DNA of 64,000 bases. Origin: a bacterium. Lineage in GTDB: Bacteria > Patescibacteriota > Minisyncoccia > Phycocordibacterales > UBA1550. Where the stretch lies: contig JAUSES010000060.1 in the NCBI GenBank assembly GCA_030649835.1, positions 6,411 through 70,410 of the forward strand. The letters run 5' to 3'. A program made the position numbers and the translations under genes. The notes beneath the pieces were generated by a model, which was not told the origin of the DNA, did no database searches, and saw only the letters and a list, made by a program, of their open reading frames with translations. Within the stretch, counting starts at the first letter, position 1. Each line of letters opens with the position of its first letter. This document shows, one piece after another, positions 1 through 64,000 of the stretch.

Positions 1-11
1 AATGGAAGCCG

Positions 12-719
12 GTGATTGAGGAAATAAAGCAAGCTTATATTGAGCATTTCGGCGGAGACCTTCACTCGGTGTACATCAGAGGTTCTGTTGCCAAAGGAGA
101 GGCCGTTGATAATTTGTCAGATGTGGATACCATCGCAATAGTAAATTTACCTAAAGACAAAATTGACTTGAAGTGGAGCGAGAAGTTCAGTACGAAAATA
201 GATTCTAAATATCCATTTGTTAATGGGGTGGAAATAGTAGCAGGAACTCCAGAAGATGCAGTAAGTAAAAACCGTGGCGTACACATTATGTTAAAAACCC
301 AAGCGGTTTGTATTTACGGTGATGATATTTCAGAAAAAATTGGTCCACTGAAACCCGGGAAAGAGTCGGCTCAGCATTTTAGGGGAATTCAGAATGAATT
401 ACTAGATACAGTGGATTTTTTTGAAAATGGATGGGCGGAAAATAATGAAGAGCGAGAAGAAAGATGTTCGTGGATAATGAAGCGAATTTTAAGAACTGGG
501 TTTGAGCTAGTAATGGAGCGCGAGCAAAAATATACTCGGGACCTATATCCTAGTTATGTGAGTTTTGCTAAACATTATCCTTCTAAAAAATACGACATGT
601 ATGAGGCTCTTGAGCTGGCTATGAACCCGATACATGATTCTCGGGTACTTGTGCCGTTCCTCAGACTTTGGATTGGCTGGCTTCCCGGAGAAATAGAGCG
701 GGTTTTCAATTTTAAATAA
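12..719 (+). CDS. Nucleotidyltransferase-fold protein (ANT/AadA-like minimal NTase plus helical C-domain). The N-terminus may extend beyond the window edge.
   Basis: The N-terminal motif 'RGSVAKGEAVDNLSDVDTIAIV' matches the [GS]x(9-13)Dx[DE] polymerase-beta NTase signature. It is the long ORF on the + strand, ending before a strong hairpin. Confidence 0.55.
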   Translation: MIEEIKQAYIEHFGGDLHSVYIRGSVAKGEAVDNLSDVDTIAIVNLPKDKIDLKWSEKFSTKIDSKYPFVNGVEIVAGTPEDAVSKNRGVHIMLKTQAVCIYGDDISEKIGPLKPGKESAQHFRGIQNELLDTVDFFENGWAENNEEREERCSWIMKRILRTGFELVMEREQKYTRDLYPSYVSFAKHYPSKKYDMYEALELAMNPIHDSRVLVPFLRLWIGWLPGEIERVFNFK

Positions 720-758
720 AAATATTTAGTGATTCGTGACCAAATCTCTCCGCCCCCG

Positions 759-812
759 CCCCATCACAAAACAAAGTCCAAGTCATGACTTGGACTTTGT
801 TTTGTGATGGGG
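759..812. terminator. Long perfect hairpin (27-nt arms) between two convergent genes, probably a bidirectional intrinsic terminator.
   Basis: ccccatcacaaaacaaagtccaagtca|tgacttggactttgttttgtgatgggg is a perfect inverted repeat. It lies between the 3' ends of ORFs 12..719(+) and 855..1751(-). Confidence 0.6.
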
Positions 813-854
813 CAGTTCGTCACGTTTTACCGCGCGGAAACTTACTACGGACCG

Positions 855-1751
855 TTACTCTCTCATCCCCCTCAACACCGCAATACGCTCCTCTGCGGGT
901 GGGTGGGTTGAAAAAAGTTTGCTCATGAAGGACATTGCCTTGCCGTCTTTGAGCGGGTTTGAAATGTAGAGATGTGCAGTAGCAGTGCTCACACGCTGGA
1001 GTCCTGTGGGGTAGGAGGCGATTTTCTCAAGAGCGGATGCAAGCCCCTCGGGGTAGCGGGTAAGAAGAGCTCCGGAAGCATCGGCAAGGAATTCTCGTTT
1101 GCGGGAGATGGCGAGCTTGATCAGCTGTGCAACGATAGGTGCGAGAATTGCAAGAACAATGCCGACAATGGCAAGGATCGCACCAAGCCGTCCATCACGG
1201 TTATTCCCACCACCAAAAAATGACATTCTCAAAAACATATCGGAAACAATAGCGATGAATCCCACAAGCACCACCACGACTGTCCCCACCAGTGTGTCTC
1301 TGTTGCCAATGTGTGAAAGCTCGTGCGCAATGACTCCCTCAAGCTCGGTTTTGTTTAAAATCTGGAGAAGCCCTGTCGTGGCTGCGACTGCTGCATGGTC
1401 TTTGTCGCGCCCTGTTGCAAATGCGTTGGGAGATGGGTCGTCTATGACATAAAGCGCAGGCATGGGGAGCCCTGCAGTGATGGAGAGATTTTCTACTGCA
1501 TTCCAGAGGTCAAAGTAGTCCTCGCGTGAAGCTGGCTTTGCGCCAGACATTTTGATAACGAGCGAGTCTGAATACCAGTAGCTCCAAATATTCATCCCAA
1601 TAGCAAAGGCTACACCGACGTAGAGAATCATCGAGTTTTGCATCACCTGACTAAAAACAAAGGTAACTCCAATAACCAGCACCAAAAACGTAGTCATGAG
1701 TAACCACGTCTTCCGCACATTTCTGTCTTGTTGGGTGTATAGAGTTGCCAT
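855..1751 (-). CDS. htpX: Zinc metalloprotease HtpX (peptidase family M48).
   Basis: The protein has N-terminal TM helices and an HEXXH motif ('HELSHI'). The overall pattern is HtpX-like: 'GLPMPALYVIDDPSPNAFATG' ... 'FSTHPPAEERI'. Confidence 0.9.
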   Translation of the reverse strand: MATLYTQQDRNVRKTWLLMTTFLVLVIGVTFVFSQVMQNSMILYVGVAFAIGMNIWSYWYSDSLVIKMSGAKPASREDYFDLWNAVENLSITAGLPMPALYVIDDPSPNAFATGRDKDHAAVAATTGLLQILNKTELEGVIAHELSHIGNRDTLVGTVVVVLVGFIAIVSDMFLRMSFFGGGNNRDGRLGAILAIVGIVLAILAPIVAQLIKLAISRKREFLADASGALLTRYPEGLASALEKIASYPTGLQRVSTATAHLYISNPLKDGKAMSFMSKLFSTHPPAEERIAVLRGMRE

Positions 1752-1794
1752 GTGTAATGCAGGTTTTAGGTGTTAGTTTTTAGGTGTTAGCAGA

Positions 1795-2031
1795 TTATTT
1801 CTTAAATAACTTTAAAAACTGTTCTTTTGTTATCTCCGATTGAGTTAATATGCTGTTGACTATAAAAGGTGGGAGTTCAAATTTGTCATGCCGAGGTATC
1901 GTAACCCTCAAATGCTTTTTACTTAAATGACGAAGGTGTACGTGGCTTCCCGCCTGATGATGAACATAAAATCCCTCTTTCAAAAATACTTTAATTATTT
2001 TCTTTGCCTTCAGCGGAGGAATTTTAGGCAT
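1795..2031 (-). CDS. hicA: HicA-family type II toxin (mRNA interferase).
   Basis: 'KVFLKEGFYVHHQAGSHVHLRH...RVTIPRH...LPPFIVNSIL' matches the HicA/YcfA fold motif. It is immediately downstream of a HicB-like ORF. Confidence 0.8.
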   Translation of the reverse strand: MPKIPPLKAKKIIKVFLKEGFYVHHQAGSHVHLRHLSKKHLRVTIPRHDKFELPPFIVNSILTQSEITKEQFLKLFKK

Positions 2032-2037
2032 AGAAAA

Positions 2038-2304
2038 TTAGTGTGCAAAGGAACGACCCAAAGACACCGTAACACGTTCCTGAAGCATTGATTTTTCCAT
2101 TGGAATTTCTTCCTTGTCTTTTTTGAGAGCTTCCAAATGACACAAAATAGCATCACGAGACATTTCTTTTGCTTCCTCAAATGTCCTGCCATATGTAACA
2201 AGCCCAGAGAGCGACGGTACAATTGCCTGATAGCCACCTTCTTTTATCGGCTCATAAATCACTGTGAATGAATATTCCGTTGTTGAAATTTGCTTTGCTT
2301 TCAT
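2038..2304 (-). CDS. hicB: HicB-family antitoxin (UPF0150).
   Basis: 88 aa. 'YSFTVIYEPIKEGGYQAIVPSLSGLVTYGRTFEEAKEMSRDAI' is the typical HicB N-domain. Its stop is 6 nt before the hicA start. Confidence 0.8.
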   Translation of the reverse strand: MKAKQISTTEYSFTVIYEPIKEGGYQAIVPSLSGLVTYGRTFEEAKEMSRDAILCHLEALKKDKEEIPMEKSMLQERVTVSLGRSFAH

Positions 2305-2369
2305 ACCTATATATTATCAATTTTTCTGTTAAAAATCAATTTGTTTTATTATGGCCAAACGAGATTCTG

Positions 2370-2921
2370 CTATCTTAAATCGTACGACATATCGCCTATT
2401 TTTTCAAACTTAAATCTATCCAATTTCTCGCCCAATAAATCTTCAAGTGCTATTGCCATATTAAATTCTTTTTCTAATTTTTCAAAATTATTTGTAACAC
2501 CGTCGATAAAAATTATTATCTCTTGTTTAACAAGCTCGACATCGTAAGAGAAGCCACTGTCTAGTACTTTTGCGAACACATCAGGAGTAAATATTTCTAA
2601 AGCTTCTGTTTCGTATTTTCGCTGCGCTGACAAGACGAACTTTTTATCAAAATCTGAATGTATCGGAATTCTCTCCCCGGTATTTATGCTGTAGGAATTG
2701 TGCCTATTGTTCAAATATATATGCGGAAACGAACCGTTAAATTTAAAAGCAAAAACTGTGTATGGGTAAACTCTTTGATATTTACCCGAACCAACGGTAA
2801 ACATAAAATTGAACATTCTGAATTTCCTTCCATCTACCACTCCTTCAATATGTCTAGATATTGTTCCACTATGCCCCTGTCGAAACATTACTCCAACCTC
2901 ATCCTTGGGATTACGGCTCAT
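2370..2921 (-). CDS. Hypothetical protein, LemA-associated.
   Basis: Clean 183-aa ORF in the same operon and orientation as LemA. I recognise no domain. Confidence 0.5.
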   Translation of the reverse strand: MSRNPKDEVGVMFRQGHSGTISRHIEGVVDGRKFRMFNFMFTVGSGKYQRVYPYTVFAFKFNGSFPHIYLNNRHNSYSINTGERIPIHSDFDKKFVLSAQRKYETEALEIFTPDVFAKVLDSGFSYDVELVKQEIIIFIDGVTNNFEKLEKEFNMAIALEDLLGEKLDRFKFEKIGDMSYDLR

Positions 2922-2930
2922 TTCATATTC

Positions 2931-3209
2931 TCACCCATTAACCTCAGCAACTTTTATCCAAAATGAGGTCACCGCCTTACTCTGTAACCACAATAGATAT
3001 GTAAGAGGAAAAAGAATTGGCCAAAAATCAATTATAAAGAGCCCAAACTGATCCATTCTTTCAATCGAATCCACCGTTATCAATAACGATGCGAAAATGA
3101 AAAAAACCGAGATTAACAAAATAATCCAAAAAAGCCAGCTTACACTAGCTTTCGTCCAGACCTCATGCATCAAGCTTGCACCTTCCGGTTTTAGAATCCT
3201 ATAAGCCAT
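2931..3209 (-). CDS. Small membrane protein.
   Basis: 92 aa with two or three predicted TM helices. It sits between LemA and the 183-aa ORF. Confidence 0.4.
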   Translation of the reverse strand: MAYRILKPEGASLMHEVWTKASVSWLFWIILLISVFFIFASLLITVDSIERMDQFGLFIIDFWPILFPLTYLLWLQSKAVTSFWIKVAEVNG

Positions 3210-3232
3210 GAATATTGTTGGCTTAAATAAAC

Positions 3233-3790
3233 CTAGAAACTAACTTTTACTGGCTCTTTTGCGGCGGAGTTTTCGTCGAGGTCGAAGAATTCTTGTTTTG
3301 CGAAATTGAACATTGACGCAATGATATTGCCCGGGAATGACTCGATACTGGTGTTCAAATCGCGAACATTGCCGTTGTAGAAGCGACGTGCGGCTTGGAT
3401 TTTGTTTTCGGTGTCAGAAAGCTCTGCTTGAAGTGAGAGGAAGTTTTGATTTGCTTTCAAATCTGGGTACGCTTCGGAAACTGCAAAAAGGCTTTTCAAG
3501 GCTCCCGTGAGCATGTTTTCCGATGCAGCGTGTTCTGCGGGAGTTCCTGCCTGCATTGCTTGTGAGCGCGCTTTGGTTACATTTTCAAACACACTGCTCT
3601 CGTGCTTTGCGTATCCTTTTACTGCCTCCATGAGGTTGGGAATAAGGTCATAGCGACGCTTGAGCTGAACGTCAATATCCGCCCACGCCTCTTGTGTGCG
3701 ATTTACCAATGCAACAAAACCGTTGTAAGCAACAATAGCCCATAAAACGATAACTGCGAGAATGCCTAATATAATGTATGTAGTGGTCAT
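3233..3790 (-). CDS. lemA: LemA family protein.
   Basis: It has an N-terminal TM helix and the LemA pattern 'QLKRRYDLIPNL...AKHE...KANQNFLSLQAEL...ENKIQAARRFYN'. Confidence 0.9.
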   Translation of the reverse strand: MTTTYIILGILAVIVLWAIVAYNGFVALVNRTQEAWADIDVQLKRRYDLIPNLMEAVKGYAKHESSVFENVTKARSQAMQAGTPAEHAASENMLTGALKSLFAVSEAYPDLKANQNFLSLQAELSDTENKIQAARRFYNGNVRDLNTSIESFPGNIIASMFNFAKQEFFDLDENSAAKEPVKVSF

Positions 3791-4191
3791 GGTGAATATT
3801 TAAAAACTAATAATTTGATAGCTATATTATAGCACGTGTGGCGCACTAAAAACAAATGGTTGTCTAACCGCCACCCACTTTTGCAGTGACAAGGGAGGAG
3901 TTTGGATTTGTTGGTGGGGCACTTATTATTATTCATTTTTTCTTTTTTTGAGTTTGTGGTTCATCTGCGTTGGTATCCGTACTTCTTCCAGAATATCAGT
4001 ATTGTTGCCCGCTTTTGTGCTTATTCGGTAATCATATGCAAATAAGTTTACGGCCAAGCAGTGAATTTACTAATTCGCAGGCGGTCAGCAAGAATACCAG
4101 ACCCTCTAATTCCTTTTTTTGATTGAATATCCTCATTTCTTTGGTTTCCCAAAGACTGCAATATGTATGTGAGGTTATGCGGTGAACTTAT

Positions 4192-4461
4192 TCACTTATT
4201 CAAATATTGATCTTCGCCCGGAATTGATAATATTTTACCCGGGCTATGATGCCCCGAGATAATTCGTATTTGTTTTGAGTCGATTCTAAAATGAAGCGCT
4301 ACTAGCTCGAGAATTCGTCTGTTTGCTAGGTTTTGCAGAGCTGGCTCCTTTACCGACACAAAGAAGGAGTCTTTTGCGCTTTGCACAAATGTTTCCTTTT
4401 TCGCTCCAGCGGTTACTCGGACTCTGATATACATGTTTGTTATTTGTTCCCCCTGTCTCAA
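4192..4461 (-). CDS. DUF167/YggU family protein (UPF0235).
   Basis: 'IRVRVTAGAKKE...VKEPALQNLANRRILELVA...IISGHHSPGKIL' is typical of DUF167. Confidence 0.75.
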   Translation of the reverse strand: MRQGEQITNMYIRVRVTAGAKKETFVQSAKDSFFVSVKEPALQNLANRRILELVALHFRIDSKQIRIISGHHSPGKILSIPGEDQYLNK

Positions 4462-4468
4462 ATATTCC

Positions 4469-5902
4469 CTATATCACCTCCACCATGATCATATTTGTTC
4501 CTCCAATGTGCCCAAAGGGTACTCCCGCTGCAACCACCACCTTGTCGCCTTTTTTTGCAAGCTTGTGCTTGAGGACATACGTTCGCACTACCTTCATAAC
4601 ATCAAGTACATTCGAAAAATGATCAATGCGCACGGGGAAACATCCGAAAACAAGCTCTAGTTGTCGGACAATATACCCCTTTGGGCTCATAGCGATAACC
4701 GTCTGCGCAGGGCGGTATCGCGACACCATGCGTGCTGTGAGACCTGACTCAGAGAGTGCGATTATTACCTTTGCACCCACTGCAGACGCCGTACTCACCA
4801 CCGAAAAGGTTACCGCGTCTACCACATCTTTACGATGTGCACTCTCGTTGCTTTCATGAACGGGGGTATTTCCGTAGAGCGCCTCGCGGTGTGGATAATT
4901 TTTTTCAGCTATGTTTGCGACATCAGACATCATTTTTACGGTCTCAACGGGGTACTCACCGAGGGCACTTTCCTCAGAAAGCATCACAGCGTCAGCGCCG
5001 TCTAAAATGGAGTTTGCCACGTCAGACACTTCTGCGCGGGTCGGTACTGGAGATTTTATCATTGACTCCATCATTTGGGTCGCTACGATCACTGGTTTTC
5101 CCGCAATGTTACATTTCTCAATGATCATTTTCTGTAAAATCGGTACTTCTTGTGCGGGCACTTCCACCGCCAAATCCCCACGAGCAACCATCACTCCATC
5201 TGCCTCTCTAATAATTGCGTCAATGTTCTGAATGGCTTCGTCTGTTTCAATCTTTGCAATAATTTTTACTGTTGATCTTGCTTTTGTGAGAATTGCGCGA
5301 AGCTCACGAATATCAGAAGCGCGACGAACAAAAGAAAGTGCAATGTAGTCAACTCGATGCTCAACACCAAATACAATATCTTCTTTATCTTTTGGTGTGA
5401 GGCAACTAATCTTTAGCGAGACGCCGGGAAGGTTGACCCCCCTACGCCCTTTAGTTTCGCCACCTACTATCACCCGACATTTTATTTCACTACCCATGAC
5501 ACTGAGAACCTCCAAACGTTTTTTACCATCATCAAGAAGGATAGAGTCCCCCTCTTTTATCTCTTTTGTAAGCGCGGGATAATTCACAAATGCCCTTGTC
5601 TCATCTCCAACACATGCTTTTGTGGTGAGCGTAAAGGTGCTTCCCTTTTTAAGAATCACACTGTCCTTATAAAAACCCCCAATGCGAATTTTGGGGCCAG
5701 ACAGGTCCTGCAATATCGCAGTAGGTGTCCCGAGCTTCTCAGCAACTTTGCGAATGTTCCTTACTTTTTCAAAATGCTCCTCGTGTGTGCCATGGGAAAA
5801 GTTTAGTCTGCAGACATTCATCCCAGCCTTCACTAGCTTGGTAAGCATTATCTCACTGTCAGATGCTGGCCCTATGGTTGCGACGATTTTTGTCTTTTTC
5901 AT
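4469..5902 (-). CDS. pyk: Pyruvate kinase.
   Basis: 'KIVATIGPAS...NVCRLNFSHG' and 'MVARGDLAVEVP' are canonical pyruvate kinase motifs. The protein is 477 aa. Confidence 0.95.
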   Translation of the reverse strand: MKKTKIVATIGPASDSEIMLTKLVKAGMNVCRLNFSHGTHEEHFEKVRNIRKVAEKLGTPTAILQDLSGPKIRIGGFYKDSVILKKGSTFTLTTKACVGDETRAFVNYPALTKEIKEGDSILLDDGKKRLEVLSVMGSEIKCRVIVGGETKGRRGVNLPGVSLKISCLTPKDKEDIVFGVEHRVDYIALSFVRRASDIRELRAILTKARSTVKIIAKIETDEAIQNIDAIIREADGVMVARGDLAVEVPAQEVPILQKMIIEKCNIAGKPVIVATQMMESMIKSPVPTRAEVSDVANSILDGADAVMLSEESALGEYPVETVKMMSDVANIAEKNYPHREALYGNTPVHESNESAHRKDVVDAVTFSVVSTASAVGAKVIIALSESGLTARMVSRYRPAQTVIAMSPKGYIVRQLELVFGCFPVRIDHFSNVLDVMKVVRTYVLKHKLAKKGDKVVVAAGVPFGHIGGTNMIMVEVI

Positions 5903-6122
5903 CCCGTTAGAGGTAGGAAATTGATCCCGTTAGAAGTGGCGTCACGCTGCGTTACCTCGCGACTTCTAATGGGACAAGTTTCCGTAGTTAATTATTATCT
6001 AATAAGCATACAAACTTTATATTTTATTTACCCGCTAGATTCTCCTCAAAACTGAGTCCCACCCGCCATCACTTGAGCACAACTTTTTGCTGTGTTCTGG
6101 CGAAAGTGGGCGGGGACCTCTA
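5903..6122. repeat. MITE-like element, copy A, with 14-bp perfect terminal inverted repeats 'atcccgttagaggt'/'acctctaacgggat'. It abuts the pyk start codon.
   Basis: About 85 nt at 6040..6127 is an exact reverse complement of 21438..21520. The outer ends also match ('ttcatcccgttagaggtaggaaa' versus its RC at 21596..21622). Confidence 0.6.
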
Positions 6123-6311
6123 ACGGGATTCATTGTCGTGTTTGAATTTGAATTGTAAGAACGTATTATATCAAAATTTTGCATTTTCCCCAAGTTTTGC
6201 TATTATGCATTTTGTATTCTGCGTAGCCGAATCAGCTGATTCACATCTTGGATGAAAGCTTGGCCAAAATCGTGGCAATTCCAATCTGCTATTAGTAGAA
6301 TCAAAACATAT

Positions 6312-6386
6312 TCCGCGGTAGCTCAGTGGTAGAGCAAGCGACTGTTAATCGCTTGGTCGTAGGTTCGATCCCTACCCGCGGAGCCA
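6312..6386 (+). tRNA. tRNA-Asn (anticodon GTT).
   Basis: Manual cloverleaf: acceptor tccgcgg/ccgcgga; D-arm gctc-agtggta-gagc; anticodon stem agcga/tcgct with loop cuGUUaa; T-arm gtagg-ttcgatc-cctac; discriminator G; encoded CCA. Confidence 0.9.
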
Positions 6387-8129
6387 GTTAGGACGAGAGA
6401 GCTCGAAAGGGCTCTTTTGTCGTTTAAGGGCAACGCTATTTCTAGGTTCGAGCGCATCAATAAGTGCTTTTTGCTCTCTCATCTCATTTTCTATCAGTAA
6501 ATATGGATGAAGCTTATCAATAGTGAGTATTTTGTCCTTCAAAATTAGGTTCGAGCCAATCGTAGAAAATATCTCTCTTTTCTTTCGAAGATCCGGTTTA
6601 TTAAATTGATCTCTTGCGAAAGTGCAGAAATTAAACACGCGCTCGGCAATTTCAAGATCACCGTCGAGCTTCTCTTTGGTTCCTCCCATTTGTTTTTCTA
6701 TTGCTGTCCTTTGAGCAATAATCTCTTTTTTCTGCTCTTTGAATTCCTCAGGCGTGTATATTTCGTATTTTGAATTCAGTGGTGAGGAAAATTCTCTACT
6801 TATATTCACGAGCCGTGTCTGACAATCATCGTAAGAGGACTGCAAGGACATGCGAACCGCTTTTTCTTCCCCGCCAGAGTTCTTTTGTTTGTCTTGCAAA
6901 TATTCAAGCGCAAGCTCAAGATATTCTCGATCAATCGTAATATCCCCAAGAATCTTGTCGAACTGTGATTCAAGGTCTTCGAGCTTAATGTATTTTTGAG
7001 AACAGTTTTTATTCTTTTTCTTTGTGCAATGATAATACACATAGTTCAAAACCTTCGGGCTCTCCATGTCTGAAATATCAATCGCACATTTAGGGCACGC
7101 GGTACGATTCACATTAGAAAATTTATACTTGCATGCTGAGCAAATTATCTGATTCTTTTCTTCGGCGGTAATAGTAGAATCACACTCACCGCAACGCATA
7201 AGCCCCGTGAAAGCAAACTCTCGCGTTTGTGGTTGAGGCTTTCCATTTTTCCCAAGAAGAACTTGCGCTCTTTTATATTCTTTTTCTGTAATCATCGCCG
7301 GGTGATTCCCTTTAACCATCTTTACTTCACCCGTATCCGGGTCCGTCCATGGATAATAGCCATAGTAGAAAGTATCCTTAAAAATATTATACATATGGCT
7401 CATTGTCGGCGGATTACCTCCAATTTTTCTATGTTTTAAGGTTGTTAGACCCCATTCGGTAATTGCTATCTCGCGTATTTTTGAAACAGAATAAGTGCCC
7501 GTGAGGAATAGGTCCCACATTTTACGAACGAGCTCAAAACGCTCCGGATCTAGTGCAATAGTTTTATTTCCTTTTTCTGTACCTACATTCAAGTAACCTA
7601 TCGGGCCACCTGAGGGTCTCCATCCACGCATAGCTTTGCTATTTAATCCACGCTTCACATTCTTAGACAAGCGCATCACATAGTCAGTAGCACGCCCTCC
7701 TTCGATACTCATGAGCAATCCAGCATCTTCAGGATAGTAAGAGCGCCCGGGGGTCTTTATGACCTTAATGACTCCCTTCTGAAGCATCCACTGCAACCGT
7801 CCGTTGTCTATGGGGTTTCGAGAAAGACGGTCAATATCCCAACATAAAAGAGCGTTCGCTTCTCCTTTTTCAATTCTGTTTAACACATCATTGAAAATCG
7901 GTCGCCCTGGATCCTTCGCACTTTTTTCTTCAGTGAACGGGTCTCTCGCCAAGCTCAACTGCTCACGCTCTGCAACCTGCTTAAGCGCATTAGTTTGATC
8001 GCCAATAGAAGCAACTTGACGCTGAGAATCCTCAGAGCTCTTGCGACAGTATGCGAAGTACTTTAGCTTTTCATTTTTGTGCATAAAATAATCTACTTGT
8101 ACTATCCATTGTATCATCTTCGTAGCCAT
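6372..8129 (-). CDS. Large serine recombinase (resolvase domain, recombinase domain and zinc ribbon; phage-type integrase). The likely true start is an internal Met near 8084.
   Basis: 'YFAYCRKSSEDSQRQ' is the catalytic Ser motif of serine recombinases. A Cys cluster 'CGECD...CSAC..C' matches a zinc-ribbon insertion domain. The 3' end overlaps tRNA-Asn by 15 nt. Confidence 0.85.
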   Translation of the reverse strand: MATKMIQWIVQVDYFMHKNEKLKYFAYCRKSSEDSQRQVASIGDQTNALKQVAEREQLSLARDPFTEEKSAKDPGRPIFNDVLNRIEKGEANALLCWDIDRLSRNPIDNGRLQWMLQKGVIKVIKTPGRSYYPEDAGLLMSIEGGRATDYVMRLSKNVKRGLNSKAMRGWRPSGGPIGYLNVGTEKGNKTIALDPERFELVRKMWDLFLTGTYSVSKIREIAITEWGLTTLKHRKIGGNPPTMSHMYNIFKDTFYYGYYPWTDPDTGEVKMVKGNHPAMITEKEYKRAQVLLGKNGKPQPQTREFAFTGLMRCGECDSTITAEEKNQIICSACKYKFSNVNRTACPKCAIDISDMESPKVLNYVYYHCTKKKNKNCSQKYIKLEDLESQFDKILGDITIDREYLELALEYLQDKQKNSGGEEKAVRMSLQSSYDDCQTRLVNISREFSSPLNSKYEIYTPEEFKEQKKEIIAQRTAIEKQMGGTKEKLDGDLEIAERVFNFCTFARDQFNKPDLRKKREIFSTIGSNLILKDKILTIDKLHPYLLIENEMREQKALIDALEPRNSVALKRQKSPFELSRPNWLRG

Positions 8130-8364
8130 AAAGCATTGGTCTCAAATTTTGAGTTTCGCACTTTCTTACCAATCTTTTTACACTCATTAATTCCCTGAAT
8201 CTTTCTTTTCCAAATTCACCATGTTGCGCTTTTAACAACTGTTTAACAGATTTTTCACCTTCTTCACCCAAATATAATATTCTACATATTGCACATTCTA
8301 TTATTCCACTTTCATTAACTTTAGGATCATGAGTATGTTTGTCCCCTTCGCAATTTTTGACCAT
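8071..8364 (-). CDS. Hypothetical protein on the island.
   Basis: 97-aa ORF immediately upstream of the recombinase. I recognise no domain. Confidence 0.3.
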   Translation of the reverse strand: MVKNCEGDKHTHDPKVNESGIIECAICRILYLGEEGEKSVKQLLKAQHGEFGKERFRELMSVKRLVRKCETQNLRPMLYGYEDDTMDSTSRLFYAQK

Positions 8365-8542
8365 ATAAAGGTCAATGTCTTCGATTGAATTAATTGCCTT
8401 GATTATATTATTTTCATATGATTCGTACCTATTTTCTTGGTAATTTTCTTAATTAGTAATATACACTTGCCGAGTTACCGCCTTATAGCCAAGAAGACAC
8501 AAAGCTTACTCAGCAAAACGGCAACACATTTATTAACTGCTA

Positions 8543-8935
8543 CTAAAATGGTTCATCTTCATTTATCACTAAGGATTCCTGTGGCTCTTTGGGCATAAAG
8601 CAGAAGTTTTCTTTCCCATGTTTCGCTGTATCAATTTTCCCTTCATTAACTAGTTCCCTGAGAGCGACTTGAACATTCTTTGACCCAGCTACTTTCTTTA
8701 GTATTTCAGTCATTTCTCTCTTGGTTTTTCCGCCATCAGGAAGAATCTCAAGTATTCTCTCTTTTGCTTCCTCTTTTTTGTTTTCTTGGTCCTCAATTGC
8801 TCCACCATAACTAAGAATCGTTTGAACCCCATCGGACCCTTCCTGGTCTTTTATAATCGCCTTGAAGGGGTCTATTTCCTTCGTAAGGCGATTCTTTCGC
8901 TGGTATATGTCTATCTTCTTCTCCTCCTGGCTCAC
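8543..8935 (-). CDS. Hypothetical protein with a probable winged-helix. It may be the C-terminal part of the RepA-like protein after a frameshift.
   Basis: 'TKREMTEILKKVAGSKNVQVALRELVNEGKI' looks like a wHTH. It overlaps the upstream AAA_25 ORF by 125 nt in another frame. Confidence 0.4.
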   Translation of the reverse strand: MSQEEKKIDIYQRKNRLTKEIDPFKAIIKDQEGSDGVQTILSYGGAIEDQENKKEEAKERILEILPDGGKTKREMTEILKKVAGSKNVQVALRELVNEGKIDTAKHGKENFCFMPKEPQESLVINEDEPF

Positions 8936-9647
8936 TCTTCAGCATAAGCAATATTTCCACTGAGGCGGTTTTATCAGTTGAGCCAAACAAAAATTCCTTC
9001 TTTGGAACCTTGCCCTCGAAATTGCTTGGCTTGCGGAAGTGGTCCAAGAATACAACAGCGACACCTTTATCTTTGAGGACTTTGAGGCGGTTGAAGAAAG
9101 TTCTAATTTCATCTGCTTTTTCCTCCTTAATTCCACCCGACACTGCCCTAAAAGTATCTAGAAAAACAACTTTTATTTCGTAATACTCAATAACATTTAG
9201 AAGCCACTGCACCCCTTCGTTCGTATTGAGATTTAATTCTGTATCACTGTAAACTAAAATCTTTTTATTGCTCTCGTCAAAGCCTAGCTGTCTTCCTCTG
9301 CGCTGTGCCTCACTCTGAGACATTTCCATGTCAACATACAGAACATTGGACGCTTCGGTTTTGAACTCCTCGCGTCCAAGAAAATCAATTCCAAGGGCAA
9401 TACATCTAGCCATATCCATCGCAAGCCAGGTTTTCTTTTCTCCTGTAACAGAGGCTAGGATGACAAAACCTTCGCAAGGGATTAGGCCCTGAACCAACCA
9501 CCTTCTCTCTGGGAATTTTTTATTTCCTAGAGTTGTCCAGCTCATCGGCTCAAAGAACGGCTTCTCAATCTCTCTATCAATCTCCCTCATTTCTGAGCTT
9601 TCATTCCTTTCCTCCGCAAACTCCTTAAATGTTTTCTCTTCGTTCAT
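8811..9647 (-). CDS. RecA-like ATPase of the AAA_25 / RepA-like family, a probable mobile-element replication or mobilisation protein.
   Basis: 'GFVILASVTGEKKTWLAMDMARCIALG' is a P-loop of the RepA/AAA_25 type. 'VVFLDTFR' and 'VVFLDHFRK' are Walker B-like strands. Confidence 0.7.
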   Translation of the reverse strand: MNEEKTFKEFAEERNESSEMREIDREIEKPFFEPMSWTTLGNKKFPERRWLVQGLIPCEGFVILASVTGEKKTWLAMDMARCIALGIDFLGREEFKTEASNVLYVDMEMSQSEAQRRGRQLGFDESNKKILVYSDTELNLNTNEGVQWLLNVIEYYEIKVVFLDTFRAVSGGIKEEKADEIRTFFNRLKVLKDKGVAVVFLDHFRKPSNFEGKVPKKEFLFGSTDKTASVEILLMLKSEPGGEEDRHIPAKESPYEGNRPLQGDYKRPGRVRWGSNDS

Positions 9648-9870
9648 AACTTTTAGGCAATGTTATTTTATTAATATCAAGACTGCTTGTCACCGCCCCA
9701 ATAAGGCAAACAAGATTTTCGAAATACTCAAAAGCTTGTGCATCAGAGATGACCGTTTTGTTCTTAGCTTCGTAAAGCTCCTTGAATTTTTTGAGATAAG
9801 TATTTTTATCAACCATAAAATAAAACCCACTATTGAGGACCTGACTTCGCCTAGAAAGTCGGGACCTCAA
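9625..9870 (-). CDS. Hypothetical small protein.
   Basis: 81-aa ORF that heads the minus-strand island operon. Confidence 0.3.
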   Translation of the reverse strand: MRSRLSRRSQVLNSGFYFMVDKNTYLKKFKELYEAKNKTVISDAQAFEYFENLVCLIGAVTSSLDINKITLPKSYERRENI

Positions 9871-9892
9871 TAGTGGGTTCCTCTAGGCGAGC
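9835..9892 (-). terminator. Imperfect 22-bp hairpin followed by a U-tract (minus sense), a probable terminator after ORF 9981..10733.
   Basis: aacccactattgaggacctgac...gtcgggacctcaatagtgggtt is an inverted repeat. It is followed on the minus strand by 'tttattttat'. Confidence 0.5.
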
Positions 9893-9980
9893 GGATATAA
9901 AATATCCTGTGTCTAGCATAAAGAAACCCGTGTTTTTTCAACACGGGTCATGGATGGGTTTATTGTGGGTTACAGATGGG

Positions 9981-10733
9981 TTATTCTACAATTATCCTGA
10001 AACCAACTTTTTCAATATTGTGAAATATATCGGTGTTAACAGCACAGCCTTCAGGTAATATCTGCAAGTCTTCTTTAATTGTTTTAATTATTTGTCCTAT
10101 ATCAGAATATTCTGTTTTATTCAGCGGGAAGCCGAGCGCGTTGCAAAGGTCTTTATAGCTAGCTTGCTTTTCATTGGCATTCAATAATGTTTTCAACACA
10201 TTAAATTTTTGTTGATCTGCTTTAAAATTTACTTTTACTTTTCCAAGAGTTGTATCTCCAGTAATTGTATTGAAGGTAAGTTTATTTTTTCTACCAAGTG
10301 TAATTATACTTGGGTTGACGATTGTGGTTTTAGGTAGTTTCTTATTGAATACGTCGTCACCAGCCTCTTTCAAGAGGTTTAGGTGCTTGCTTGTTTCTGT
10401 GCGAATATTTTTTAGCAGGGTCTGAGATTCCTCACTTTGAATATTGCTGTATTCAATTCCTCCCTTTAAATTAGGAACGCTGTCTGCTTCGTAAAACTTA
10501 TAAAATTCGATATTATCCCTTTTTGCCATAGTGAGGAAATCTTTTATATCTGACTTCCAAATTTGATATCTAGAAAAAACTTCATCAAGTATATTTTTCT
10601 CTGCATATATAGCATCTCCTTCTTGGGCTTGGCGAGTAATATTTATACCCTCCAATATCAAGTCAGAAAATACTCTTTTGAGTTTACTAGGCGCCATGAT
10701 TGTAAATCCTACTCTTTTTTGACATAATGGCAA
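9981..10733 (-). CDS. Hypothetical protein on the island.
   Basis: Clean 250-aa ORF. I recognise no domain. Confidence 0.5.
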   Translation of the reverse strand: MPLCQKRVGFTIMAPSKLKRVFSDLILEGINITRQAQEGDAIYAEKNILDEVFSRYQIWKSDIKDFLTMAKRDNIEFYKFYEADSVPNLKGGIEYSNIQSEESQTLLKNIRTETSKHLNLLKEAGDDVFNKKLPKTTIVNPSIITLGRKNKLTFNTITGDTTLGKVKVNFKADQQKFNVLKTLLNANEKQASYKDLCNALGFPLNKTEYSDIGQIIKTIKEDLQILPEGCAVNTDIFHNIEKVGFRIIVE

Positions 10734-10939
10734 TACAACTGAATAGCAGTCGGCCTAACCCTTAGGAGTTTAAATGCTTAAGGTATGGTTGCGCAAATCC
10801 CATGGAAGGTACTGAACCCCGCGTTCAGCGACTCTTCCATGGGTCATATCGGGAAACTGGTATGTGGACGCAAGTCCTAGCTGGCGCGGGGTTCTGTGTT
10901 TATACCCCACGCTAGCTATATTATTGGCTAGCTATTTTT

Positions 10940-11206
10940 ATGAAAATTAACTCATCTTTATTAATATCAGGAATAACATTAATTATAGGTTTAACATTTA
11001 GTAAAACCGATCTTTTTTTACCTATTTCAGTATTAATTGCAAGTATCATTGGCCTCATTACTAGACAATGGGTTACATCAGACAGACTTGGAAGGGCTAC
11101 TAGGTTGAGCATCTTACTTAAATTCTTTTTATCTCTTATTGGTTTTTATGCAATGATAGGTCAACTCGTATGTATTTGGCTATTAGTAAGGTGGTTTATT
11201 CTATAA
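10940..11206 (+). CDS. Small membrane protein (3 TM helices).
   Basis: Hydrophobic 88-aa ORF. It is the first in a plus-strand run of small ORFs. Confidence 0.4.
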   Translation: MKINSSLLISGITLIIGLTFSKTDLFLPISVLIASIIGLITRQWVTSDRLGRATRLSILLKFFLSLIGFYAMIGQLVCIWLLVRWFIL

Positions 11207-11514
11207 AACATGAAAATATGTCCCAAATAATTACATATAGACACGACAGAGAATATGGATACTGTCATATAAAACTCGACTCTGGAGAAAGAATTCTGTT
11301 ATCAGAGGCGAGTGACTATATAAAAATCTTCAAATTACTTTTTGGTATCATTCCAATAAAAACAATTTGGAAATGGCATAGAACAAACGATCCAAAAGAA
11401 ACCGTACTTAAAATTATGGACAATCATCAAGATACTAGTTTCTTTGATTCATTTGTAAAAGAAATACAAAAATATCGCTCAACCGATGAGATTAAAAATA
11501 AATTCGGTAAATAA
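11170..11514 (+). CDS. Hypothetical protein. The probable start is the Met at 11218.
   Basis: Soluble ORF of 98-114 aa. I recognise no domain. Confidence 0.4.
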   Translation: MYLAISKVVYSIKHENMSQIITYRHDREYGYCHIKLDSGERILLSEASDYIKIFKLLFGIIPIKTIWKWHRTNDPKETVLKIMDNHQDTSFFDSFVKEIQKYRSTDEIKNKFGK

Positions 11515-11523
11515 AATAAATTT

Positions 11524-11835
11524 ATGGACAAAAATTATCAGAAATATTTATCGATAACAGCGGGAATAATGCTCCTCTTGGCTATCCCAGCAATCTGGCC
11601 TTATGGATATTTTCAGATTCTAAGGTGGATTGTTGCTGGAGTGGCCGTGTATAACGCATATTTCGCATACGAACTAAAGAAAAATGAATGGGTGCTTATT
11701 ATGATTGCCGTAGCAATACTATTTAACCCGATAGCTCCAATTTTTCTCCAAAAAGAAACTTGGGTAATTCTAGACCTGGTTGCCTCTGTTTTAATGTTTG
11801 TCTCAATTATAAAATTAAAAACTAAAAAATCATGA
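11524..11835 (+). CDS. Small membrane protein (3 TM helices).
   Basis: Hydrophobic 103-aa ORF. Its end overlaps the next ORF by 4 nt (ATGA). Confidence 0.5.
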   Translation: MDKNYQKYLSITAGIMLLLAIPAIWPYGYFQILRWIVAGVAVYNAYFAYELKKNEWVLIMIAVAILFNPIAPIFLQKETWVILDLVASVLMFVSIIKLKTKKS

Positions 11836-12365
11836 TAGAAAAAATTAAAAACATAGGGTGGACTGGGGCTGGCTTGCTCTTTATTCTATTGGTATTTATT
11901 CTAATAGGCTTTTTGGTGGTGGGAGGAGTTGGTTTTATTGAGAATCATCAAAACCTGATAGAATCAGTAAATAATGTAACTGCGGGTATTTTCGTATTAT
12001 TACTTCTTTTTTCTGTAATACCAAAATTACGAATTTTCACTGGAACTGGGATTGTATTTTTAACATACATCTGGATATTTTTGCTATGGTTAACTTGCTT
12101 AGTTATAACTTACGAATTCTGGGGCCTTATAGGAATCTTTATCGGTGTAATAATGTTTGGTGTGGGTTTATTTATTACCGCCCCTCTTGCTTTACTTTTT
12201 TCAGGCCAAGGGTTTGGCGCACTTCTGTTGCTTCTCTCTATTGGGCTTACTTACCTAATAAGAAATTTGGGGATCTGGATTGTCAGCAAGTATCCAGAGG
12301 CAGGTGTCTCTACTGAGATAAACACAAGCGACATAAATGAAGTAAATGATAAATTTGATAAATAA
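11832..12365 (+). CDS. Membrane protein (4-5 TM helices).
   Basis: 177 aa, very hydrophobic, with an acidic C-terminal tail. Confidence 0.5.
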   Translation: MIEKIKNIGWTGAGLLFILLVFILIGFLVVGGVGFIENHQNLIESVNNVTAGIFVLLLLFSVIPKLRIFTGTGIVFLTYIWIFLLWLTCLVITYEFWGLIGIFIGVIMFGVGLFITAPLALLFSGQGFGALLLLLSIGLTYLIRNLGIWIVSKYPEAGVSTEINTSDINEVNDKFDK

Positions 12366-12389
12366 ATTTTTTATAAAAACATTATTAAT

Positions 12390-12761
12390 ATGAGAATTTG
12401 TATCAAATGCAAAAAAAGAGAAGGTTCTTGGTGGGACCATTTGTGTCAGTATTGTCGCAAGATACCAGTATCTAAACCAGAAGCTCTTGCCTATGAAAAA
12501 TTAAATGAATCTAAAGATATTTTGAGTCAAGATAGGATTGAATATACCGTCAATCTAGAAAAAGCAACTAGTAGTTATTCCTCGAAGTTTGTTAATTTAA
12601 GTAAGGAACTTATTGAGAAGCTAGTAGGATTTTTGTTTCTTGTATTGTTTATGTTTTTAATTTATTTTGTAGCTAGTTGGTTTAAATTTGATACAAATAA
12701 TAATGCTGAAAATTACGAGCCATGCAAAACTTCTGGACACCAACTTTGGCAAGATTGCTGA
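12390..12761 (+). CDS. Zinc-ribbon protein with a C-terminal TM helix.
   Basis: The N-terminus 'CIKCKKREGSWWDHLCQYC' is a CxxC...CxxC motif. A hydrophobic segment follows at 'FLFLVLFMFLIYFVASWF'. Confidence 0.5.
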   Translation: MRICIKCKKREGSWWDHLCQYCRKIPVSKPEALAYEKLNESKDILSQDRIEYTVNLEKATSSYSSKFVNLSKELIEKLVGFLFLVLFMFLIYFVASWFKFDTNNNAENYEPCKTSGHQLWQDC

Positions 12762-12787
12762 TGTAAAAATGAGATATAATTACAAAT

Positions 12788-13069
12788 ATGAATGAAAAAG
12801 AAATATTAAAACTTAATGACGAAGTGCTAAAGATGAACAGTCTTGACTTCGCTAACTTTTTAGAAAAGAAAACGAAAACATACCAAGATGTTGAGCAGAC
12901 AGTATCTCAGGGTGGGGATGTTGCGTTTAAAACTATTCTTGCATTAAAGTATAAGGTATTTATTTTGGAAAACTCCAAGAAGAAACTGATTGTATATTCC
13001 TTCTTACTAACTATAATCATAGTACCTTTAATTATCCAAAGTCTTTCTTTTGTACTTCCAGAAATGTAA
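12788..13069 (+). CDS. Small protein with a C-terminal TM helix.
   Basis: 93-aa ORF. Confidence 0.4.
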   Translation: MNEKEILKLNDEVLKMNSLDFANFLEKKTKTYQDVEQTVSQGGDVAFKTILALKYKVFILENSKKKLIVYSFLLTIIIVPLIIQSLSFVLPEM

Positions 13070-13079
13070 AAATAAATGA

Positions 13080-13277
13080 TTGAGGTATCTTAAAGAAAAT
13101 CAAAATACTATGAAAAAATTAATAGGTCTTATCTCAACAAAAGGCAAGACCTCTGAGCAAGCAAGCAAGGAGGTTACGGACGCTTTCCACAAGTTCAACA
13201 AGATACAAAAGCAGGTTGAAATTGAAATGCGAGAGGAGGAGCTGTCACTCACACCCCAGCACGAGTGTCAGAAATGA
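13080..13277 (+). CDS. Small charged/coiled-coil protein.
   Basis: 65-aa ORF. Confidence 0.3.
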   Translation: MRYLKENQNTMKKLIGLISTKGKTSEQASKEVTDAFHKFNKIQKQVEIEMREEELSLTPQHECQK

Positions 13278-13301
13278 AAATAACAGCGGTAATATAAAAA
13301 T

Positions 13302-14063
13302 ATGCTTGGCGCAATTATTGGTGATTTTGTGGGGTCATACTATGAGTTTAACGCGGTCAAAACAAAAGACTTCGACCTTTTCCCCGTGGGCTCGAAATTT
13401 ACCGACGATACTATTCTTACCCTCGCTACAGCACACGCTATTCTAAATAAAGAAGATTACGGTAAATCTTACAAAAACTTTTTTTGGCAATACCCACTTA
13501 AAAACTACGGCGAGCGATTTTACGCATGGGGCAAAAGAGACGACTCTGAGCCATACAATAGTTTTGGTAACGGGTCTGCGATGAGGGTAGCTCCTGTCGG
13601 GTGGGCTTTCAATATCATTGAGCAGGTTCTTGAGGAGGCAAAGAAGAGCGCTGAAGTGACCCATAATCACCCAGAGGGGATAAAAGGCGCTCAAGCCGTA
13701 GCAAGCGCAATATTCCTCGCAAGAACTGGGGCAAGCAAAAAAACAATCAAGGAATACATAGAATTAAATTTTGAGTACGACCTAGATCGTTCCGTGGATG
13801 AGATACGGGAAACGGCCGTCTTTAACGAGACGTGTATGATAAGCGTTCCCGAGGCGATTATTTGTTTCCTTGATTCTGAATCATTTGAAGATGCCCTACG
13901 AAATGCAGTTTCTCTTGGGGCAGATGCTGACACCCAGGCATGCATCGCCGGAGCAATAGCAGAAGCATTTTACAAAGAGATACCGGATTTTATACGAGAG
14001 GAGGTATTGAAGCGCTTACCTAAGAAATTCCATGGGATGATTGATGAAATACTCACTGCATAA
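13302..14063 (+). CDS. ADP-ribosylglycohydrolase family protein (DraG/ARH-like).
   Basis: N-terminal 'GAIIGDFVGSYYEF', mid 'GNGSAMRVAPVG' and C-terminal 'GADADTQACIAGAIAEAF' match the binuclear-Mg ARH signature. Confidence 0.85.
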   Translation: MLGAIIGDFVGSYYEFNAVKTKDFDLFPVGSKFTDDTILTLATAHAILNKEDYGKSYKNFFWQYPLKNYGERFYAWGKRDDSEPYNSFGNGSAMRVAPVGWAFNIIEQVLEEAKKSAEVTHNHPEGIKGAQAVASAIFLARTGASKKTIKEYIELNFEYDLDRSVDEIRETAVFNETCMISVPEAIICFLDSESFEDALRNAVSLGADADTQACIAGAIAEAFYKEIPDFIREEVLKRLPKKFHGMIDEILTA

Positions 14064-14167
14064 GAAACGCTTCCAAATATCTCCCGTTTCCATGTGCTGA
14101 TTCTGCGCGATCAACCAGAATTCTGTAATTTTTTATTTCCATTTTTTAAATATAAATATGATGTACC

Positions 14168-16561
14168 CTACAGGCGAACTTGCTCTTGTACGTCTAGTTG
14201 AATCAGTTCTTGGAATTCATTCAATGTAATTACTTCCTCTCTAAAATTATCTGAATCAGATAAATCTCTTACCGTTAAAATAAAGGCGTAGGGTTGATTT
14301 TCTAAGTTTTCTTTTCCAAGAATTTTACTTTCATAAGATTGTGTTGCAGACAACTGTAAAAGTACCTCTAGCACAGTAGATGGTACTTTTTTCTTTATTT
14401 TTTTAAAATGAATCACATTGTGATTTGGGTTCCTGTAATGGTCCCATGTTGGAGTCTGGTTTAGAGACAGTGCTTTATTTTTTTCTTCAACCTCACCATT
14501 TTCATCAAGGATTGGGACCAAGAACCGAACTGCTGGTTCAACACTCATCATCTTATATTCTTTTGGGTAATTTTTATCAACGGGAGGGTTATAAGCAAGA
14601 GTGAATATAAACTCTACCTTTTTACCCAAGATACTTTCTGGGAGCTGTATTTGTAATTTGTGTTTCCTCTCAACGTAATTAATCTTATCTGCATACATTA
14701 ATGTTAGTTCATTTTCATTATCCTTTAAAGCAAGCTTGTGGTCGGGGACTCCAAAACCATATGCTCGTTTTATATGGTCATCCTCGATTTTTACTTGTGG
14801 AGCTTTTGCGGTTGAATGAATCAAAAGTGCCTTAACGAGATTAAGTTTATTGTTCTCTAAATCAACATAATCTGATGCTTTCGCTTTCTTTATAAAATCT
14901 AACAAAAACGCACATTATCTAGTGATTAAAGGCGCACTTAGGCTAGTGCCAATGTCTTTGTTGAGGCCATCCTTATTTATGCTCTCAACGCCAAAAACCT
15001 GATTTGAGGATATCATGTGAGCATTTCCATAACCAAAGCTTGGGTCTTTTTTTACATTACCTCCATTAGCAACCAATTCTGGTTTCTTAATATCTTTAGC
15101 GACACTGGAAGTACGCGTAAAAGGGGCTGGGAACCCTTGCTCAACATTTACACAACTAGCGTCAGCCTTACCCGAAATTGAGCCAACTGAAATTACATTA
15201 AGAGCATCACTTGGTGATGCAATAAGAGATTTTTCTTGTTTAAAAATAGTATTGTAATTTTCACTAGCGTAAACTTGATGGTTACCGACAGAACAAACAA
15301 ATATCACATCGTACTCCCTAGCTATATTATCCAAGAATTCGGTCAATTCACTCACGTCGTCTTTGTCTATCGGTTCATTTTCATTAATAGAGAGATTATA
15401 TATTGAAATATCTTCATACCTATTTACAACCTCAGAAATTGCACCCTTTAGTTCATCAAGGGAGACGCATTTTGAATCACTACCATCCAAATACAATACT
15501 TGTATGTCTAGAATATTACATGTTGGAGCAATAGAACCACCCCCTGTTAATTGCATAAAGAAGTTGTCACCAAACAAAATTCGGCTGGCCACAATAGTAC
15601 CGTGGTTCTTGTCCTCGACCTGATGTCGAGACAAATAATTATGGTGATGAGCCCTAAGCTGTTGGAGTATTGGATTATATATACCACTATCAATGAGACC
15701 CACTCTTTCTGCTGTTAGTGGAGCAAGGAGATTCAGTGCCCCAAGATTAATCTCTGGGATACACCTCTGTGAACTCAAAATTGGTTGCTCTCTTATTTTG
15801 CCGATAAAATTAAAATCTGCATCACTTAAAATACCAATAATTTCATTTGCTGTAAGGGTCGCCAAGAATGATATGTTACTAAAAAATAAGTTTATATTTC
15901 TCTTTTTCAATTTTCCACGAAAAACAAGTTGATCGTTCAAAGAATCAAAGAGTGTGTCGTATTTATCTTTGCCAATATTTGGGTAAATCTCAATAATGCA
16001 ATCAATTGTTTGATTTAAAATATTGCCATGAATAAGTGAGTAGATATAATTACTTACCCGGCCCTCAATGATTGTATTACGGTCTGTGACTGCCGACATG
16101 GCATACAATTCACGCAACAGATTCTTGTCTTTTTTTCTTGGTAAATCCTCCCCTGTGAGGGCAGCATCAAATGAGCCGCTATTGCTTATACTAACCAAAC
16201 GGTCAAAATCCTCTATTTTCCCACTAACGATAAATGTTTTGTCGTTTTTAGAACCAACAATTTCAAGCCCCGTCTCATTCCACACATCAGCAGGACTGTT
16301 AGATTTTGAGTTTGCCAGCTCATCTAATTCGACTTCGACATACAGTAATTTCCCGGCAGTTTTTGCTTCCGATTTTATTTTTTTAACAGTTGTATCAATC
16401 TGCCTTACGCGCTTTGAAAACACTCTGGCGTAATGTTCGCGGGTATCATCAGTAATTTTCTTTTCCCAAAACGACTTCCAAAAATCAGAACCTCCTCCAG
16501 GCTTTTTACCTTTATTTATCTTCTTTTTGGGTACAACAATTGAAAAGTTCATATATTTCAT
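14168..16561 (-). pseudogene. ietS: Subtilase (peptidase S8), IetS-like. It is split into ORFs 14915..16561 and 14168..14905 by a single in-frame TAA at 14915..14917.
   Basis: The Asp motif 'VGLIDSGI', the His motif 'NHGTIVASR' and the Ser motif 'GTSLSAPLITR*' are present. The downstream ORF is in the same frame and continues with a subtilase-like C-terminus ('LVKALLIHS', 'AYGFGVPD'). Confidence 0.6.
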
Positions 16562-17661
16562 TTTATATTGTCACGAAGCGTAGTGTACGCAATACCAGAA
16601 ACTTCAGATATGTCAATTAAATTGAAACTGCTATCTTTTAACACTTGCGCAATTTCATAAAGATTCTTTTTGTTAAGCCTCTGTTTTGATGTTAATTGGT
16701 GATTAAAAGAAATAATATGTTTTAAGCAAAAAATATTATCTAAGCTTATACCCTCTATTACCGATGCTCTTTTTATGTTTTGGCATATATCATTAATTAA
16801 AGAACCATTTAAACCAACAGTGACTCTTGCCATTAAATTATAGTCTAATGATTTATTTTTATTAAAATCACTTAAAAACAACTCAAACAATAGAGCCCTC
16901 GATTCCTCTTCTGGGGTATTAATTTCTAACCTTAGCCCGAATCGTCTCCATAGTGCCTTGTCCAACAACTCATCATGATTTGTTGCTCCAATTAGAATTG
17001 AAGTCACTGGGAATAAGTCAATATTTTGAAGTAACACAGTAACTACTCTCTTTAATTCCCCCAACTCCCTTGCATCATCTCGATGTTTAGCTACTGTATC
17101 AATTTCGTCAAAAAAGATGACTACTCGCTCCCTTTTTGCAATTTCAAAAACCTCGCTAATGTTTTTCCCTGTTTTACCTAAATACGATGAGACTAGTTCA
17201 TCTAATTTGACAATAATAAGTGGGAGGTTCAATTTATTCGCAAGAGCATAAGCTAATCTTGTTTTCCCTGTACCAGGTGGTCCATAGAAAAGAATTTTGT
17301 TTATAGGGGAAATATTATTTTTAAGTAACTTATCAAAAGCTTCCCAATGCTTTATAAACTCAATTATGGTTGTCCTTGTATTTGGATTAAGGACAACAGA
17401 ATCTAATTCGATGTTTGAGTAAATTTTTTCAAAAAGAGTATCGTTATTGTTTAGATTTATATTCCTAGAAGTTAACGACTGCCCAGATAAGGAATGCCCC
17501 CTAGACACATCTTTAATCAGATTTGACAATCTTTTGGCAACTAATATTTTTCCGTTAGCTCTTTGTTTTTTTATCTCCTTTTCTAGGACAGAAACAACCT
17601 CCTCGTTTTTACCTGAGGAAAAAGCCTTTACGATATCTTCTACGATATTTATAGTTGCCAT
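16558..17661 (-). CDS. ietA: AAA+ ATPase, IetA-like partner of the subtilase.
   Basis: Walker A 'GPPGTGKT', Walker B 'VIFFDEIDTV' and the classic AAA sensor region are present. Its stop overlaps the start of the S8 gene (ATGA). Confidence 0.8.
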   Translation of the reverse strand: MATINIVEDIVKAFSSGKNEEVVSVLEKEIKKQRANGKILVAKRLSNLIKDVSRGHSLSGQSLTSRNINLNNNDTLFEKIYSNIELDSVVLNPNTRTTIIEFIKHWEAFDKLLKNNISPINKILFYGPPGTGKTRLAYALANKLNLPLIIVKLDELVSSYLGKTGKNISEVFEIAKRERVVIFFDEIDTVAKHRDDARELGELKRVVTVLLQNIDLFPVTSILIGATNHDELLDKALWRRFGLRLEINTPEEESRALLFELFLSDFNKNKSLDYNLMARVTVGLNGSLINDICQNIKRASVIEGISLDNIFCLKHIISFNHQLTSKQRLNKKNLYEIAQVLKDSSFNLIDISEVSGIAYTTLRDNIK

Positions 17662-18041
17662 AAAATCCGTAATTTAAAAAAACCAACTAAATTAATACTC
17701 TTATTGTATCATATTACGAAAATTAATGTAAACCATATTTTCGTAATTATATTTGTACCCCCCTGATGAGCACTCCAAAGAATAGCTAAAAAATATAAAT
17801 GAGTTTTTGAGAATTAATTTTCCCCAAGAGCCTGGGGGTATGGGTATCCCCCCAGGCTCAAAATGGCTCTATGTTCACACAAACTACCCAACGCCGTATT
17901 TTCCATCACACGGGGGCCTACGTCGAGGGGTATGCACACCGCCCCTGCCCTATTGCACTGAGAGATTGGGAACATAAAAATCATCAGATCGAGTGGCTAT
18001 CCAAGTTCTAATAGCCTCGACTGTTCGGAGCAAATTAAAAC

Positions 18042-18066
18042 CCCTCGAAAGAGGGTGTTTTTATTT
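18042..18066 (+). terminator. Short GC hairpin plus T-tract (cccctc-gaaa-gagggtg-ttttt).
   Basis: Stem-loop followed by 'tgtttttatttg' inside the long noncoding tract. Confidence 0.4.
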
Positions 18067-18089
18067 GCTCCGCGGAGTAAAGCGAAGCT

Positions 18090-18460
18090 TTACGGTAGGG
18101 ATCGAACAGCGGAGCGATATTTTGTTAGCAAACAAAATCGCGAGCTGGTGCCCAGACAGAACTTTTTGACGAAAAAGTTTTAGTCGAGGGAGATATCCCT
18201 ATCCGCCCGGTAAGATCGAAGACCTTGAGTATATTTATGATGATGTACTCATCTGAAGAAATACAAAGGTGTACCGTTCCTGTAAGGAAAGATACCCCTA
18301 CCCTTAGGGATCGAACCGAAGACCCACCATTTTGGGAATGAGAGTATTCTCGAAGACCTACAAAATGGATGGTCTCGATCGCATGGAAGGGCGATCATGC
18401 ATACAATCAGCACAGCGACCTGGTAAATCGTGACCACTCCCTACTAGCAGAGTCAGTAAG
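18090..18460. repeat. Array of at least three related structured elements (about 110-150 nt each). Each is framed by 'gtagggatcgaa' ... 'ccctac(ccgc)' and contains paired hairpins.
   Basis: Similar cores occur at 18097, 18209 and 18303. 3' motifs 'gata[ct]ccctaccc' occur at about 18200, 18290 and 18447. Internal stems include 'aactttttg/caaaaagtt' and 'gacccaccattttg/caaaatggatggtc'. Confidence 0.45.
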
Positions 18461-18531
18461 GGCACAATAAAAATACCTATAGATACTTTAAAAGACTAGA
18501 ACTTGTTTTAAAAAAATGGTAATTTGAATTT

Positions 18532-19704
18532 ATGAGAAACATTATTTTAGGAATTACGGCCATTGTCATATTTATCGTAGGTTCTCTTGCGATTAGCCAT
18601 CCTTTTTTAAAAGATTCTGAAAATTATCTAGCTGTTATAGAAAAAAATGTTCAAGAGCAAATCACCAATGACGAGAGTCAAGGCGTGTATGAAAACAAAA
18701 CCGTAAAAAAGTGTGAGAACCCTGTGTTCACTTCGTATTTTATTGATCCGCAATATGTACAAAAAGTTGGACAAGTTGGTGTCGTCCATGGTTCCGGCTT
18801 ATACATAGTAGAAAGGTCATATATAAGTGTAAAGGAAAAATTTGCCGCGCAGAAAGTACCAGTATACGCTCCTTCTGACATTGAGCTCGTTGCAGGTAGT
18901 CATTATCGTGATCCTGCTGCTCCAAGTAATGCCCTACCCGATTATGCCCTGTGGTTTGACGCGGGATGTGATGTAGAAGTAAATCTAGCACACCTCAAAG
19001 AAGTTGCTCAACCGATTGCTTTACAATTACCAGATGTAAAAACAGACAGCAGGAATACACGACTAAAGCCTTTGCAATTTAAAGCTGGGGATCTCATAGG
19101 ATATTTTATTTATAGTCATGGGGATGTTGCAGGATTTGATTTTATCGTCAGAGACAAAAAGGTGTTAAATAAATTTATCAATCAAGAAAGATATTCCGAC
19201 CATAGAGCATCAAATCTTATCAATGGCGTTTGTCCTTATGATTATTATGAACCTAACAAGAAAAAAACATATTATAATTTGCTAGGCGGAGCCGGAGGAA
19301 CACTCTTCAAAACTAAAGACTGCGGAAAATCATCAAGAGATGTTGCTGGCACCATTTCGGGGATGTGGTTTTTGAGTCAAGAACCGCAGAATAACATCTA
19401 CGAAAGCTACAAGGAAGGACTGTATGGCAGTACTTTGTCTATAGTAGGAGACGAGGAAAGGATCACTATAGGTAACTTGGGAGAAAGTCGTATGTCTTGG
19501 ATATATAACAACAACCCCACCTACAAACTACCCGAACAGGTAAAGAGCGAGCACTGCTATAAGTTTGATGGGTTCACTCCAGGAGATAATAGGGGCTGGG
19601 TTTACTTTAAGTTCGTTTCAGATACACAGCTTGATGTCTTTTTTTCTCAAACAGGAACTTGCCCATACTCACTTCCGCCAAACGCCAAACGATATTATAA
19701 ATAG
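18532..19704 (+). CDS. Secreted or membrane-anchored hypothetical protein.
   Basis: It has an N-terminal TM/signal 'ILGITAIVIFIVGSLAI'. The ORF is 390 aa with no recognised domain. Confidence 0.6.
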   Translation: MRNIILGITAIVIFIVGSLAISHPFLKDSENYLAVIEKNVQEQITNDESQGVYENKTVKKCENPVFTSYFIDPQYVQKVGQVGVVHGSGLYIVERSYISVKEKFAAQKVPVYAPSDIELVAGSHYRDPAAPSNALPDYALWFDAGCDVEVNLAHLKEVAQPIALQLPDVKTDSRNTRLKPLQFKAGDLIGYFIYSHGDVAGFDFIVRDKKVLNKFINQERYSDHRASNLINGVCPYDYYEPNKKKTYYNLLGGAGGTLFKTKDCGKSSRDVAGTISGMWFLSQEPQNNIYESYKEGLYGSTLSIVGDEERITIGNLGESRMSWIYNNNPTYKLPEQVKSEHCYKFDGFTPGDNRGWVYFKFVSDTQLDVFFSQTGTCPYSLPPNAKRYYK

Positions 19705-19746
19705 ACCCTTTTAATGTAGTAAACAATGAGTGGAGCATAAAAGTAA

Positions 19747-19776
19747 GACCGTCCCCCTCGTGGACGGTTTTTACTT
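19747..19776 (+). terminator. Intrinsic terminator (gaccgtcc...ggacggt + TTTTT).
   Basis: Hairpin plus T-tract about 45 nt after the stop of ORF 18532..19704. Confidence 0.6.
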
Positions 19777-19786
19777 TTGTCATGCT

Positions 19787-19912
19787 TCCGCGCGTGTAGG
19801 GATCGAAGGGATTTTCGGTTTACGCTCGTAGCAACGAGTGCCGAAAATCCCCGTTTTCAATTTCAGTGAGTGGCGACGAACTGAAATTGAAAAAGATACC
19901 CCTACCCGCAAA
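19787..19912. repeat. Fourth copy of the structured element family: an outer 'gtaggg/ccctac' stem enclosing two hairpins. It is a possible small RNA or tRNA-derived repeat.
   Basis: tgtagggatcgaa | gggattttcgg..ccgaaaatccc | ttcaatttcag..ctgaaattgaa | gatacccctacccgc. It is homologous in layout to 18097..18205. Confidence 0.4.
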
Positions 19913-19938
19913 ACCTACAATATTTTCCAAAGAAAAAA

Positions 19939-19962
19939 GGTTGCCACGAGTGGCAACCTTTT
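19939..19962. terminator. Bidirectional hairpin terminator (ggttgccac-gag-tggcaacc), A/T-flanked.
   Basis: Perfect 9-bp stem, with 'aaaaaa' on the 5' side and 'tttt' on the 3' side. It is 20 nt beyond the stop of the minus-strand ORF 19983..20846. Confidence 0.6.
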
Positions 19963-19982
19963 AAATTAATTCAAATACCTAT

Positions 19983-20846
19983 TTACTTAATTGCCTCCAA
20001 ACAAAATGTTCCTTGTGGAGTACAGCGTTTTGGACCATCGAAGAATTTGAAGGCTACGTCAGGCACAGGATATTTGGTCTCTGTTTCATGAACGATATTG
20101 CCATCAAACATCCTGCCACACACCTCATGCGCTTTTTCGAGCGATCCTTGAATATCTTTGCAGGCATCATATTCAACTTTAAGCGCCGCTAATTTATCGC
20201 TAAAGTCTTTTATCCGCGCCACGAGCCTATTATATTTTTCGAAGTATTTGAGCCCCGCTTGATGTATTGCGTTTGCTTCACGATCGCTTTTTTCACCAAT
20301 CTGATTGAGGGTGTCAATGTTTTTAATCAACCGATCTCGGTTTGTATCGATTTCTCCCTTCCACGAATTTACCTTTTCGACAAGCGGATCTAAACGAGCT
20401 TTCTCGATCTGGCACCAATTGTATCTATTCTGATCAACAGTGCCATGGCAAACTCCATTATAAGAATCCGCTTGACCGTTTACGTTTTTTGCAAAGTCAT
20501 TTTGACTTATAATATTATCCTCATGCTTTGTATTCTCCTGCTCAAATGTAGCCCACGCATTGAAAAGAAGGTCTGCTGTCGCAAGCTGGTGTGCTTGTTT
20601 TCCTTCTAAAACTACGCCTTCTTTGTTTGCGATTTTTAAATCCCGAACAGTGCTACGAATAGAGCCAATATATAAGCTGGCTTTTGCATCCCGCGCGTGG
20701 CCTGTGTTTTCATCTGCTGGCACACCACTTGCCCCGCCCTCTGCGTGCGCAAATGCCGTCAGTGCCATCATTAAAACCAAAGTGATATACGTTTTCATTT
20801 TGAACTCCTTATGTTGAATATCTATTAAACCTACAGGCGAAATCAT
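19983..20846 (-). CDS. Secreted hypothetical protein (signal peptide). The probable start is the Met at 20798.
   Basis: 'MKTYITLVLMMALTAFAHA' is a Sec signal. The rest is Cys-containing and coiled-coil-like. Confidence 0.6.
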   Translation of the reverse strand: MISPVGLIDIQHKEFKMKTYITLVLMMALTAFAHAEGGASGVPADENTGHARDAKASLYIGSIRSTVRDLKIANKEGVVLEGKQAHQLATADLLFNAWATFEQENTKHEDNIISQNDFAKNVNGQADSYNGVCHGTVDQNRYNWCQIEKARLDPLVEKVNSWKGEIDTNRDRLIKNIDTLNQIGEKSDREANAIHQAGLKYFEKYNRLVARIKDFSDKLAALKVEYDACKDIQGSLEKAHEVCGRMFDGNIVHETETKYPVPDVAFKFFDGPKRCTPQGTFCLEAIK

Positions 20847-20889
20847 TTTACTCTGCAGGTATTCCTGACCTCAAAAAAATGATGCAAGT

Positions 20890-21243
20890 TTAATCAATCC
20901 ATATACGCCGTTCATCCAAAAAACATAAATCACTACGCGAAACCAACCTTCTTGCCTCTTCGCAATCAAGCCTTGAGGAAAAAGGGCCGCGAGTAGTGCC
21001 CACCTTGTAATAATAGGAAATAAAGTACCAATCTTCCCTTACTGGTTGAGCTGGTCTCACTTCTTTAAATATTAGTGGTACTGGCTTTTGTGTTTCCACT
21101 ACTACTGGCGCTTTTTCTATACCACATAGGGTGCAGGTGAGATCTGGCTTTAAGGTAAGTGGCAGTGGTGCCTCTGCAAAAGCGCCCGAAGTAATCAGCA
21201 AAGCGAAAAGCGAAACCAGCAACATAGCGCGTATTTTTCTCAT
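20890..21243 (-). CDS. Small secreted protein.
   Basis: Signal peptide 'MLLVSLFALLITSGAFA'. The ORF is 117 aa. Confidence 0.5.
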   Translation of the reverse strand: MRKIRAMLLVSLFALLITSGAFAEAPLPLTLKPDLTCTLCGIEKAPVVVETQKPVPLIFKEVRPAQPVREDWYFISYYYKVGTTRGPFSSRLDCEEARRLVSRSDLCFLDERRIWID

Positions 21244-21424
21244 TTCAATCTCCTTGGTTTGTAAATGTTAAGGTGCTCTGCAGGCAAAACTATTTTGCAC
21301 TGTCTGTCTGATACCATATAGATAATTATGTAGACTGTCAAGCGTACGTCCAGCTAGTGACTAGAATATGTAGAATAAACAGTTCCAAAAACCAAAAGTA
21401 AGGTAGTTGTATTCTTATGTTTAT

Positions 21425-21617
21425 GGTAAAATGAATATATGAATCCCGTTAGAGGTCCCCGCCCACTTTCGCCAGAACACAGCAAAAAGTTGTGCTCAAG
21501 TGATGGCGGGTGGGACTCAGTTTTTTAACCTGAGCCTACGGGAGTCTATATAAAAAGTTTATTTATTTACTAGATAATAATCAGCTACGGAAACGCCTAG
21601 CGTTTCCTACCTCTAAC
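21425..21617. repeat. MITE-like element, copy B, inverted relative to copy A. It abuts the start codon of the first M14 peptidase gene.
   Basis: Terminal inverted repeats 'atcccgttagaggt' (21443) and 'acctctaacgggat' (21603). The internal 85 nt are the exact RC of 6040..6127. 'tttcctacctctaacgggATGAAAAA' precedes this gene and also precedes pyk. Confidence 0.6.
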
Positions 21618-21620
21618 GGG

Positions 21621-22517
21621 ATGAAAAAAATAATTATTGCATTGGTTGTTATTGTTCTTATCGGCCTCGGTGTTTGGTTTTTTATGAATAAGAGTGCGGA
21701 GGCTCCGACTCCGGTAGTGACTGCTCCGACAACGACCACGACTGCTACAGTGGTGACAGAGGAGCCTGTTGACACCACAAGGACAGTTCTTGGAACGTCT
21801 GTTGAAAATCGCGACATCACCGCGTACCACTACGGCACCGGCGCAAAAGAAGTTTTGTTTGTTGGAGGAATTCACGGCGGTTACGAATGGAACACTGCGC
21901 TCGTGGCATATGAGCTCATGGACTACCTCACGGCAAATCCTAAGGTTATTCCAAGCAACGTAAGAGTGACTGTCATCCCCGTGCTCAACCCAGACGGTTT
22001 GAAAAAAGTTACAGGAAAAGAAGGGCGTTTTACAAAAGCTGATATCGCTACATCAGAGTCTGTCGTTGTATCTGGTCGCTTTAATGCAAGCGGTGTTGAC
22101 CTCAACCGCAACTTTGATTGTGATTGGCAGACAAAGGCAGTGTGGATGAACAAACCCGTAAGTGGCGGAAGCAAAGTATTTTCAGAACCTGAAAGTATGG
22201 CAATTAAAAACTACATAGAAACTCACAGCCCCGTAGCTACTGTCGTATGGTACAGCTCTGCAGGCGGTGTATTCTCTTCAAACTGTCACAACGGAATCCT
22301 TCCTGAAACAAAAACTCTTACAAATCTTTTTGCAAAAGCATCTGGGTACAAAGCCTACGAGACGTTTGATTTCTATGAGACTACCGGCGACATGGTAAAC
22401 TGGCTTGCAAAAAAGAACGTTCCTGCAATCAGCATTCTTCTCACCACCCACGACGATACGGAGTGGAGCAAAAACCTCGCAGGGATTAAAGCGACACTAA
22501 ACCACTACGCAAAGTAA
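21621..22517 (+). CDS. M14-family zinc carboxypeptidase (gamma-D-Glu-DAP / murein peptide carboxypeptidase-like), membrane-anchored.
   Basis: It has an N-terminal TM helix. 'FVGGIHGGYEWNTA', 'DLNRNFDCDW' and 'SEPES' are M14 zinc-binding and catalytic motifs. Confidence 0.85.
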   Translation: MKKIIIALVVIVLIGLGVWFFMNKSAEAPTPVVTAPTTTTTATVVTEEPVDTTRTVLGTSVENRDITAYHYGTGAKEVLFVGGIHGGYEWNTALVAYELMDYLTANPKVIPSNVRVTVIPVLNPDGLKKVTGKEGRFTKADIATSESVVVSGRFNASGVDLNRNFDCDWQTKAVWMNKPVSGGSKVFSEPESMAIKNYIETHSPVATVVWYSSAGGVFSSNCHNGILPETKTLTNLFAKASGYKAYETFDFYETTGDMVNWLAKKNVPAISILLTTHDDTEWSKNLAGIKATLNHYAK

Positions 22518-23408
22518 ATGAAGTTTCTTGTTTCTAAACAAGCGCTCATAATCATCAGTATTCTTGTTCTTGTTGGACTTGGGTTTTTGTTATCACTATC
22601 TCTAAAAGGCAAACCCAGCGTTCCACAACCTTTGGAAGTGTCTCCTACCCCAACTCCCCTTGTCCTTCATAAAATAATTGGAAAATCCGTACAGGGGCGC
22701 ACGATAAATGCGTACGTCTACGGAAATGGAGCTACACACCTCTTGTTTGTAGGTGGCATTCACGGCGGATACGAGTGGAACAGCGTACTTTTGGCCTATG
22801 AGGCGATGGACTATCTGAAAAAAAATCCTGACGCTGTGCCAAAAAAAATCACTGTGGCAATAATCCCCTCTGCAAATCCTGATGGACTTTTTAAGGTTGT
22901 TCAAAAAGAGGGACGCTTCTCTGTCGCGGATATTCCGACTACAAAACTGATTGAAGGTACGGGGCGTTTCAATGCGCACAATGTTGACCTCAATCGTAAT
23001 TTTGATTGCAACTGGAAACCAAAAAGCACATGGAAAAATAACGTGGTCAGTGCAGGTACAAGTGCTTTTTCTGAACCTGAAGCGCAAGCCATTAGAGATT
23101 TTGTTTTTGACTTCTCTCCCGATGCAGTGGTCTTTTGGCACAGCAAAGCAAATGCCGTATATGCGTCAGAGTGTAACAACGGTGTCCTCCCAAAAACACT
23201 AGACATCATGAATACATACGCAGGTGCATCAGGATACACTCCAATAAAGTCATTTGATGCGTACAAAGTCTCTGGTGACGCTGAAGGATGGCTTGCTTCA
23301 ATAAATATTTCTGCTATAACCGTTGAGCTAAGTACTCACGAGACGGTTGAATTGGCGCAAAACATACGCGGGATGCGAGCTCTAATTGAAAGTTATACTC
23401 ACCAATAA
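22518..23408 (+). CDS. M14-family zinc carboxypeptidase, a tandem paralog.
   Basis: 'FVGGIHGGYEWNSV', 'DLNRNFDCNW' and 'SEPEAQAI' match the upstream gene. Its start overlaps the upstream stop (TAAATG). Confidence 0.85.
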   Translation: MKFLVSKQALIIISILVLVGLGFLLSLSLKGKPSVPQPLEVSPTPTPLVLHKIIGKSVQGRTINAYVYGNGATHLLFVGGIHGGYEWNSVLLAYEAMDYLKKNPDAVPKKITVAIIPSANPDGLFKVVQKEGRFSVADIPTTKLIEGTGRFNAHNVDLNRNFDCNWKPKSTWKNNVVSAGTSAFSEPEAQAIRDFVFDFSPDAVVFWHSKANAVYASECNNGVLPKTLDIMNTYAGASGYTPIKSFDAYKVSGDAEGWLASINISAITVELSTHETVELAQNIRGMRALIESYTHQ

Positions 23409-24153
23409 TCGACCGAGATTAAAACCACATGGATACATTCTCGATGCCCTCCCTTAGAGCTACTATTACATTTGCAGCAATCAACACCCTCTGTTACACA
23501 ATCCAGGGGGTGTTGATTGCCTTCATTACTCGTATTATTGGTTCTTTTTTCCTCTTTCGAGAAGTAACACATATCCACACACTAAACACCATTGGTCACA
23601 GTGATCTGCTCCCTACTTACAAAAATATACACATAAAAGCTTCGCGTGATTACTCAGACTCATCTTCGTCTGTGGACACTTCAGACTTGCCACCTGAGGG
23701 ACTCGCGTTTCCATTATTGTCTTTAGTGGTTGGATGATCATGACTCTGTTGTTTACCATTCTTTTCGTTGGCATGATCGTTATTGTTGTCGCTCCTTGCA
23801 TCTATTGCCTTTTTATTATCATGTGTATGTATCATAATTTTTTCAAATTAAACGAATAAAAAAGTACGACCTTTCAACAATACTGCCGACAATGTATCGA
23901 AATTATTACACATCTATATCAGATTCTGGAGAACAACCATCACCTCAAGCAGGTGGTTTTGTGTTAACAATTCAAAAATAATGATTGCACTATTTGACTC
24001 TTACCACAAACGATGAGTTACGAATTTTTTTAATGACAGTAAAACGGTAAATTCAGAAAAAACCGTACCAACACCTTGTAACGATTTCCAATTAGCGACG
24101 GCTTCCTTGGTACTGGTCGAATGAAAAAATAACTAAATGAATAATTTAAAAAT

Positions 24154-24396
24154 ATGTCAACAATTATAAACACACCACAGCGCACTGATGATTCGAGTTC
24201 CAGCCTAGGGCTGCTCATTGGTATAATTTTTGCAATTGCAATCATTAGCCTATTTTTCTTTTATGCTGTTCCTGCGATAAGAAATAACACGATACCCGCT
24301 AGCCAACAACCATCGCAAAGTAGCACACTAGACGTTAATGTAAAACTCCCCGCATCAAGCGAAGGAAAAACAACACAGACAAGTCAGCCTCAATAG
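24154..24396 (+). CDS. Small membrane protein (one TM helix, Ser/Gln-rich tail).
   Basis: 80-aa ORF before a strong terminator. There is no clear RBS. Confidence 0.35.
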   Translation: MSTIINTPQRTDDSSSSLGLLIGIIFAIAIISLFFFYAVPAIRNNTIPASQQPSQSSTLDVNVKLPASSEGKTTQTSQPQ

Positions 24397-24476
24397 GCAC
24401 AGAAGTTTTTAAAGAACTTTAATGCTTTAAATTACTTCGTCCGAGACACCACTCTGATTGCCTGCGTCTCTTATAA

Positions 24477-24532
24477 AACTGGGGGTATGCAGTGTGAAAG
24501 ATAATATCTTTCACACTGCATACCCCCAGTTT
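24477..24532. terminator. Long perfect hairpin (about 24-bp arms) plus T-tract, a bidirectional terminator.
   Basis: ctgggggtatgcagtgtgaaagat-aat-atctttcacactgcatacccccag followed by tttt. It lies between convergent ORFs. Confidence 0.65.
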
Positions 24533-24610
24533 TATTAGCCGTCAAACCATACCATGATGGAGCGACACCTTTTGTTGCAGAAAAATTAGATTAATTTTTG
24601 CCTTTTAGAT

Positions 24611-25363
24611 CTAGAAGTCGTAGCGATTTAAAAGCATATTCACGCGGATATTTATTAGCTCCATAAAGGAATGGGCGTATGAAAATGTCGTAACCTTTGA
24701 GCCTGCTGGATTTATCCATGTTACAGCAATTTCCTTGATACGATAATTTAACATGCGCGCAAGAAAAAGGAGTTCCATATCAAAACCGAACCGATTCACT
24801 CGTTGCAACGAGAACAGTTTTTGAGCTGCTTTTGCAGAAAATAATTTAAATCCCCGTTGCGTATCATGTATATCTATATTTATAATCATCGATCTAACAA
24901 ATTTTGTTATTTTTCTCAGAAACTTCCTGTGCAACCCGCTATTATCAATCACTCTATCGGTGACGGGGAGCATAATTGATCCGATAACGATGTCATATCC
25001 GGATTCTGCATACAATAAAAATTTTGAGACATGATCAATAGTCACCGAGTTATCAGCATCCATAAAAAGTCGATACTCCCCGATCGCGGACGTCATCCCT
25101 ACCTTTACAGCGTACCCTTTTCCGCGATTTTCAGGATAACTAATAATCCTAATATTTGGGAATTGTTCTACATATTTTCTAACCACGTGAATAAGGGAGT
25201 CCGTAGAACCGTCATCAACAACAATAATCTCACTTGTGTATAATTGCTGTTTTAAAAATACCGTAACATTGTAAAGCGTCACGCCAATTCGCCTCGACTC
25301 ATTGTATGCAGGAATAACGACAGATAAATACACTCCGTGTTTCTGAGTCGTAAATTTTTTCAT
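24611..25363 (-). CDS. GT2 family glycosyltransferase (polyprenyl-phosphate sugar transferase, DPM1-like).
   Basis: 'LSVVIPAYNE...IIVVDDGSTD' and the 'DAD' motif are present. Confidence 0.85.
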   Translation of the reverse strand: MKKFTTQKHGVYLSVVIPAYNESRRIGVTLYNVTVFLKQQLYTSEIIVVDDGSTDSLIHVVRKYVEQFPNIRIISYPENRGKGYAVKVGMTSAIGEYRLFMDADNSVTIDHVSKFLLYAESGYDIVIGSIMLPVTDRVIDNSGLHRKFLRKITKFVRSMIINIDIHDTQRGFKLFSAKAAQKLFSLQRVNRFGFDMELLFLARMLNYRIKEIAVTWINPAGSKVTTFSYAHSFMELINIRVNMLLNRYDF

Positions 25364-25377
25364 AGTAGAATGTGAAA

Positions 25378-25863
25378 TTAAGCAGTGCTCGCGGTAGGAT
25401 TTTCCTCTATCTTAAATACAAGATACTTGTAGGCAACGTAGTTCCACCAAAGGCAGACCGCAGTTCCCAAGAGTGCACCTAGGTTTCCCGCAACCAACAG
25501 TGAAATGTCTGGATAGGTGCTTACCAGCCATGCAAAAACCACTGTGGACACCAAGACATTTACACCCAAACTGACGAGGCATGAAAAAATAAAATTTACT
25601 TTTTCACTAATTACCTTCTTTCCACTACTCAGCGACTTAAAAACATAATATTTATTGAGAAAGTAGCTATTTGTTGAAGCAGCACTAAAGGCAATAATTT
25701 TGTATGCCATGTACACGAGTGATGATGGTGCAGGCGCGATAAACAGTAAAATACTAATAATCGAAAAATCCACGGCTGTGTTACTACAACCTGTAATCAA
25801 GAATTTTCCAACTTGCCCGATTTTCCTTTCGCTCAATATTGTAGGTTGATAATTGGAATTCAT
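25378..25863 (-). CDS. GtrA-family membrane protein (putative lipid-linked sugar flippase component).
   Basis: 161 aa with 4 TM helices. 'GKFLITGCSNTAVDFSI' is the GtrA motif. It is directly upstream of the GT2 gene. Confidence 0.8.
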   Translation of the reverse strand: MNSNYQPTILSERKIGQVGKFLITGCSNTAVDFSIISILLFIAPAPSSLVYMAYKIIAFSAASTNSYFLNKYYVFKSLSSGKKVISEKVNFIFSCLVSLGVNVLVSTVVFAWLVSTYPDISLLVAGNLGALLGTAVCLWWNYVAYKYLVFKIEENPTASTA

Positions 25864-26055
25864 AAAATTGAAATAAAATAAAAAAATTTTAAAGCACGGT
25901 CGGCGTTATACAATTCCTATGTTCAATCATTCTGAGCTGTTACCCAATGTGTAATGTTACTGCCGACCTCGCGTCTTAGATATTACAGAAAAAATATTAC
26001 AAGCTCCCCTTTCCTTTATTAATAAAAATAACTACATACTAATTTACGATTTATC

Positions 26056-27504
26056 ATGGGGACATCTATCCTTGCTTTCAATATCGCGCAGGCATCAGAA
26101 CACAACATATATGACAGCATTGCGATGAACCATCCGTTTGATGCGGTTTTCAGCATGCTTGGGGAAACGAGTCTTTTGATAGGCATCATTCTCCTTGTTC
26201 CGCTCCTCTATCGAAAATCCCGTGCTCTCTACAATAAAACCAGTGATGAGAAAATTGCCCAACAAGATAGAATAGGTGAGTCACATTTTCGCATCATTGC
26301 ATTTTTTCTCATTTGTATTGGTGTGCTATTTATTCTTCTTTCTACATATCTACGAAGTAGTGCCTCACGAATTCCACTCACTTTTTCAACACGGGCAATG
26401 TCAGAGGCGCTTTGGGAAACATACAAGAAAACATACATTGATCACGAGACACAACGAACTTTCGATCCAAGTCGTGAAAATATTACAACTTCAGAGGCAC
26501 AGAGCTACACGATGTTCAGAGCAGTATTGCTTGACGACAAAGAAACCTTTGATAAAAGCTGGAAGTGGACAAAAGAAAACCTGTCTCGCAAGGACGATGC
26601 ACTATTTGCTTGGAAATTTGAAGAGGGTGCAGACGGCACATACGGAATACAAGAGCATGAGGGCGGGCAAAATACTGCCTCAGATGCTGATACTGATATT
26701 GCGCTATCGCTTATCTTTGCATACGCACGGTGGCATGAACCACACTACATTAAAAGCGCAGAAGCAATAGTACGTGCAATATGGGAGCACGAGGTAGTAA
26801 CGGTAAGCGGTAAGCCATACCTTACTGCAAACAACATAGAGAAGGATTCTGGAAAAAATTTTGTAATCCTGAATCCATCATATTTTGCACCCTATGCATA
26901 TCGTACCTTTTCAAAAATAGATCCGGACCATCCATGGCTTGATCTCGTAGACAGCTCCTATGCGGTGATAGAGCAGTCTCTGCTATCGACACTAAACAAA
27001 CAAGCGAGCGTCGAGTTGATCCCAGACTGGATAATACTTGACACGATTACTGGAAAAATATCAGCAACAAATTCAGATCATCTTACTACGGACTATAGTT
27101 ATGACGCGATGCGCTTACCATGGAGGCTCGCCGTTGACTGGAAATGGAACCGAGAAGAGCGCGCTCAAAACATTTTATCTAAAAACGCATTTCTACTAGA
27201 CCGTTGGCAAAGCGACAAAAAATTATACAGTGCGTATGGACATGACGGTACTTTAAATTACAAATACGAGGCTCCTGCGATCTACGGAGGTACACTAGGA
27301 TACTTTGTTGTAACAAATGAGGAGGTCGCAGAGGCTATGTATAGAGAGAAGCTACTTATTCTGTTTGACCCAGACAACAATACATGGCGCGAACCACTAA
27401 GCTACTATGATGATAATTGGGTTTGGCTTGGTATGGCTCTCTATAATGATCATGTCCCAAACCTCGCTGAGAGACTCTCTTATGTAACTATCGATGTTAA
27501 TTAA
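26056..27504 (+). CDS. Glycoside hydrolase family 8 (BcsZ-like endo-beta-1,4-glucanase) with an N-terminal TM helix.
   Basis: The GH8 signature 'ASDADTDIALSLIFAYARW' is present, plus 'TSEAQSYTMF'. Confidence 0.8.
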   Translation: MGTSILAFNIAQASEHNIYDSIAMNHPFDAVFSMLGETSLLIGIILLVPLLYRKSRALYNKTSDEKIAQQDRIGESHFRIIAFFLICIGVLFILLSTYLRSSASRIPLTFSTRAMSEALWETYKKTYIDHETQRTFDPSRENITTSEAQSYTMFRAVLLDDKETFDKSWKWTKENLSRKDDALFAWKFEEGADGTYGIQEHEGGQNTASDADTDIALSLIFAYARWHEPHYIKSAEAIVRAIWEHEVVTVSGKPYLTANNIEKDSGKNFVILNPSYFAPYAYRTFSKIDPDHPWLDLVDSSYAVIEQSLLSTLNKQASVELIPDWIILDTITGKISATNSDHLTTDYSYDAMRLPWRLAVDWKWNREERAQNILSKNAFLLDRWQSDKKLYSAYGHDGTLNYKYEAPAIYGGTLGYFVVTNEEVAEAMYREKLLILFDPDNNTWREPLSYYDDNWVWLGMALYNDHVPNLAERLSYVTIDVN

Positions 27505-27509
27505 CAATC

Positions 27510-29070
27510 ATGACAAAACTACAACCTCAGGCATTGTTTAAAGACACACAAGTGTCACGTCACATTTTACTCATTGGGATAGTGTTTGCATTCTTCTATC
27601 TCTACGTTATCGCATTCTGGTTTCAGTCTGGAAATCTGTATTTATTCACTGCGCTACTGGTTGGTCAAATATTCTCAGTGTGGCAAGTAACAACCTACAT
27701 CTTTACTGTTTGGAACACAGAGAAGACCTTTCCTAAGAACATGTCCTCCTTACCACGCGTAGATGTCTATATCACTGTGGCGGGTGAGCCCATAGAAATA
27801 GTTGAAGAAACTGTTCGTGCCGCTCTTGCAATGAACTATCCGAAATTTTCTGTGTATCTTCTTAATGATGGTTTCGTTGCAAAAAAGGAGAATTGGCGAG
27901 AAGCAAGAAATCTCTGCCGTGCGCTCGGTATCCCCTGCATAACAAGAAGGATACCACATGGTGCTAAAGCAGGAAATATAAACAATGCCCTTACACAAAC
28001 ATATGGTGAAGTAATTTGCGTATTTGATGCCGACCATGCACCCTATAAAAATTTTTTGTTGGAAACTATTCCTTTTCTTTCTGATCCAAAGGTTGCCTTT
28101 GTGCAAACGCCACAATACTATAAAAACAAATCGAAAAATGCGGTTACGCAGGGTGCGTGGGAACAGCAAGAACTATTCTTTGGTCCTATTTGTAAAGGGA
28201 AAAATAATTATAATGCTGCGACAATGTGCGGTACAAATATGGTAATTCGGAGGAGTGCCCTCCTTGAAGTAGGAGGCATGTGTGAAGAAAGTGTCGCCGA
28301 AGATTTTGTAACTGGTCTCCTCATGCACTCAAAAGGATGGAAATCAATTTATCTGCCTATTGTACTTGCGGAAGGACTTGCGCCGGAAGACTTTAATTCC
28401 TATTTTAAACAGCAACTCAGATGGGCGCGTGGGGCTCTTGATATTATCTTCCATTACAAAATCCTAACTAGGGTGGGTTACGTTGGCGCAACGTATTCAA
28501 TATCTATCATCAGCATCACATTTTATTTCGGGAATTGTAATAATCATGAATGCTCTTTTTCCAATTGTTTTTCTTCTTACAGGCGCGCAACCTTTTAAGA
28601 TCACGACAATGGAGCTTGCAGCGGTCTTTCTCCCGTACATCTTCGTCGTCCTCTACATCCTTCGCGCTTCAAGCGGAAACACCCTTACTTTCAAGGCACT
28701 TGCGTTTTCCATGAGCGGATTCAATATACACCTGCAAGCACTTATTGAAGTCCTGAGTGGAAAAAAGGCGACGTTCACCATAACTTCAAAACGTGCACTT
28801 TCGGGAAATTTTATGCACCTCGTCTCACCCCATATTTTCTATGCCTTCTTGTTTCTTGCTGCACTCGCCATTGCATTAGCTCGCGAAGGATTGTCTCCGG
28901 CAGTTGCAAACAATATGGCGTGGGCACTCATTAACTGTGCTGTATTTACCCCGTTCATAATAGCAGCACTGCCCAAAAAACAGATATCAGAGAAGCAAGT
29001 GGGGGCTACCATTCGTCACGAAAGTGGCCACAAAACACAAATTACAAACTTATCAATTACACAATCGTGA
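27510..29070 (+). pseudogene. Cellulose-synthase-like GT2 (BcsA/CesA-like catalytic subunit). It is split by a +1 frameshift near 28470..28485 into ORFs 27510..28598 and 28483..29070.
   Basis: Frame 1 carries 'DAD', 'AED' and 'QQLRWARG' (QxxRW). The second frame starts 'AQRIQYLSSAS...FLLTG', which is the conserved segment that normally follows QxxRW in cellulose synthases, and continues with TM helices. Confidence 0.7.
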
Positions 29071-30622
29071 ATCCATCTCTTTCTCAAAAAAATTATTTTT
29101 CCTCGTAATACTGCTGATGATTGTAGTCGTGTGTATATCGTTGGTGTTATTCGCAACACAAAGCATACGGTTAGATGAAGCACAGACACTCTGGCAAACA
29201 AACCGCTTTCCAGCTGGAATACTACATGTAGTTGCACAGGATGTTCATGTTCCGCTCTACCACCTTGCAGTTCATTTCTGGCAACTAGTTTTTGGAAATT
29301 CAATTGAGAGTGTGCGTAATTTTTCATTACTATTTTTCTTGATTAGTATTCCGCTCGTGTATCGCCTAGGAAAGGAAACATTTGTTTCGACGCGCGTTGC
29401 ACTCATGGGTTGTATGATTTTTTCACTGTCTCCTTTTATGAACTGGTATGCAAATGAGGCCCGTATGTACAGTCTTCTCGTATTTATTTCTCTACTCAAC
29501 CATTATCTCTTTATCCGACTACGAAAAAGTGGCTCCCCGATGCTTTGGTATGCATATACTCTCTCCGCAATCGCGGGAATGTATACGCACTACTTCTTCG
29601 TACTTATTCTTGTAACTCAGATTATCTTCTTTTTACTTAACTATCGAAACTTTCCAAAGGGAGCCTTTGTCCGCTTCGTCCTATCAGCAATTAGCGTTGG
29701 CTTCGCTTTGTTACCATGGATACTCTACGTTCGCTCGCTCGGATCAATGAGTAATTCTCGACCACTTCTTCATTCACCTACTGTTGTCGATATCTTTACT
29801 ACCCTTACTCAGTATTTGTTTGGTACGCAAAGCGTTCCTATAAACTCATTTATTGTTGCGTTATGGCCGCTCATTATGCTTGTGTGGTTTTTCACTTTAC
29901 ACAAGGCCCAGGCAAAAAATATCGACTCAAACTATCTAATAATGCTAATCATACTTCCAATCATGATCACCTTTTTCTTGAGCCTACTTATACGACCTGT
30001 TTTTGAAGCTCGCTATTTAGCATATATCTTTCCCGCTATAGGTCTTTTAATTGCGTCTACGATCGGCAACCTTGGGATAGGACTGCGTCGAATAATTAAT
30101 GTCGCAATTGTCGCGTCCTTATCGATTGCTTTGGTTGTATTGGCAGAAAACCCCAATACCCCAATAAAAGAAAATTATAGGGGAGCAACGGAGTATCTTA
30201 AAATTCATGCGACGCCAAGTGATGTGATTATTGTTTCTGCACCATTTACTATTTACCCACTGGACTATTACTATCAGGGGAGCACAAGAATAACAACACT
30301 TCCGCTTTGGGATCGCTATGCCACCGGACCAATTCCACCACTACAAACAGCAGATATAGAGCGTCAAGTAAAGGAAATTACTGGCACTTATGAGCGCGTG
30401 TGGCTACTTTTAAGCTACGATCAGGGATACGAGTCTGAAATACGTAACTATTTTAATAACCATTACGAAATGCTGGAGAAAAAGGAGCTCTCACCAAATA
30501 TGTCGCTAGCACTTTATAAATTACGCTATGACACTAGTAATATAGTCACTTTAACAACAAACCCATTGCCTATCGATAATCCAGGTAATAAGTTGGGGAA
30601 ACGAACGGCAAAGAAGAGGTAG
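29024..30622 (+). CDS. GT-C family glycosyltransferase (ArnT/PMT_2 / GT39-like) membrane protein. The exact start is uncertain.
   Basis: Multi-TM protein. 'RLDEAQTLW' is the DE motif in the first loop. 'HVPLYHLAVHFW' is ArnT/PMT-like. Confidence 0.75.
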   Translation: MATKHKLQTYQLHNRESISFSKKLFFLVILLMIVVVCISLVLFATQSIRLDEAQTLWQTNRFPAGILHVVAQDVHVPLYHLAVHFWQLVFGNSIESVRNFSLLFFLISIPLVYRLGKETFVSTRVALMGCMIFSLSPFMNWYANEARMYSLLVFISLLNHYLFIRLRKSGSPMLWYAYTLSAIAGMYTHYFFVLILVTQIIFFLLNYRNFPKGAFVRFVLSAISVGFALLPWILYVRSLGSMSNSRPLLHSPTVVDIFTTLTQYLFGTQSVPINSFIVALWPLIMLVWFFTLHKAQAKNIDSNYLIMLIILPIMITFFLSLLIRPVFEARYLAYIFPAIGLLIASTIGNLGIGLRRIINVAIVASLSIALVVLAENPNTPIKENYRGATEYLKIHATPSDVIIVSAPFTIYPLDYYYQGSTRITTLPLWDRYATGPIPPLQTADIERQVKEITGTYERVWLLLSYDQGYESEIRNYFNNHYEMLEKKELSPNMSLALYKLRYDTSNIVTLTTNPLPIDNPGNKLGKRTAKKR

Positions 30623-30671
30623 GGATGGCATGTATTACCAATATACCAGCATATTTAAGAACAAATAGCTG

Positions 30672-32198
30672 ATGAATCTCTTTATTATTGTACAAACAGA
30701 CAATTTGGCAAATATTTTTTGTGCAACAGAGCTTTTTATGCGAAACATTATGACTCAATCCACACTACAACTACACACCACAAGAAGAAACTCATTTTTG
30801 ATGGGGCTTTTGTTTGTGCTGGTGAGCTCATTATTTACATTTACCATACCGCTTTCCGCGTTTGAAACAGAGTATCTTACATTAAATACGTTTAGTGGTC
30901 CTGTCGGAACAGAGCTTACTGTTTCTGGAGGTGGCTTCACCGCAAATCATCCGCTTCAAATATATTTGGGCGGAAGTTCAACGTCGACTAAAACAATCTC
31001 GACAGATGAGCATGCAAACTTTTCAACACAGATTGTTGTTCCAATAACAACTGGGACAGGTAGGCTCTCCGTAGTGGCAAAAAGTTCCAGTCCCAATATT
31101 AGTGCAGAGAACTTTTTCTATGTAGTTCCCTTTAACCCTACTGCAACATTTAACGCAACATCCCACACGCCACTATCTACGATCACCGTATCGGGCTCAG
31201 GGTTTGCGCCTCGCGAAAGAATCAATTTTGAACTCGCAGGAGGAACAAGTTATACGGTAGCAGATCAAAATGGTAGTTTCACTGATGGAGAAATAATTAT
31301 TCCGAACGTAGCGGAGGGACTCTACCATCTCAATGTCGCGGGATCCTCAAGTGGAGCCTCTGTGCCACAGTGGCAGAACTATTTTTGGATTGATAAATTT
31401 TATCCAAGTGTATCGCCCTCGTCATATTATCTAACACCGGGGTCAACGCTTACTTTCTCGGGCTCTGGCTTCTCTGAGCACGAAGTAGTATCTATCTACG
31501 CAAATGGAGGAAGTGTACCGGTCGCAGAATTCGTCACCTGCTCTTGTGAAAAGTTTGAGAACAGAGGAGAGATAGTTATTCCTTTCAGTCTCCAAGACAC
31601 AAAAGCAACCTATGAGCTCCGTGGTTCGCAAAGTGGTGCGACAACATCCACGACCGTCACGATAGGAAAATTGTATGTTTCTATTTCTCCATCGTCCTAC
31701 TATGTGACACCAAACAATGATGTTGTCATTACAGGTAGTGGCTTTGCGCCAGGAGAAACAGTCATCGTCGACATCATGAAAGACGGTACTCGAAACCACG
31801 CCACCTCTACAGCTGATACAAACGGTAGTTTCTCGGCGACTCTTCTCGTTCCCTTTGGTGATGGGTTATCACCCGTGTCTGCCCGCGGTGCATCAAGTGG
31901 CGAAATAGCTACAGTCAACCTTACCCTAGCGCGATTTTACCCGAGTGTTACCCCGAGTATATATTACCTGTCTCTCCATAGCACAGTATCATTCGTAGGC
32001 AGAGGTTATGCCGCACGTGAACAGGTTGTAATATCTTCGCCAAGTTTTGTGACTACCAGTGTCACTGCGGATGCATCAGGAAGCTTCGTCACCGAACCAA
32101 TAACTACCATTAGTCGGTCTTCTTCAAGCACTCCTGTGACTCTCTTTGGTGTGCTGAGTCAAGCCGAGGTAATAGTTAATCTTGCTCTACAAATTTAG
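30672..32198 (+). CDS. Secreted surface protein with five Ig-like repeats of about 90 aa.
   Basis: Repeated 'YPSVSPSSYYLTPGSTLTFSGSGF' / 'YVSISPSSYYVTPNNDVVITGSGF' units. A hydrophobic signal lies near 'LLFVLVSSLFTFTIPLSA'. Confidence 0.6.
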   Translation: MNLFIIVQTDNLANIFCATELFMRNIMTQSTLQLHTTRRNSFLMGLLFVLVSSLFTFTIPLSAFETEYLTLNTFSGPVGTELTVSGGGFTANHPLQIYLGGSSTSTKTISTDEHANFSTQIVVPITTGTGRLSVVAKSSSPNISAENFFYVVPFNPTATFNATSHTPLSTITVSGSGFAPRERINFELAGGTSYTVADQNGSFTDGEIIIPNVAEGLYHLNVAGSSSGASVPQWQNYFWIDKFYPSVSPSSYYLTPGSTLTFSGSGFSEHEVVSIYANGGSVPVAEFVTCSCEKFENRGEIVIPFSLQDTKATYELRGSQSGATTSTTVTIGKLYVSISPSSYYVTPNNDVVITGSGFAPGETVIVDIMKDGTRNHATSTADTNGSFSATLLVPFGDGLSPVSARGASSGEIATVNLTLARFYPSVTPSIYYLSLHSTVSFVGRGYAAREQVVISSPSFVTTSVTADASGSFVTEPITTISRSSSSTPVTLFGVLSQAEVIVNLALQI

Positions 32199-32209
32199 CA
32201 ATATCACCT

Positions 32210-32246
32210 AGACAAAAATCCTCACATCCGTGAGGATTTTTGTCTA
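32210..32246. terminator. Bidirectional hairpin terminator.
   Basis: agacaaaaatcctcac-atcc-gtgaggatttttgtct lies between convergent genes. Confidence 0.6.
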
Positions 32247-32299
32247 TGCTTGTCAGGCACAATCTCTCTACTTAATAGCTGTACCATCCAACATTACCA

Positions 32300-34498
32300 T
32301 TAGTGTTGCACATGAATAGTAATACTCTTTGTGGCAATCACTGCGCCCGCATTGTCTCGTGCGGTGAACGTAAGTGTATAGGGCCCACTTCCCTTCCATT
32401 TCCATCCAGAAAGATCCACCCATGTTTCCTTGTGAGGATAATCCTGGGGAGTACTATACATCCAGTTGTCCTGTCCGGTGTCCACACGCCAGTACATTTC
32501 ATATTGATCAACAGAAAGATTCTCTACTACGGCCTTAAAGGGTAAGGTACCGCCAATAGTTGAATCTGTTGTAGGCCACCACACATTGATAGCTCGAGAT
32601 GTACTCACTGGTGTTGGCGCGGGAGCTACGGGAGTAGGTACAATCACCGGAGCGGGTGGAGGTACAGGAGCTGGTGTGGGTGCGGGAACCACAGGAGTAG
32701 GTACTGGAGCAATAAGTTTCTCTACCTTAAATGTCGCCGTAGAATCCCTCCATATATAGTTCTGAGACCAACCACTCGCAAATATCCCAACAGCCACACG
32801 ATATGCATCTGGCACATCTGTTTGCCATGACACTTGATATTGTTTTTTCTCACCACTTCCGAACGACTGTGACTCTGTGAATTCCTGGAACACTTTTTGA
32901 TTGGCACTATTGTAGATTTCAATATCCACAATTGAGCTACCAACTGCTGTTCCATTATTCGTCACGTCAACCGCTATAGACTGATTCGTATTTGTGTTTA
33001 CTGTCGGCAAAGCAACATTGCTTTGTACCGAGAATCCAACTGCAGATGGTGTAGGAGTAGCTACATCAGCAATCTTAAATGTCGCTGCTGGTCCGCTCCA
33101 ATCATACATAAGGCTCCAGTCGAATTTGAATACACCAACTTTTACTGTGTAGTCGCCTCTGATATCTGTATTCCATACTACAGGATATTTCTGAGCTGTG
33201 TTTGCAGAAATATTTTGCTTCTCGAAGTATTTCTGATACACCTTCGTTCCTGCTGTGTCATAAACTTCCACATCAATGATACCGTTTATGAGATCCCCAC
33301 CCGTGTTCGCAATACTTGCAGTAATGCTAACCTCCTGACCTGGAGTATATGTTCCATTTGATACTACAGCAGTAGCTTTCACCTGCGGAGCGTTTTGCAA
33401 CTCGAGTGGTACTACTGGTGCAACCACCGGAGCGCTACCGTTCCCACTAAACCAGTTGGTAATCACACTCTGCGCAAGTTTATTTTGCGGAGTATAGTCA
33501 CGGTTACCATCACCTCCGTCGAGTGGCGAGGGTTTCCATTCCCAGAAGTAAATTCCTTTCATGAAGCTAACATCGTTCCAATAGGAGAACAGTGCTTCGT
33601 AAGCATTTGCCTGTTCCTCGGCATTAAAGCCGTTATCGATCATATAGTTGCCTGGCTCCAAGTGAGTACCTGAGGTACTCTTATAACCAATCTCAGTAAA
33701 GATAATGGGTTTATTTATTCTCTGCTGAAATGGCGTTATGTCATTTCTATTCCATTCATCCCAATATGCACGATATGCATCTGCGGACGTTTCATTGAAG
33801 TTACTTCCCAATGTGTAATACGCGTCGATACCTGCATAGTCAAGCACATCCCAAAACGCTACTTGGTTTTTTTCATCTGCCCATCCGGTTCCCCAGTTGG
33901 CAGCATACGAAAGCTTGCCACTATATACTGTTCTCACATTAGCAATAAGTGCTTTCCAGTTTTCAGTGTTTGTAGAATTATGGGTGTCAGAGCTCACCTC
34001 AATCATTTCTGTCCCGAGAATCAAAAGCTCGACACCGTTTGTCTCTGCAAGGCGCGCGTAGTGCTCAAGATGTTTCCCATACGCAGCAAACCATGCATTT
34101 CTATCGCTTGGGTCTACGTACGCACGCCACTCCCCTGTCTTTGGGTCTGAGTGAAACTTCACCGCAACTGACATTCCCAATGAATGTGCTTTCTGTATTG
34201 CGTGTATAAGAGACTCATCAGTAGGGGTATTCCATCCCGGCCCAATATCTGAACTCTTTGTTGTCGACTGATACAACTGAACAATGAAACTCACTGAGTT
34301 TGCATTAGTTGCTTTTAAATTTGTAATTGACTCGTCAAATGACGCAGTCCCATATTCCGTAGTATTCGTAGGAGTAATATTCGCACCTCTATTCCATGCA
34401 GACATATCTGCATGTACATATACAGGTATTCCAACACTTAAAATCACGACTGTTGATAATACTGCCACAACCTTCGATATAATTTTTTTAATGTTCAT
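32300..34498 (-). CDS. Secreted glycoside hydrolase (TIM-barrel, GH5/GH113-like) with Ig-like/CARDB-type domains and a Pro/Thr-rich linker.
   Basis: There is a signal peptide. 'IIFTEIGY' is a candidate nucleophile and 'ELLILGTEM' a candidate acid/base Glu. The C-terminus carries 'PVPTPVVPAPTPAPVPPPAP'. Confidence 0.65.
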   Translation of the reverse strand: MNIKKIISKVVAVLSTVVILSVGIPVYVHADMSAWNRGANITPTNTTEYGTASFDESITNLKATNANSVSFIVQLYQSTTKSSDIGPGWNTPTDESLIHAIQKAHSLGMSVAVKFHSDPKTGEWRAYVDPSDRNAWFAAYGKHLEHYARLAETNGVELLILGTEMIEVSSDTHNSTNTENWKALIANVRTVYSGKLSYAANWGTGWADEKNQVAFWDVLDYAGIDAYYTLGSNFNETSADAYRAYWDEWNRNDITPFQQRINKPIIFTEIGYKSTSGTHLEPGNYMIDNGFNAEEQANAYEALFSYWNDVSFMKGIYFWEWKPSPLDGGDGNRDYTPQNKLAQSVITNWFSGNGSAPVVAPVVPLELQNAPQVKATAVVSNGTYTPGQEVSITASIANTGGDLINGIIDVEVYDTAGTKVYQKYFEKQNISANTAQKYPVVWNTDIRGDYTVKVGVFKFDWSLMYDWSGPAATFKIADVATPTPSAVGFSVQSNVALPTVNTNTNQSIAVDVTNNGTAVGSSIVDIEIYNSANQKVFQEFTESQSFGSGEKKQYQVSWQTDVPDAYRVAVGIFASGWSQNYIWRDSTATFKVEKLIAPVPTPVVPAPTPAPVPPPAPVIVPTPVAPAPTPVSTSRAINVWWPTTDSTIGGTLPFKAVVENLSVDQYEMYWRVDTGQDNWMYSTPQDYPHKETWVDLSGWKWKGSGPYTLTFTARDNAGAVIATKSITIHVQH

Positions 34499-34633
34499 AA
34501 CGCCTCGAAGTGTAGCATTGCGGACTTCTCTGTCAACGAGAATCTTTTGTGAAAAATTTCATATTTTTTTAAACCCCTACGGTTAAGCGGTGCTAAAATA
34601 ATTTGCTAATAAGGAATCTTTGTTGCGTAGATT

Positions 34634-35227
34634 TTGACTCGTGTCCCTAGACTCTTTTGTGATATCATTGTCATACAGTTGATCTATAGAAACAACATAA
34701 TGGTACACCGTATACGCGAAAAACCCCATATATTACTTGAAAATCCCTCGGAAAAGGTAGGTATTGTTGCCTTTTCTTTTGGCCTCAGGGCCACGGACGA
34801 AGAACCGAATCCGTGCAATAGAAGGCTCGCTGAAGAAACTTTTCGTATAGCAACATCCCTCTCCTTTCCGGTATACATAGTATCGCAATGGGAGATTACG
34901 CGAGCGCTCAATGAGCTCGGCATGCCACCATCGCTCAGTGTTGAAATGACGCCAGAAAAGTACCTCGATAGCGAGGGAGTCATGGATGTTGCCGCTACAT
35001 TTTTCAAATCAAACGGAATTACCAGCGTGATTCCTATCGCACATCCTTTCCTTCATGGTACCAAGTGTCGAAGGCTCGTTGTAGAACACGGCTTCAAGCT
35101 CATCAAGCGAGATATTCGGAAAATTGGCTTCGATAGAAAATCTCTGCAACCCTACACCCGTGGCCCTCTCCAGCTTCTTCTTTACGCAATCAGACAAAAA
35201 CTTTTTGGACATCGTGGCACAAAATAA
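34634..35227 (+). CDS. Hypothetical protein. The probable start is the Met at about 34700.
   Basis: ORF with no confidently recognised domain. Confidence 0.45.
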   Translation: MTRVPRLFCDIIVIQLIYRNNIMVHRIREKPHILLENPSEKVGIVAFSFGLRATDEEPNPCNRRLAEETFRIATSLSFPVYIVSQWEITRALNELGMPPSLSVEMTPEKYLDSEGVMDVAATFFKSNGITSVIPIAHPFLHGTKCRRLVVEHGFKLIKRDIRKIGFDRKSLQPYTRGPLQLLLYAIRQKLFGHRGTK

Positions 35228-35268
35228 AACGCTAATTTAGTATTAAATATAATGTTAAGTAGTTCCTT

Positions 35269-35619
35269 CTATACCAGAGCAAACGACGCATACTTAGCAC
35301 TACGAAGTACGTTTGGTTTTACGAGACACACCTCGATCTGCCTTTCCCCACACACTGAGAGAACGGTGTTTTTTATCTCATTGGCTAGTCGCTCAATCAG
35401 TTTGAAGGGTTTTTCCACTACAAGCGATTCAATGGCGCGCATAACTTCAACATAATCAACCGTATCCTTAATATCATCACTTTGTGATGGTAGGTCAAAG
35501 TTTCCATATATTTTAAGACTCACGTAGATTTTTTGCGGATGAGCGCGTTCCAAATCAGTTACCCCAAGATGACAGAGAAGTGAAAGATCCTTTATTTCAA
35601 TGTAGCTTTGTTTGTTCAT
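35269..35619 (-). CDS. folB: Dihydroneopterin aldolase family protein (FolB-like).
   Basis: 'IEIKDLSLLCHLGVTDLERAHPQKIYVSLKI...SDDIKDTVDYVEV...FKLIERLANEI' matches the FolB pattern. Confidence 0.75.
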   Translation of the reverse strand: MNKQSYIEIKDLSLLCHLGVTDLERAHPQKIYVSLKIYGNFDLPSQSDDIKDTVDYVEVMRAIESLVVEKPFKLIERLANEIKNTVLSVCGERQIEVCLVKPNVLRSAKYASFALV

Positions 35620-35963
35620 TTTATTTTAATTACTTGACCCCCACACCTATCTTCGCATTATTCTGCTTTCACATGATTATTCATACTCATCAAAAAATCT
35701 TAATTTCTCCAGAAAACCTTATAATTACTATGTAGCACAACAAAAGCTCCGCGAGGATAGGTGTGGGGGTTGACTTTTTTGAGGGGTTATGCTAGACTTG
35801 AGTCACAAAAGTAGTAGGAAGGGTTGGGCTAAATAATTTTGCTCGCAAAATTATCGCCCGAACATTTGTAACCAAATGTTTTAGGGGGGAAGAGTCGATT
35901 TTCTCAAACTAGTCTGTAGCTATATTTTTGTATATTAGTAGATTAAGTAAATAAAAAGATTTT

Positions 35964-36161
35964 ATGAAAGGAACAATTAAGAAAGTTACTGACAAGGGTT
36001 TTGGTTTTATCACTGCAGAAGGTATGGAGAAGGATCTCTTCTTCCACGCTAACTCACTCGTAGGTACCACATTTGATGATATTCGCGAGGGTGACGAAGT
36101 TACATTCGAGACTGAAGATTCCGCAAAAGGAATGAGCGCAGTAAACGTAGAGCGTGCATAA
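35964..36161 (+). CDS. csp: Cold-shock protein (CspA family).
   Basis: '[18 protein letters not shown]...DLFFHANSL' contains the RNP1 and RNP2 motifs. Confidence 0.9.
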
Positions 36162-36174
36162 TGTACGCTATGAC

Positions 36175-36207
36175 AAAACCCCATCAGCCTACGGCTGATG
36201 GGGTTTT
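36175..36207. terminator. Bidirectional hairpin terminator.
   Basis: aaaaccccatcagcc-tac-ggctgatggggtttt lies between csp(+) and the SET gene(-). Confidence 0.65.
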
Positions 36208-36209
36208 GT

Positions 36210-36626
36210 TTATTTCTTTTCCTTTGATTTGCAAGACTCACACCGACACCCAAAAGGTTTTATATACTCATCAAAATGTTCCTCGCCGTAATCATACGTA
36301 AATTCCTCCCCCTCCTCGATACGTTTAATCGCTTTAATAAAAACCCGCCCACCAATAATTTCTACTTCACAGTTTGGCTTACAGGAATGGTTTATGTACC
36401 GAGCTGTGTTTGAGCGCGCTCTTCCGTCTATCATTCTTGTTTTGCTGGTCTCAAAAAGGTACATATTCCCTCCGGGATGTGCGGCAACATCTTTACCAGA
36501 GATTATTGTCCCTACGTATTCGATAATCCACGTTCCTCTTTTAATCGGCTCCGTAGCAAAAAGTCCGAGGCCAGCGCCTGACTTCTTTACCTTATATTTT
36601 TTATCAGTAATTTTTGGAATTGGCAT
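36210..36626 (-). CDS. SET-domain protein (protein-lysine methyltransferase-like).
   Basis: 'RYINHSCKPNCE', 'EEGEEFTYDYGEEHF' and the C-terminal 'CRCESCKS' post-SET Cys cluster are present. Confidence 0.85.
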   Translation of the reverse strand: MPIPKITDKKYKVKKSGAGLGLFATEPIKRGTWIIEYVGTIISGKDVAAHPGGNMYLFETSKTRMIDGRARSNTARYINHSCKPNCEVEIIGGRVFIKAIKRIEEGEEFTYDYGEEHFDEYIKPFGCRCESCKSKEKK

Positions 36627-36782
36627 GATTGATTTTAAAAGAGTGAAGCGATTATTAAAATCATCACCCGGTTAAATGATTTTTTTAATAAAAATCCCTG
36701 CTTTGCAGGATTTAACTGGGTCTGGGAGATTACCATCTTCAACTCAATCGTTAGTATACGCAAAATAGTGTAGAATGCAACA

Positions 36783-38078
36783 ATGCAAAAAGAAGTTGAG
36801 GAAGAAAAAAATAGACTAACCTATGATGTTGCGATAATCGGAGGCGGGCCCGCAGGAATGATAGCGGCTATTCATGCTAGAAAGGAGGGTGCCTCTGTTA
36901 TTCTCGTAGAGAAAAATGGTTCTCTCGGAAAAAAACTTTTAATTACAGGTGGCGGGAGATGTAATGTAACCAATGCAACTTTTGATAATCGCGCGCTCGC
37001 AGAAAAGTACGGGAAAAAGGGGAAATTCCTTCTCTCTCCTTTTTCGAAGTGGGGGGCACAAAAAACAATAGATTTCTTTGAGGCGCACGATATGCCAACA
37101 AAAGTTGAAGCTGAGGCTCGTGTTTTTCCTATGAGTAATTCGGCACAAAGTGTCTGGGAGGTTTTGGTGGAGGAGCTCGAGGACTCAAAGGTTACCATTC
37201 TTAAGGGTGCGCCAGTATTGAAGGTTAATTCCAAAGATGGCGCTATTGTAAGTATTGAAACCGCAGATCATATAATCTCTGCGCGATCATTTATAATCAC
37301 GACTGGAGGAACGGCACGTCCGGAGACTGGCTCCTCGGGTGATGGGTTTAAGTGGCTAAAGAAACTTGGGCACACCATAGCTACGCCGAGTGTTGCGCTC
37401 GTGCCTGTAAAAATAAAAGAGTCGTGGGTTCATCGACTTCAAGGCCTCTCTCTACCCGAAGTAAAAGTTAGCCTTGTTGAGGGAAAAGTATTAACTGAAA
37501 CAAAAGTTGGGAAAATATTATTTACGCATTTTGGGCTCTCTGGTCCGCTTGTCCTTGGCATGAGCCAAATTATAGGTGAAGCAGTGCGTGAGGGAAACAT
37601 TGGGCTTTCATTAGACCTCTATCCTGAATTAGACCACAGCTCTCTCGACGAGAAACTACGCGATCATTTGAAAAAAGTACAAAACAAAAAATGGGCAAAT
37701 GCACTCGCGGGATTTGTCTCACCACTCCTCGCGCCAGTTCTTGTTGAGCTTTCAGGAATAAATGCGACCATGCTCGTAAACAAAATCCCGAGGATAGAGC
37801 GCATCGCTTTTGTAAAGAAATTGAAGGGATTAGTGATAACACCCACTGGACTCCTTGGCACAGAGAAGGCAATCACCACATCTGGTGGTGTCGCGCTTAC
37901 GGAGGTCGACTTCAAGACAATGCGTTCACAAAAAATAGAAAATTTGCACCTTGCAGGCGACATCCTTGACTTCGATCGCCCCTCCGGTGGGTTTAGCCTT
38001 CAGATATGTTGGGCGACCGGTGCGATTGCAGGAGAAAATGCAGGCAAAGTTTCATCGACGAGGAAAGAAGTGGTATAA
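36783..38078 (+). CDS. HI0933/BaiN-family FAD-dependent oxidoreductase (aminoacetone oxidase-like flavoprotein).
   Basis: 'YDVAIIGGGPAGMIAA' is the FAD-binding GxGxxG. 'LLITGGGRCNVTN' is typical of the HI0933 family. Confidence 0.85.
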   Translation: MQKEVEEEKNRLTYDVAIIGGGPAGMIAAIHARKEGASVILVEKNGSLGKKLLITGGGRCNVTNATFDNRALAEKYGKKGKFLLSPFSKWGAQKTIDFFEAHDMPTKVEAEARVFPMSNSAQSVWEVLVEELEDSKVTILKGAPVLKVNSKDGAIVSIETADHIISARSFIITTGGTARPETGSSGDGFKWLKKLGHTIATPSVALVPVKIKESWVHRLQGLSLPEVKVSLVEGKVLTETKVGKILFTHFGLSGPLVLGMSQIIGEAVREGNIGLSLDLYPELDHSSLDEKLRDHLKKVQNKKWANALAGFVSPLLAPVLVELSGINATMLVNKIPRIERIAFVKKLKGLVITPTGLLGTEKAITTSGGVALTEVDFKTMRSQKIENLHLAGDILDFDRPSGGFSLQICWATGAIAGENAGKVSSTRKEVV

Positions 38079-38085
38079 TATACAG

Positions 38086-39339
38086 ATGAAAACGCTCACA
38101 AAAAGTATGAGTTTTTTGAGATCTATCTTTCCAAAAACTTTCTCGAGTATTGGAACAGTAGCCGTCATCATTGTGACTGTTGTTGTATCCGCTGGTAGCA
38201 TTTCGTACTTTTTTTCACAAACAATCAAGCAATACATCATTGAGGAAGAAACGAATATAGTTTTTGAACTTATTGCAAAGCAGGCAGAAAAACACCTGGA
38301 ACACGTTGGAATTACCTCAACTTTCCTCGTGGAAGAAAATGACGAATCCAAAGAAATATTTAGTGATCTTAACTTTGAGCTTTCCCAATCATTGAAGTCG
38401 ATATCTGCAATGAAACTATTTACGCCTCAAGGAAAACTTATCTGGGCAAGTCTCCCAACTGATGAAATCGGTAAGTACAGCGAAACAGAGGAAATCGCTG
38501 GGGCAATAAGCAAAGGACGGCTTGTTAAAAATGCTGATTATACATCCGCTGACGACTCCGCACTACAGGAAACACTTAATCTTTTTGTACCAATAAAAGA
38601 CGTGAGTGGGAACCCTATCGCAGTAGTTGAGGTATATTTTGATACAAGCAGTGTTGCATCATACACAGACAGTGTTGGAAAATTTCTTTGGAGCATTACG
38701 ATTGTAACGGTCGTCGTTATATACCTAATTTTACACTATACACTTAGACGACAAGATGAGAAGTTGGTTGCTCAATCAACTGAACTTCAAAGAATAATCG
38801 ATAAATCGCCAATAGGTATTTACACTATAAACAAACGAGGTAATATCGAGACATACAACCCTGCGATGATGCAAATATCTGGTATCAATGACGCAAAGGA
38901 AACAATTGGAAAAAACGTTTTTGATGCTGAGGCATACAAAAAATGCGGTCTGGATGTGCTTCTTCATGGGAGTACAGAGGGGATACCCTTTGAAACTGAA
39001 GTTGAGATTGAGTCCTCACTGAGAGACCACAAAAAAACGTGGCGACACTACTACGGTGTACCAATTAAAAATCAAGGTGGTGATCTTGAGCGCGTACTCG
39101 TTATGGTTGAGGATGTGACGAAACAAAAAGACCTAGAAAAACAAGTGCGCGAGGATGAGGAAGGCCTCGAGAATAAAATAAAAAGTCGCACAAGAGAGCT
39201 GGGCGAGAAACTTGATGAGCTTCAGCGCTTTCATCGACTAACCGTTGACCGTGAACTTAGGATGGTAGAGCTTAAAAAACAAATGGAAAAAATGCGCATC
39301 AAAATTAAAGAACTCGAAGACAATAGAAACCTACCATAA
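38086..39339 (+). CDS. Membrane sensor protein with a PAS domain and a C-terminal coiled coil. No kinase domain was seen.
   Basis: The N-terminus has a TM helix. 'SPIGIYTINKRGNIETYNPAMMQISG' is PAS-like. The C-terminus is a heptad-rich coiled coil. The ORF track extends it 5' to 37951, overlapping the preceding gene. Confidence 0.55.
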   Translation: MKTLTKSMSFLRSIFPKTFSSIGTVAVIIVTVVVSAGSISYFFSQTIKQYIIEEETNIVFELIAKQAEKHLEHVGITSTFLVEENDESKEIFSDLNFELSQSLKSISAMKLFTPQGKLIWASLPTDEIGKYSETEEIAGAISKGRLVKNADYTSADDSALQETLNLFVPIKDVSGNPIAVVEVYFDTSSVASYTDSVGKFLWSITIVTVVVIYLILHYTLRRQDEKLVAQSTELQRIIDKSPIGIYTINKRGNIETYNPAMMQISGINDAKETIGKNVFDAEAYKKCGLDVLLHGSTEGIPFETEVEIESSLRDHKKTWRHYYGVPIKNQGGDLERVLVMVEDVTKQKDLEKQVREDEEGLENKIKSRTRELGEKLDELQRFHRLTVDRELRMVELKKQMEKMRIKIKELEDNRNLP

Positions 39340-39350
39340 CGGCCCAAACG

Positions 39351-42074
39351 ATGAGCAACAAAACAGAAAAAATACTCCATGAAAACTCACCTGAGCGTGC
39401 TGGCAATAATACTAATGAAGGCCTAGCATCAGATACAGTCAATCTACTATTACTTTTGGGGAAAAGTGAGGGAGATTTTGCTCTCCAAACAATGGGGACC
39501 ACAAGCGATGGTTTACCAATAAATGAGGTAGCGAGTCGTCTAAGTACCTATGGGAAAAATGAAGTAGCACATAAAATGCCTCCACCCTGGTGGGCTCAGT
39601 TTCTCAAAGCGTTTGTAAATCCATTTATCATTATACTTTTTGTTATTGGTATAACATCTTTTATTACAGATATTTTCCTTGCTCACGGAGAAAGTGATTG
39701 GACAAAAATTATTCTCATCTCCATAATGATACTCCTCAGCGGATCCCTCCGTTTTTGGCAAGAATTTCGGTCAGAAAAGGAAGCACAGAAGCTTAAGGCG
39801 CTCGTACAAAACAAGGCGCTGGTTCAAAGAACATCCTGGGGGGACAATGTGGACGAAAAAAAGAGGGAGATTGTCGTTTCAAATCTTGTCCCCGGAGATA
39901 TCGTTCATCTTTCTGCAGGAGATATGGTTCCGGCAGACATGCGTCTCATTTCCTCGGATGATTTTTTTGTGAGTCAATCTGCTCTCACAGGAGAATCCAA
40001 CCCTGTTGAAAAGTTTTCAATCCCACACACAGATCGTGAATGGGCTGAGGCACAAAAAGACTATGATGCAAATAACCCCCTTGAGCTCAACACGCTCTGT
40101 TTTTTAGGAACGAGTGTGGTAAGTGGATATGCGTCAGGCGTCGTCATCACCACGGGTGATCAAACATATTTTGGGTCACTTTCAAAAAATATTACCGGGG
40201 AGCGAGCACTCACCAGCTTTGACAAGGGGGTGAGCAAGGTAAGCTACGTGCTCATTTCTTTCATGCTTGTCATGGTGCCACTTGTTTTTATTTTAAATAT
40301 ATTCACAAAAAACAACTGGCATGATGCTTTTTTCTTTGCGCTTGCGGTGGCAGTTGGTCTAACACCCGAAATGCTCCCTTTAGTGATTACGACCAACCTC
40401 GCAAAGGGTGCGTTCAACATGAGCAAAAAGCGTGTAATTGTTAAAAAACTTAATGCAATTCAAAATTTTGGCGCTATGGATGTTTTTTGTACAGACAAAA
40501 CAGGTACGATAACTGAAAATAGAGTAGTTTTGGTCCGTTACCTAGACTCCGTGGGCAAAGAGAGTGGGCGTGTACTTGGTATCGCTTATCTTAACAGCTA
40601 CTTTCAAACAGGACTCAAAAACCTCGTAGACCAGGCAGTAATAGAGCGAATGGAAAACGAACATCGCGGTAAGGAAGCGCTCGAGTATCACAAAATAGAC
40701 GAGATTCCTTTTGATTTTACGAGGCGAAGAATTTCGTTAGTTGTAGAAAAAGATAAGGAGCGACTCTTCATATGCAAGGGGGCCGTTGAAGAAGTTCTAA
40801 AACTTTGTACAAAAGTTGAACAGGACGGAAAAATAATTGACATTAGCGACCTCACCCGCGACAACGCCTCTCTTTTTACAAGAAACCTAAACTCAGATGG
40901 ACTTCGCGTCATTGCGGTGGCATATAAAAAAGTATCCGCTGAAAAGAATATTTACTCTACGAATGACGAGAGGGATCTGATCTTGGTTGGATATGTAGGT
41001 TTTCTTGATCCACCAAAAGCATCAGCAAAAGATTCACTCAGGCTTCTCAAAGACAGTGGTATTCAGGTTAAAATTATAACAGGCGACAATGAAGTAGTGA
41101 CCACCCGTGTCTGTAAAGACGTTGACCTTGGGGATGGTGAAATGCTATTGGGAAGTGACCTCTCAAAATTGACCGACGCAGAGCTCGCCCTAAAGGTTGA
41201 TGCGACGAATATTTTTGCAAAAATTGATCCGCTTCAAAAAGCGCGTATTATTCGCGCTTTAAAAAGCAATGGTCATACCGTCGGCTTTATGGGTGACGGT
41301 ATCAACGATGCCGCAGCGATGCGTGCCGCTGATGTTGGTATCTCCGTTGACACTGCGGTCGATATTGCGAAGGAAGCCGCGGATATTATTTTACTTGAAA
41401 ATGATCTGCATGTATTGAGCGGAGGGGTACTAGAGGGTCGTATGGTATTTGGAAATATTATGAAGTACATTAAGATGACTTCGAGTTCTAACTTTGGTAA
41501 CGTCATCAGCATCCTCGTTGCGAGCGCATTTCTTCCTTTCCTCCCGATGCTCCCTGTTCAACTTCTAATCCAAAATCTTCTGTATGATTTCTCTCAAATG
41601 TCACTCCCGTGGGACCGGATGGATGCGGAGTTTCTTGAGAAACCCAGAAAATGGGACGCAGGGGGCATAGTTCGGTTTATGTTTTTTGTTGGCCCGGTAA
41701 GCTCCGTCTTTGACATCATCACCTTCCTAACCCTCTGGTTTGTATTTAGCGCAAATGCACCTGAGGTGCAGTCCTTGTTCCAATCTGGCTGGTTCATAGA
41801 GGGGCTCATTTCACAGACACTCATCATTCATATGATACGTACACAAAAGATTCCTTTCTTGCAAAGCACGGCTACCCGCCCCGTAGTCCTCTCCACACTT
41901 GCTATTATCCTTGCGGGGGCGATCCTCCCCTTCACATCCATAGGAGGAAGCGTGGGATTTCAAGGATTACCTATGGTCTACTTTGTATTTCTTGGAGCGG
42001 TGCTTCTTGCCTACTGTATCGCTATACAATTAGTTAAAACATTATATATACGGAAGTTCAAAATTTGGTTATAA
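39351..42074 (+). CDS. mgtA: Magnesium-translocating P-type ATPase (MgtA/MgtB-like).
   Basis: 'CTDKTGTITEN' is the phosphorylation site. 'GDGINDAAAMRAADVGISV' is the hinge motif. The protein is 907 aa with about 10 TM helices. Confidence 0.85.
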   Translation: MSNKTEKILHENSPERAGNNTNEGLASDTVNLLLLLGKSEGDFALQTMGTTSDGLPINEVASRLSTYGKNEVAHKMPPPWWAQFLKAFVNPFIIILFVIGITSFITDIFLAHGESDWTKIILISIMILLSGSLRFWQEFRSEKEAQKLKALVQNKALVQRTSWGDNVDEKKREIVVSNLVPGDIVHLSAGDMVPADMRLISSDDFFVSQSALTGESNPVEKFSIPHTDREWAEAQKDYDANNPLELNTLCFLGTSVVSGYASGVVITTGDQTYFGSLSKNITGERALTSFDKGVSKVSYVLISFMLVMVPLVFILNIFTKNNWHDAFFFALAVAVGLTPEMLPLVITTNLAKGAFNMSKKRVIVKKLNAIQNFGAMDVFCTDKTGTITENRVVLVRYLDSVGKESGRVLGIAYLNSYFQTGLKNLVDQAVIERMENEHRGKEALEYHKIDEIPFDFTRRRISLVVEKDKERLFICKGAVEEVLKLCTKVEQDGKIIDISDLTRDNASLFTRNLNSDGLRVIAVAYKKVSAEKNIYSTNDERDLILVGYVGFLDPPKASAKDSLRLLKDSGIQVKIITGDNEVVTTRVCKDVDLGDGEMLLGSDLSKLTDAELALKVDATNIFAKIDPLQKARIIRALKSNGHTVGFMGDGINDAAAMRAADVGISVDTAVDIAKEAADIILLENDLHVLSGGVLEGRMVFGNIMKYIKMTSSSNFGNVISILVASAFLPFLPMLPVQLLIQNLLYDFSQMSLPWDRMDAEFLEKPRKWDAGGIVRFMFFVGPVSSVFDIITFLTLWFVFSANAPEVQSLFQSGWFIEGLISQTLIIHMIRTQKIPFLQSTATRPVVLSTLAIILAGAILPFTSIGGSVGFQGLPMVYFVFLGAVLLAYCIAIQLVKTLYIRKFKIWL

Positions 42075-43597
42075 TGACATATCTATATATGAAATTTTCA
42101 AATAAACAAATTGTCTGGGGTGCCATTATATTTATGATTATCATTGTAGGTTTTTTTTCATTTACAAACAAAAAAACCGTTGTGCTCCAAGCCACGGTAG
42201 CGGTGAAACGAGGCGCAGTCGTTCAGGAAGTTAGTGTTACTGGGCGTGTAAAACCCACACGTGCAGTTGACCTTGGTTTTGAAAAAAGTGGACGGGTGTC
42301 GAGGGTTTATGTACATGTGGGAAATTATATAGACCAGGGAGCTGTGCTTGCTGAAATAAATTCTTCTGACGCAGAAGGAGGGTTGCTCGAAGCTGAGGCT
42401 CGTCTCACCGAGCTAAAGCGCGGATCCCGCCCCGAGGAGATTGCAGTAAAGGAAGCGGAGCTTAAGAAATATATTCAAGATTTGAATAATAGTTTTGTGG
42501 GTATTTCTGACATTATCAATGATGCAAGCAACAAAGCTGATGATGCGCTTCATTCAAAAACAGCAGGTGTGTTTTCCGGATTTAAAACATCATCATATAA
42601 ATATGCTTTCTCGGTATGTGATAGTCAGCTTGCGATAAGTGGCGAGTGGCTCCGTCTCACTGAAGAAACAAATCTTGATCTATGGCGTAGTGAGATTGCT
42701 TCCCTCCCTATATCCCCCTCAAACGTAGATCTCGAGGCATCTCTTGATCGCGCGGGAAAACACCTTGAGTCTTTGAAATTATTTCTTGAAAATGTGAATC
42801 GCGCGCTCACCCTAGACTGCACCATTGCCAACACTGCTCTTGATACCTATCGCACCAATATCAGCACCGCACGCACAAACATCACTACTGCACTTTTGAA
42901 CGTGAATACGAGAAAGCAGTCCATAGCGACACTTTCGCTCGCTGTTTCCAAGGTGCGCGATGAACTTTCACTTCTCAAAGCAGGTACCGCAAGTGAAGTA
43001 GTGGCTGCCCAGGAAGCCCGAGTACTTTCTGCTCGAGGCGAGCTTACAAAATATCGCATCACTGCACCTATTGCCGGCATCGTGACAAAAATAGACATAA
43101 AAGCTGGTGAAATGTCTTCAGCGGGTAAAATAGTATTCTCTATCATCTCTAATGCTTCATTCCAAATTGAGGCAAATGTTCCTGAAGCAGATATTGCAAA
43201 GATAAAAATTGGAGACCGTGCATCGATCACCCTCGATGCATACGGGTCAGATGAACATTTTGAAGCACGTGTCTCAGCTATTGACCCCGCAGAGACAGTT
43301 ATTGATAATGTTCCTACTTATAAAGTTACGCTTCATTTTTCAAAAAACGATGCACGAATAAAGTCGGGGATGACCGCAAATATTGATATATCGACAGCTT
43401 CCAGAGAACAGGTGCTCCTTATCCCCGAGCGGTCTGTCATTGTCAAAGACGGCGCAAGGTTTGTTCGCAAAACGCTTCCCGACGGTGCAACAAGCGATGT
43501 CCCGATAGCTGTCGGGCTCAAAGGATCAGATGGATCTATAGAAATACTTTCGGGAATCGAAGAAGGCACATCCATAATAATGGCACCAAAGGACTAG
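42065..43597 (+). CDS. Periplasmic adaptor subunit (HlyD/MacA-like) with a long coiled coil.
   Basis: It has an N-terminal TM helix, a biotinyl-lipoyl-like hairpin halves, a long alpha-helical region and a C-terminal beta-barrel with 'TSIIMAPKD'. Confidence 0.7.
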   Translation: MVIMTYLYMKFSNKQIVWGAIIFMIIIVGFFSFTNKKTVVLQATVAVKRGAVVQEVSVTGRVKPTRAVDLGFEKSGRVSRVYVHVGNYIDQGAVLAEINSSDAEGGLLEAEARLTELKRGSRPEEIAVKEAELKKYIQDLNNSFVGISDIINDASNKADDALHSKTAGVFSGFKTSSYKYAFSVCDSQLAISGEWLRLTEETNLDLWRSEIASLPISPSNVDLEASLDRAGKHLESLKLFLENVNRALTLDCTIANTALDTYRTNISTARTNITTALLNVNTRKQSIATLSLAVSKVRDELSLLKAGTASEVVAAQEARVLSARGELTKYRITAPIAGIVTKIDIKAGEMSSAGKIVFSIISNASFQIEANVPEADIAKIKIGDRASITLDAYGSDEHFEARVSAIDPAETVIDNVPTYKVTLHFSKNDARIKSGMTANIDISTASREQVLLIPERSVIVKDGARFVRKTLPDGATSDVPIAVGLKGSDGSIEILSGIEEGTSIIMAPKD

Positions 43598-43658
43598 CTC
43601 CCTGTGGCAAAGCCACCCACCTAAATTCTAAATTCAAAATTCTATATCCTATTCTTGT

Positions 43659-44381
43659 ATGCCCCTCATAGAAGTAACAAATCTCGAAAAAACATACGTA
43701 AACGATGACGTAGAAACGCCCGTGCTTCATGGTGTTTCATTTAATATAGAACGTGGAGAGTTTGTGGCTCTTATGGGGCCTTCTGGTTCTGGAAAATCCA
43801 CCCTGCTTCACGTGCTTGGTTTTCTTGATGGGTATACGAGTGGTTCATATCGCTTTGATGGAAAGGAAGCAAGCACATACGAGGGTGACGCCACAGCTTT
43901 GATACGTAATAAAAAGTTGGGTTTTATTTTTCAGTCCTTCAATCTTCTTCCTCATGCAAGTGTGAGCGAAAACGTTGCCCTTCCCCTTCTCTATTCAGAT
44001 GTCCCTGAAAATGAGTGGGCGAAGCGTACGATAGATGCGATCGAAATAGTAGGTCTTACGCACCGCAGGGACTACGACACGACGCGCCTTTCTGGTGGAG
44101 AGAAACAACGAGTGGCTATTGCTCGAGCGCTTGTCTGTAACCCCGAGGTGATATTTGCCGATGAGCCAACAGGAAATCTTGACTCAAAATCAGGTGGAGC
44201 GATAATGGAGACCTTACAAAATCTCAACGAAAAGCACGGACACACTATTATCCTTATCACCCACGAAACATACACAGCGGAACATGCAGGACGTATTATT
44301 CGTATCAAAGATGGATTAATTGAGAGCGATACTATTGTTACCAAAAGACGACATACTGATGGTGGTGTTCTAAAAAAATAA
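43659..44381 (+). CDS. ABC transporter ATP-binding protein (MacB/LolD-like).
   Basis: Walker A 'GPSGSGKST', signature '[15 protein letters not shown]' and Walker B '[11 protein letters not shown]'. Confidence 0.9.
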
Positions 44382-44385
44382 GGTC

Positions 44386-45621
44386 ATGCGCTTAAAACAC
44401 AGCATCAAAACTGCATACAACGGGCTTGCGCAAAATGCTGCGCGCTCTTTGCTTACCATTCTTGGTATCGTTATCGGTGTTACGGCAATTATTCTTGTCA
44501 TGTCTTTGGGGCAAGGCGCGCAGAACCTTATCCTAGACCAGGTAAAAGGCATGGGGACACGCACGGTTATTGTCGGTGGGGGTCGGGAGCCGACGGGCCC
44601 ATCTGACGCAGGACAGATATTTAACGACTCACTTAAGAAACGAGACTTAGAATTTTTGGAGCGTCGTGAAAATACGCCAAGCCTCAAATATGTCATGCCA
44701 CTTGTGTTTGGCGCGTCGGGTGCTTCATATCAGAGCGATACGTTTAATCTCACCATTTTTGGCGCATCACCCCTCATGGAAAAGATTTTTGATATGCCTA
44801 TTAAAGATGGGGTGTTTTTCACCGATGAGGATGTTCGCGCGCGTGCAAAGTATGTAATCATTGGAAACAAGGTAAAAAAAGAGCTTTTTGGGAGCGACAC
44901 CGCCGTAGGAAAAATAATAAAGATGAAAGGCAATAATTTCCGAGTTATTGGCGTGCTCGCTGAGCGAGGTCAGGATTTTTTCAACTTTGATGAAGCGGCA
45001 ATAATCCCCTACACGACAGCGCAGGACTATGTGCTTGGCATCAAACATTTTACGCGCTTCATCACTGAGGCACAAAGCGAGGCGCTCATTAGCTCTGCCG
45101 CAGAAGAAATCAAAATCACTCTTCGTGAAGCACACGATCTCACTGGTGACGAAAAGGATGATTTTTTTGTCATTACACAAGTAGACCTTGCTAGTCGCCT
45201 TTCTTCTATCACCTCCGTCCTTACGATTTTCCTCGCGGCAGTAGCTGCTATATCCCTCGTCGTTGGGGGTATTGGCATCATGAATATCATGCTTGTCTCG
45301 GTAACCGAACGCACAAAGGAAATTGGGCTTCGTAAGGCTCTCGGAGCAACTCAAAAAAATATCCTCACGCAGTTTCTGCTTGAGGCAGTGATGCTTACGG
45401 GTATTGGAGGGGTAGTAGGAATACTTTTGGGCGCATTTCTTTCATGGGGAGTCTCTCTCGCTATCAGAACATTTACTTCCATTGTGTGGACATTTAGCTT
45501 CCCTGTTTCAGCAGCACTTCTTGGAATTGGTGTTTCTGCCTTGATTGGCTTAATTTTTGGCCTCTACCCCGCACGCAATGCCGCACAAAAAAACCCTATT
45601 GACGCATTGCGATATGAGTAG
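44386..45621 (+). CDS. ABC transporter permease (MacB_PCD plus FtsX domain).
   Basis: It has an N-terminal TM helix, a periplasmic domain and a C-terminal 4-TM FtsX-like region with 'ISLVVGGIGIMNIMLVSVTERTKEIG'. Confidence 0.85.
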   Translation: MRLKHSIKTAYNGLAQNAARSLLTILGIVIGVTAIILVMSLGQGAQNLILDQVKGMGTRTVIVGGGREPTGPSDAGQIFNDSLKKRDLEFLERRENTPSLKYVMPLVFGASGASYQSDTFNLTIFGASPLMEKIFDMPIKDGVFFTDEDVRARAKYVIIGNKVKKELFGSDTAVGKIIKMKGNNFRVIGVLAERGQDFFNFDEAAIIPYTTAQDYVLGIKHFTRFITEAQSEALISSAAEEIKITLREAHDLTGDEKDDFFVITQVDLASRLSSITSVLTIFLAAVAAISLVVGGIGIMNIMLVSVTERTKEIGLRKALGATQKNILTQFLLEAVMLTGIGGVVGILLGAFLSWGVSLAIRTFTSIVWTFSFPVSAALLGIGVSALIGLIFGLYPARNAAQKNPIDALRYE

Positions 45622-45632
45622 GTAGCAACTAA

Positions 45633-46172
45633 CTAATTTGTAATCTCGCTCCACACCGCAGACGTTACTTCGCCATTGCCCGCGACTCCATTGTCTAAAG
45701 TGACACTGACACTGAGGGACCTTTTGCTTCCTTTCATAATACCTTTTGCTGTAATAATTTTTGGGTCACCAGTAATCCCAGATCCTGCGCTCACAGAAAC
45801 TTTTGCACAGTCGTTATTTAATGCGCATCCATTTGCGCTAAAATCAATAGTATAACAATCAGCGCTAGCGCATGTATAATTTTTGTTACGCGCTATTCGG
45901 ATAAGTGCGTCTCGAGCACCAGCTTCTGCATAAAATTGCGCGCGGGAGGATTGTGCTCCTCCTTGAGATACAAAAAGCTCCGTAAGCGAAAGCGTGGTGA
46001 TGCTCACAGTAACAACAAGCGCGAGCACTCCTAAAATCATCACTGTTGGTAATGTTGCCACTCCACGGGAAAAACGAGGGGGAACGAGGGGGAACGAGGG
46101 GGAACGAAAGAACACAAAAAAGATGCGGTCGCGGTTTGATTTTTTTATGAAATTTTTTTTGTCCATGGTCAT
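45633..46172 (-). CDS. PilX-like / minor pilin-like protein.
   Basis: 'SRG|VATLPTVMILGVLALVVTV' is a prepilin-like hydrophobic N-terminus. The leader is Pro/Ser-rich ('SPSFPLVPPRFSRG') and is encoded by 'gggggaacga' repeats. Confidence 0.5.
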   Translation of the reverse strand: MTMDKKNFIKKSNRDRIFFVFFRSPSFPLVPPRFSRGVATLPTVMILGVLALVVTVSITTLSLTELFVSQGGAQSSRAQFYAEAGARDALIRIARNKNYTCASADCYTIDFSANGCALNNDCAKVSVSAGSGITGDPKIITAKGIMKGSKRSLSVSVTLDNGVAGNGEVTSAVWSEITN

Positions 46173-46208
46173 TTGTTAATTGTTTCCATTGTTCTCGCTG
46201 TTGACCTG

Positions 46209-46790
46209 TTATCTAAGTGTTATGGTTGTTCGCGATGTGTCAGAATATGTCCAGTCAGTACTTGACGCATTATAGCGCATTGTCATTTCAATGAGTACCG
46301 CTGTTGTGGTGGCATTTAGAATAGAATTATAATTTTCAAAACGAGTAAACACGGGCATTTCCGCCCACACGCTACTTCCGTTTATTGGCTCAGGGGTGCC
46401 CGCGTTTACCGTACGGCGAAGTACTCCACCTACAACGTCGTACATAACTATGTTTCCTGAAACAGTAACACTCAAAGTACTCGCAGGTGTTCCAAGGAGT
46501 GGTGTTGTTACGGTCTGTGCGTTTTTAATATCCTGCTTGATAACCTGATTAGCAAAACGTACTGCACTATTGACCTCGCTCCGCGCTTCTGACTGTCCAC
46601 GACCTTTTGCGAGTGAAATGAAGGCATTTGCTACAATCACTACCAACACAGAGAGAATAGCAACGTAAATTAGGAGTTCAAGTAGCGAGACCCCTCTCTG
46701 GGGAGAATGGGGAATGGAGAATGGGGAATTTTCATTCTCTATTTTCTTTTCTCCACTATTCATTCCTATTTTAGATGTTTTGTATTTCAT
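46209..46790 (-). CDS. Prepilin-type N-terminal cleavage/methylation domain protein (minor pilin/pseudopilin).
   Basis: '...SPFSIPHSPQRG|VSLLELLIYVAILSVLVVIV' is a class III signal with Glu at +5. Confidence 0.65.
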   Translation of the reverse strand: MKYKTSKIGMNSGEKKIENENSPFSIPHSPQRGVSLLELLIYVAILSVLVVIVANAFISLAKGRGQSEARSEVNSAVRFANQVIKQDIKNAQTVTTPLLGTPASTLSVTVSGNIVMYDVVGGVLRRTVNAGTPEPINGSSVWAEMPVFTRFENYNSILNATTTAVLIEMTMRYNASSTDWTYSDTSRTTITLR

Positions 46791-46878
46791 ATTTATTGTT
46801 TCCCTTCCCCCATCTGCCCATTCCCTCCCTTTCCCCCTCTCTCCCCATTCACCATTCTCTCTTCCTTTCCCTGTATTT

Positions 46879-48177
46879 TTACGGTGCCCAGTTTACTACC
46901 ACGTCACTCACCTTAGGACTTGCGCCCCCGCTCGCAGTGCAGTCTGCTGAGCAAATTTGTATTCTATAGCGAAAATATCTTTTGTTGTTTTGCGACTGAC
47001 GAGCCGAACAAGCTATTTCAACAGGTTTACCGGGCCCACCACCGAGGCCTGAGGTGCCCGTGTCATACCATGACGAAGTATTGCACGTTGCTCCACCATC
47101 GCTACTGCCATAAAAAGTCCACGGCCCCGTATCACTATCTGAAGTAGCAACTTGAAATTGGACTTTTCCTGTTCCTTCTGTCCCCTTCCACATGATTGAG
47201 TTATACGCTGGACCTTGGTCGGCTCCTACGGTCACAAACGTATCAAGTACAGCCGAGGAGAGCTCTCCCGTAGGAGGAAGTCCTGTACAAACTGCAGGTT
47301 TGTATTTATGAGTTTCTTCCAACTTTATTCCTAATCCATAAATCGTAATATCAGTGGGATTGAAATTGAGCACATGGGGGTAGGATCCTGCTGAGGTTGG
47401 GTTTATTGTATCTACGGGGTCCTTATAGTCGATCTCAAATGGTGTGGGAACACCTCCTGTACTAGGCAGAGTAAACGTTTTTTCGGTAGCAGGAATGTTA
47501 TCGATCATAAAAGTTATTGTTCCGCTAGTGACACTTTCATATACCCCGGACGCAGTAAAGCGAAGCGATTTTATTGCTGGAGTAATTCCTGAAAGATTGT
47601 CTCCAATAAAAAGTGTAAACGGAAACTCTGTATTTACTGAAAGTGGAGCATCTGAATCACCAATCATTGATTCTGTCGTTTTGACCTTAAGGTTAGTTGG
47701 CCAGCCGTCTGCACATGTGGGAGGCACGTATCGGTGAGTTTCTTCCATCTTAATACTCATGCCGTACATAGTAACACCGGAATTTATATCAAACGTATAG
47801 GTATACGAGCCGGGAGTAGAGGGGTTAATTTTGCCTGAGTGATCTTTATAGTTAATCTCAAACGGCGTTGGTGTCCCCCCTACGTTGGGGAGCGTAACTA
47901 TTTTTGAGGTGCCAGAGTCATTGTCTATCATCGCCTCTACGGTGCCAACACCTGTGTAAACACCCGACACAGTGAAGTGGATTGATTTTAGCGGGTTTAC
48001 CACACCCGAAAGATCGTCCCCAATATAGAGCGTGAATAGGTATGACTGCGAGCCTATAAAAGTAGCATCTTCGCTCGCTATAAGTGTCTCTGTGGTTTTG
48101 ACTTGGTCAACGGCGAAAACAGAGTGCGCAATGATTCCAAAGCTGATTATAAAGAGTGTTGTGCGAAATATCTTCAT
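46879..48177 (-). CDS. Secreted protein with a two-fold internal repeat, a possible pilus-associated protein.
   Basis: It has a signal peptide. The units 'TFTLPNVGGTPTPFEINYKDHSG...' and 'TFTLPSTGGVPTPFEIDYKDPVD...' are duplicated. Confidence 0.5.
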   Translation of the reverse strand: MKIFRTTLFIISFGIIAHSVFAVDQVKTTETLIASEDATFIGSQSYLFTLYIGDDLSGVVNPLKSIHFTVSGVYTGVGTVEAMIDNDSGTSKIVTLPNVGGTPTPFEINYKDHSGKINPSTPGSYTYTFDINSGVTMYGMSIKMEETHRYVPPTCADGWPTNLKVKTTESMIGDSDAPLSVNTEFPFTLFIGDNLSGITPAIKSLRFTASGVYESVTSGTITFMIDNIPATEKTFTLPSTGGVPTPFEIDYKDPVDTINPTSAGSYPHVLNFNPTDITIYGLGIKLEETHKYKPAVCTGLPPTGELSSAVLDTFVTVGADQGPAYNSIMWKGTEGTGKVQFQVATSDSDTGPWTFYGSSDGGATCNTSSWYDTGTSGLGGGPGKPVEIACSARQSQNNKRYFRYRIQICSADCTASGGASPKVSDVVVNWAP

Positions 48178-48183
48178 AATAAA

Positions 48184-48852
48184 TTAGCGAACAAGCATAG
48201 TTGTGTTGCCCAGTGAAGTAGAAAGACCATATTGCCAAATTTTTCCATCCTCACTATAGAAAAAAATGAGTGAATTTAATGCTGCATCAGAAAACTGTGA
48301 CAGAGCCTGTATGGAAATAATTGCATCCCTTGAATCATACCAATTCCTAGGAAGAATGTACCCAGTCGATGTAGTTTCAGTTTCCCTTTGTACAGTGATT
48401 GAGTTACCCTGAATAATTATCTCATACCCTTTCTTTTTCAATTTCGATCCAAAAGCAAACTGCCATGCACTACTTTTCCCTTGAAGTGTTACAGTCCCGA
48501 GAGACTTAACAAAGATAAGACTTGCATCATTTGACCATTTTTTTGCATCAACAACCGCTACATCAAAGGCATTTTTCAATGTAAATATAGCGTCTGGAAC
48601 TACAATCTCGTCACCTTTCATCTTTGGGACAAGAGGTACATTGTAACCACTTAATACAAACGTTCGCCCACCACCTACCGTAATCTTTTCGGTTTCTGGG
48701 ACGACAATTTTATCATTAACAACTTTCGGCTTTTCAAAAAAATTCACCGCTTTTTTAAACGAGGGTGATTTGCTCGAGAGAAATTCACCAGTTGCTAAGG
48801 CAACGATGATAATTATGGATGCAATAATAATTTTTATATATTTATTTATCAT
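48184..48852 (-). CDS. Membrane-anchored hypothetical protein.
   Basis: It has an N-terminal TM helix. The ORF is 222 aa. Confidence 0.45.
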   Translation of the reverse strand: MINKYIKIIIASIIIIVALATGEFLSSKSPSFKKAVNFFEKPKVVNDKIVVPETEKITVGGGRTFVLSGYNVPLVPKMKGDEIVVPDAIFTLKNAFDVAVVDAKKWSNDASLIFVKSLGTVTLQGKSSAWQFAFGSKLKKKGYEIIIQGNSITVQRETETTSTGYILPRNWYDSRDAIISIQALSQFSDAALNSLIFFYSEDGKIWQYGLSTSLGNTTMLVR

Positions 48853-48857
48853 ATTTC

Positions 48858-50741
48858 TTATTTAATGCCCACCAACGCTTTAATCTCTTGCCCACTATCA
48901 AGTATCGCCTTAATTTGCCACGTACCCGTGGACATGTTGTCGGTAGAGAGATTATAGTTGTAAAGTTTCTGCCCATCAATTCTGAACTGATTCCCTGTAT
49001 CTGCAACGACAGCAGAAAATGGAATACTATCGCTTCCTATCACATTATTGCTAATCTTTGCAATATAAAGATGTGCAGTTGCTTGCGTAGCAAAATTACC
49101 ATTTGCATCTGAAAGGGCAAATTTCACTGGGAGCGTTCTTCCTAGATTATATACTGCGCTGCCATCAGATTTTATGGGGGGGAGGAAGCCAGTTGTATTA
49201 TAGTTTACAGTAAACGTCTTTGTCAGCGTTGTAACATTACCATTATTGTCTGTTGCAATAATCATAAGAACATTACTGCCAAGCTTGTCTAATGTGACAA
49301 TTTGATTATTGCTGACACTTACACCATTTACAGTTGCAAAAATATTTGCGGTGCCAAAAATATTATCGATGGCCTGAAATTGTATTTCAAGATTAGAATT
49401 TAAAAGATACAGTGAACCAATATCCGAGGTAATAATTTTTATTGGGATAATTCTCTCAATGACACACCCGTTTGTACGAATAATGTAAGATGTATCAGGA
49501 ATATATTTTACCGGTGTATTTTCAGATAACGACACAGTGTTACCGCACACCGTGGTTTTAATTGTGTACACATCATCTGGTTGTGCACCGGACTCAGGAA
49601 CAACTCTAATCGCATAGTCACCACTTTTAAGCTGATCAACTGAAGCTATTTCGTATTCTAAAGTATAGTCTCCATCGGATTCTGTGAGTTCAAAATAATC
49701 TGCGTTTGCTCCAAAATCATTTTGGGTCTTACTTAGTATCAATCCATCTGGATCGGTAATAATTACATCAACGGGGCTATATACTGAAACAGAAAACGCA
49801 GATTTAACGTAATTAAAAAAGAGAAGTGGGTCAAGTGCAGTTGTTAATCGATAGTCCAAATTAACTGGAATATCTCCTTGTCTTACTTCGAAATGAAGAT
49901 GTGGAGCAGTACTCACCCCAGTGGTGCCAACAGTACCAAGAATTTCTCCTTGTTCAACTGGTTTCCCGACATAAGTGCTGGTAGCTATTGTGTCCATATG
50001 TAAATATCTTGTTGATATTTTTTCCGCAATGGTACCATCCTTCCTTGTGACACTTCCATGAGAAACCCATACCCATTTACCGGCGGGGCTATCATTGATA
50101 CTATCTATTCTTACAATCGTTCCCTTCGCCGTGGATTTTACCGGCTTCTGGTTGAGCGTCTTGTCTATATCTATTCCATAATGATTACGAGCGGGATCAA
50201 GTTCCTGTTTGAGAATGCCGCTGTCTGTTGGATTTATCATTTGTGGTGACAATGGCTGGGCTCCAATTGCTATTTTACTAACAGTGTTGGAGCCAGAATT
50301 TGTTACCCAAACCGAATTAGTGACATTGTCGAATGCAATTCCATGAGGGAATACGCCAGTAGAATAATCAACCATGGCTCCTGTATTAATGTTCACCTTA
50401 CTTACAGTATTAATGGAACCGTTTGCTACCCACACAGAATTTGTCACATTGTCAAATGCAACACCCAATAGTCTTCCACGAACATCAAAATCAACTCTAG
50501 CGCCTGTATTAATATCTACTTTGCTTACAGTATTAGAGTAATAATTTGTTACCCACACAGAGTTAGTAACATTGTCAAATGCAACACCCCATGGCTCACT
50601 ACCAACAGGATACTCAACCCTTGTCCCCGCAGGTGGAGCAACTTGCGCGAAGATAGTATTGGTATTAACAAAAACTGAACACACGATGACAATGTTAGCT
50701 ATAACGAATTTAAAAAACTTTTGGGTAAAATATTTTTTCAT
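48858..50741 (-). CDS. M23/LytM-family metallopeptidase carrying three YVTN-type repeats and C-terminal Ig-like domains.
   Basis: There are three repeats of 'AFDNVTNSVWVTN..NTVSKV'. The M23 motifs are 'HYGIDID' and 'GTTGVSTAPHLHFEV'. Confidence 0.8.
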   Translation of the reverse strand: MKKYFTQKFFKFVIANIVIVCSVFVNTNTIFAQVAPPAGTRVEYPVGSEPWGVAFDNVTNSVWVTNYYSNTVSKVDINTGARVDFDVRGRLLGVAFDNVTNSVWVANGSINTVSKVNINTGAMVDYSTGVFPHGIAFDNVTNSVWVTNSGSNTVSKIAIGAQPLSPQMINPTDSGILKQELDPARNHYGIDIDKTLNQKPVKSTAKGTIVRIDSINDSPAGKWVWVSHGSVTRKDGTIAEKISTRYLHMDTIATSTYVGKPVEQGEILGTVGTTGVSTAPHLHFEVRQGDIPVNLDYRLTTALDPLLFFNYVKSAFSVSVYSPVDVIITDPDGLILSKTQNDFGANADYFELTESDGDYTLEYEIASVDQLKSGDYAIRVVPESGAQPDDVYTIKTTVCGNTVSLSENTPVKYIPDTSYIIRTNGCVIERIIPIKIITSDIGSLYLLNSNLEIQFQAIDNIFGTANIFATVNGVSVSNNQIVTLDKLGSNVLMIIATDNNGNVTTLTKTFTVNYNTTGFLPPIKSDGSAVYNLGRTLPVKFALSDANGNFATQATAHLYIAKISNNVIGSDSIPFSAVVADTGNQFRIDGQKLYNYNLSTDNMSTGTWQIKAILDSGQEIKALVGIK

Positions 50742-50756
50742 AGATTTTTTATTAAT

Positions 50757-53700
50757 TTACGGCGTATATGAATACGTCATAACAAGGGATGCGGAATTAA
50801 CGTATAGCGTTGTTGCGGCATCAGGTCTAACAGTAAATGTGTTTTGTGTTACTGTGTTTACTGTATTAACTTTGCGAATTATTTTGAAATAATTTCTGAA
50901 CGTACCAGACGGACCTCCCGGCAAAACATAGGTAACCGGCGATTCAGATTCATACTGAACAGTGACTGATGAATTTGTAGGTGAGACATTAGTGGTCTCA
51001 TAAATACCAGTAAGAGTAATGAACGAACTTTTAGCAGTAATGTTCGCCTCCGTTGTTGTAGCATAAAACTGATATATACCGGGGCTTGCGTTTGTTACAG
51101 GACTTGTTCCTCCTGCAACATAAAATTTTGTCGTCTTTGCGGGATTGTTTACGGTTGCTGTTAAGAATGTACTTATTCCGCTTACGGTTTCATTGCCTGC
51201 GGCATCCATGGAACGCACACGATAAGAATAAGTTGTGCCAGAGTTCAGATTTGAAAGAGCGATGCTGTGTAAATTCACTCTCGTCGGTAATACATCTGTG
51301 AGTGCGGTACATTCTGTCGTTCCTGCGCAATTGTACCCACCAGCGAACATACCACCGATGTTATACTCAATTCGACTAGTTGATACCTCGTCAGTAGTAT
51401 CCCATGTGATGGTTGCGCTGTTGCTACCTGGTAGTCCCGACGAAATATTTGTTACTGGAGGAGCGGTTGTGTCAATCTGGAAATCGGTCGAAGTTTCTGG
51501 AGATGCAGAATCAAACGATACCCAACTGCTATAATAATCCGATCCACTTTTATTATACCTCACGCGTGCTTGCCAGTGGTAAATATCGCCAGGTGGTGTT
51601 GATGTGGTTAAAAGATTAATAGTCCCGCCTCCATATGCTGTGCCAGTGCCCTCAAAACAATATGAATTCGCAGAACATGTTGAAGTAAAGTTTCTATTGG
51701 TTCCAAGAACAGGGCGCACCTCCACCTGTGAGTACATTGTTCCACCAGTTATAGCAGAAGATGTATCAAGAGTGTAACGAACCGGCGTTGAGGAAGCGGT
51801 TCCTCCAATAGAAATGGTGGCAAGACTAGCATCTCTTTGGGTAAGGTTTAGCGGATTATCTGGTACTAGCGAGAGAAGTGAAAAAATTACCGCATTTGAC
51901 TTATATATATTTGATGTTATAACCACGTTGCCAGACATGGCACTGGTGGGAACCTGTGTATTTACAGCTGTATCAGTCCATCCACCAATTCCCCACACCG
52001 TTGATGTCGCATACGAGTTAAAAACAATAACATTGTCGATTATACCAAAAGCTAGGGGGCACGTTCCACCTTGGCACAAATGATTGCCGGTTATCGTTAT
52101 GGGGTCTCCAACACTTGCAGATGGAGGAGAAATGATGCGTGGGAAAACACGGAAATTTGTCATTGTATAGGAATGCATTTTGTTGTTTGATCCTAACCCT
52201 TGTTTCATAATAAGACTTCCTGTGTTTATTGTGTCATCAATAACTGGTGGGACTTGCACTTGAATGAGCTCGTTCCCCCATGAATCAACATTCACCGTGC
52301 CAGTTGGAGAGGCACATGTTGTCACATCGCACCCCAAAATACGCACATATCCACCAGTTACGGCAGTACCAAACCTTGTACCATTTAATCTGACCTGCCC
52401 ATCTTTAAGGCCGTTTAAACATACGGAATCGGTGCCGTCGTGTTCGCGTCCGCCATCACCAACAGGAAATTCCGCTTTATTACACATTGTGAGAGAAATC
52501 ACTTGTGGAAATATGTAGAAATCAAGCCCTCCGCTTGCTGCCCCGCCAGCTGTTACTGCCAGAGCACCTACCCCTCCAAATTCGGAGCCCCAATCCGTAT
52601 CCGTGTCTCCAACATTTAATGTGTCAGTCTGAAAAGTAATCGATGTAGACGACCATGTGATTACATTTGCATCAGTAATCTGATGCGTTCCAATTTTTAT
52701 GTTGTCACTTATTGTAGAACAATTACCCGTACCACATGTGCGTACTCCAAAACCAAACCCCGTAATTACAACAGATTGCTTAAAGCCTACACCTCCTCCG
52801 ATACGCGCGCCACAACCAGTCCCTGCACAATTTGAATAGTCAAGTGCTGGCTCAGTGCTGTTGGTATAGCTTGTAATTTTTGGTTTTACTGTAGTGGTGC
52901 CAGCAAGAGACACGGGTGCGCCAGATTTAGCAGACAGTGCAGAGGTTACAACATCGGCAGGGAGGGCAATTTGAAAATTGATAGTCTCCCCTCCCTTGGG
53001 GTCACTTGCGCCATTTATCATATCTGCTCGAACATAAAAATAATATGTTGTTCCCGCCACAAGCGCGAGTGAGCCCGATACCGTCGCTGCTTCTGAAGTC
53101 AAGGACGCGACTGTCGTCCCGTACTGCCCTGTCACTCCATTTGCAAAATTGCCATCAGTGTCATAAAAGACCGCGAGGTTTGAAAGATTATTTGTCGCAT
53201 TGGTCGTTCCTGTTTCAGTGATTTTTGTAGAAGTAAGTGTCTCTCCCGCAGATGACACGAGAGTAAATGCGGAACAGGAAGCAGGGCTATTACAAGTCAC
53301 ATCATTTGCATACTGTGCGGTTGATCCAGAGTTCAGGCTTGCTACTTTATTGCCTGAGGTCGCACCAATGGCTAAGGTAAGGGGCGGTTTAAGGGCTATC
53401 GTCATCCTCGCTTGAATAGATGAGTTGAGGAGAGTTGCGGTACTGTTGCCCGTTGCTCCTGTGGTGAGTCTTGGCCCCACTGCTACGCCGAACCCTCCCC
53501 CACGTCCGGCATTTGTGTTAGCGTCGGCATTGAGTACCTCAGTCAAACTTGAAAGACCCCCGTTCGCCCATCCAGATGTCTGCGGAGTATTGTTTACATC
53601 TGTGTCATTTGCAACCACCGCAACCACGAGTGTTTCTGTGGATGTGGTAGTAACTCCCGGTATAGTCACTGCAGTTGATGCTGTTGCTAAAATGTCTCCC

Positions 53701-54173
53701 GCCGTCACATCCCACGGGTTCCCCGTAGCAATAACTCCTCTAAACGCGATGATCTGTGCAAACTGATGGTCTCCCGAGTCGGAAGTGGTTGGTGCGCCTT
53801 GTGTGCCATTGTACCTACTCCAAAATACGGTGAGTCGCGTTGCCCCTGCAATACCCGCAGTACCGGTGCCTTGTGGTGAATTCGTTACCTGCGCCCACAC
53901 ACCTCCGTTTGGTGTTGGGATGGTGATGGCCTGATTTGCGGTCTCAACAAAAAGAAGCAGGATGTCGTCCACCGCGAGCCCTGCTGGAAGAGGTGGTGTA
54001 ACTGCGGTTATTGCAGAGGCTTTTGCCCCCGCCGCAACGAGGGTGGGGGTAGCAGCATGTGCGTTGTTTATTTCAAAAAATGATGTTACTCCGGAAAAAC
54101 CAAAAAATAAGGCAACAGCAAAGACTGTAAAAATCCTAGAAAGCGTATTGAAAATAGTTCTCTTTTTTTTCAT
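50757..54173 (-). CDS. Very large secreted Thr/Gly/Ser-rich beta-repeat protein with a C-terminal FN3-like domain, a candidate pilus-associated adhesin.
   Basis: 1138 aa with a signal peptide. The composition is T/G/S/N-rich. 'TTYSYRVRSMDAAGNET' is FN3-like. Confidence 0.55.
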   Translation of the reverse strand: MKKKRTIFNTLSRIFTVFAVALFFGFSGVTSFFEINNAHAATPTLVAAGAKASAITAVTPPLPAGLAVDDILLLFVETANQAITIPTPNGGVWAQVTNSPQGTGTAGIAGATRLTVFWSRYNGTQGAPTTSDSGDHQFAQIIAFRGVIATGNPWDVTAGDILATASTAVTIPGVTTTSTETLVVAVVANDTDVNNTPQTSGWANGGLSSLTEVLNADANTNAGRGGGFGVAVGPRLTTGATGNSTATLLNSSIQARMTIALKPPLTLAIGATSGNKVASLNSGSTAQYANDVTCNSPASCSAFTLVSSAGETLTSTKITETGTTNATNNLSNLAVFYDTDGNFANGVTGQYGTTVASLTSEAATVSGSLALVAGTTYYFYVRADMINGASDPKGGETINFQIALPADVVTSALSAKSGAPVSLAGTTTVKPKITSYTNSTEPALDYSNCAGTGCGARIGGGVGFKQSVVITGFGFGVRTCGTGNCSTISDNIKIGTHQITDANVITWSSTSITFQTDTLNVGDTDTDWGSEFGGVGALAVTAGGAASGGLDFYIFPQVISLTMCNKAEFPVGDGGREHDGTDSVCLNGLKDGQVRLNGTRFGTAVTGGYVRILGCDVTTCASPTGTVNVDSWGNELIQVQVPPVIDDTINTGSLIMKQGLGSNNKMHSYTMTNFRVFPRIISPPSASVGDPITITGNHLCQGGTCPLAFGIIDNVIVFNSYATSTVWGIGGWTDTAVNTQVPTSAMSGNVVITSNIYKSNAVIFSLLSLVPDNPLNLTQRDASLATISIGGTASSTPVRYTLDTSSAITGGTMYSQVEVRPVLGTNRNFTSTCSANSYCFEGTGTAYGGGTINLLTTSTPPGDIYHWQARVRYNKSGSDYYSSWVSFDSASPETSTDFQIDTTAPPVTNISSGLPGSNSATITWDTTDEVSTSRIEYNIGGMFAGGYNCAGTTECTALTDVLPTRVNLHSIALSNLNSGTTYSYRVRSMDAAGNETVSGISTFLTATVNNPAKTTKFYVAGGTSPVTNASPGIYQFYATTTEANITAKSSFITLTGIYETTNVSPTNSSVTVQYESESPVTYVLPGGPSGTFRNYFKIIRKVNTVNTVTQNTFTVRPDAATTLYVNSASLVMTYSYTP

Positions 54174-54221
54174 TTAGTATGCTCCAAAACTACAAATAGT
54201 ATACCACACCAACTAAATTGT

Positions 54222-54890
54222 TTAACTCTGAAGTTCTAGTGTTGTACCACTCGTATTTATGTTTCCGTCCTGCGCTTCATACGTGTTGTTAGAGCAGGTT
54301 TTTACACCCGTTGCCACACCACCTGACCAATCAGCTTGATTACAAATCTTATTCTTCCACCGAAATAAATAATTATTTATCGTAAGAGGGCTCCCCGCGC
54401 CCTGCCACGAAACCACCACGGACACCTTCTGTGTACTCGGGTCATTAAAATAATTATTTACTGGTGTACAGATAGTACTGCTTGCGATACTTCTACTACT
54501 ATCATTGCACCTGCTTACATTGTCTACAATAAAATACCGCGTGTAACTCGCATTGTTAAGCAAGATTGTCTCATCACCAGATGTAACGGTTAGGAGGCCA
54601 CTAGAGGGTGCCGTTTTATAATGTGTGATTCCCTTCCCTGTTAGGTTATAGATATTCTGCCACTTTTCATCGGCTACTGCGCGCACCGCTTCCAGTGTTT
54701 CATTTGCAAGGCCCATCGCTACGTCATTTTCACCAGAGGTTTTTCCACTTTGCATGCTTACATACACTGCCTGAGAACCAATAGACAAAATAATCGCAAG
54801 GATGGATATCGCCACAAGTAGCTCCAAAAGAAGAGCTCCACGAACGAGGGAGTAACGAGGGATGGGGAATGGGGAATGTTTATTTCTCAT
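54222..54890 (-). CDS. Pseudopilin / minor pilin (prepilin-type N-terminus).
   Basis: 'MRNKHSPFPIPRYSLVRG|ALLLELLVAISILAIIL' has an 18-aa leader that ends in Gly, with Glu at +5. Confidence 0.7.
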   Translation of the reverse strand: MRNKHSPFPIPRYSLVRGALLLELLVAISILAIILSIGSQAVYVSMQSGKTSGENDVAMGLANETLEAVRAVADEKWQNIYNLTGKGITHYKTAPSSGLLTVTSGDETILLNNASYTRYFIVDNVSRCNDSSRSIASSTICTPVNNYFNDPSTQKVSVVVSWQGAGSPLTINNYLFRWKNKICNQADWSGGVATGVKTCSNNTYEAQDGNINTSGTTLELQS

Positions 54891-54891
54891 G

Positions 54892-55515
54892 CTAGTTTAT
54901 TGTACCGATACTTGAAATGGTTATGGTCTCCATTGTGTTCCCTGACAAGATGCTAATTGTGGTTGAAGTTGTCGTGCCGGAAATTCTCGAAAAAATAATA
55001 TCCTTACTCGTTCCTGCGCTCGGGTCAGAAAACGTCACTCCACTTGAAAGTGTTGTTGTTCCTGTTATTGTTCCTCCTGCATACCCGGTAGCTGTTGAAA
55101 AAATCTCATAGTAGTGGGGCCCGCCGTTTGTGTTAACTACGTGCACTCCCCACTTTAGTTCCGCCTCCCCCGACATAGATTTAGAGCGCATATGCTTTAA
55201 ATCACTGGCAATTGCTCTCGAAACGGACTGAACTTCTATCTTCGTTACAGCGCCATGATAAAAACCCGATCCCGCAGCTCCTAAAATAGCTACAATAGCA
55301 ACAACAATAAGGAGCTCCAAGAGGCTAAAACCACGGGGGGAACGAGTGGGAACGAGTGGGAACGAGGGGGAACGAGAATGCACATTTGGGACAGAGAGAA
55401 CAGTGGGGACAGAAACGCACAGTCGCTCCGTGACTGTGCGTTTCTTTTGTCCCCCGGTTCTTACCGTTCCCCTTGTGTATTTTTCGTTCCCCCCGTTGTT
55501 GTTCTTTATAATCAT
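54892..55515 (-). CDS. Pseudopilin / minor pilin. The likely true start is the in-frame GTG at 55383, giving the leader MHSRSPSFPLVPTRSPRG.
   Basis: 'RSPRG|FSLLELLIVVAIVAILGAAG'. The 5' part of the annotated ORF lies inside a palindromic G-rich repeat. Confidence 0.7.
   Translation of the reverse strand: MIIKNNNGGNEKYTRGTVRTGGQKKRTVTERLCVSVPTVLSVPNVHSRSPSFPLVPTRSPRGFSLLELLIVVAIVAILGAAGSGFYHGAVTKIEVQSVSRAIASDLKHMRSKSMSGEAELKWGVHVVNTNGGPHYYEIFSTATGYAGGTITGTTTLSSGVTFSDPSAGTSKDIIFSRISGTTTSTTISILSGNTMETITISSIGTIN
55322..55510. repeat. Imperfect palindromic repeat element. It has 'gggaacgag' tandem repeats, a central hairpin (gaaacgcacagtc..gactgtgcgtttc) and 'cgttcccc' repeats.
   Basis: Left arm 'ggggggaacgagtgggaacgagtgggaacgagggggaacgag'. 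Centre hairpin at 55412..55444. The right arm is the approximate reverse complement. Confidence 0.55.
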
Positions 55516-55517
55516 GA

Positions 55518-55904
55518 TTATTTTTTTGGAGTCCGTAAAATCGAATTACGAAAAGAGATTAGTTGATGAGCAAGAAACTCCGCATTTTTAAGCAATTCAT
55601 TGTGTTCATCTATGGAAAAATACTTACTATCAAAAGCAACATCGAAGCAAGCAACAACCTCGTTAAGCGAAGTATGTGCTATGTTCAAAAAATGAGCAAA
55701 ATCCTTATCTGTCCCTCTGTCAGCCCCCTCTGCAATATTAAGCAATACAGAATCGAGTGCACGACATAATTGCTGTTGTAAAGAAAATTGTTCACGTTTA
55801 GGAAATTTTGCATAGGATATCTTTTTTGCAGAGGAAATAAAAGCTCGCACATCTGCGTATACAGGAAATTCTCGGAACCTAAATATTCTATGCGTGTTTG
55901 TCAT
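55518..55904 (-). CDS. Four-helix-bundle protein (23S rRNA intervening-sequence protein family).
   Basis: 'LNIAEGADR...FAHFLNIAHTSLNEV' matches the family signature. Confidence 0.75.
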   Translation of the reverse strand: MTNTHRIFRFREFPVYADVRAFISSAKKISYAKFPKREQFSLQQQLCRALDSVLLNIAEGADRGTDKDFAHFLNIAHTSLNEVVACFDVAFDSKYFSIDEHNELLKNAEFLAHQLISFRNSILRTPKK

Positions 55905-55924
55905 TTTTTATAGTATCCTAACTC

Positions 55925-56035
55925 TTTAGTCCTTTATGTTCTATCGTTCCCCCTCCTTCCCCTTGTGGGTTACTGTCCCAAGTGTGCATTTCTGTTCCCC
56001 CTGTTCCCCTCGTCCCAAACGTTCCTTCCCTCCCC
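55925..56035. repeat. Half-copy (C-rich arm) of the same palindromic repeat family.
   Basis: Its reverse complement reads 'ggggaacagggggaacagaaatgcacacttgggacag', which matches 59860..59925. Confidence 0.5.
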
Positions 56036-57253
56036 CTATGTAAAATGTCCTACAAGCTGATAAATAGGAAGGATAATAGAAACAGCAATGGATCCAACAA
56101 GGAGGCCCATAATGAGCAGGAGTGCAGGCTCCAGAACTGCAGTGAGGTCCTTGAGCTTGTTGTCCACATCTTCTTCGTAAAAATCTGAAAATGTAATCAG
56201 GATTTCAGATAGTGTACCTGTGCGCTCCCCTACTACAGAGAGACTCACAAGAAGTCGTGGAAAAAGTTCCGGAAACTTTAGGAGCGCATCTGAAATAGAA
56301 ATTCCATTTTTTACATCATCAACAACAGCAGAGATCGCTCTCTGATAGTTAAGGTTTCCCACAGAATCTCCTGCAGACTGGAGAGAATCCACGGCAGAAA
56401 GCCCACTTGACATCAGGTTGCCAAGTGTGCGGGTAAACCTCACCAAGGCAATCTTTCTTACCAACTCATTTGCAACAGGCGTATGTGAAATAACCCAGAA
56501 AAAAACCTTCTTACCTGTTCGTGTTGTCCTAAAATAGATAAAAAACCATACAATAAATGCGAAGGCAAAAATATCAAGGAAAAAATTATAGGTAAGAGCG
56601 TTTGAAATAGCGAGAAAAAACTTTGTGAACCATGGGAGCGCAACGCCACTTGAAGCGAATGCTTTCGTGAGCTTTGGAAGAACAAAAATAAGAAGGAGGG
56701 AAACAACACCAAGTGAGGCAACGAGCAAAATAACTGGGTAGGTTAATGCAGATTTGACTCTTGCGCGTAGTGCATATTCCTTTGAAAGATATTTACCGAG
56801 CTCAGCAAAGGTACGATCAAGCTGACCCGATGCCTCGCCCGAACGAAGCATCCCTAAAAATACTGGAGGAAATGACTCTGCGTAATTTTCAAATCCCATA
56901 GAAAGTGGCTGTCCGTTTTTTACGATTGCCTGAATCTCTTGCAACATATTCTTTACCACTTTTTTTTCTGTATCTTGTATAAGGATGTCTAGCGCCTCTA
57001 CTACAGACAGTCCTGCTTTAATTGTCGCGGACAAGTTGCGTACCAGAAACAAAATATCCACTGAGTTAATTTTTTCAAAAAGGGACATGGAGAGGTTTAT
57101 CCCCTTTTTCCCTCCACCGAGGAGCTTTACTGTTATGGGAGTAAGATCGCGTCGAAGTAGGTACCCCACAGCCTCATCACGTGTGTCCGCCTCGTACTCC
57201 CCGCGCACAATCGCTCCGTCACGGTTATATGTTTCGTAAAGATATATTGCCAT
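56036..57253 (-). CDS. pilC: Type IV pilus assembly platform protein PilC (GspF family).
   Basis: 405 aa with two T2SF repeats and 3 TM helices. Confidence 0.9.
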   Translation of the reverse strand: MAIYLYETYNRDGAIVRGEYEADTRDEAVGYLLRRDLTPITVKLLGGGKKGINLSMSLFEKINSVDILFLVRNLSATIKAGLSVVEALDILIQDTEKKVVKNMLQEIQAIVKNGQPLSMGFENYAESFPPVFLGMLRSGEASGQLDRTFAELGKYLSKEYALRARVKSALTYPVILLVASLGVVSLLLIFVLPKLTKAFASSGVALPWFTKFFLAISNALTYNFFLDIFAFAFIVWFFIYFRTTRTGKKVFFWVISHTPVANELVRKIALVRFTRTLGNLMSSGLSAVDSLQSAGDSVGNLNYQRAISAVVDDVKNGISISDALLKFPELFPRLLVSLSVVGERTGTLSEILITFSDFYEEDVDNKLKDLTAVLEPALLLIMGLLVGSIAVSIILPIYQLVGHFT

Positions 57254-57258
57254 AATAA

Positions 57259-58977
57259 TTATTCCTTAACTACTCTTAAAATTTCCTCTATGGTTGTCGT
57301 CCCGCGCTCCACCTTGTTTAAACCATCAGCAAACATGCTGGTCATACCATCTTCAATTGCGCGCTTGCGAATCTCATTAACATTTGCCTCGCGAAGAATA
57401 AATTCTCGTATGGTATCAGTAATTATAAAAAATTCAAATATACCAATTTGACCCTGAAACCCAGAATTCCCACAAACTTTGCACCCCTTTCCTCTGTATA
57501 ACGTAGTAGGAACATTATGAGAAACATTTCCCGAAAGCTCCATCTGCGCTTTTATCAACCGCACAATTTCAGGACTTGCGGAGTATGACTCAGTGCACGA
57601 AGCACAAATGCGGCGCACCAAACGCTGAGCAATAACCAGGTTTACGGTGGAAGAAAGAAGAAATGCCTGTGCTCCCATGTCAAGCAACCGTGGAAGCGCT
57701 GATGTCGCGTCGTTAGTATGAAGTGACGATAACACAAGGTGCCCCGTCAGTGCTGCATGCACAGCAATTTCAGCTGTTTCGTTATCACGAATCTCTCCGA
57801 TCATAATGATATCAGGATTCTGACGAAGAAGCGCGCGAAGTCCATTTGCGAAGGTTATTCCTGATTTTAGATTTACCTGCGTCTGGTTTACACGAGGAAA
57901 TTCATATTCGATAGGGTCCTCGATTGTGGTAATGTTAACTGTTGGGGTATTAAGAATTTGCAGTATCGCGTAGAGCGTGGTTGTTTTTCCATGTCCTGTT
58001 GGACCTGTAACAAGAACCATTCCGTGTGGTTTTCTAATTTCATTAAAAAGGATTTCTATACCCTCGTCTGAAACACCCAAATCTTTTAGTGTAAGTGGTC
58101 GTGCAGATCCTTTCAAAATACGCATTTCAACTTTTTCACCATGGAAAACAGGCATTATATTTACACGTATATCAATAGATGCTCCGTCGTCCATGTCAAA
58201 ATGAAAACGTCCGTCTTGGGGGGTGCGGTGCTCGTCTATTTGCATTCCAGCTAGAATTTTTACTCGCGCGACGAGCACAGGGGCTATCGCTTTTGGGAGA
58301 CTCACTATTTCCTGCATGATACCATCAATACGAAATCGTACTAAAAGCTCCTTATCCAATGGTTCAAAATGAATGTCCGAGCTATTCAAACTCGCGGCAT
58401 GATCAATGATATTGTCCAGAATACTTACGATGGGGACGGCTGTTGCACCTTTTGTTACATCGCCTTCACCGGTAATTGCTAGAGACTGCTCTACGTTTTC
58501 TGAAATAATCTGATCAAAATTTATACCAACTTTTTTCTTGTATTGTTTTAGTCCAAAACGAAGGCTTGGAAATGCGGTTAAATACACATCCACCCATCCC
58601 CCCACGCGCGCCCGCACGTATTCAATGGTTTCGTAGTCAAAAGGATCAAGCATCGCGAGCTTTGCACGATTTTCTACCTTGTCATAGGCAAACAAAACAA
58701 TGTTTTTAGATTTTGCATACACCTCAGGAATAAGTTCTAGGACTTCCGGGTCTATCGGTTCTCCCTCTTTTTTTAGATTTATAATCGGTACTCCATAATA
58801 TGGTGAAAGAAGCTCTGCGAAATAATCCTCAGGGATTTTCCCTCTCCCAATGAGTACATTTTGAATGGTGTGTCCCGAGCGTCGAGCTTCCTCTACGGCA
58901 ACTGCAAACTCGTCGTCAGTTACTAAGCCTGACTCAACTACAATAGATTTTAATTTGTCTGGCGTGATGTGCATCAT
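57259..58977 (-). CDS. pilB: Type IV pilus assembly ATPase PilB (GspE family).
   Basis: It has a GSPII_E N-terminal domain, Walker A 'GPTGHGKTTTL', Asp/His boxes and a tetracysteine 'CASC...CKVC'. Confidence 0.9.
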   Translation of the reverse strand: MMHITPDKLKSIVVESGLVTDDEFAVAVEEARRSGHTIQNVLIGRGKIPEDYFAELLSPYYGVPIINLKKEGEPIDPEVLELIPEVYAKSKNIVLFAYDKVENRAKLAMLDPFDYETIEYVRARVGGWVDVYLTAFPSLRFGLKQYKKKVGINFDQIISENVEQSLAITGEGDVTKGATAVPIVSILDNIIDHAASLNSSDIHFEPLDKELLVRFRIDGIMQEIVSLPKAIAPVLVARVKILAGMQIDEHRTPQDGRFHFDMDDGASIDIRVNIMPVFHGEKVEMRILKGSARPLTLKDLGVSDEGIEILFNEIRKPHGMVLVTGPTGHGKTTTLYAILQILNTPTVNITTIEDPIEYEFPRVNQTQVNLKSGITFANGLRALLRQNPDIIMIGEIRDNETAEIAVHAALTGHLVLSSLHTNDATSALPRLLDMGAQAFLLSSTVNLVIAQRLVRRICASCTESYSASPEIVRLIKAQMELSGNVSHNVPTTLYRGKGCKVCGNSGFQGQIGIFEFFIITDTIREFILREANVNEIRKRAIEDGMTSMFADGLNKVERGTTTIEEILRVVKE

Positions 58978-59118
58978 AAATAGTATACTCCTGAGCCTTA
59001 CTTTTTCATAGTATATACTATGAAAAAGTAAGGCTCAGGAGTATAAGGAGATTTTAATATGCAAAACAAAAGCGCCTCGCGGCGCTTTTGTTTTGTGAAC
59101 TACTAATCGAGAGATTGA

Positions 59119-59658
59119 CTAGAGTGCTAGATTTGTTCCCACCTCATAGCGAGTGTCGTCAGTTCCGCCATCCGTTGCATTTAACATACGTGGGCTATAT
59201 TCAGAACTTTCAAGTACTGCGCTAACCTCAAAGGTTTTAGCAGTATTGTTACACTTATAAGCGTATCCCATTGCGCCGCTGTTTACTGGATCAACAGGAA
59301 GACTTGAGATTGGAGATCCACTTGTAAGGGAGTTAAGATTGATTGGTAACCAACCCGTTCCGTCTGTAAGCACGCTTAGGGTCGTTGTGCTACTGCTCCA
59401 TGGAGCACAAGCGACATCTGTATTCCCATTCATCCATGGTGTAGATGTACTTGTAAGGTAGAGTCCAAGCGCAGTCTTGATAGTATTCAAATCAGAAATA
59501 CGCTGAGTGTCGCGAGATTTCTTCAGAGTTTCCGCTGGGTTCAAGATGAGCACGAGTGCGACTGATAAAATTGCGATGATCGAAATAACGATCAAAAGTT
59601 CAAGGAGAGTAAAGCCCTTTGCGTGACCTGCTCCTTTTTTCATATTCATTGAAATCAT
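59119..59658 (-). CDS. pilA: Type IVa major pilin (PilA-like).
   Basis: 'MKKGAGHAKG|FTLLELLIVISIIAILSVALV' is a class III signal. The size is pilin-like and there are C-terminal Cys residues. Confidence 0.85.
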   Translation of the reverse strand: MISMNMKKGAGHAKGFTLLELLIVISIIAILSVALVLILNPAETLKKSRDTQRISDLNTIKTALGLYLTSTSTPWMNGNTDVACAPWSSSTTTLSVLTDGTGWLPINLNSLTSGSPISSLPVDPVNSGAMGYAYKCNNTAKTFEVSAVLESSEYSPRMLNATDGGTDDTRYEVGTNLAL

Positions 59659-59710
59659 ATTCTTTAAAAATTAATTAATTACTACCACAATATTATACCA
59701 AGGTGTTTCG

Positions 59711-60015
59711 GGAAAAGGAAATAGGGCTGTGGATAACTCGGAAGGGGGAACGGGGGTGCACAGGGGGAACGTTTGGGACAATGGCCCACAAGGGGAACGC
59801 GTGGGGACTTGGGAGGGGCACACACGGGACAGGAACCCACAAGGGGAACGAGGACTCACTGAGGGAACAGGGATACACATTGGGGACAGGGGGAACGGAA
59901 ATGCACACTTGGGACGGGGGGAACAAATAACGCACAGTCGCGTAGCGTCTGTGCGTTATTCGTTCCCCCTGTTCCCCCTGTCCCAAGTGTGCCCCTCCCA
60001 AGTTCCCTCTGTTCT
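59711..60015. repeat. Large imperfect palindrome of about 300 nt built from 'ggggaacg'-cored repeats with about 27-nt period, then a central hairpin (59926..59960), then the C-rich mirror arm. It sits upstream of pilA.
   Basis: 'gggggaacg' recurs at least seven times at roughly regular spacing. The centre is 'aataacgcacagtcgcgtagcgtctgtgcgttatt'. The mirror arm is 'cgttccccctgttccccctgtccc...'. Confidence 0.6.
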
Positions 60016-60022
60016 CGCGTTG

Positions 60023-60397
60023 CTACGCGAGATACCCCTTTACCTTATCTATAATCTCCTGTATTGGGTAGTCCACCTTTACCAGATATTCCTTTGCGCC
60101 AAGTGCGAGCGCGCGGTCCTGGTCCACCTGTTGCCCTAGGTTCGAAAGAACGACGACAGGAATATTGGCAATATCAGGGTTTTTTTGAAGGTCTTCAAGT
60201 ACGCTAAATCCATCCTTTTTGGGGAGCATGATATCAAGGAGAATGAGATCTGGTCTTTCACTAATAATTTTTGGAATCGCTTCCTCCCCACTACGCACAA
60301 GACACGAGGCTATCCCCTCTTTGGCAAACTTAATTTCATACACCTTTGAAATATGCTCATCGTCCTCCACTATTAAAACTTTTTTCATGATGTCCAT
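60023..60397 (-). CDS. Single-domain response regulator (CheY-like receiver).
   Basis: 'VLIVEDDE', 'LILLDIMLP' and 'VVVLSN...K' are receiver motifs. Confidence 0.85.
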   Translation of the reverse strand: MDIMKKVLIVEDDEHISKVYEIKFAKEGIASCLVRSGEEAIPKIISERPDLILLDIMLPKKDGFSVLEDLQKNPDIANIPVVVLSNLGQQVDQDRALALGAKEYLVKVDYPIQEIIDKVKGYLA

Positions 60398-60403
60398 AAA
60401 ATA

Positions 60404-60787
60404 TTATGCGTAACTCAGCATCTTGTCTGCAAGTGTATTAATATCGTAGTCGCTTTTTACCAAATAATCAACAACGCCAAGTTCAAGTGCAGTACCTTTT
60501 GATTCTTCTCCCCCCGAGACGGAGCAAATAGCTACCTTCAAATCCCTATACTCTTCATTTTTGCGAACCTTCTCAAGAAACTCTATTCCATTCATCCCAG
60601 GAAGAAGGAGGTCGAGCCACACAATATCTATATGAGGATGCTCAGAATCAAGCACACGAAGTGCGTCCTCCGCGCGCATTGTTGATATAACGCGATGACC
60701 CTTTTGCTCAAGTTTAAGCACAATAGCGTGATTGAGCGCAATATCGTCTTCTAGGAGAAGGACTGTCTTTGGAAATTGTTCATTCAT
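60404..60787 (-). CDS. Single-domain response regulator (CheY-like receiver).
   Basis: 'VLLLEDDIAL', 'IVWLDLLLPGMNG' and 'VAICS' are receiver motifs. Confidence 0.85.
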   Translation of the reverse strand: MNEQFPKTVLLLEDDIALNHAIVLKLEQKGHRVISTMRAEDALRVLDSEHPHIDIVWLDLLLPGMNGIEFLEKVRKNEEYRDLKVAICSVSGGEESKGTALELGVVDYLVKSDYDINTLADKMLSYA

Positions 60788-60860
60788 ATTCTGAAATTAC
60801 TTTAACTATAGTAACATTCCTATCGCGTTATGCAACCTTGTAGTGAACCCCCACACCTAC

Positions 60861-61118
60861 TTATCTATTGCAGACATTCAGCGACACGTTTTTAAGCTGA
60901 GAAAGCGCGCGACCATCTCTCTTAAGCGACGCTTCTCTTTTGCGAGCATCGCTCTCACTTATATATGCTTCATAATATCTAATTTCAAATGGTCGCCTAC
61001 TCATTGTAGATTGTACTTTACCAGAATTATGGTCTGCAAGTCTGCGTCGTAAATCATTAGTAGAACCGATGTACAAAAGTTCATCTTTTCGACTTTTTAG
61101 TACATATAGGTAATACAT
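60861..61118 (-). CDS. GIY-YIG nuclease-domain protein (small, stand-alone).
   Basis: 'YYLYVLKSRKDELLYIGSTNDLRRRLADH' matches the GIY-YIG signature. Confidence 0.8.
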   Translation of the reverse strand: MYYLYVLKSRKDELLYIGSTNDLRRRLADHNSGKVQSTMSRRPFEIRYYEAYISESDARKREASLKRDGRALSQLKNVSLNVCNR

Positions 61119-61121
61119 TTT

Positions 61122-63566
61122 TTACGACGATAGATAAGTAGGTGTGGAGGTGAACGGCACGGTAAAGAAGAATGTCGTTCCCTTACCCTCCTCGCTTTCA
61201 AACCATACTCTTCCACCCCACGAGTCCACGAGATCCTTCACGAGTGCCAATCCGAGCCCTGTGCCGTCGGGGATTTGCGCGCGCGCATTCTCTGCACGGA
61301 AAAATTTGGAAAAAATGCGAGAGCGTTGTGCTTCAGGGATACCGATACCATTGTCACTCACAGATACCACTGCTTCCTTTCCGCTGTCTTCCACCCACCA
61401 TTTTATCTCGATTATACCATCCTTGTTTGTATACGAAATAGCATTTGAGATTAAATTGAGAATAACCTGACGCAAAATAATTGAGTCTAGCCAGACAACT
61501 ACAGGATCTCTCTCCGGTGGCGATACCTTTAAAGTAAGCTTTTTATCCTCAAGTTGTGGTCCAATCTCTTTAGCAACTTCGCTTGTAAACATACTCATAT
61601 CTATCGGTGTTCTATCTGCTTTAATTTTTCCACTCTCAATGCGCGAAATTCCCAGAAGTAGGTCCACTGTCTGATACAAACGTTCTGCCCCCCCATGGAT
61701 TTCCTTCATAAAATCCCTTTGTGAATCGTTGAGCGTCCCCGCATCCTCGGACAAAAGCATTTCCGAATACCAACGAATAGAGGTAAGGGGGGTACGAAGC
61801 TGATGCGATGCCACTGAAATAAACCCTGACTTTGCTTCATCGAGCGCATAATCTCCCGCGATATCACGAATAACAATAACTGCACCGTGAAATCTCCCAC
61901 TAAGTGGTGCGATCGAAAGCGCTACAGGAAGCTCTGCTTCTCGTCCATCTGTCGTAATACAAAAGCTATCCTCAAGAGATGTCGTAACCGCTCGCTTGGT
62001 ACGAAACATTTCCTCAGTTGGCCAATCCTTTACATCAAGAATTTCCTTCTTTTTGAAAAACTTTACAACACTACGCAGGTCTCTCCCCGCAAGCTCCTCC
62101 TCTTTCATTGCAAATATTTCAAGTGCTTTTGTGTTTACTAGAACGATTTTATATTCCGGATCAATGAGTACAAGTCCGTCCCCAATAGAGGAAAGAATTG
62201 TTTGCAGTTTCGTTCCCTCCTCCTCAAGCCTCTCCTTTGCCTTCCATGAATCCTCAAGGAGGTTTAAGGTTGCGATCTTTGATTCTTCGAGGAACCTCTC
62301 TTGTTCCTCATGCGCGTGAATATCTTTTTCGAGAGCCAGTGCTTTCTCTTCAATCTCTGCTTTAGACTTCACGAGCTCACCTTGTGTTGTGCGAATGGAC
62401 TGCACCATTGTGTTAAACATTCCTGCGAGCTTTCCTATTTCGTCCTTTGTGTGCACTATTGCCTGTGCGGTGAGATCCCCTTTCATCACGCGCTCGAGAG
62501 CTGATACAACTTCCTCAATACGTTTAAGTGGAAGTCGTACAAAAAATATTATTATAAATATTCCAAAAATCAGTACTATCTCACCGGTAAAAATAGTTGT
62601 TCGAGCAAGGGATGCAAGCGCCGAGAAGGCTTCTTCTTTGCTTACCTCAACAAGAAGGACTAGATCATCAGACGCGAGACATCGCGAAACGCCAAAAACC
62701 CGAATTCCATGATAATCATCGTATTCCATACTTGTGTCAATGCCTTTTTCCAAGCATTCACGTACTGGAGGGACGTCAGCTTTCTGCTTTTTGTTTATGT
62801 CAGCAATATGCCGAGATGGGGTAACGATTAACTTATGACTATTTACTATATATATGTCTGAGGTCTTATAATTTGTATTGAGCACACTTCTTGATAATCC
62901 GACTTCTTTATTTTTAATTTCCCCAGAAATTGTTTCAGCTATTTCGTTGATACTCAAAAAATGTATTAGAAGAACTGCATCCAATGGTACAAATTTACCC
63001 GAAGCGCTCGTTTTAAAAAAACGTGCAGTTACGTGAACCATAGGCTCTGTCGACTCGTCTGTCTCAAAAACAATGCTTCTTACAAATGTCTCTCCAAAAT
63101 TGGCTCCAATTGTTTTGCTAAAATAGTGCGCCTTTAACTCTACTTCTTCCTTGAGCTCGTCAGTTCCTAGACGTTCTGGTCGAGTGGATGCAATAACTAT
63201 TCCATTCTTGTCGAGAATCTCCGCCATCATAACCGACTTATCATACGGTATTCTTTTTTCTATAATATGTTTAGCAAAATCGCTTTCTGCTGTCTTGCGT
63301 GCAGTGCTTCCCTCTTTTGTCTCTAGAAGTCTTGTTACAACATCCTGTAGTGTCGCAGAAGCTGTCCATTCGAGCGCCTCTCTACGGAGTGACTTCAAAA
63401 ATGTATAGTAGGATCCCTCGGCCTGACCAGCACTAATACGGAGAGTATCTGTAATCTGACTCTTAAATGCTACGCTCACAACATGCTGTGCATAAAAAAC
63501 AACCACAAATACGGTAACGAGAAGAAATGATCCAAAAAATATAATCGCCTTTGTACGAAGTTTCAT
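61122..63566 (-). CDS. Sensor histidine kinase (TM helix, extracellular sensor, HAMP, PAS, HisKA, HATPase_c).
   Basis: 'HQLRTPLTSI' is the H-box. 'DNGIGIP' and 'GTGLGLALVK' are the G1 and G2 boxes. A PAS-like region precedes them. Confidence 0.85.
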   Translation of the reverse strand: MKLRTKAIIFFGSFLLVTVFVVVFYAQHVVSVAFKSQITDTLRISAGQAEGSYYTFLKSLRREALEWTASATLQDVVTRLLETKEGSTARKTAESDFAKHIIEKRIPYDKSVMMAEILDKNGIVIASTRPERLGTDELKEEVELKAHYFSKTIGANFGETFVRSIVFETDESTEPMVHVTARFFKTSASGKFVPLDAVLLIHFLSINEIAETISGEIKNKEVGLSRSVLNTNYKTSDIYIVNSHKLIVTPSRHIADINKKQKADVPPVRECLEKGIDTSMEYDDYHGIRVFGVSRCLASDDLVLLVEVSKEEAFSALASLARTTIFTGEIVLIFGIFIIIFFVRLPLKRIEEVVSALERVMKGDLTAQAIVHTKDEIGKLAGMFNTMVQSIRTTQGELVKSKAEIEEKALALEKDIHAHEEQERFLEESKIATLNLLEDSWKAKERLEEEGTKLQTILSSIGDGLVLIDPEYKIVLVNTKALEIFAMKEEELAGRDLRSVVKFFKKKEILDVKDWPTEEMFRTKRAVTTSLEDSFCITTDGREAELPVALSIAPLSGRFHGAVIVIRDIAGDYALDEAKSGFISVASHQLRTPLTSIRWYSEMLLSEDAGTLNDSQRDFMKEIHGGAERLYQTVDLLLGISRIESGKIKADRTPIDMSMFTSEVAKEIGPQLEDKKLTLKVSPPERDPVVVWLDSIILRQVILNLISNAISYTNKDGIIEIKWWVEDSGKEAVVSVSDNGIGIPEAQRSRIFSKFFRAENARAQIPDGTGLGLALVKDLVDSWGGRVWFESEEGKGTTFFFTVPFTSTPTYLSS

Positions 63567-63762
63567 TTAGTTAGAATGTAGGATATGGAATTTAGAATTT
63601 AGGAACAGGGCTGGTGGGCCTTCGGCAACTAGCCTCCACACTCCATTTTATTGTAGCATGCGTTTCTGAAACTTGATATACTTAAATGATAGGATTTAGT
63701 AGATAGAAATTTGAATATAGGAAAATCAGATTCAGGATCCTAAATTCTATATTCTATATTCC

Positions 63763-64000
63763 ATCTGTATGAACCTACTTCGTATTTTTACAAAAGAAAA
63801 ACGTGTTGCGGGGATAGAGATTAGCGACTCGGTTATTCGTATCGCTTTTTGGAGACCCCACAAGCATATTAAGGATTACGGTGACTCAAGCCACGGAGAT
63901 GAGCTCGTACTCATAGAGGAGCCTATCCCCTCAAACCTTATTGTGGGGGGAGTTGTAACCGATATTGATTTTCTTGGTAAAATATTGAGAGGTATTTGGA
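63763..64000 (+). CDS. pilM: Type IV pilus assembly protein PilM (N-terminal fragment, runs off the window end).
   Basis: Manual translation gives 'MNLLRIFTKEKRVAGIEISDSVIRIAF...GGVVTDIDFLGKIL', which is a PilM-like actin-fold N-terminus. Confidence 0.6.
   Translation, partial: MCMNLLRIFTKEKRVAGIEISDSVIRIAFWRPHKHIKDYGDSSHGDELVLIEEPIPSNLIVGGVVTDIDFLGKILRGIW

Follow-up and report, generated by a model that had tools for sequence, protein, structure and literature searches.

Two short repeats, about 15 kb apart and in opposite orientations within a 64-kb stretch of DNA (the window), each end where a protein-coding gene begins, which raises the question of what they are and why both should adjoin an ATG. 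A first-pass annotation had read them as MITE-like elements that might supply a promoter and, as an inverted pair, permit inversion or composite mobilisation of the enclosed segment. We propose, with a probability of roughly 80% for the explanation as a whole, that a MITE-like, non-autonomous element, from a family of tiny elements with terminal inverted repeats (TIRs) in Patescibacteria (CPR), has inserted here twice, in separate events.

Two non-coding copies beside gene starts

Copy A (226 nt, minus strand, 5903..6128) and copy B (177 nt, plus strand, 21444..21620) correspond to the inverted pair of ~200-bp units first described. A repeat search recovered arms of 86 nt, 100% complementary, at 6048-6133 and 21439-21524; the reverse-complement segment is therefore real, with its limits a few bases away from the 6040..6127 and 21438..21520 originally given. 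The outer ends, also reported as matching, do so at 94% over 31 nt (5890-5920 against 21603-21633), with 26 nt exact. The 14-mer ATCCCGTTAGAGGT, annotated as a 14-bp TIR, has four exact matches in the window, at 5901, 6116 (-), 21443 and 21609 (-), and a one-mismatch copy at 5924; when up to two mismatches were allowed, there were 5 matches against 0.34 expected, a number reached in 0 of 100 shuffles. Its gene-side 'AT', however, is part of the ATGAA that is duplicated; when this is set aside, the element itself runs TCCCGTTAGAGGT...ACCTCTAACGGG, and the perfect TIR arms measure 12-13 bp in both copies. They were located in copy A at 5903..5914 (gene-proximal, ACCTCTAACGGG on the minus strand) and 6116..6128 (gene-distal, TCCCGTTAGAGGT on the minus strand), and in copy B the gene-proximal arm occupies 21609..21620 on the plus strand.

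The gene calls on which the observation depended hold. Copy A adjoins the ATG of a pyruvate kinase gene (pyk; 4469..5902, minus strand; PK/PK_C, PF00224, E 3e-123) and copy B that of an M14 carboxypeptidase gene, the first in a tandem pair (21621..22517, plus strand; Peptidase_M14 domain match). Both start codons overlap the final two bases of ATCCCGTTAGAGGT, and the 5' context said to be common to the two genes, ...TTTCCTACCTCTAACGGGATGAAAAA, is indeed found in each.

Identity between the copies is mosaic, with 86 nt at 100% and the remainder at ~80% with indels, and needs gene conversion or module exchange. The identical block contains a long imperfect GC-rich hairpin (21458..21514 in copy B, plus strand), whose sense strand includes three G.U pairs and which is also kept in two copies from outside the window, L110 and L185. 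Closer to the gene, copy B carries a conserved sub-terminal hairpin, GGAAACGC-CTA-GCGTTTCC (21589..21607, plus strand), whose 3' arm ends 13 nt 5' of the ATG; the loop of this short GGAAACGC/GCGTTTCC hairpin is replaced in copy A by an internal hairpin (5925..5974, no strand) whose arms, TCCCGTTAGAAGT / ACTTCTAATGGGA, are similar to the TIR, an arrangement shared with the metagenome copy L185. Neither copy codes for a protein, their frames being just 29-34 codons long, unshared between the copies and without a Pfam match. These two are the only copies in the 64-kb window, where nhmmer gave no further one, a count that covers the window.

Target-site duplications and empty sites

A 5-bp direct repeat, ATGAA, flanks both copies. 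At copy A (minus strand) the gene-side repeat at 5898..5902 holds the pyk start codon (5900-5902) and the outer one lies at 6129..6133; at copy B (plus strand) the outer repeat lies at 21439..21443 and the gene-side one, at 21621..21625, includes the ATG of the first M14 peptidase gene. Alignments showed a single ATGAA at the corresponding sites of the relatives L232, L235 and L237. Copy A is absent upstream of the orthologous pyk in L231-L238, and the empty pyk sites of L235 and L237 read as a single ATGAA/ATGAAG. In L232, M14-2 and M14-1 on one strand are followed by ~550 bp with tRNA-Asn and by pyk on the other strand, and neither gene start carries an element; the alignment of this genome with copy B has a gap of ~182 nt, equal to the element and one copy of the repeat. 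Since the sites are empty in the relatives, copies A and B are two insertions with target-site duplications (TSDs). They are non-coding and shorter than about 500 bp, have TIRs, show a TSD against an empty site and share their termini with a longer protein-coding element, as MITEs do, and the proposal of a MITE-like mobile element is thus upheld by TIRs, TSD, empty orthologous sites and the many copies elsewhere described below.

A family placed at start codons

A core 20-mer matched one other genome, L110, in which the copy is flanked by ATGAAT/ATGAAT and adjoins an 83-aa ORF at its ATG, and a right-end 19-mer matched at least 120 metagenome stretches, in which the elements are mostly ~120 nt long, others clustering around 190 and 278 nt. 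Four different genes carry members of the sub-family to which the window copies belong (copies A and B, L110 and L185), and several metagenome contigs carry two or three copies. Placement was scored on 98 oriented unique elements, 93 picked by the 19-mer and 5 not selected by pattern. Among the 93, an ATG came next in 92, an ORF of 60 aa or more in 85, and an exact 5-bp TSD was present in 65; the 19-mer itself ends in the 'AT' of the ATG, so the ATG and orientation statistics lean mainly on smaller unbiased sets. All 5 elements outside the pattern selection have the ATG, the ORF of at least 60 aa and the exact 5-bp TSD, and 9 of 9 additional copies within the same metagenome loci adjoin an ATG. 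Gene starts make up only ~30% of non-genic ATGRA sites in the window, as against the >90% of elements that stand at starts, and nearly all elements face one way, with the sub-terminal hairpin end toward the gene.

The two bases after the ATG are equal on both sides in 47 of 68 elements, where 22.7 were expected (permutation p<=1e-5). Duplicated sequences include ATGCG, ATGGG, ATGAG and ATGGA, and roughly 15% of copies have a TSD length that deviates by about one base. Sequence comparison thus shows that members insert at a gene's opening five bases (ATGNN) and duplicate them, and adjoining an ATG is the defining property of the family, not the by-product of two landings. About 44% of the targeted genes are leaderless, the ATG being the transcription start, and start codons away from transcription starts are hit as well (pyk; rbfA inside an operon); how start codons are targeted we can only infer. 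The family, a large one in Patescibacteria/CPR, is apparently undescribed so far.

A full-length form encoding a GIY-YIG nuclease

The 276-278-nt class encodes a complete GIY-YIG protein of 84-92 codons (PF01541, E 9e-17 and 5e-15), the closest solved relatives of which, BH0048 and EF2693, are the UPF0213 proteins 1ZG2 (PDB, E 2e-8) and 1YWL. The superfamily assignment, predicted from a significant catalytic-domain match to PF01541, pertains to these full-length relatives only. Members of ~278 bp comprise a stand-alone UPF0213-type gene between the family TIRs and nothing else, with TIRs, hairpin pairing and TSD as in the short forms. In most copies examined the nuclease stop codon is a TAA in the gene-side TIR, 4 nt 5' of the host ATG; in other copies it is a TGA overlapping that ATG. 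The nuclease falls into 4,427 protein clusters, all named ones from Patescibacteria, and many of these start M[DN]PVR[DG] and end ...GASYL or ...RFLSLTG, residues that are encoded by the TIRs. Loci selected by protein have a TIR, TSD and host-ATG layout that is identical in kind; at L256 a cassette occupies the junction of infB and rbfA, where ATGA overlaps join it to the infB stop on one side and the rbfA start on the other, and at L254 two cassettes stand in tandem. Each set of identical nuclease proteins came from one genomic context, and a recent jump was thus not observed.

That this nuclease is the element's own mobility enzyme, moving the short forms in trans, seems to us a little short of an even bet. 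The strongest competing account, which we consider unlikely though still serious, takes the copies as real MITEs moved by a conventional transposase encoded elsewhere, the GIY-YIG gene being a frequent passenger or selfish coloniser. We know of no stand-alone GIY-YIG nuclease that acts as a transposase or makes 4-5-bp staggered insertions, TSDs of 4-5 bp are typical of DDE enzymes, and no GIY-YIG gene with matching TIRs was found within the 64-kb window. Against a conventional transposase, 725 kb of element-rich loci held no genuine unit between these TIRs larger than the 278-bp nuclease cassette; a 725-bp TIR pair at L222, a candidate for such a unit, was rejected as two inverted elements in a palindromic contig. 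Furthermore, the nuclease ORF extends into both TIRs in thousands of clusters, which indicates that ORF and ends have co-evolved, and TIR variants go with nuclease variants (GAGGT with ...ASYL, GAGAT with ...FLSLTG). The sole GIY-YIG gene of the window (60861-61118) is likewise bounded by a TIR pair, different from and unrelated to that of the family, which encloses just that gene.

Promoters and leader RNA

The idea that the element provides the promoter gained no support, as the native -10 boxes sit upstream of the outer ATGAA. For pyk, an extended -10 box, TGATATAAT, predicted from the consensus and conserved in relatives, lies upstream of the element at 6165..6173 (minus strand). For the M14 gene the predicted extended -10 box TGgTAAAAT (21424..21432, plus strand) ends 6 nt 5' of the outer ATGAA, the spacing of a leaderless gene, and at the empty M14 site of L232 TAGTATAAT is followed by 7 nt and then ATG. 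Scanning for sigma-70 sites gave nothing promoter-like on the plus (gene) strand of copy B and, in copy A, no more than a weak match (9/12).

The repeats might instead be non-mobile cis-regulatory leader RNAs (riboswitch-, attenuator- or thermometer-like) with the inverted repeats as a closing stem, which we judge improbable. Such a leader would accord with the fixed orientation and the fixed position ending at the ATG, the very stable fold (z about -8), the sub-terminal hairpin with at least 12 compensatory stem variants across the family and GNRA-type loops, and the G.U pairs on the sense strand. It fits poorly with downstream genes that are functionally unrelated (pyk, peptidase, antitoxin-like ORF, T4SS ATPases, msrA, rbfA and others), a duplicated ATGNN that differs gene by gene, empty orthologous sites in relatives, a hypervariable interior between TIR arms that are sequence-invariant instead of covarying, and a nuclease encoded by some members. 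An Rfam 15 covariance-model search gave nothing at the gathering threshold and, at E<=1, a single chance-level match, to a fungal sRNA, which scored 22 bits where gathering requires 60. Later co-option of an inserted element as a leader is a secondary possibility.

The 15 kb between the copies

We consider it very improbable that the inverted pair acts as a unit, whether as a composite transposon or as an invertible 15-kb tRNA/island segment, even though the 86-nt perfect match flanking the segment would in principle be enough for homologous recombination; the first-pass suggestion of composite mobilisation or inversion accordingly finds no support. In L232 the two host genes are divergent neighbours without element or island. 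A composite transposon was rejected on this adjacency of the flanking genes in relatives and on the non-coding nature of the copies. A large serine recombinase belongs to the island itself, its gene abutting or overlapping the tRNA-Asn 3' end, and in other relatives this tRNA-Asn is the site of different islands, which combine a serine recombinase with R-M systems. Native flanks still lie upstream of both pyk and the M14 gene, which means that the segment is not inverted in this assembly. The ~15 kb between the copies is unrelated to the elements and includes a serine-recombinase island at tRNA-Asn between otherwise divergent neighbours. Finally, the two genes might share a promoter-leader region that was simply duplicated, as a segment or in inverted form, as suggested by the two copies in the window and their perfectly identical 86-nt block. 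This is scarcely credible given copies at unrelated genes in other genomes, precise TSDs with empty sites, and identity that ends exactly at the TIR ends, the 5-bp TSD apart; the first-pass annotation had reserved this reading for a unit that lacked other copies and TSDs, and both were found.

Comparison with known systems

The Correia elements (CREE) of Neisseria and the enterobacterial ERIC/IRU are bacterial MITEs in transcribed leaders, and the window elements resemble them in size (100-230 bp), absence of an ORF, short TSD, gene-adjacent and (here presumably) co-transcribed position, and TIRs that could pair into a long transcript stem. RNase III acts on Correia stems, and by analogy similar processing of the window-element stem is plausible. 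Correia elements duplicate TA, have 26-bp TIRs and face either way at variable distances from a gene, and to our knowledge have no autonomous partner; here, by contrast, the ATGNN of the start codon is duplicated, one orientation prevails and the ends are common to a nuclease-coding form. Membership in Correia/CREE was rejected on the ATGNN duplication and on the TIR, TCCCGTTAGAGGT, which is unrelated to that of Correia.

The full-length protein matches PF01541, as do UPF0213/YhbQ-type GIY-YIG nucleases, and the cassettes resemble free-standing homing endonuclease genes in being small selfish genes wedged between host genes. GIY-YIG homing endonucleases (I-TevI, Seg/Mob) carry a DNA-binding domain and copy into a cognate empty allele by double-strand-break repair, without TIRs or TSDs. 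The 84-92-aa protein, unlike these, is a catalytic domain only, in a unit that has TIRs and a TSD and occurs at many genes; a free-standing homing endonuclease gene was rejected on the TIRs, the TSDs and insertions at many unrelated genes. IS200/IS605 PATEs and REP/RAYT elements are likewise small, hairpin-rich and multi-copy, have a sub-terminal hairpin near one end, and insert beside a short specific sequence. They lack TIR and TSD, need an HUH Y1 transposase and lie 3' of a tetra- or pentanucleotide, whereas the elements described here have 12-13-bp TIRs and a 5-bp TSD and no HUH gene; this class was rejected because TIR and TSD were both found. Among eukaryotic elements that target transcription start sites, such as the retroelement Ty3, which is tethered by TFIIIB, there is a likeness in that insertion is tied to a functional gene landmark and not to a long DNA motif, but the elements described here go by the start codon, even where transcription starts elsewhere (pyk; rbfA).

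Proposed mechanism and implications

With ATGNN duplicated and the hairpin end toward the gene, the host keeps an intact ATG and its own upstream promoter. The element would then be transcribed as a 5' leader of the host gene, in which the left TIR (GAGG) may act as the ribosome-binding site for the nuclease; pairing of the TIRs may hide this sequence or form a site for RNase III. The short forms, window copies included, would be internal-deletion derivatives that retain TIRs and hairpin, the latter probably representing a long-range pairing inside the nuclease gene of the full-length form.

We advance more tentatively still that the 278-bp cassettes are autonomous transposons and their 84-aa GIY-YIG nuclease an unrecognised kind of transposase with precise insertion at start codons. 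The smallest insertion sequences known to us are ~700 bp. If the proposal is true, the cassettes would be several times smaller than these, and the nuclease would place both its own gene and the derived MITEs exactly at start codons; such a parasite would borrow the host promoter and, at a stop-start junction, pass translation to the host.

Results

Two insertions at gene starts

The inverted copies of about 200 bp that the first-pass annotation had placed at two gene starts are real, with coordinates off by a few bases. Copy A (5903-6128, minus strand, 226 nt) precedes the pyruvate kinase (pyk) ORF (4469-5902, minus strand), and copy B (21444-21620, plus strand, 177 nt) precedes the first M14 peptidase ORF (21621-22517, plus strand), which is followed by a second M14 peptidase gene. 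Repeat detection over 5000-23000 returned a single outstanding inverted pair, 6048-6133 against 21439-21524 (86 nt, 100% complementary), and two weaker collinear pairs extended this match to the outer ends of the copies. Their alignment is a mosaic in which the initial 86 nt are identical, the following part has about 80% identity with indels, and the final 26 nt, ATGAAAAA included, are again identical; an extra 50-nt hairpin with arms resembling the terminal inverted repeat (TIR) is present at 5925-5974 in copy A only. The window (G+C 41.6%) contains four exact occurrences of the 14-mer ATCCCGTTAGAGGT and a fifth, at 5924, with a single mismatch (five matches vs 0.34 expected, a count reached by 0 of 100 shuffles). 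The annotation was also right that the outer TIR abuts the ATG in both copies, the pyk and M14 start codons each overlapping the final two bases of this 14-mer; two unrelated genes share 26 bp up to and including the ATG because the element inserted at both. No third copy was found in the 64-kb window by nhmmer or by an arm search allowing three mismatches. The sole other public contig encoding the exact pyk protein of the window (L001, Logan SRR13727527) ends inside copy A, within the nested hairpin (positions 1-64), as would be expected if short-read assemblies break at the element. Elsewhere in the window, a G-rich decamer, GGGGGAACGA, forms short tandem arrays of three to four units with a related 28-nt repeat at 46073-46107, 55341-55375, and 59876-59936 (seven matches vs 0.06 expected).

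In both copies, ATGAA lies outside the distal arm and again outside the proximal arm, where it is the beginning of the gene. The nearest pyk homologues belong to Candidatus Yonathbacteria and other Parcubacteria-type Patescibacteria (80-87% identity), which assigns the window to a CPR MAG. In one such relative (L232), the two M14 genes (M14-2, M14-1) lie on one strand, followed by about 550 bp containing tRNA-Asn and by pyk on the opposite strand, and both gene starts are without the element, as is the pyk start in four further relatives (L235, L236, L237, and L238). At the M14 site, ...TTTGTAGTATAATAAATAT|TATGAAAAAAAC in L232 aligns with ...TTTATGGTAAAATGAATAT|ATGAA[177 nt]ATGAAAAAAAT in the window, and the pyk site has the same pattern; the empty orthologous sites therefore indicate that the element inserted twice and duplicated 5 bp on each occasion. 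Some pyk homologues exceed 477 aa, and the one checked (P0131, loci L233 and L234) has no element upstream.

Distribution and start-codon duplication

Scanning a genome collection with the core 20-mer CCCGTTAGAGGTCCCCGCCC recovered one further genome, labelled a Saccharibacteria MAG (L110), in which the copy abuts the ATG of an 83-aa ORF and is flanked by ATGAAT on both sides; the same 20-mer had no matches in metagenomes. The sub-family to which it belongs is rare, being limited to the window, L110, and a diverged copy at L185, and carries an additional long GC-rich hairpin with three G.U pairs on the sense strand. It occupies four different genes (those of copies A and B, L110, and L185), which argues that non-coding forms do move. 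The proximal 19-mer, in turn, matched at least 120 metagenome stretches, mainly from groundwater and sediment assemblies, the Hainich groundwater wells contributing many of them. The annotation had named a unit unique to its two loci and lacking target-site duplications as the case against a mobile element; what was found is a widespread repeat with 5-bp duplications at both window copies, which are MITEs by structure. Against viral contigs, the 14-mer TIR gave 108 lone scattered matches, which is chance level.

Most of 72 unique copies have the same five bases before TCCCG... and after ...CGGG, and the two bases that follow the duplicated ATG differ by gene (ATGGA, ATGGG, ATGAG, ATGCG, ATGCA). 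These two bases agree between flanks in 47 of 68 copies, vs 22.7 expected (permutation, p<=1e-5). Variation between G and A that seemed to lie at the first TIR position belongs to the duplication, as its fifth base. For about 15% of copies, a 4- or 6-bp duplication fits instead.

An ATG directly follows 92 of 93 oriented elements, and an ORF of at least 60 aa follows 85 of 93, in a large metagenome sample that is biased toward this layout by its 19-mer probe, which ends in the 'AT' of ATG. Copies chosen in other ways have the same arrangement: further, unbiased copies within the same loci adjoin an ATG in 9 of 9 cases, oriented copies without the 19-mer have an ATG, a long ORF, and an exact duplication in 5 of 5, and all five cassettes at loci picked purely by nuclease protein similarity adjoin a co-oriented gene, ending between a 4-nt overlap with it and 5 nt before it. 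The window copies and L110 were likewise not chosen by the 19-mer pattern. In all oriented cases the hairpin end faces the gene. Loss of intragenic insertions alone would be insufficient to place more than 90% of copies at starts, because only 21 of 69 non-genic ATGRA sites in the window are gene starts.

Promoters of the target genes

A TAnnnT box ends 5-10 nt before the outer ATG in 32 of 72 outer flanks (44%; loci L110-L230), 12 of them with a TGn extension, where 10-13 boxes are expected (shifted-window control 10.2; shuffles 13.0 +/- 3.1). Shine-Dalgarno-like tetramers at -16..-4 are present in 0 of 72 flanks vs about 6 expected. Leaderless genes are thus frequent among the targets, and the window's M14 gene is one of them (TGgTAAAAT, 6 nt, ATG). 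The flanks suggest either that these Patescibacteria often initiate translation without a leader or a Shine-Dalgarno sequence, or that genes led by a Shine-Dalgarno sequence are avoided by the element. Targets of other kinds exist, such as pyk, with a leader of about 27 nt, and rbfA inside the infB operon (L256).

The proposal that the element acts as a promoter donor is not supported: a sigma-70 scan for an internal outward promoter found no consensus site on the gene strand of copy B and a weak 9/12 site in copy A, and the native promoters of the host genes remain upstream of the element. A leader peptide was also rejected, given that the frames from the outer ATG differ among copies A, B, and L110 and are open as far as the TIR TAA in just 11 of 51 short elements.

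A nuclease gene between the same repeats

Paired arms show four classes of spacing: 40-80 bp (9 pairs), 100-140 bp (100), 160-200 bp (8), and 260-280 bp (18). No larger genuine TIR-bounded unit that might carry a classical transposase was found among the paired arms; the sole pair more than 300 bp apart (725 bp, L222) comes from a palindromic contig, where two elements in inverted orientation are each flanked on the outer side by a copy of one gene start, these copies being inverted as well (1941-2700). This layout reflects either a genuine palindromic duplication or chimeric assembly.

The 276-278-nt class encodes a complete GIY-YIG protein (PF01541, E 9e-17), the sole protein ever found between these TIRs; among solved structures, the UPF0213 proteins 1ZG2 and 1YWL are closest to it. 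Its conserved start, MFYTY, lies 5-9 nt past the GAGG of the distal TIR. In most examined copies the stop is a TAA within the proximal TIR (...GASYL*), 4 nt before the host ATG, and in the remaining ones it is a TGA overlapping the host ATG (...FLPLTG*). Some cassettes are also open from the duplicated host ATG (M[DN]PVR[DG]...); the reading from this ATG is in phase and uninterrupted in 6 of 10 cassettes, with some redundancy among them. A protein search yielded 4,427 clusters at E<=1e-5, many with TIR-encoded termini, the named ones being Patescibacteria; the 83-84-aa form makes up about 70% of nuclease database entries, so translation from the duplicated host ATG is not proposed. The TIR variant follows the protein variant (GAGGT/ASYL vs GAGAT/FLSLTG). 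Identical nuclease proteins at several loci were sought as a sign of a recent jump, and each protein was found in a single context.

At L254, a tandem pair of cassettes lies behind TGCTATAAT-type leaderless promoters. At L256 (1501-1788; also L257 and L258), a cassette separates the infB stop codon from the rbfA start codon. ATGA stop/start overlaps are retained at either end, so that the operon's translational coupling could continue across the cassette. Roughly 400 nt further downstream, L256 has another GIY-YIG gene, which lacks these TIRs.

Short elements have a sub-terminal hairpin (GGAAnnnn/nnnnTTCC, loops of 3-4 nt) supported by at least 12 compensatory variants. The full-length cassette holds the same two arms about 165 nt apart, GGAAGCGCC within the DLRKRL codons and GGCGCTTCC at the 3' end as read from sequence; the short forms thus resemble cassettes from which the loop between the arms has been deleted. 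As a whole, the element is predicted to fold much more stably than shuffled sequences (z ~ -8), and it matched no Rfam family. The class of about 190 nt (L112, L133 with two copies, L153, L166, and L147) has a conserved frame of about 47 codons (...VMNGNALN...VGRFLPLTG*) whose TGA stop overlaps the ATG of the host gene. This frame matches nothing in Pfam and may represent either another type of cargo or what is left of a nuclease.

The window also contains a second, different GIY-YIG cassette (60852-61146, minus strand), in which a perfect 17-bp inverted repeat, CACACCTACTTATCTAT (60852-60868 and 61130-61146; two matches vs 0.13 expected), surrounds an 85-aa ORF (60861-61118). The cassette lies 3 nt past the stop of a gene for a histidine kinase (61122-63566), which extends into the repeat with its last codons, and 64 nt ahead of the response-regulator gene. 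TIR-bounded nuclease-only units are therefore not confined to one TIR family.

DNA between the two copies

The interval between copies A and B is not defined by the elements. It holds a tRNA-Asn (6312-6386) whose 3' end is overlapped by a large serine recombinase gene (6372-8129), and the island at this tRNA (6312 to about 18400) includes an AAA_25 protein gene (8811-9647), a full-length LOOT RNA motif (RF03000, 10752-10878, plus strand; 73 bits vs a gathering score of 46), and the IetA/IetS anti-phage defence pair, with IetA at 16558-17661 and an apparently split IetS at 14915-16561 and 14168-14905. Other serine-recombinase islands with R-M genes occupy the same tRNA-Asn in three relatives (L231, L237, and L238). 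The composite transposon or inversion of a segment of about 15 kb that the annotation had envisaged is not supported, given the spacing of about 550 bp between the neighbours in L232, the native flanks, and the island's own recombinase, and the interval is uninverted in this assembly because both host genes retain their native upstream DNA. The apparent bracketing is two divergent neighbours that each gained an element, with an island hot spot between them, and the tRNA island should no longer be seen as flanked by its own inverted repeats. Non-coding fragments resembling the tRNA-Asn 3' end and T-arm (GCTCCGCGG..., GTAGGGATCGAAC) lie at 18060-18110, 18296-18320, and 19780-19810, with comparable fragments in the M14-tRNA interval of L232 and L233; they may represent att scars left behind by earlier islands.

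Discussion

The suspected MITE-like nature of the window copies is borne out and extended by their TIRs and target-site duplications, the empty sites in relatives, and the many copies elsewhere. The family has TIRs, a 4-5-bp ATGNN duplication, a single orientation, empty sites, native promoters upstream, and a nuclease-only full-length form that makes a stop-start junction with the host gene. The element would be transcribed from the host promoter as a 5' leader, and the distal TIR would supply the ribosome-binding site of the nuclease. TIR pairing in read-through transcripts may mask this site, by analogy with the fold-back inhibition of IS10, or may alternatively create an RNase III site, as in Correia elements. 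We put the probability that the GIY-YIG protein moves the family, non-coding forms in trans included, at roughly 0.45.

Described bacterial MITEs differ from this family in target, in its strict orientation, and in its putative autonomous partner, and the usual homing endonuclease gene differs from it in that the family has TIRs, a target-site duplication, and many targets. An integron attC site was rejected on inspection of the sequence, the GTTAGAG and CTCTAAC boxes standing in reverse 5'-3' order relative to the R''/R' boxes of the attC consensus, and the family is not an IS200/IS605 derivative. A full-text literature search, which included the TIR sequence and had most subscription journals outside its scope, found no description of the family, and we know of no earlier one. 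There is a realistic, though less than even, chance that the coding form represents a new class of minimal transposon.

If this reading is correct, gene callers will misplace starts, with GIY-YIG proteins listed as 83 or 92 aa, and assemblies will break at these repeats. The start-codon specificity and the candidate minimal nuclease-transposase would also provide a directly testable basis for studying a new chemistry of transposition and for developing a tool for site-selective insertion. For the CPR/Patescibacteria, it would mean that genomes well known for their minimal content host a mobile element in great abundance, which would withstand genome streamlining by landing solely where it is least harmful, at the start codon.

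Follow-up and report, generated by a model that had tools for sequence, protein, structure and literature searches.

A probable integrative, plasmid-like element of CPR bacteria with a serine integrase gene split at its attachment site

CPR bacteria (Patescibacteria) account for a large share of bacterial diversity and, to our knowledge, their mobile elements have barely been described. Plasmids in particular are 'rarely studied' in CPR, according to a groundwater study (PMC12023590). The locus considered here lies in a window of 64,000 nucleotides (the whole stretch of DNA analysed) and raises the question of what has placed a large serine recombinase gene against the 3' end of a tRNA gene, where the inserted DNA ends and whether it can still move. 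Positions 6385-18031 of the window very probably constitute an integrative, plasmid-like mobile element of a CPR (Ca. Yonathbacteria-like) bacterium, 11,647 bp long and inserted by this recombinase.

The integration target is a tRNA-Asn(GTT) gene on the forward strand (6312-6386), recognized by ARAGORN and Rfam (72 bits) and folding into a cloverleaf. The gene is intact, its encoded CCA being provided by the element side of attL. On the reverse strand, the gene of the large serine recombinase, or integrase (6372-8129), overlaps the tRNA by 15 nt: its stop and last four codons fall inside the acceptor arm and CCA, and the integrated form of the protein ends in PNWLRG, the final residues being read from tRNA antisense. 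The open reading frame comprises 585 aa, or 570 aa from the likely start at M16 (position 8084) indicated by homolog N-termini. It matches the Pfam families Resolvase, Recombinase and Zn_ribbon_recom (PF00239 with E=2.6e-17 over residues 25-169; PF07508 and PF13408 above cut-offs) as well as a PHROG integrase family, it contains the motif YCRKSSEDSQ, and the columns equivalent to R13 and S15 are invariant among 40 integrase homologs. The AF2 model of a homolog (P0032) has two long helices (384-492) inside the zinc ribbon, and the top Foldseek matches of this homolog are the SPbeta, phiC31, Bxb1 and LI integrases. The original prediction had read the overlap with tRNA-Asn, the motif and the zinc ribbon correctly.

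Comparison with related genomes, which that prediction had proposed, defines attL and attR. The adjacency of pyk and tRNA-Asn is kept in twelve related genomes. Five of the related genomes (L004, L005, L016, L018 and L020) have neither recombinase nor island at the orthologous tRNA-Asn, and their post-tRNA sequence (an A-rich stretch and a terminator hairpin, GCTCCGCGG) is that found in the window after 18031; different islands occupy the orthologous tRNA-Asn in other relatives. The alternative that the genes belong to the conserved core and that nothing was inserted at tRNA-Asn is thereby refuted: only their adjacency to the tRNA speaks for it, whereas all island genes are missing from the five relatives, other relatives have different islands and the composition is deviant. 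Synteny of this kind was looked for and not found, and the integrative nature of the locus, as first proposed, is borne out by the island-free relatives and by a sister island in another species.

The related Yonathbacteria/Paceibacteria genomes without the insertion place the ends of the element at 6385 and 18031, the right end lying beyond position 17760, at which the region had originally been closed. The core CGGAGC is found at attL (6379-6384) and at attR (18026-18031), with the host flank and its terminator hairpin beginning at 18032. Identity between attL and attR is confined to 5-6 bp, CGGAGC in the window and GCTCC in a further island (L086), in agreement with the expectation that a serine-integrase island leaves no long direct repeats. 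The att sites of L086 narrow the crossover to GGAGC (6380-6384), which forms the final 5 nt of the tRNA gene and into which the large serine recombinase would have inserted the element. The attP and attB junctions of the window element are reconstructed as CCTCGACTGTTCGGAGCCAGTTAGGACGAG and CCCTACCCGCGGAGCAAATTAAAACCCC, respectively. The tRNA 3' end is not duplicated at the island boundary, and no long tRNA direct repeat was found in the window.

Two other candidates for the island ends were considered and rejected. T-arm-like fragments at 18096, 18305 and 19797 are inverted and do not represent attR, since they are part of palindromic MITE-like units that also occur beside tRNA-Asn in island-free relatives. 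The two copies of an 86-nt perfect inverted repeat (6048-6133 and 21439-21524) are units of about 230 nt with terminal inverted repeats of their own, and they bracket tRNA-Asn plus 3.4 kb beyond attR.

The sister island occupies the same tRNA in a different species, whose pyk is 74% identical to that of the window and whose tRNA-Asn sequence differs, although the recombinases are 95% identical. It carries another replication gene (D5_N/DUF5906, a D5-type SF3 primase-helicase) and other cargo, and only int, a LOOT RNA and the right end are common to the two elements. The conserved right-end block (17788-18031) has 84% nucleotide identity between them, and their similarity ends at the att core. 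Because a 95%-identical integrase is found in a species with a 74%-identical pyk, next to another replication gene and other cargo, the family evidently spreads horizontally and is modular. Its backbone consists of the integrase, the LOOT locus and a right end of about 250 bp. The replication module is exchangeable (SF4 AAA_25 with winged helix here, against the D5-type SF3 primase-helicase of the sister island), as is the cargo, represented here by IetA/IetS, an ADP-ribosylglycohydrolase and small membrane proteins.

The composition of the island sets it apart, with a GC content of 0.370 against 0.427 in the rest of the window and a decrease to 0.33 over 9.98-13.3 kb; only the windows spanning 8-18 kb are tetranucleotide outliers. 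The int-proximal module is encoded on the reverse strand and begins with orf250 (9981-10733; 250 aa), which has no family match. It is followed by a small conserved protein of the orf81 family (9625-9816; 63 aa from M19), which in relatives immediately precedes the replication gene, and by an AAA_25 (SF4 / RepA-DnaB-like) ATPase with a C-terminal winged helix (8543-9647; Pfam E=8e-32). Between this helicase-like gene and int lies an open reading frame of 97 aa (8071-8364) without detectable similarity to those in the same position in relatives. The AAA_25 protein matches PHROG primase/helicase families, and a PDB sequence search with an intact homolog returned zero matches. A +1 frameshift interrupts the gene within GGAGGAGAAGAAGA (about 8925-8945), whereas in relatives the ATPase and the winged helix form a single ORF of 368-389 aa. 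Programmed frameshifting was considered and rejected: the stretch is purine-rich and devoid of a slippery motif, and the homologs are single ORFs. The frameshift was treated as a mutation.

On the forward strand, the cargo includes small, mostly hydrophobic ORFs of low GC content (0.33; 10940-13069), among them a DUF6804 protein (11524-11835), and an ADP-ribosylglycohydrolase (13302-14063). The reverse strand encodes IetS, the S8 subtilase of the IetAS defence system (14168-16561; PADLOC and Pfam), and an intact IetA, its AAA+ ATPase (16558-17661; PADLOC 309 bits, Pfam AAA). The pair resembles IetAS in the adjacency of AAA+ ATPase and S8 protease and in its strong profile matches, but IetS is cut here by an in-frame TAA (14915-14917) just past the GTSLSAP serine motif, so that the profile matches in two pieces; an intact IetS is missing from the system. 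The mutations in the replication gene and in IetS have probably cost the window copy its autonomous replication as well as its IetAS defence. No Pfam or PHROG matches to relaxase, oriT or T4SS transfer functions were obtained in the island. Much of the original description of the interior holds, including the GC drop from about 9.9 to 13.3 kb and the AAA_25/RepA-like ATPase. The wHTH-like ORFs that it listed separately belong to the single frameshifted gene, however, and the defence cargo that it announced is present with one of its two genes interrupted.

A LOOT RNA (RF03000; 10752-10878, forward strand) separates the int-proximal module from the cargo, at a distance of 18 nt from the start of orf250. 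It is a full-length match (model positions 1-121) with a covariance-model score of 73.4 bits against a gathering threshold of 46.4. The 250-bp block around it (10699-10947) shares 89% identity with the sister island. LOOT was found in all ten CPR elements checked and was absent from four loci of a TraG-type sister clade; judging from these loci, it is a constant part of this CPR element family. The literature searched yielded no account of what the Rfam motif does or in which genomic setting it occurs; here it is tied to a single class of mobile element. Its position and co-conservation suggest that LOOT may act in replication or its control. The original prediction, made from the sequence alone, did not include this RNA.

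The remainder of the integrase gene is found at the far end of the element. A detached 3' end on the reverse strand (17950-18030) encodes LRTVEAIRTWIATRSDDFYVPNLSVQ followed by a stop codon and is in frame with int after circularization. Once the right end is joined to the left, the integrase ORF of 585 aa becomes one of 608 aa or, counted from M16, the protein of 570 aa becomes one of 593 aa. Family members share the added tail of about 24 aa (TVEAIRTWI…DFYVP) in conserved form. Among them is P0032, encoded on a closed circle of 9,957 bp; the rebuilt tail matches that of P0032, and the two attP regions are colinear. With attP situated within the 3' end of the integrase ORF, the product encoded by the free circle is about 23 aa longer and ends in the conserved tail. 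On integration, a few residues of tRNA antisense take the place of this tail, and its coding piece stays behind at attR; excision would restore the full-length gene. Tail remnants are also present at attR of two further islands (L086 and L097), and the C-termini of the 120 closest homologs are tRNA-antisense peptides in about 100 and the tail in about 14. The gene is split, and the tail is conserved as protein: codons 1-9 have pN of 0-0.05 and pS of 0.56-1.05, values which indicate that the tail is under purifying selection at the protein level.

A free form exists for a relative. An element whose integrase is 69% identical to that of the window was assembled twice as the closed 9,957-bp circle (L083 and L084), the two assemblies being 100% identical circular permutations of each other with k-mer-sized terminal overlaps; the plasmid-like character suggested at the outset is thereby supported. 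The long integrase form does not mark a free circle as a general rule, since long-form genes also occur in large contigs, in tandem arrays (L085 and L093) and in the separate TraG-type clade without LOOT; the long form alone is therefore no proof of a circle. No circular or empty-site form of the window element itself was seen in the Logan contig of SRR13727527 or in a metagenome scan. The Logan contig has the same sequence as the window and reads straight through attR, and the single match to an intact attP-form junction in the scan was another attR-type remnant, not a circle. The contig ends were discarded as junction markers: the left one, in the tRNA, is a graph branch because tRNA-Asn is identical across species, and the right one extends 158 bp past attR, so that the contig gives no information on excision.

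These observations bear on whether the window copy is a dead relic that integrated once, is now decaying at its site and can neither excise nor replicate, its intact integrase and tail remnant reflecting no more than a recent integration. The frameshift in the AAA_25 gene, the in-frame TAA in IetS, the recurrence of the same sequence in an independent Logan assembly and the lack of circle junction evidence would fit such a relic. We nevertheless regard it as rather unlikely, given that the copy keeps the integrase ORF, the 81-nt tail remnant, a full-length LOOT (73 bits) and the right-end block in intact form, that loss of the replication gene is no bar to excision or integration, and that the composition is still strongly foreign. 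We infer that the window element can still excise.

A prophage or helper-dependent phage satellite, the latter having been raised in the original prediction, is very improbable. The best match of the integrase is indeed a PHROG integrase family, the replication protein matches phage primase/helicase PHROGs and a size of about 10-12 kb would suit a satellite. Yet no capsid, terminase, portal, structural, packaging or helper-interference matches were obtained among the island ORFs, the integrase has no relatives in IMG/VR, the closest phage integrases are at most 26% identical, and the free 9,957-bp circle encodes only replication and integration genes plus cargo.

What the exchange of C-termini does for the enzyme is a separate question. 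Large serine integrases catalyse attP x attB integration, and excision normally needs a separate recombination directionality factor (RDF); no RDF homolog was recognized among the small ORFs of the island (Pfam, PHROG). The exchanged part, the last 24 aa or so, comprises half of the terminal predicted helix and an extended segment. The overlap of attP and integrase could be functionally neutral, with a dispensable tail exchanged without regulatory meaning. All catalytic and DNA-binding domains are encoded upstream of the crossover, the end peptides of integrated forms differ widely by tRNA and the tail is modelled with moderate confidence (pLDDT only 55-70), as such neutrality would allow. We find it doubtful all the same: selection has acted on the tail as protein, the tail remains conserved at integrase identities as low as about 55% as well as in a sister clade in which it never becomes detached, and it is intact at attR in three integrated islands. 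Moreover, a regulatory role of an analogous truncation has been proposed for the SPbeta-like phage Goe14 (bioRxiv 10.1101/2021.11.22.469490).

We favour a reading in which the two isoforms would differ in activity, the long form integrating and the short form representing an excision-competent or inactive state. A more specific and distinctly speculative proposal, which we ourselves consider unlikely to hold in full, is that the tail is a built-in directionality switch and LOOT the replication origin or a copy-control RNA of CPR plasmids. In the long form encoded by the circle, the C-terminal helix would then give the coiled coil the geometry that attP x attB integration requires. The short form, which the chromosome would yield only once the element has integrated, may carry out attL x attR excision with no RDF of its own or may, on the contrary, stay locked until the long form is supplied.

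The element is a new variant within the known integrative, plasmid-like elements, and the family to which it belongs is large, undescribed and CPR-specific. Its integrase shares domain set, fold and minimal att identity (5-6 bp) with the SPbeta SprA, phiC31, Bxb1 and A118/LI integrases. It differs from those of phages and ICEs in sequence (at most 18% identity to solved structures and 27% to any phage or plasmid record), in its target at the extreme tRNA 3' end, in the lack of a recognizable RDF gene and in an extra C-terminal two-helix region, the last part of which is exchanged on integration. A parallel for this exchange is provided by Goe14, whose serine integrase is truncated on integration while its C-terminal piece persists as an ORF of its own; the study of this phage saw no RDF homolog and proposed a role as a switch (bioRxiv 10.1101/2021.11.22.469490). 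However, Goe14 is a 130-kb-class phage that loses 131 aa of its integrase at spoVK, whereas about 24 aa are exchanged at a tRNA end in the CPR elements, which are plasmid-like, about 10 kb in size and carry the trait throughout a family with thousands of members, the integrase homologs numbering about 3,400. The 'suicidal' archaeal tyrosine integrases of the SSV1 type likewise have attP inside the integrase gene, a tRNA target and a gene rebuilt only on excision (PMC8371274). They belong to another enzyme superfamily and are inactivated by a split that sets the catalytic domain apart, whereas all known functional domains of the CPR integrase stay in one ORF. Islander-type islands and the actinomycete integrative plasmids pSAM2 and SLP1 resemble the element as small integrative replicons at a tRNA 3' end, with the integrase beside the tRNA, replication genes and cargo. 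Their enzymes are tyrosine integrases, and their insertion produces a direct repeat in the form of a displaced piece of the tRNA, tens of bp long (PMC4383910), in contrast to the serine recombinase and the mere GGAGC repeat found here.

The split gene provides a mapping rule, in that the detached tail-coding piece marks the far end of an island; a search for it maps serine-integrase islands of this family despite their lack of direct repeats. Genome engineering values large serine integrases highly as editing tools, and their one-way behaviour ordinarily depends on a separate directionality factor; a natural family in which integration edits the enzyme's own C-terminus is a candidate for control without such a factor. 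LOOT is placed in a concrete genomic setting and, should a role as origin or in copy control prove true, this would be the first function for an orphan Rfam motif. For the CPR bacteria themselves, the family defined by this locus comprises more than 3,000 integrase homologs and, using the 3' ends of tRNA genes, carries cargo for defence and restriction-modification from one species to another.

The window contains a single tRNA gene, tRNA-Asn(GTT) at 6312-6386 on the plus strand, which ARAGORN and Rfam both place there and which folds into a normal cloverleaf. It adjoins the pyruvate kinase gene (pyk), which is at most 86% identical to those of Candidatus Yonathbacteria and other Paceibacteria MAGs and thereby marks the window as DNA of a CPR bacterium; tRNA-Asn lies beside pyk in 12 of these genomes. 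As originally predicted, the C-terminus of a large serine recombinase overlaps the 3' end of the tRNA gene: the last four codons of the integrase gene (int), W-L-R-G, and its TAG stop are the antisense of the acceptor arm and CCA. Comparison with relatives without the insertion placed both ends of the element. Island genes are absent at tRNA-Asn in five related loci (L004, L005, L016, L018 and L020). There, an A-rich stretch, a terminator hairpin and GCT(T)CCGCG…TAGGGATCGAA come after the tRNA (…CGCGGAGC). This architecture resumes in the window from 18032 onward, preceded by …CTGTTCGGAGC; attL (6379-6384) and attR (18026-18031) therefore have only CGGAGC in common, and the element extends over 6385-18031 (11,647 bp). 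From the att sites of a related island, L086, the crossover can be placed within GGAGC, the final 5 nt of the tRNA gene. In relatives, the M14 carboxypeptidase pair located at 21.6-23.4 kb in the window is found 3-8 kb from the tRNA. Composition deviates in the island, with a GC content of 0.370 vs 0.427 elsewhere in the window and tetranucleotide outlier windows confined, within the 64 kb, to 8-18 kb.

The int ORF (6372-8129, minus strand, 585 aa) matches Resolvase, Recombinase and Zn_ribbon_recom above Pfam cut-offs and carries the motif YCRKSSEDSQ; homolog N-termini suggest that the true start is M16 at 8084, which would give 570 aa. Upstream of int, also on the minus strand, are a 97-aa ORF, an AAA_25 gene (E=8e-32) with its C-terminal winged-helix portion in a different frame, the small conserved orf81 and a 250-aa ORF (orf250). 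An RNA motif, LOOT (RF03000), is matched over its full length at 10752-10878 (73 bits vs a gathering score of 46). The cargo comprises small hydrophobic ORFs of low GC, DUF6804 among them, an ADP-ribosylglycohydrolase (13302-14063), and IetS and IetA of the IetAS defence system, in line with the predicted defence cargo. The ADP-ribosylglycohydrolase gene is convergent with IetS and has a GC content of 0.44, unlike its neighbours; it could be a separate defence or anti-defence gene.

The integrase gene spans attP. When the right end is joined to the left end, the int ORF grows from 585 to 608 aa and its product ends in …PNWLRTVEAIRTWIATRSDDFYVPNLSVQ instead of …PNWLRG. The integrase family has more than 3,392 matches at E≤1e-30, and the names, where given, are all CPR. 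Among the best 120 of these members, about 100 have a C-terminal peptide that is the antisense of a tRNA 3' end (…WLRG, …WLPG, …WLRDQDSNLEPTP), and about 14 bear a conserved tail after WLR, φ-[ED]-x-[IV]-R-T-W-I-x-x-N-x-D-[FY]-x-[VI]-P. The rebuilt tail of the window matches this motif and so confirms the att sites by a route that does not depend on synteny. A tail-bearing homolog 69% identical to the window integrase, P0032, is found on two independently assembled contigs (L083/L084) that are circular permutations of one another at 100% identity and overlap at their termini by the assembler k-mer size. Its carrier is a closed 9,957-bp circle with int, an AAA_25 gene, LOOT and cargo, and its attP region is colinear with the attP reconstructed for the window. 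An in-frame tail remnant lies exactly at the far end of two further integrated islands, L086 (integrase 73% identical, HpaII-type restriction-modification cargo, ~9.3 kb) and L097 (integrase 95% identical, ~11.6 kb). Over tail codons 1-9, pN is 0-0.05 vs a pS of 0.56-1.05 (window, L083 and L086), so the tail is conserved as protein, not as a DNA site. In the AlphaFold model of P0032 (mean pLDDT 81), the domains are arranged as is usual for large serine recombinases, a coiled coil occupies 384-492, and the crossover-encoded WLR falls mid-way in the last predicted helix (pLDDT 55-70); by Foldseek, the structures closest to the model are those of the SPbeta, phiC31, Bxb1 and LI integrases.

These comparisons show that a serine recombinase put a plasmid-like circle within the 5 nt that end the tRNA-Asn gene, leaving the tRNA whole, and that on integration the conserved 24-aa tail of the integrase moves to the far end of the island. 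Excision would restore the tail, and the long and short isoforms would be expected to differ functionally. Such an isoform difference has also been put forward for the SPbeta-like phage Goe14, which has no RDF homolog and in which integration shortens the serine integrase by 131 aa (bioRxiv 10.1101/2021.11.22.469490); the CPR element exchanges about 24 aa. SSV1-type 'suicidal' tyrosine integrases parallel this exchange (PMC8371274).

The window's copy is damaged. The original prediction listed an AAA_25 ATPase and wHTH-like ORFs; both domains stand, but not as separate ORFs, since they form one ORF of 368-389 aa in L085, L086, L088 and L093 and the window gene is shifted by +1 within GGAGGAGAAGAAGA. 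In IetS, a TAA lies in frame right after the catalytic-serine motif. Both lesions are reproducible: over 6356-18129, an independent Logan assembly of run SRR13727527 agrees with the window at 100% identity. Its contig continues through attR and so gives no sign of excision. Int, the tail remnant, LOOT and the right end are intact.

At the orthologous tRNA, a species with only 74% pyk identity and a tRNA-Asn sequence different from that of the window carries a sister island (L017/L097, Hainich groundwater). The two islands have only three nucleotide blocks in common: int (89% identity), 250 bp at LOOT (89%) and 249 bp at the right end (84%), where similarity ends at the att core. The sister island has a D5_N/DUF5906 SF3 primase-helicase as replication gene in place of AAA_25, and its cargo is unlike that of the window.

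Ten distinct CPR elements were examined, and all ten carry LOOT (the window, L010, L013, L014, L017/L097, L083/L084, L085, L086, L088 and L093), including islands with recombinases just 25-39% identical to that of the window; each time, the recombinase ORF runs 13-15 nt into the tRNA. It always lies between the int-proximal module and the cargo, usually divergent from the first module gene and co-oriented with it in the L083 circle. In the window it is 18 nt from the orf250 start, and loci differ in how it is oriented to the replication module. Because LOOT is conserved with the backbone beside exchangeable replication genes, we infer that it serves replication or replication control. Rivas et al. 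singled out LOOT for extreme cross-covariation within helices (PMC7657543); this property, the variable orientation and the 18-nt spacing together hint that LOOT may act at the level of DNA or on both strands.

Tail-bearing integrases also occur in a sister clade (P0083, P0103 and P0112) in TraG/TrwB-type contexts without LOOT or tRNA, and in an AEP-primase context (P0101). The tail is therefore ancestral, and only in the LOOT clade does attP precede it. The long integrase forms in L085 and L093 appear to reflect tandem elements, with the tail supplied by the neighbouring element. In L085 (7123-15964) and in L093, which has two LOOT copies, elements share one tRNA-Asn in a tandem or nested arrangement. 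The L085 locus includes a 504-aa recombinase (~25% identical) that likewise overlaps the tRNA by 15 nt, and the far end of its island appears to be the tail donor (…TVDAFRTANWGK…) for the adjoining 600-aa integrase. In L088, a group I intron (11744-11995, Rfam 71 bits) directly follows the integrase stop, at the place expected for a tRNA, although ARAGORN found none; the target may be an intron-containing tRNA gene.

Several features lie outside the element. A ~230-nt MITE-like unit is present in two inverted copies (5895-6133 and 21439-21628; 86 nt 100% identical), each with its own terminal inverted repeat CCCGTTAGAGGT; its outer repeat covers the annotated start codons of pyk and an M14 peptidase gene, which thus have a common 5' leader. 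Palindromic MITE-like units (18066-18107, 18290-18400 and 19732-19808) also occur 3' of tRNA-Asn in the five empty-site loci; their ends mimic the local tRNA-Asn 3' end, following each species' tRNA variant, and they are 90-96% identical between genomes with proteins ~75-85% identical. In four relatives the tRNA 3' end recurs as an 11-14-nt direct copy 230-330 nt downstream, so that 'empty' sites seem to carry miniature inserts too. Between attR and the M14 genes, three ORFs without family matches (390, 287 and 117 aa; 18532-21243) are missing from most relatives and thus mark a variable hotspot segment. The M14 zinc carboxypeptidase genes (21621-23408) are tandem paralogs kept as a pair near tRNA-Asn in L004, L014, L016 and L018. 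A 34-nt near-perfect palindrome (97% complementary, 1-nt spacer) lies at 24470-24538. A weaker composition anomaly at 48000-54200 (GC 0.38, then 0.51) corresponds to large secreted or surface protein genes (M23 peptidase/NHL; a 1138-aa fn3 protein), not a mobile element.

No relative was found in PLSDB (identity at most 27%), in IMG/VR or among INPHARED phages (at most 26%), and the literature searched gave no account of this family, nor of a genomic context for LOOT. An integrative element with a large serine recombinase and attP within int is an already known kind. What is new is this combination in CPR bacteria together with a small conserved tail swap, the targeting of tRNA ends by serine, not tyrosine, integrases, and LOOT as a hallmark.

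Follow-up and report, generated by a model that had tools for sequence, protein, structure and literature searches.

Eight close-set ORFs at positions 10940 to 14063 of the window (the whole stretch of 64,000 nucleotides that was analysed) raise the question of whether they form one uncharacterised accessory system, as the original prediction proposed, or a patchwork of cargo genes. All eight, named o1 to o7 and ARH (for ADP-ribosylglycohydrolase), are found on the plus strand where they had been placed, with an intergenic spacing of −4 to 40 nucleotides, and the hydropathy analysis of o1 to o6 agrees with the proposed numbers of transmembrane (TM) helices (3, 0, 3, 5, 1, and 1).

10940-11206, plus strand: o1, 88 residues, about three TM helices by hydropathy
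11218-11514, plus strand: o2, 98 residues, soluble, no TM helix by hydropathy
11524-11835, plus strand: o3, 103 residues, about three TM helices by hydropathy, DUF6804
11832-12365, plus strand: o4, 177 residues, about five TM helices by hydropathy
12390-12761, plus strand: o5, 123 residues, CxxC...CxxC zinc ribbon and one TM helix
12788-13069, plus strand: o6, 93 residues, one C-terminal TM helix by hydropathy
13110-13277, plus strand: o7, 55 residues as annotated, hydrophilic
13302-14063, plus strand: ARH, 253 residues, PF03747

Homologs back the coding status of five of the eight genes (o1, o2, o3, o4, and ARH); for o5, o6, and o7 the only grounds are ORF packing and the GenBank annotation. 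The base composition changes between o6 and o7, the GC content being 0.30 to 0.35 in o1 to o6 versus 0.43 to 0.44 in o7 and ARH, with a GC3 of 0.21 to 0.34 in o1 to o6 versus 0.54 in o7.

The o1 protein, which is absent from the annotation of the public record, belongs to a rare family with 26 homologs of about 88 residues (50 to 66% identity), located in a circular element (L089), in locus L006, and also in chromosomal settings among small genomes. For o2, eight homologs are found (44 to 87% identity), one of them labelled Patescibacteria; a 114-residue ORF starting at 11170 was rejected as o2, the conserved form being the 98 residues from 11218. The AlphaFold2 model of o2 (pLDDT 89.7) has five strands and three helices, and searches of PDB and BFVD with it gave no significant hit. 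Homologs of o1 and o2 are also found in ordinary chromosomal contexts. The o3 protein matches DUF6804 (Pfam ID PF20619, E 9.6e-25). The relatives of o4 fall into 308 representative clusters (E ≤ 1e-3) and often carry C-terminal extensions that vary; o4 has no Pfam match, nor do 8 of 10 long relatives tested, and its sequence suggests a member of an unnamed membrane-domain family. The predicted zinc ribbon with one TM helix is seen in o5, with CxxC...CxxC at residues 4 to 22 and the TM helix at residues 72 to 102, and the AlphaFold2 model is confident for a helix at residues 64 to 106. We found no relatives of o5 in viral contigs, GenBank phages, or 140 related loci, and none of o6 or o7 among the same 140 loci (tblastn); each of the three is a singleton in its own 90% cluster. 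Locus L138 has the same architecture of CxxC zinc ribbon and TM helix 3′ of a LOOT RNA, without detectable homology to o5. A TTG at 13080 provides an alternative start for o7, giving 65 residues. The proposal that the small membrane proteins are abortive-infection or exclusion factors is pure conjecture.

The tblastn search of every island protein against the 140 related loci (1.7 Mb) found ARH in 92, o1 in 12, o2 in 8, DUF6804 in 1, and o4 to o7 in none. L006 alone among the 92 ARH, 12 o1, and 8 o2 loci brings together o1, DUF6804, and ARH, which are spread there over 8 kb on both strands between unrelated genes. The L006 copy of DUF6804 is 45% identical to o3 and lies on the strand opposite to ARH. 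Apart from o1 and DUF6804 in L006, in changed order and strand, no pair among o1 to o7 co-occurs in these loci. The original prediction had named small ORFs that are not conserved together elsewhere as the finding that would speak against it, and because this is essentially what the loci give, the single-system reading is unsupported.

Our preferred explanation, which as a whole we consider moderately probable, is a mosaic cargo array headed by a LOOT RNA, made up of genes with independent histories rather than parts of one machine, with ARH as a lone orphan ADP-ribose eraser. The low-GC proteins o1 to o6, five of them membrane proteins, would be one part, and o7 and ARH a separate block of higher GC. 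The small membrane proteins would be independent moron-like genes, probably acting at the cell envelope.

The LOOT RNA lies directly upstream of the array and was missed by the original prediction.

10700-10728, plus strand: promoter-like site from a consensus scan, TTGTAA, a 17-nucleotide spacer with a TG extended −10, and CATAAT
10752-10905, plus strand: LOOT RNA, RF03000, 73.4 bits versus a gathering score of 46.4, Rfam span 10752-10878
10878-10932, plus strand: window-specific hairpins between LOOT and o1 (RNA fold z = −6.5; terminator scan)

The window copy is a full-length match to the LOOT RNA motif (RF03000; Weinberg et al. 2017, PMC5737381), well over the gathering score, and its Rfam span ends 62 nucleotides before o1. 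The promoter-like site contains TGACATAAT at 10720-10728, and the upstream block from TGACATAAT to CAAnACAACTGAATA is kept in L100 and has a related form in six viral LOOT loci. Positions 10817-10824 pair with 10884-10891 in the conserved 3′ tail to form a pseudoknot, followed directly by a U-rich run (10892-10905). In eight sequences, collected with a pattern that favours this LOOT subtype, 64 of 64 cells of this pseudoknot are paired, with compensatory changes in five of the eight pairs, versus 41 to 53% paired in slid controls. Transcription of the array most likely reads through from the LOOT promoter, to judge from the spacing, because the gap is too short for another sigma-70-type promoter upstream of the o1 ATG at 10940. 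Against read-through, a terminator-like hairpin (10911-10932), followed by a T-run, stands between LOOT and o1.

A second LOOT, in L100, lies 24 nucleotides upstream of an operon with membrane-anchored proteins and a 64%-identical ARH, which shares with the window only LOOT and ARH. L100 is the only LOOT-bearing locus among about 85 other ARH loci, and the link between LOOT and ARH may reflect shared ancestry of these two loci. LOOT is also found in seven phage-like IMG/VR contigs (79 to 94 bits), none of which carries ARH; three different ones (L125, L128/L135, and L139) were confirmed to carry terminase, portal, capsid, or DGR genes, and serine recombinase homologs lie next to LOOT in L124 and L125. 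The promoter, the 3′ pseudoknot with its U-tract, the residence in integrative and phage-like elements, and the place at the head of cargo genes all go beyond the span of the Rfam model.

The ARH protein matches PF03747 (E 4.4e-35) and phrog_6572 (E 2e-56), and the three motifs that had been predicted (GDxxG, here GDFVG, GSAMR, and GADADT) are present and invariant in an alignment of 23 sequences, as are residues E15, T34-D35-D36, and D208/D210/T211, so that the predicted set of metal-binding and catalytic motifs is intact. The closest solved structures are ARH3 enzymes, which match weakly (E 1e-14, partial). The protein was rejected as a DraG orthologue (TIGR02662, 51 bits versus a cutoff of 337) and likewise as Tri1 (43 bits versus a cutoff of 490). 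There are at least 8000 homologous proteins, and the clade of about 255 residues is found in at least 595 species of many phyla (52 to 62% identity), with 28 phage and 52 plasmid records also matching. As far as sequences tell, the clade is large and horizontally mobile and appears able to stand alone. ARH is the penultimate gene of an extended series of ORFs on one strand, most of them tiny, in both Porphyromonas phage005b and Bacteroides phage Versailles.

Neighbour clustering of 74 ARH loci gave no conserved partner gene, and no DarT or other ADP-ribosyltransferase (ART) was found near these 74 homologs. The search for a cognate ART by Pfam, PADLOC, PHROGs, and NCBIfam gave none on the island. 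Because the island has no ART and the clade no conserved neighbour, the suggested antitoxin role within the operon is without support. The other part of the suggestion, that ARH reverses ADP-ribosylation to counter defences, is plausible given the precedents AdfN and DarG3. ARH most likely works alone, and by analogy would remove ADP-ribosyl adducts that ART toxins or defences set on macromolecules of the element or its host. The closest ARH relatives sit among defence-type genes (NOV_C, MmeI-type methyltransferase, and HEPN_AbiU2). L006 combines ARH with a weak NUDIX match, L101 holds NUDIX, ARH, and Macro together, and L089 carries a Macro domain and cREC_REC where ARH would be; this eraser theme among the nearest relatives rests on three or four loci.

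If the eight genes were one dedicated system, the membrane and zinc ribbon proteins would be its sensor or effector and ARH its enzymatic or antitoxin part, which would fit the dense same-strand packing with a 4-nucleotide overlap of the o3 stop and the o4 start, the presence of o1, DUF6804, and ARH within 8 kb in L006, and the membrane-anchored proteins accompanying ARH 3′ of LOOT in L100. However, the co-occurrence counts already largely refute this reading, the L100 operon has little in common with the window, the GC break divides the array, and no toxin or ART domain was detected by Pfam, PHROGs, PADLOC, or NCBIfam, leaving it very improbable. Scarcely better is the chance that o7 and ARH alone arrived as a pair, apart from o1 to o6, and make up a module in which o7 might, for example, regulate or inhibit the enzyme. 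The two genes are 24 nucleotides apart and share a GC and GC3 unlike those of o1 to o6, and an unrelated small ORF is frequent on the 5′ side of close ARH homologs (62 residues in L002; 41 and 102 residues in L007), but these ORFs show no detectable similarity to o7 or to each other, a small ORF immediately 5′ of ARH is lacking at 64 of 84 ARH loci, and no o7 homolog precedes ARH in the related loci.

The mosaic reading leaves two further matters to be weighed, the role of ARH and that of LOOT. ARH could be a hitch-hiking enzyme of NAD/ADP-ribose housekeeping or salvage with no conflict role, acting on a metabolite such as O-acetyl-ADP-ribose or on endogenous ADP-ribosylated proteins. ARH3 enzymes, its nearest solved relatives, also hydrolyse O-acetyl-ADP-ribose, and the clade is ubiquitous and strongly conserved across phyla. 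Its most specific recurrent neighbour is NrtR (NUDIX and NrtR_WHD), the ADP-ribose-sensing NAD regulator, found within 6 kb of ARH in 7 of the 74 genome loci and within about 200 nucleotides in three; this proximity points to NAD/ADP-ribose housekeeping and away from conflict, as do the NUDIX and Macro genes close by in L101. On the other hand, the clade recurs on plasmids and on phages, there in early-type arrays of tiny ORFs, the closest relatives of the window copy have restriction-modification, HEPN, and NOV_C genes around them, the sibling element L089 has Macro and cREC_REC as cargo, and a housekeeping gene would be unusual cargo for so small a mobile element. We regard the housekeeping role as unlikely, though a serious contender. 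LOOT, in turn, could be a cis-acting leader, similar to a riboswitch or attenuator, that gates the cargo including ARH, making the array a regulated cassette rather than a set of constitutive morons. The conserved promoter immediately 5′ of LOOT, the covariation-supported pseudoknot followed by a U-tract at its 3′ end, and the pseudoknot tail in the window, which can re-pair into a competing hairpin (10878-10918), are in line with this, as is an ORF on the same strand starting about 20 to 70 nucleotides past the LOOT end in five of eight loci, with no space for a second promoter. Yet Rfam lists LOOT as an sRNA; LOOT in L128/L135 and L139 is followed by a same-strand gene only after 0.3 to 1.1 kb; L139, the closest LOOT relative, shows no sign of the alternative hairpin; and the sample is the eight subtype-biased sequences. 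We find a leader function rather doubtful; it can coexist with the preferred explanation.

A mosaic array with an orphan eraser has parallels in known systems. AdfN, a NADAR ADP-ribosylglycohydrolase that T4-like phages encode as an orphan, undoes the ADP-ribosylation of DNA by DarT1 (PMC11825919). It is likewise a lone eraser carried by a mobile genetic element that lacks the matching transferase, and homologs of the window ARH occur in tiny-ORF phage regions; however, its fold is NADAR rather than ARH (PF03747), its carrier is a lytic phage rather than an integrative element, and the window ARH is a predicted eraser. DarG3 (PMC13069673) serves the DarHTG defence system as its ARH-like antitoxin, in which an ARH-type fold undoes ADP-ribosylation by a DarT-type toxin. 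DarG3 shows that the ARH fold can be put to use in ADP-ribosylation conflicts, although it is encoded beside DarT and a UvrD-like helicase, with no such DarT or ART on the island or near the 74 homologs. By analogy, the window protein may be the ARH-fold counterpart of AdfN and DarG3. DraG, ARH1/ARH3, and Tri1 share the PF03747 superfamily, the paired metal motifs TDDT and GxDxDT, and an N-terminal Glu, but are about 300 to 400 residues long versus about 253; the window protein is far under both the DraG and the Tri1 equivalog cutoffs, resembles ARH3 weakly, and has no DraT, Tre1, or nitrogenase context. The moron or early-gene arrays of Porphyromonas phage phage005b_ATCC49417 and Bacteroides phage Versailles have an ARH of the same clade (45 to 51% identity) near the end of the tiny-ORF run, whereas the island has no structural phage genes and its small ORFs, mostly membrane proteins, are not homologous to theirs.

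The island was correctly recognised as mobile, and its tRNA-Asn, large serine recombinase, AAA_25 Rep-like gene, and IetAS were all found.

6312-6386, plus strand: tRNA-Asn (GTT), ARAGORN, Rfam tRNA 72 bits, left island edge
6372-8129, minus strand: large serine recombinase with Resolvase, Recombinase, and Zn_ribbon_recom domains
8543-9647, minus strand: AAA_25 (RepA-like) gene, PF13481, E 8e-32, apparent frameshift near 8925-8935
9981-10733, minus strand: protein of 238 to 250 residues, no family match, divergent from the LOOT and cargo side
14168-17661, minus strand: IetAS module, convergent with the array, IetA 16558-17661 and IetS 14168-16561

IetAS, an ATPase and an S8 protease, is a plasmid-stabilising toxin-antitoxin (PMC13069673) and anti-phage system. 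Immediately downstream of the array, PADLOC gives clear matches to IetA (E 1e-92) and, in two pieces, IetS (E 2e-51 and 8e-20), but this copy is a separate module outside the operon and its IetS is broken by an in-frame TAA at 14915-14917. The AAA_25 gene likewise appears to be in pieces, an N-terminal ORF (8811-9647) and a C-terminal winged-helix ORF (8543-8935), the latter matching the C-terminus of the intact 294-residue homolog in L089 (E 8e-12). The frameshift and the nonsense codon suggest that the element may be decaying. The 9981-10733 product has no match in Pfam, PHROGs, or NCBIfam and is a candidate regulator on the basis of its C-terminal sequence only; genes in L006 and L089 are placed like it relative to o1, the similarity not being significant (E 0.85). 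The final codons of the recombinase overlap the 3′ end of the tRNA-Asn, and an independent Logan contig (L001) equals window positions 6356-18189 exactly, beginning with the last 31 nucleotides of the tRNA. It is probable that the array is cargo of a serine-recombinase integrative element of about 12 kb beside tRNA-Asn; indirect evidence makes Patescibacteria/CPR the probable affiliation of its host. A sibling of this element, L089, is a 9.2-kb circular contig (127-nucleotide terminal overlap) with recombinase, AAA_25, and o1.

Eight plus-strand ORFs lie head to tail at 10940-14063 of the window, with spacings of -4 to 40 nt. Their coordinates, packing and hydropathy confirm the original prediction of a compact run of small ORFs ending in an ADP-ribosylglycohydrolase (ARH), and hydropathy together with sequence inspection matches the descriptions given there for the single ORFs. 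The accessory nature of the array is borne out by its setting on a mobile island. The ORFs are as follows.

o1, 10940-11206, plus strand: 88 aa, about three transmembrane (TM) segments by hydropathy
o2, start at 11218, plus strand: 98 aa, soluble by hydropathy
o3, plus strand: 103 aa, about three TM segments, DUF6804
o4, plus strand: 177 aa, about five TM segments by hydropathy
o5, plus strand: 123 aa, CxxC..CxxC and one TM helix
o6, plus strand: 93 aa, TM helix at the C-terminus
o7, plus strand: 55 aa, hydrophilic
ARH, 13302-14063, plus strand: 253 aa, end of the array

Five of the eight genes (o1, o2, o3, o4, and ARH) are backed by homologs. There are 26 relatives of o1, each of about 88 aa, and eight of o2, one of which is labelled Patescibacteria by NCBI; the o2 start kept among these homologs is 11218, not 11170. 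The o3 protein is a full-length match to the Pfam family DUF6804 (87 bits versus a cutoff of 27), which is the sole match above threshold for any of the small ORFs in Pfam, PHROGs, NCBIfam, and PADLOC, the last searched with o1 to o6. The relatives of o4 form 308 representative clusters, and those of the ARH number more than 8000. The o5, o6, and o7 genes are orphans, without a tblastn match in 140 related loci (1.7 Mb). For o5, PADLOC gives a marginal match to PbeC (E value of 0.007) and has no other match for o1 to o6 or the ARH, while a single-sequence AF2 model is informative for the TM helix alone. The IMG/VR scans return nothing for o2, o3, o4, and o5, and neither does tblastn against GenBank phages for o3, o4, and o5. 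A search for fusion partners among long relatives of o4 left eight of ten without a Pfam match. No evidence emerged for the abortive-infection functions that had been suggested for the small membrane proteins. The o1 gene is missing from the public annotation and from the protein collection, despite its 26 homologs of conserved length; on L001, an independently assembled Logan contig, the gene caller chose a 63-aa ORF on the opposite strand (10921-11112, minus) in place of o1.

The array had been proposed as a candidate accessory system, and we compared all island proteins by tblastn with every related locus gathered, amounting to 140 loci and 1.7 Mb. The ARH is matched in 92 of these loci, o1 in 12, o2 in 8, DUF6804 in 1, and o4 to o7 in none. 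The only locus joining o1 (61% identity), DUF6804 (45%), and the ARH (74%) is L006, where the three are rearranged over 8 kb and both strands with many unrelated small genes between them. Elsewhere, the homologs of o1 and o2 are found in ordinary chromosomal settings, e.g., beside Hsp20/L28, TopA/tRNAs, or trigger factor/ClpP, with o1 homologs adjoining core genes on scaffolds of about 0.73 Mb. These scaffolds and the Patescibacteria label of one o2 homolog make a Patescibacteria/CPR bacterium the probable host. Among 84 loci, the window alone has at least four small same-strand ORFs directly 5' of the ARH. The base composition also steps inside the array, from a GC content of 0.30 to 0.35 in o1 to o6 to 0.43 to 0.44 in o7 and the ARH, the latter resembling the element backbone and the host genes. 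No toxin or ADP-ribosyltransferase (ART) domain is found in the island ORFs by Pfam, PADLOC, PHROGs, or NCBIfam. The independent distribution of the genes, the split base composition, and the lack of an ART or toxin domain together argue for a mosaic rather than a conserved system. A conserved multi-gene defence or accessory system, as originally proposed, is rejected, since its components neither co-occur nor keep their order in the 92 ARH, 12 o1, and 8 o2 loci, of which L006 alone shares three of them. Most likely the array is an ordinary patchwork of cargo genes on a mobile element and is therefore not worth chasing as a new eight-gene system.

The ARH itself belongs to the ADP-ribosylglycohydrolase family PF03747 (E value of 4.4e-35, 122.2 bits versus a cutoff of 26.2, residues 1 to 224) and also matches phrog_6572 (E value of 2e-56). 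It carries E15, T34-D35-D36-T37, and D208/D210/T211, all of which except T37 are invariant in a 23-sequence alignment of the clade, and the two metal-binding motifs (T-D-D-T, G-x-D-x-D-T), like the N-terminal acidic residue, line up with their counterparts in ARH3. The catalytic roles of these residues are presumably those derived from ARH3 and DraG structures. As the motif residues are retained and invariant, the protein should be catalytically competent. Among solved structures, ARH3 enzymes come nearest, with a weak match, and none is a close relative of the clade, whose members are about 255 aa long.

This clade is present in at least 595 species of many phyla, at 52 to 62% identity, and has homologs in 28 phage records and 52 plasmid records. 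Two phages, Porphyromonas phage phage005b and Bacteroides phage Versailles, have a long run of mostly tiny hypothetical ORFs on one strand with the ARH as its penultimate gene, a layout that resembles the window array. The closest relatives of the window ARH are located among NOV_C, MmeI-type methyltransferase/SNF2, and HEPN_AbiU2 genes, or adjoin NUDIX and Macro genes. In L089, a circular sibling element, the cargo contains a cREC_REC protein and a Macro domain protein (5505-5825 and 6176-6718) in place of the ARH. The cREC_REC (cyclic-phosphate-processing receiver) and Macro proteins of L089 are ADP-ribose or cyclic-phosphate processing enzymes.

Two precedents bear on the function of such an enzyme. 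AdfN is a phage-encoded orphan eraser, a NADAR enzyme, that acts against DarTG1 (PMC11825919), and DarG3 is the ARH-like antitoxin of DarHTG (PMC13069673). Like AdfN, the window ARH is an eraser-type enzyme that travels on a mobile element, and no cognate toxin or ART is detected nearby. Based on the mobile contexts, the Macro and cREC_REC proteins in L089, and the AdfN and DarG3 precedents, the most likely role that we infer for the ARH is that of an orphan ADP-ribose eraser working alone, to the benefit of the element or the host. The reversal of ADP-ribosylation suggested in the original prediction is thereby plausible, whereas the antitoxin role suggested with it is unsupported, since no ART is detected on the island and the ARH has no conserved neighbour in 74 loci.

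The main rival explanation is that the ARH is a housekeeping enzyme of NAD or ADP-ribose metabolism. Clustering of the ARH neighbours in the 74 genome loci yields no conserved partner, only generic families and NrtR, an ADP-ribose-responsive NAD regulator of Nudix type with an NrtR winged helix. NrtR is the most specific recurring neighbour, being found within 6 kb in 7 of the 74 loci (L013, L017, L023, L047, L060, L062, and L065, mostly from cyanobacteria), at a distance of about 200 nt or less in three of the seven. This proximity hints at a link of the clade to NAD/ADP-ribose metabolism and keeps the housekeeping explanation alive. One housekeeping role, that of a DraG orthologue, is ruled out (51.2 bits versus the TIGR02662 cutoff of 337), and DraT and nif genes are absent among the window ORFs examined. 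A Tri1-type immunity protein is likewise rejected (NF041672, 43 bits versus a cutoff of 490), as is an ART-ARH toxin-antitoxin pair of the Tre1-Tri1 or DarT-DarG3 type, because Pfam, PADLOC, PHROGs, and NCBIfam show no ART domain in any island ORF. The minus-strand protein of 238 to 250 aa at 9981..10733 (p250) was considered as a hidden ART and dismissed; it has no family match, and its C-terminus, judged from reading the sequence alone, resembles a winged-helix DNA-binding domain. We continue to favour the orphan eraser. The clade is compact, very widespread, and uncharacterised, and it has phages, plasmids, and small integrative elements as carriers; after AdfN and DarG3, it is an obvious candidate for an orphan eraser with an ARH fold, a hypothesis that is directly testable.

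The original prediction overlooked an RNA in front of the array. The Rfam motif LOOT (RF03000) matches the window at 10752-10878, covering model positions 1 to 121 with 73.4 bits versus a gathering score of 46.4, and ends 62 nt 5' of o1. A second copy (L100:297-419, 67.8 bits) lies 24 nt 5' of an ARH-containing operon, whose products are a trypsin-like protease with a membrane anchor, two membrane proteins, an ARH of 64% identity, and an SNase, likewise membrane-anchored. With a model derived from the copy in the window, 1.39 Mb of ARH, o1, and o2 loci gave no further LOOT, and the motif is absent close to the o1 and o2 homologs and most ARH loci. Scanning IMG/VR with a pattern and then applying both models yielded seven LOOT contigs at 79 to 94 bits (L124, L125, L128, L135, L136, L138, and L139), a small sample collected with a pattern biased towards the LOOT subtype of the window; none of the seven contains an ARH. 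Phage-type genes are confirmed in three distinct contigs, with a terminase in L125 and L139, a diversity-generating retroelement (DGR) reverse transcriptase and bAvd also in L125, and portal and SU10 capsid proteins in L128 and its duplicate L135. The serine recombinases in L124 and L125 are homologous to that of the window. In L139, the region 5' of the LOOT copy most like that of the window (19-2743) contains what appears, by eye from the sequence, to be a C-terminal fragment of Rhs type, with several small ORFs, candidate immunity genes, behind it.

An alignment of eight distinct LOOT loci revealed two conserved features outside the Rfam span, so that the LOOT region with its extras, including a U-rich run, occupies 10700-10905 of the window. 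The first is an extended -10 promoter, TGACATAAT, at 10720-10728. The other is a pseudoknot of 8 bp, in which the long hairpin pairs through its apical loop (10817-10824) with the 3' tail (10884-10891). All 64 of the 64 alignment cells pair, compared with 41 to 53% in slid controls, and five of the eight pairs show compensatory changes. The U-rich run follows directly 3' of the pseudoknot tail, and in the window the tail can instead pair into a hairpin further downstream. In five of the eight loci, a same-strand ORF begins about 20 to 70 nt past the LOOT end, usually encoding a membrane or secreted protein. Since the window has no space between LOOT and o1 for another sigma-70-type promoter, read-through from the promoter of LOOT most likely drives transcription of the array. 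A more far-reaching proposal, which we regard as rather unlikely, is that LOOT is a mobile-element leader RNA whose pseudoknot and U-tract gate promoter read-through into exchangeable cargo, in this case membrane proteins and an ARH-fold eraser that would shield the element from ADP-ribosylating immunity in candidate-phyla bacteria. The orphan RNA motif nevertheless gains a concrete setting, namely integrative and phage-like elements with its own promoter, a 3' pseudoknot and U-tract, and cargo directly 3', and its function is therefore open to experiment.

The left side of the island is marked by an overlap between a tRNA gene and a recombinase gene.

tRNA-Asn, 6312-6386: overlapped by the end of the recombinase gene
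Large serine recombinase, 6372-8129, minus strand: recombinase domains present

The RepA-like AAA_25 gene and then p250 follow and are transcribed away from the array, and 3' of the array, convergent with it, is the IetAS module of an ATPase (IetA) and an S8 protease (IetS). The L001 contig is identical to the window at 6356-18189, and its first 31 nt are the final ones of the tRNA. These breaks, one at the 3' end of the tRNA and the other at 18189, suggest that the element ends create assembly branch points, and hence an element length of about 11.8 kb. The search for att repeats turned up neither a copy of the tRNA 3' end nor any convincing direct repeat. The region 17662-18531, in which L001 stops, spans 870 nt with many hairpins and no ORF of at least 100 aa, has no credible Rfam match, and contains a 12- to 15-mer resembling a tRNA T-arm in two inverted copies (18092-18106 and 18305-18316; TAGGGATCGAAC); the element may have its right end (att region) here. 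The L089 sibling, whose circular contig of 9.2 kb has ends that overlap by 127 nt, encodes a serine recombinase and AAA_25 together with a homolog of o1. This indicates that the element family can exist as a circle and supports its mobility.

Two genes of the element appear interrupted. The AAA_25 gene (8543-9647) is apparently frameshifted at about 8925-8935 in a GA-rich run, and its C-terminal winged-helix part, in another frame, aligns with the intact L089 homolog of 294 aa (E value of 8e-12); the frameshift could be element decay, a programmed shift, or an assembly error. IetA and IetS are both strongly matched, and IetS is split by a single in-frame TAA (14915-14917) right after the catalytic-serine motif (..GTSLSAPLITR*), a stop that is also present in the independent assembly L001. 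Genetic code 25 is rejected as its source, the codon being TAA and not TGA. Given the AAA_25 frameshift and the IetS stop, the element may be decaying.

The cargoes of L006 (6455-7946) and L089 (6916-7511) have in common two small Cys-rich or Tyr-rich secreted protein families that are absent from the window. One family shows the motif ..DCSGHxAGYxWAxENGI.. together with a weak match to a YxzE-like bacteriocin, and the other has the motif ..GTYVxxYYRSxP... Just beyond the island, at 21621-23408 of the window, are two adjoining ORFs of 298 and 296 aa, the first of which encodes an M14 zinc carboxypeptidase. The two share a 62-nt repeat with 73% identity at a spacing of 888 nt and are probably a tandem duplication.
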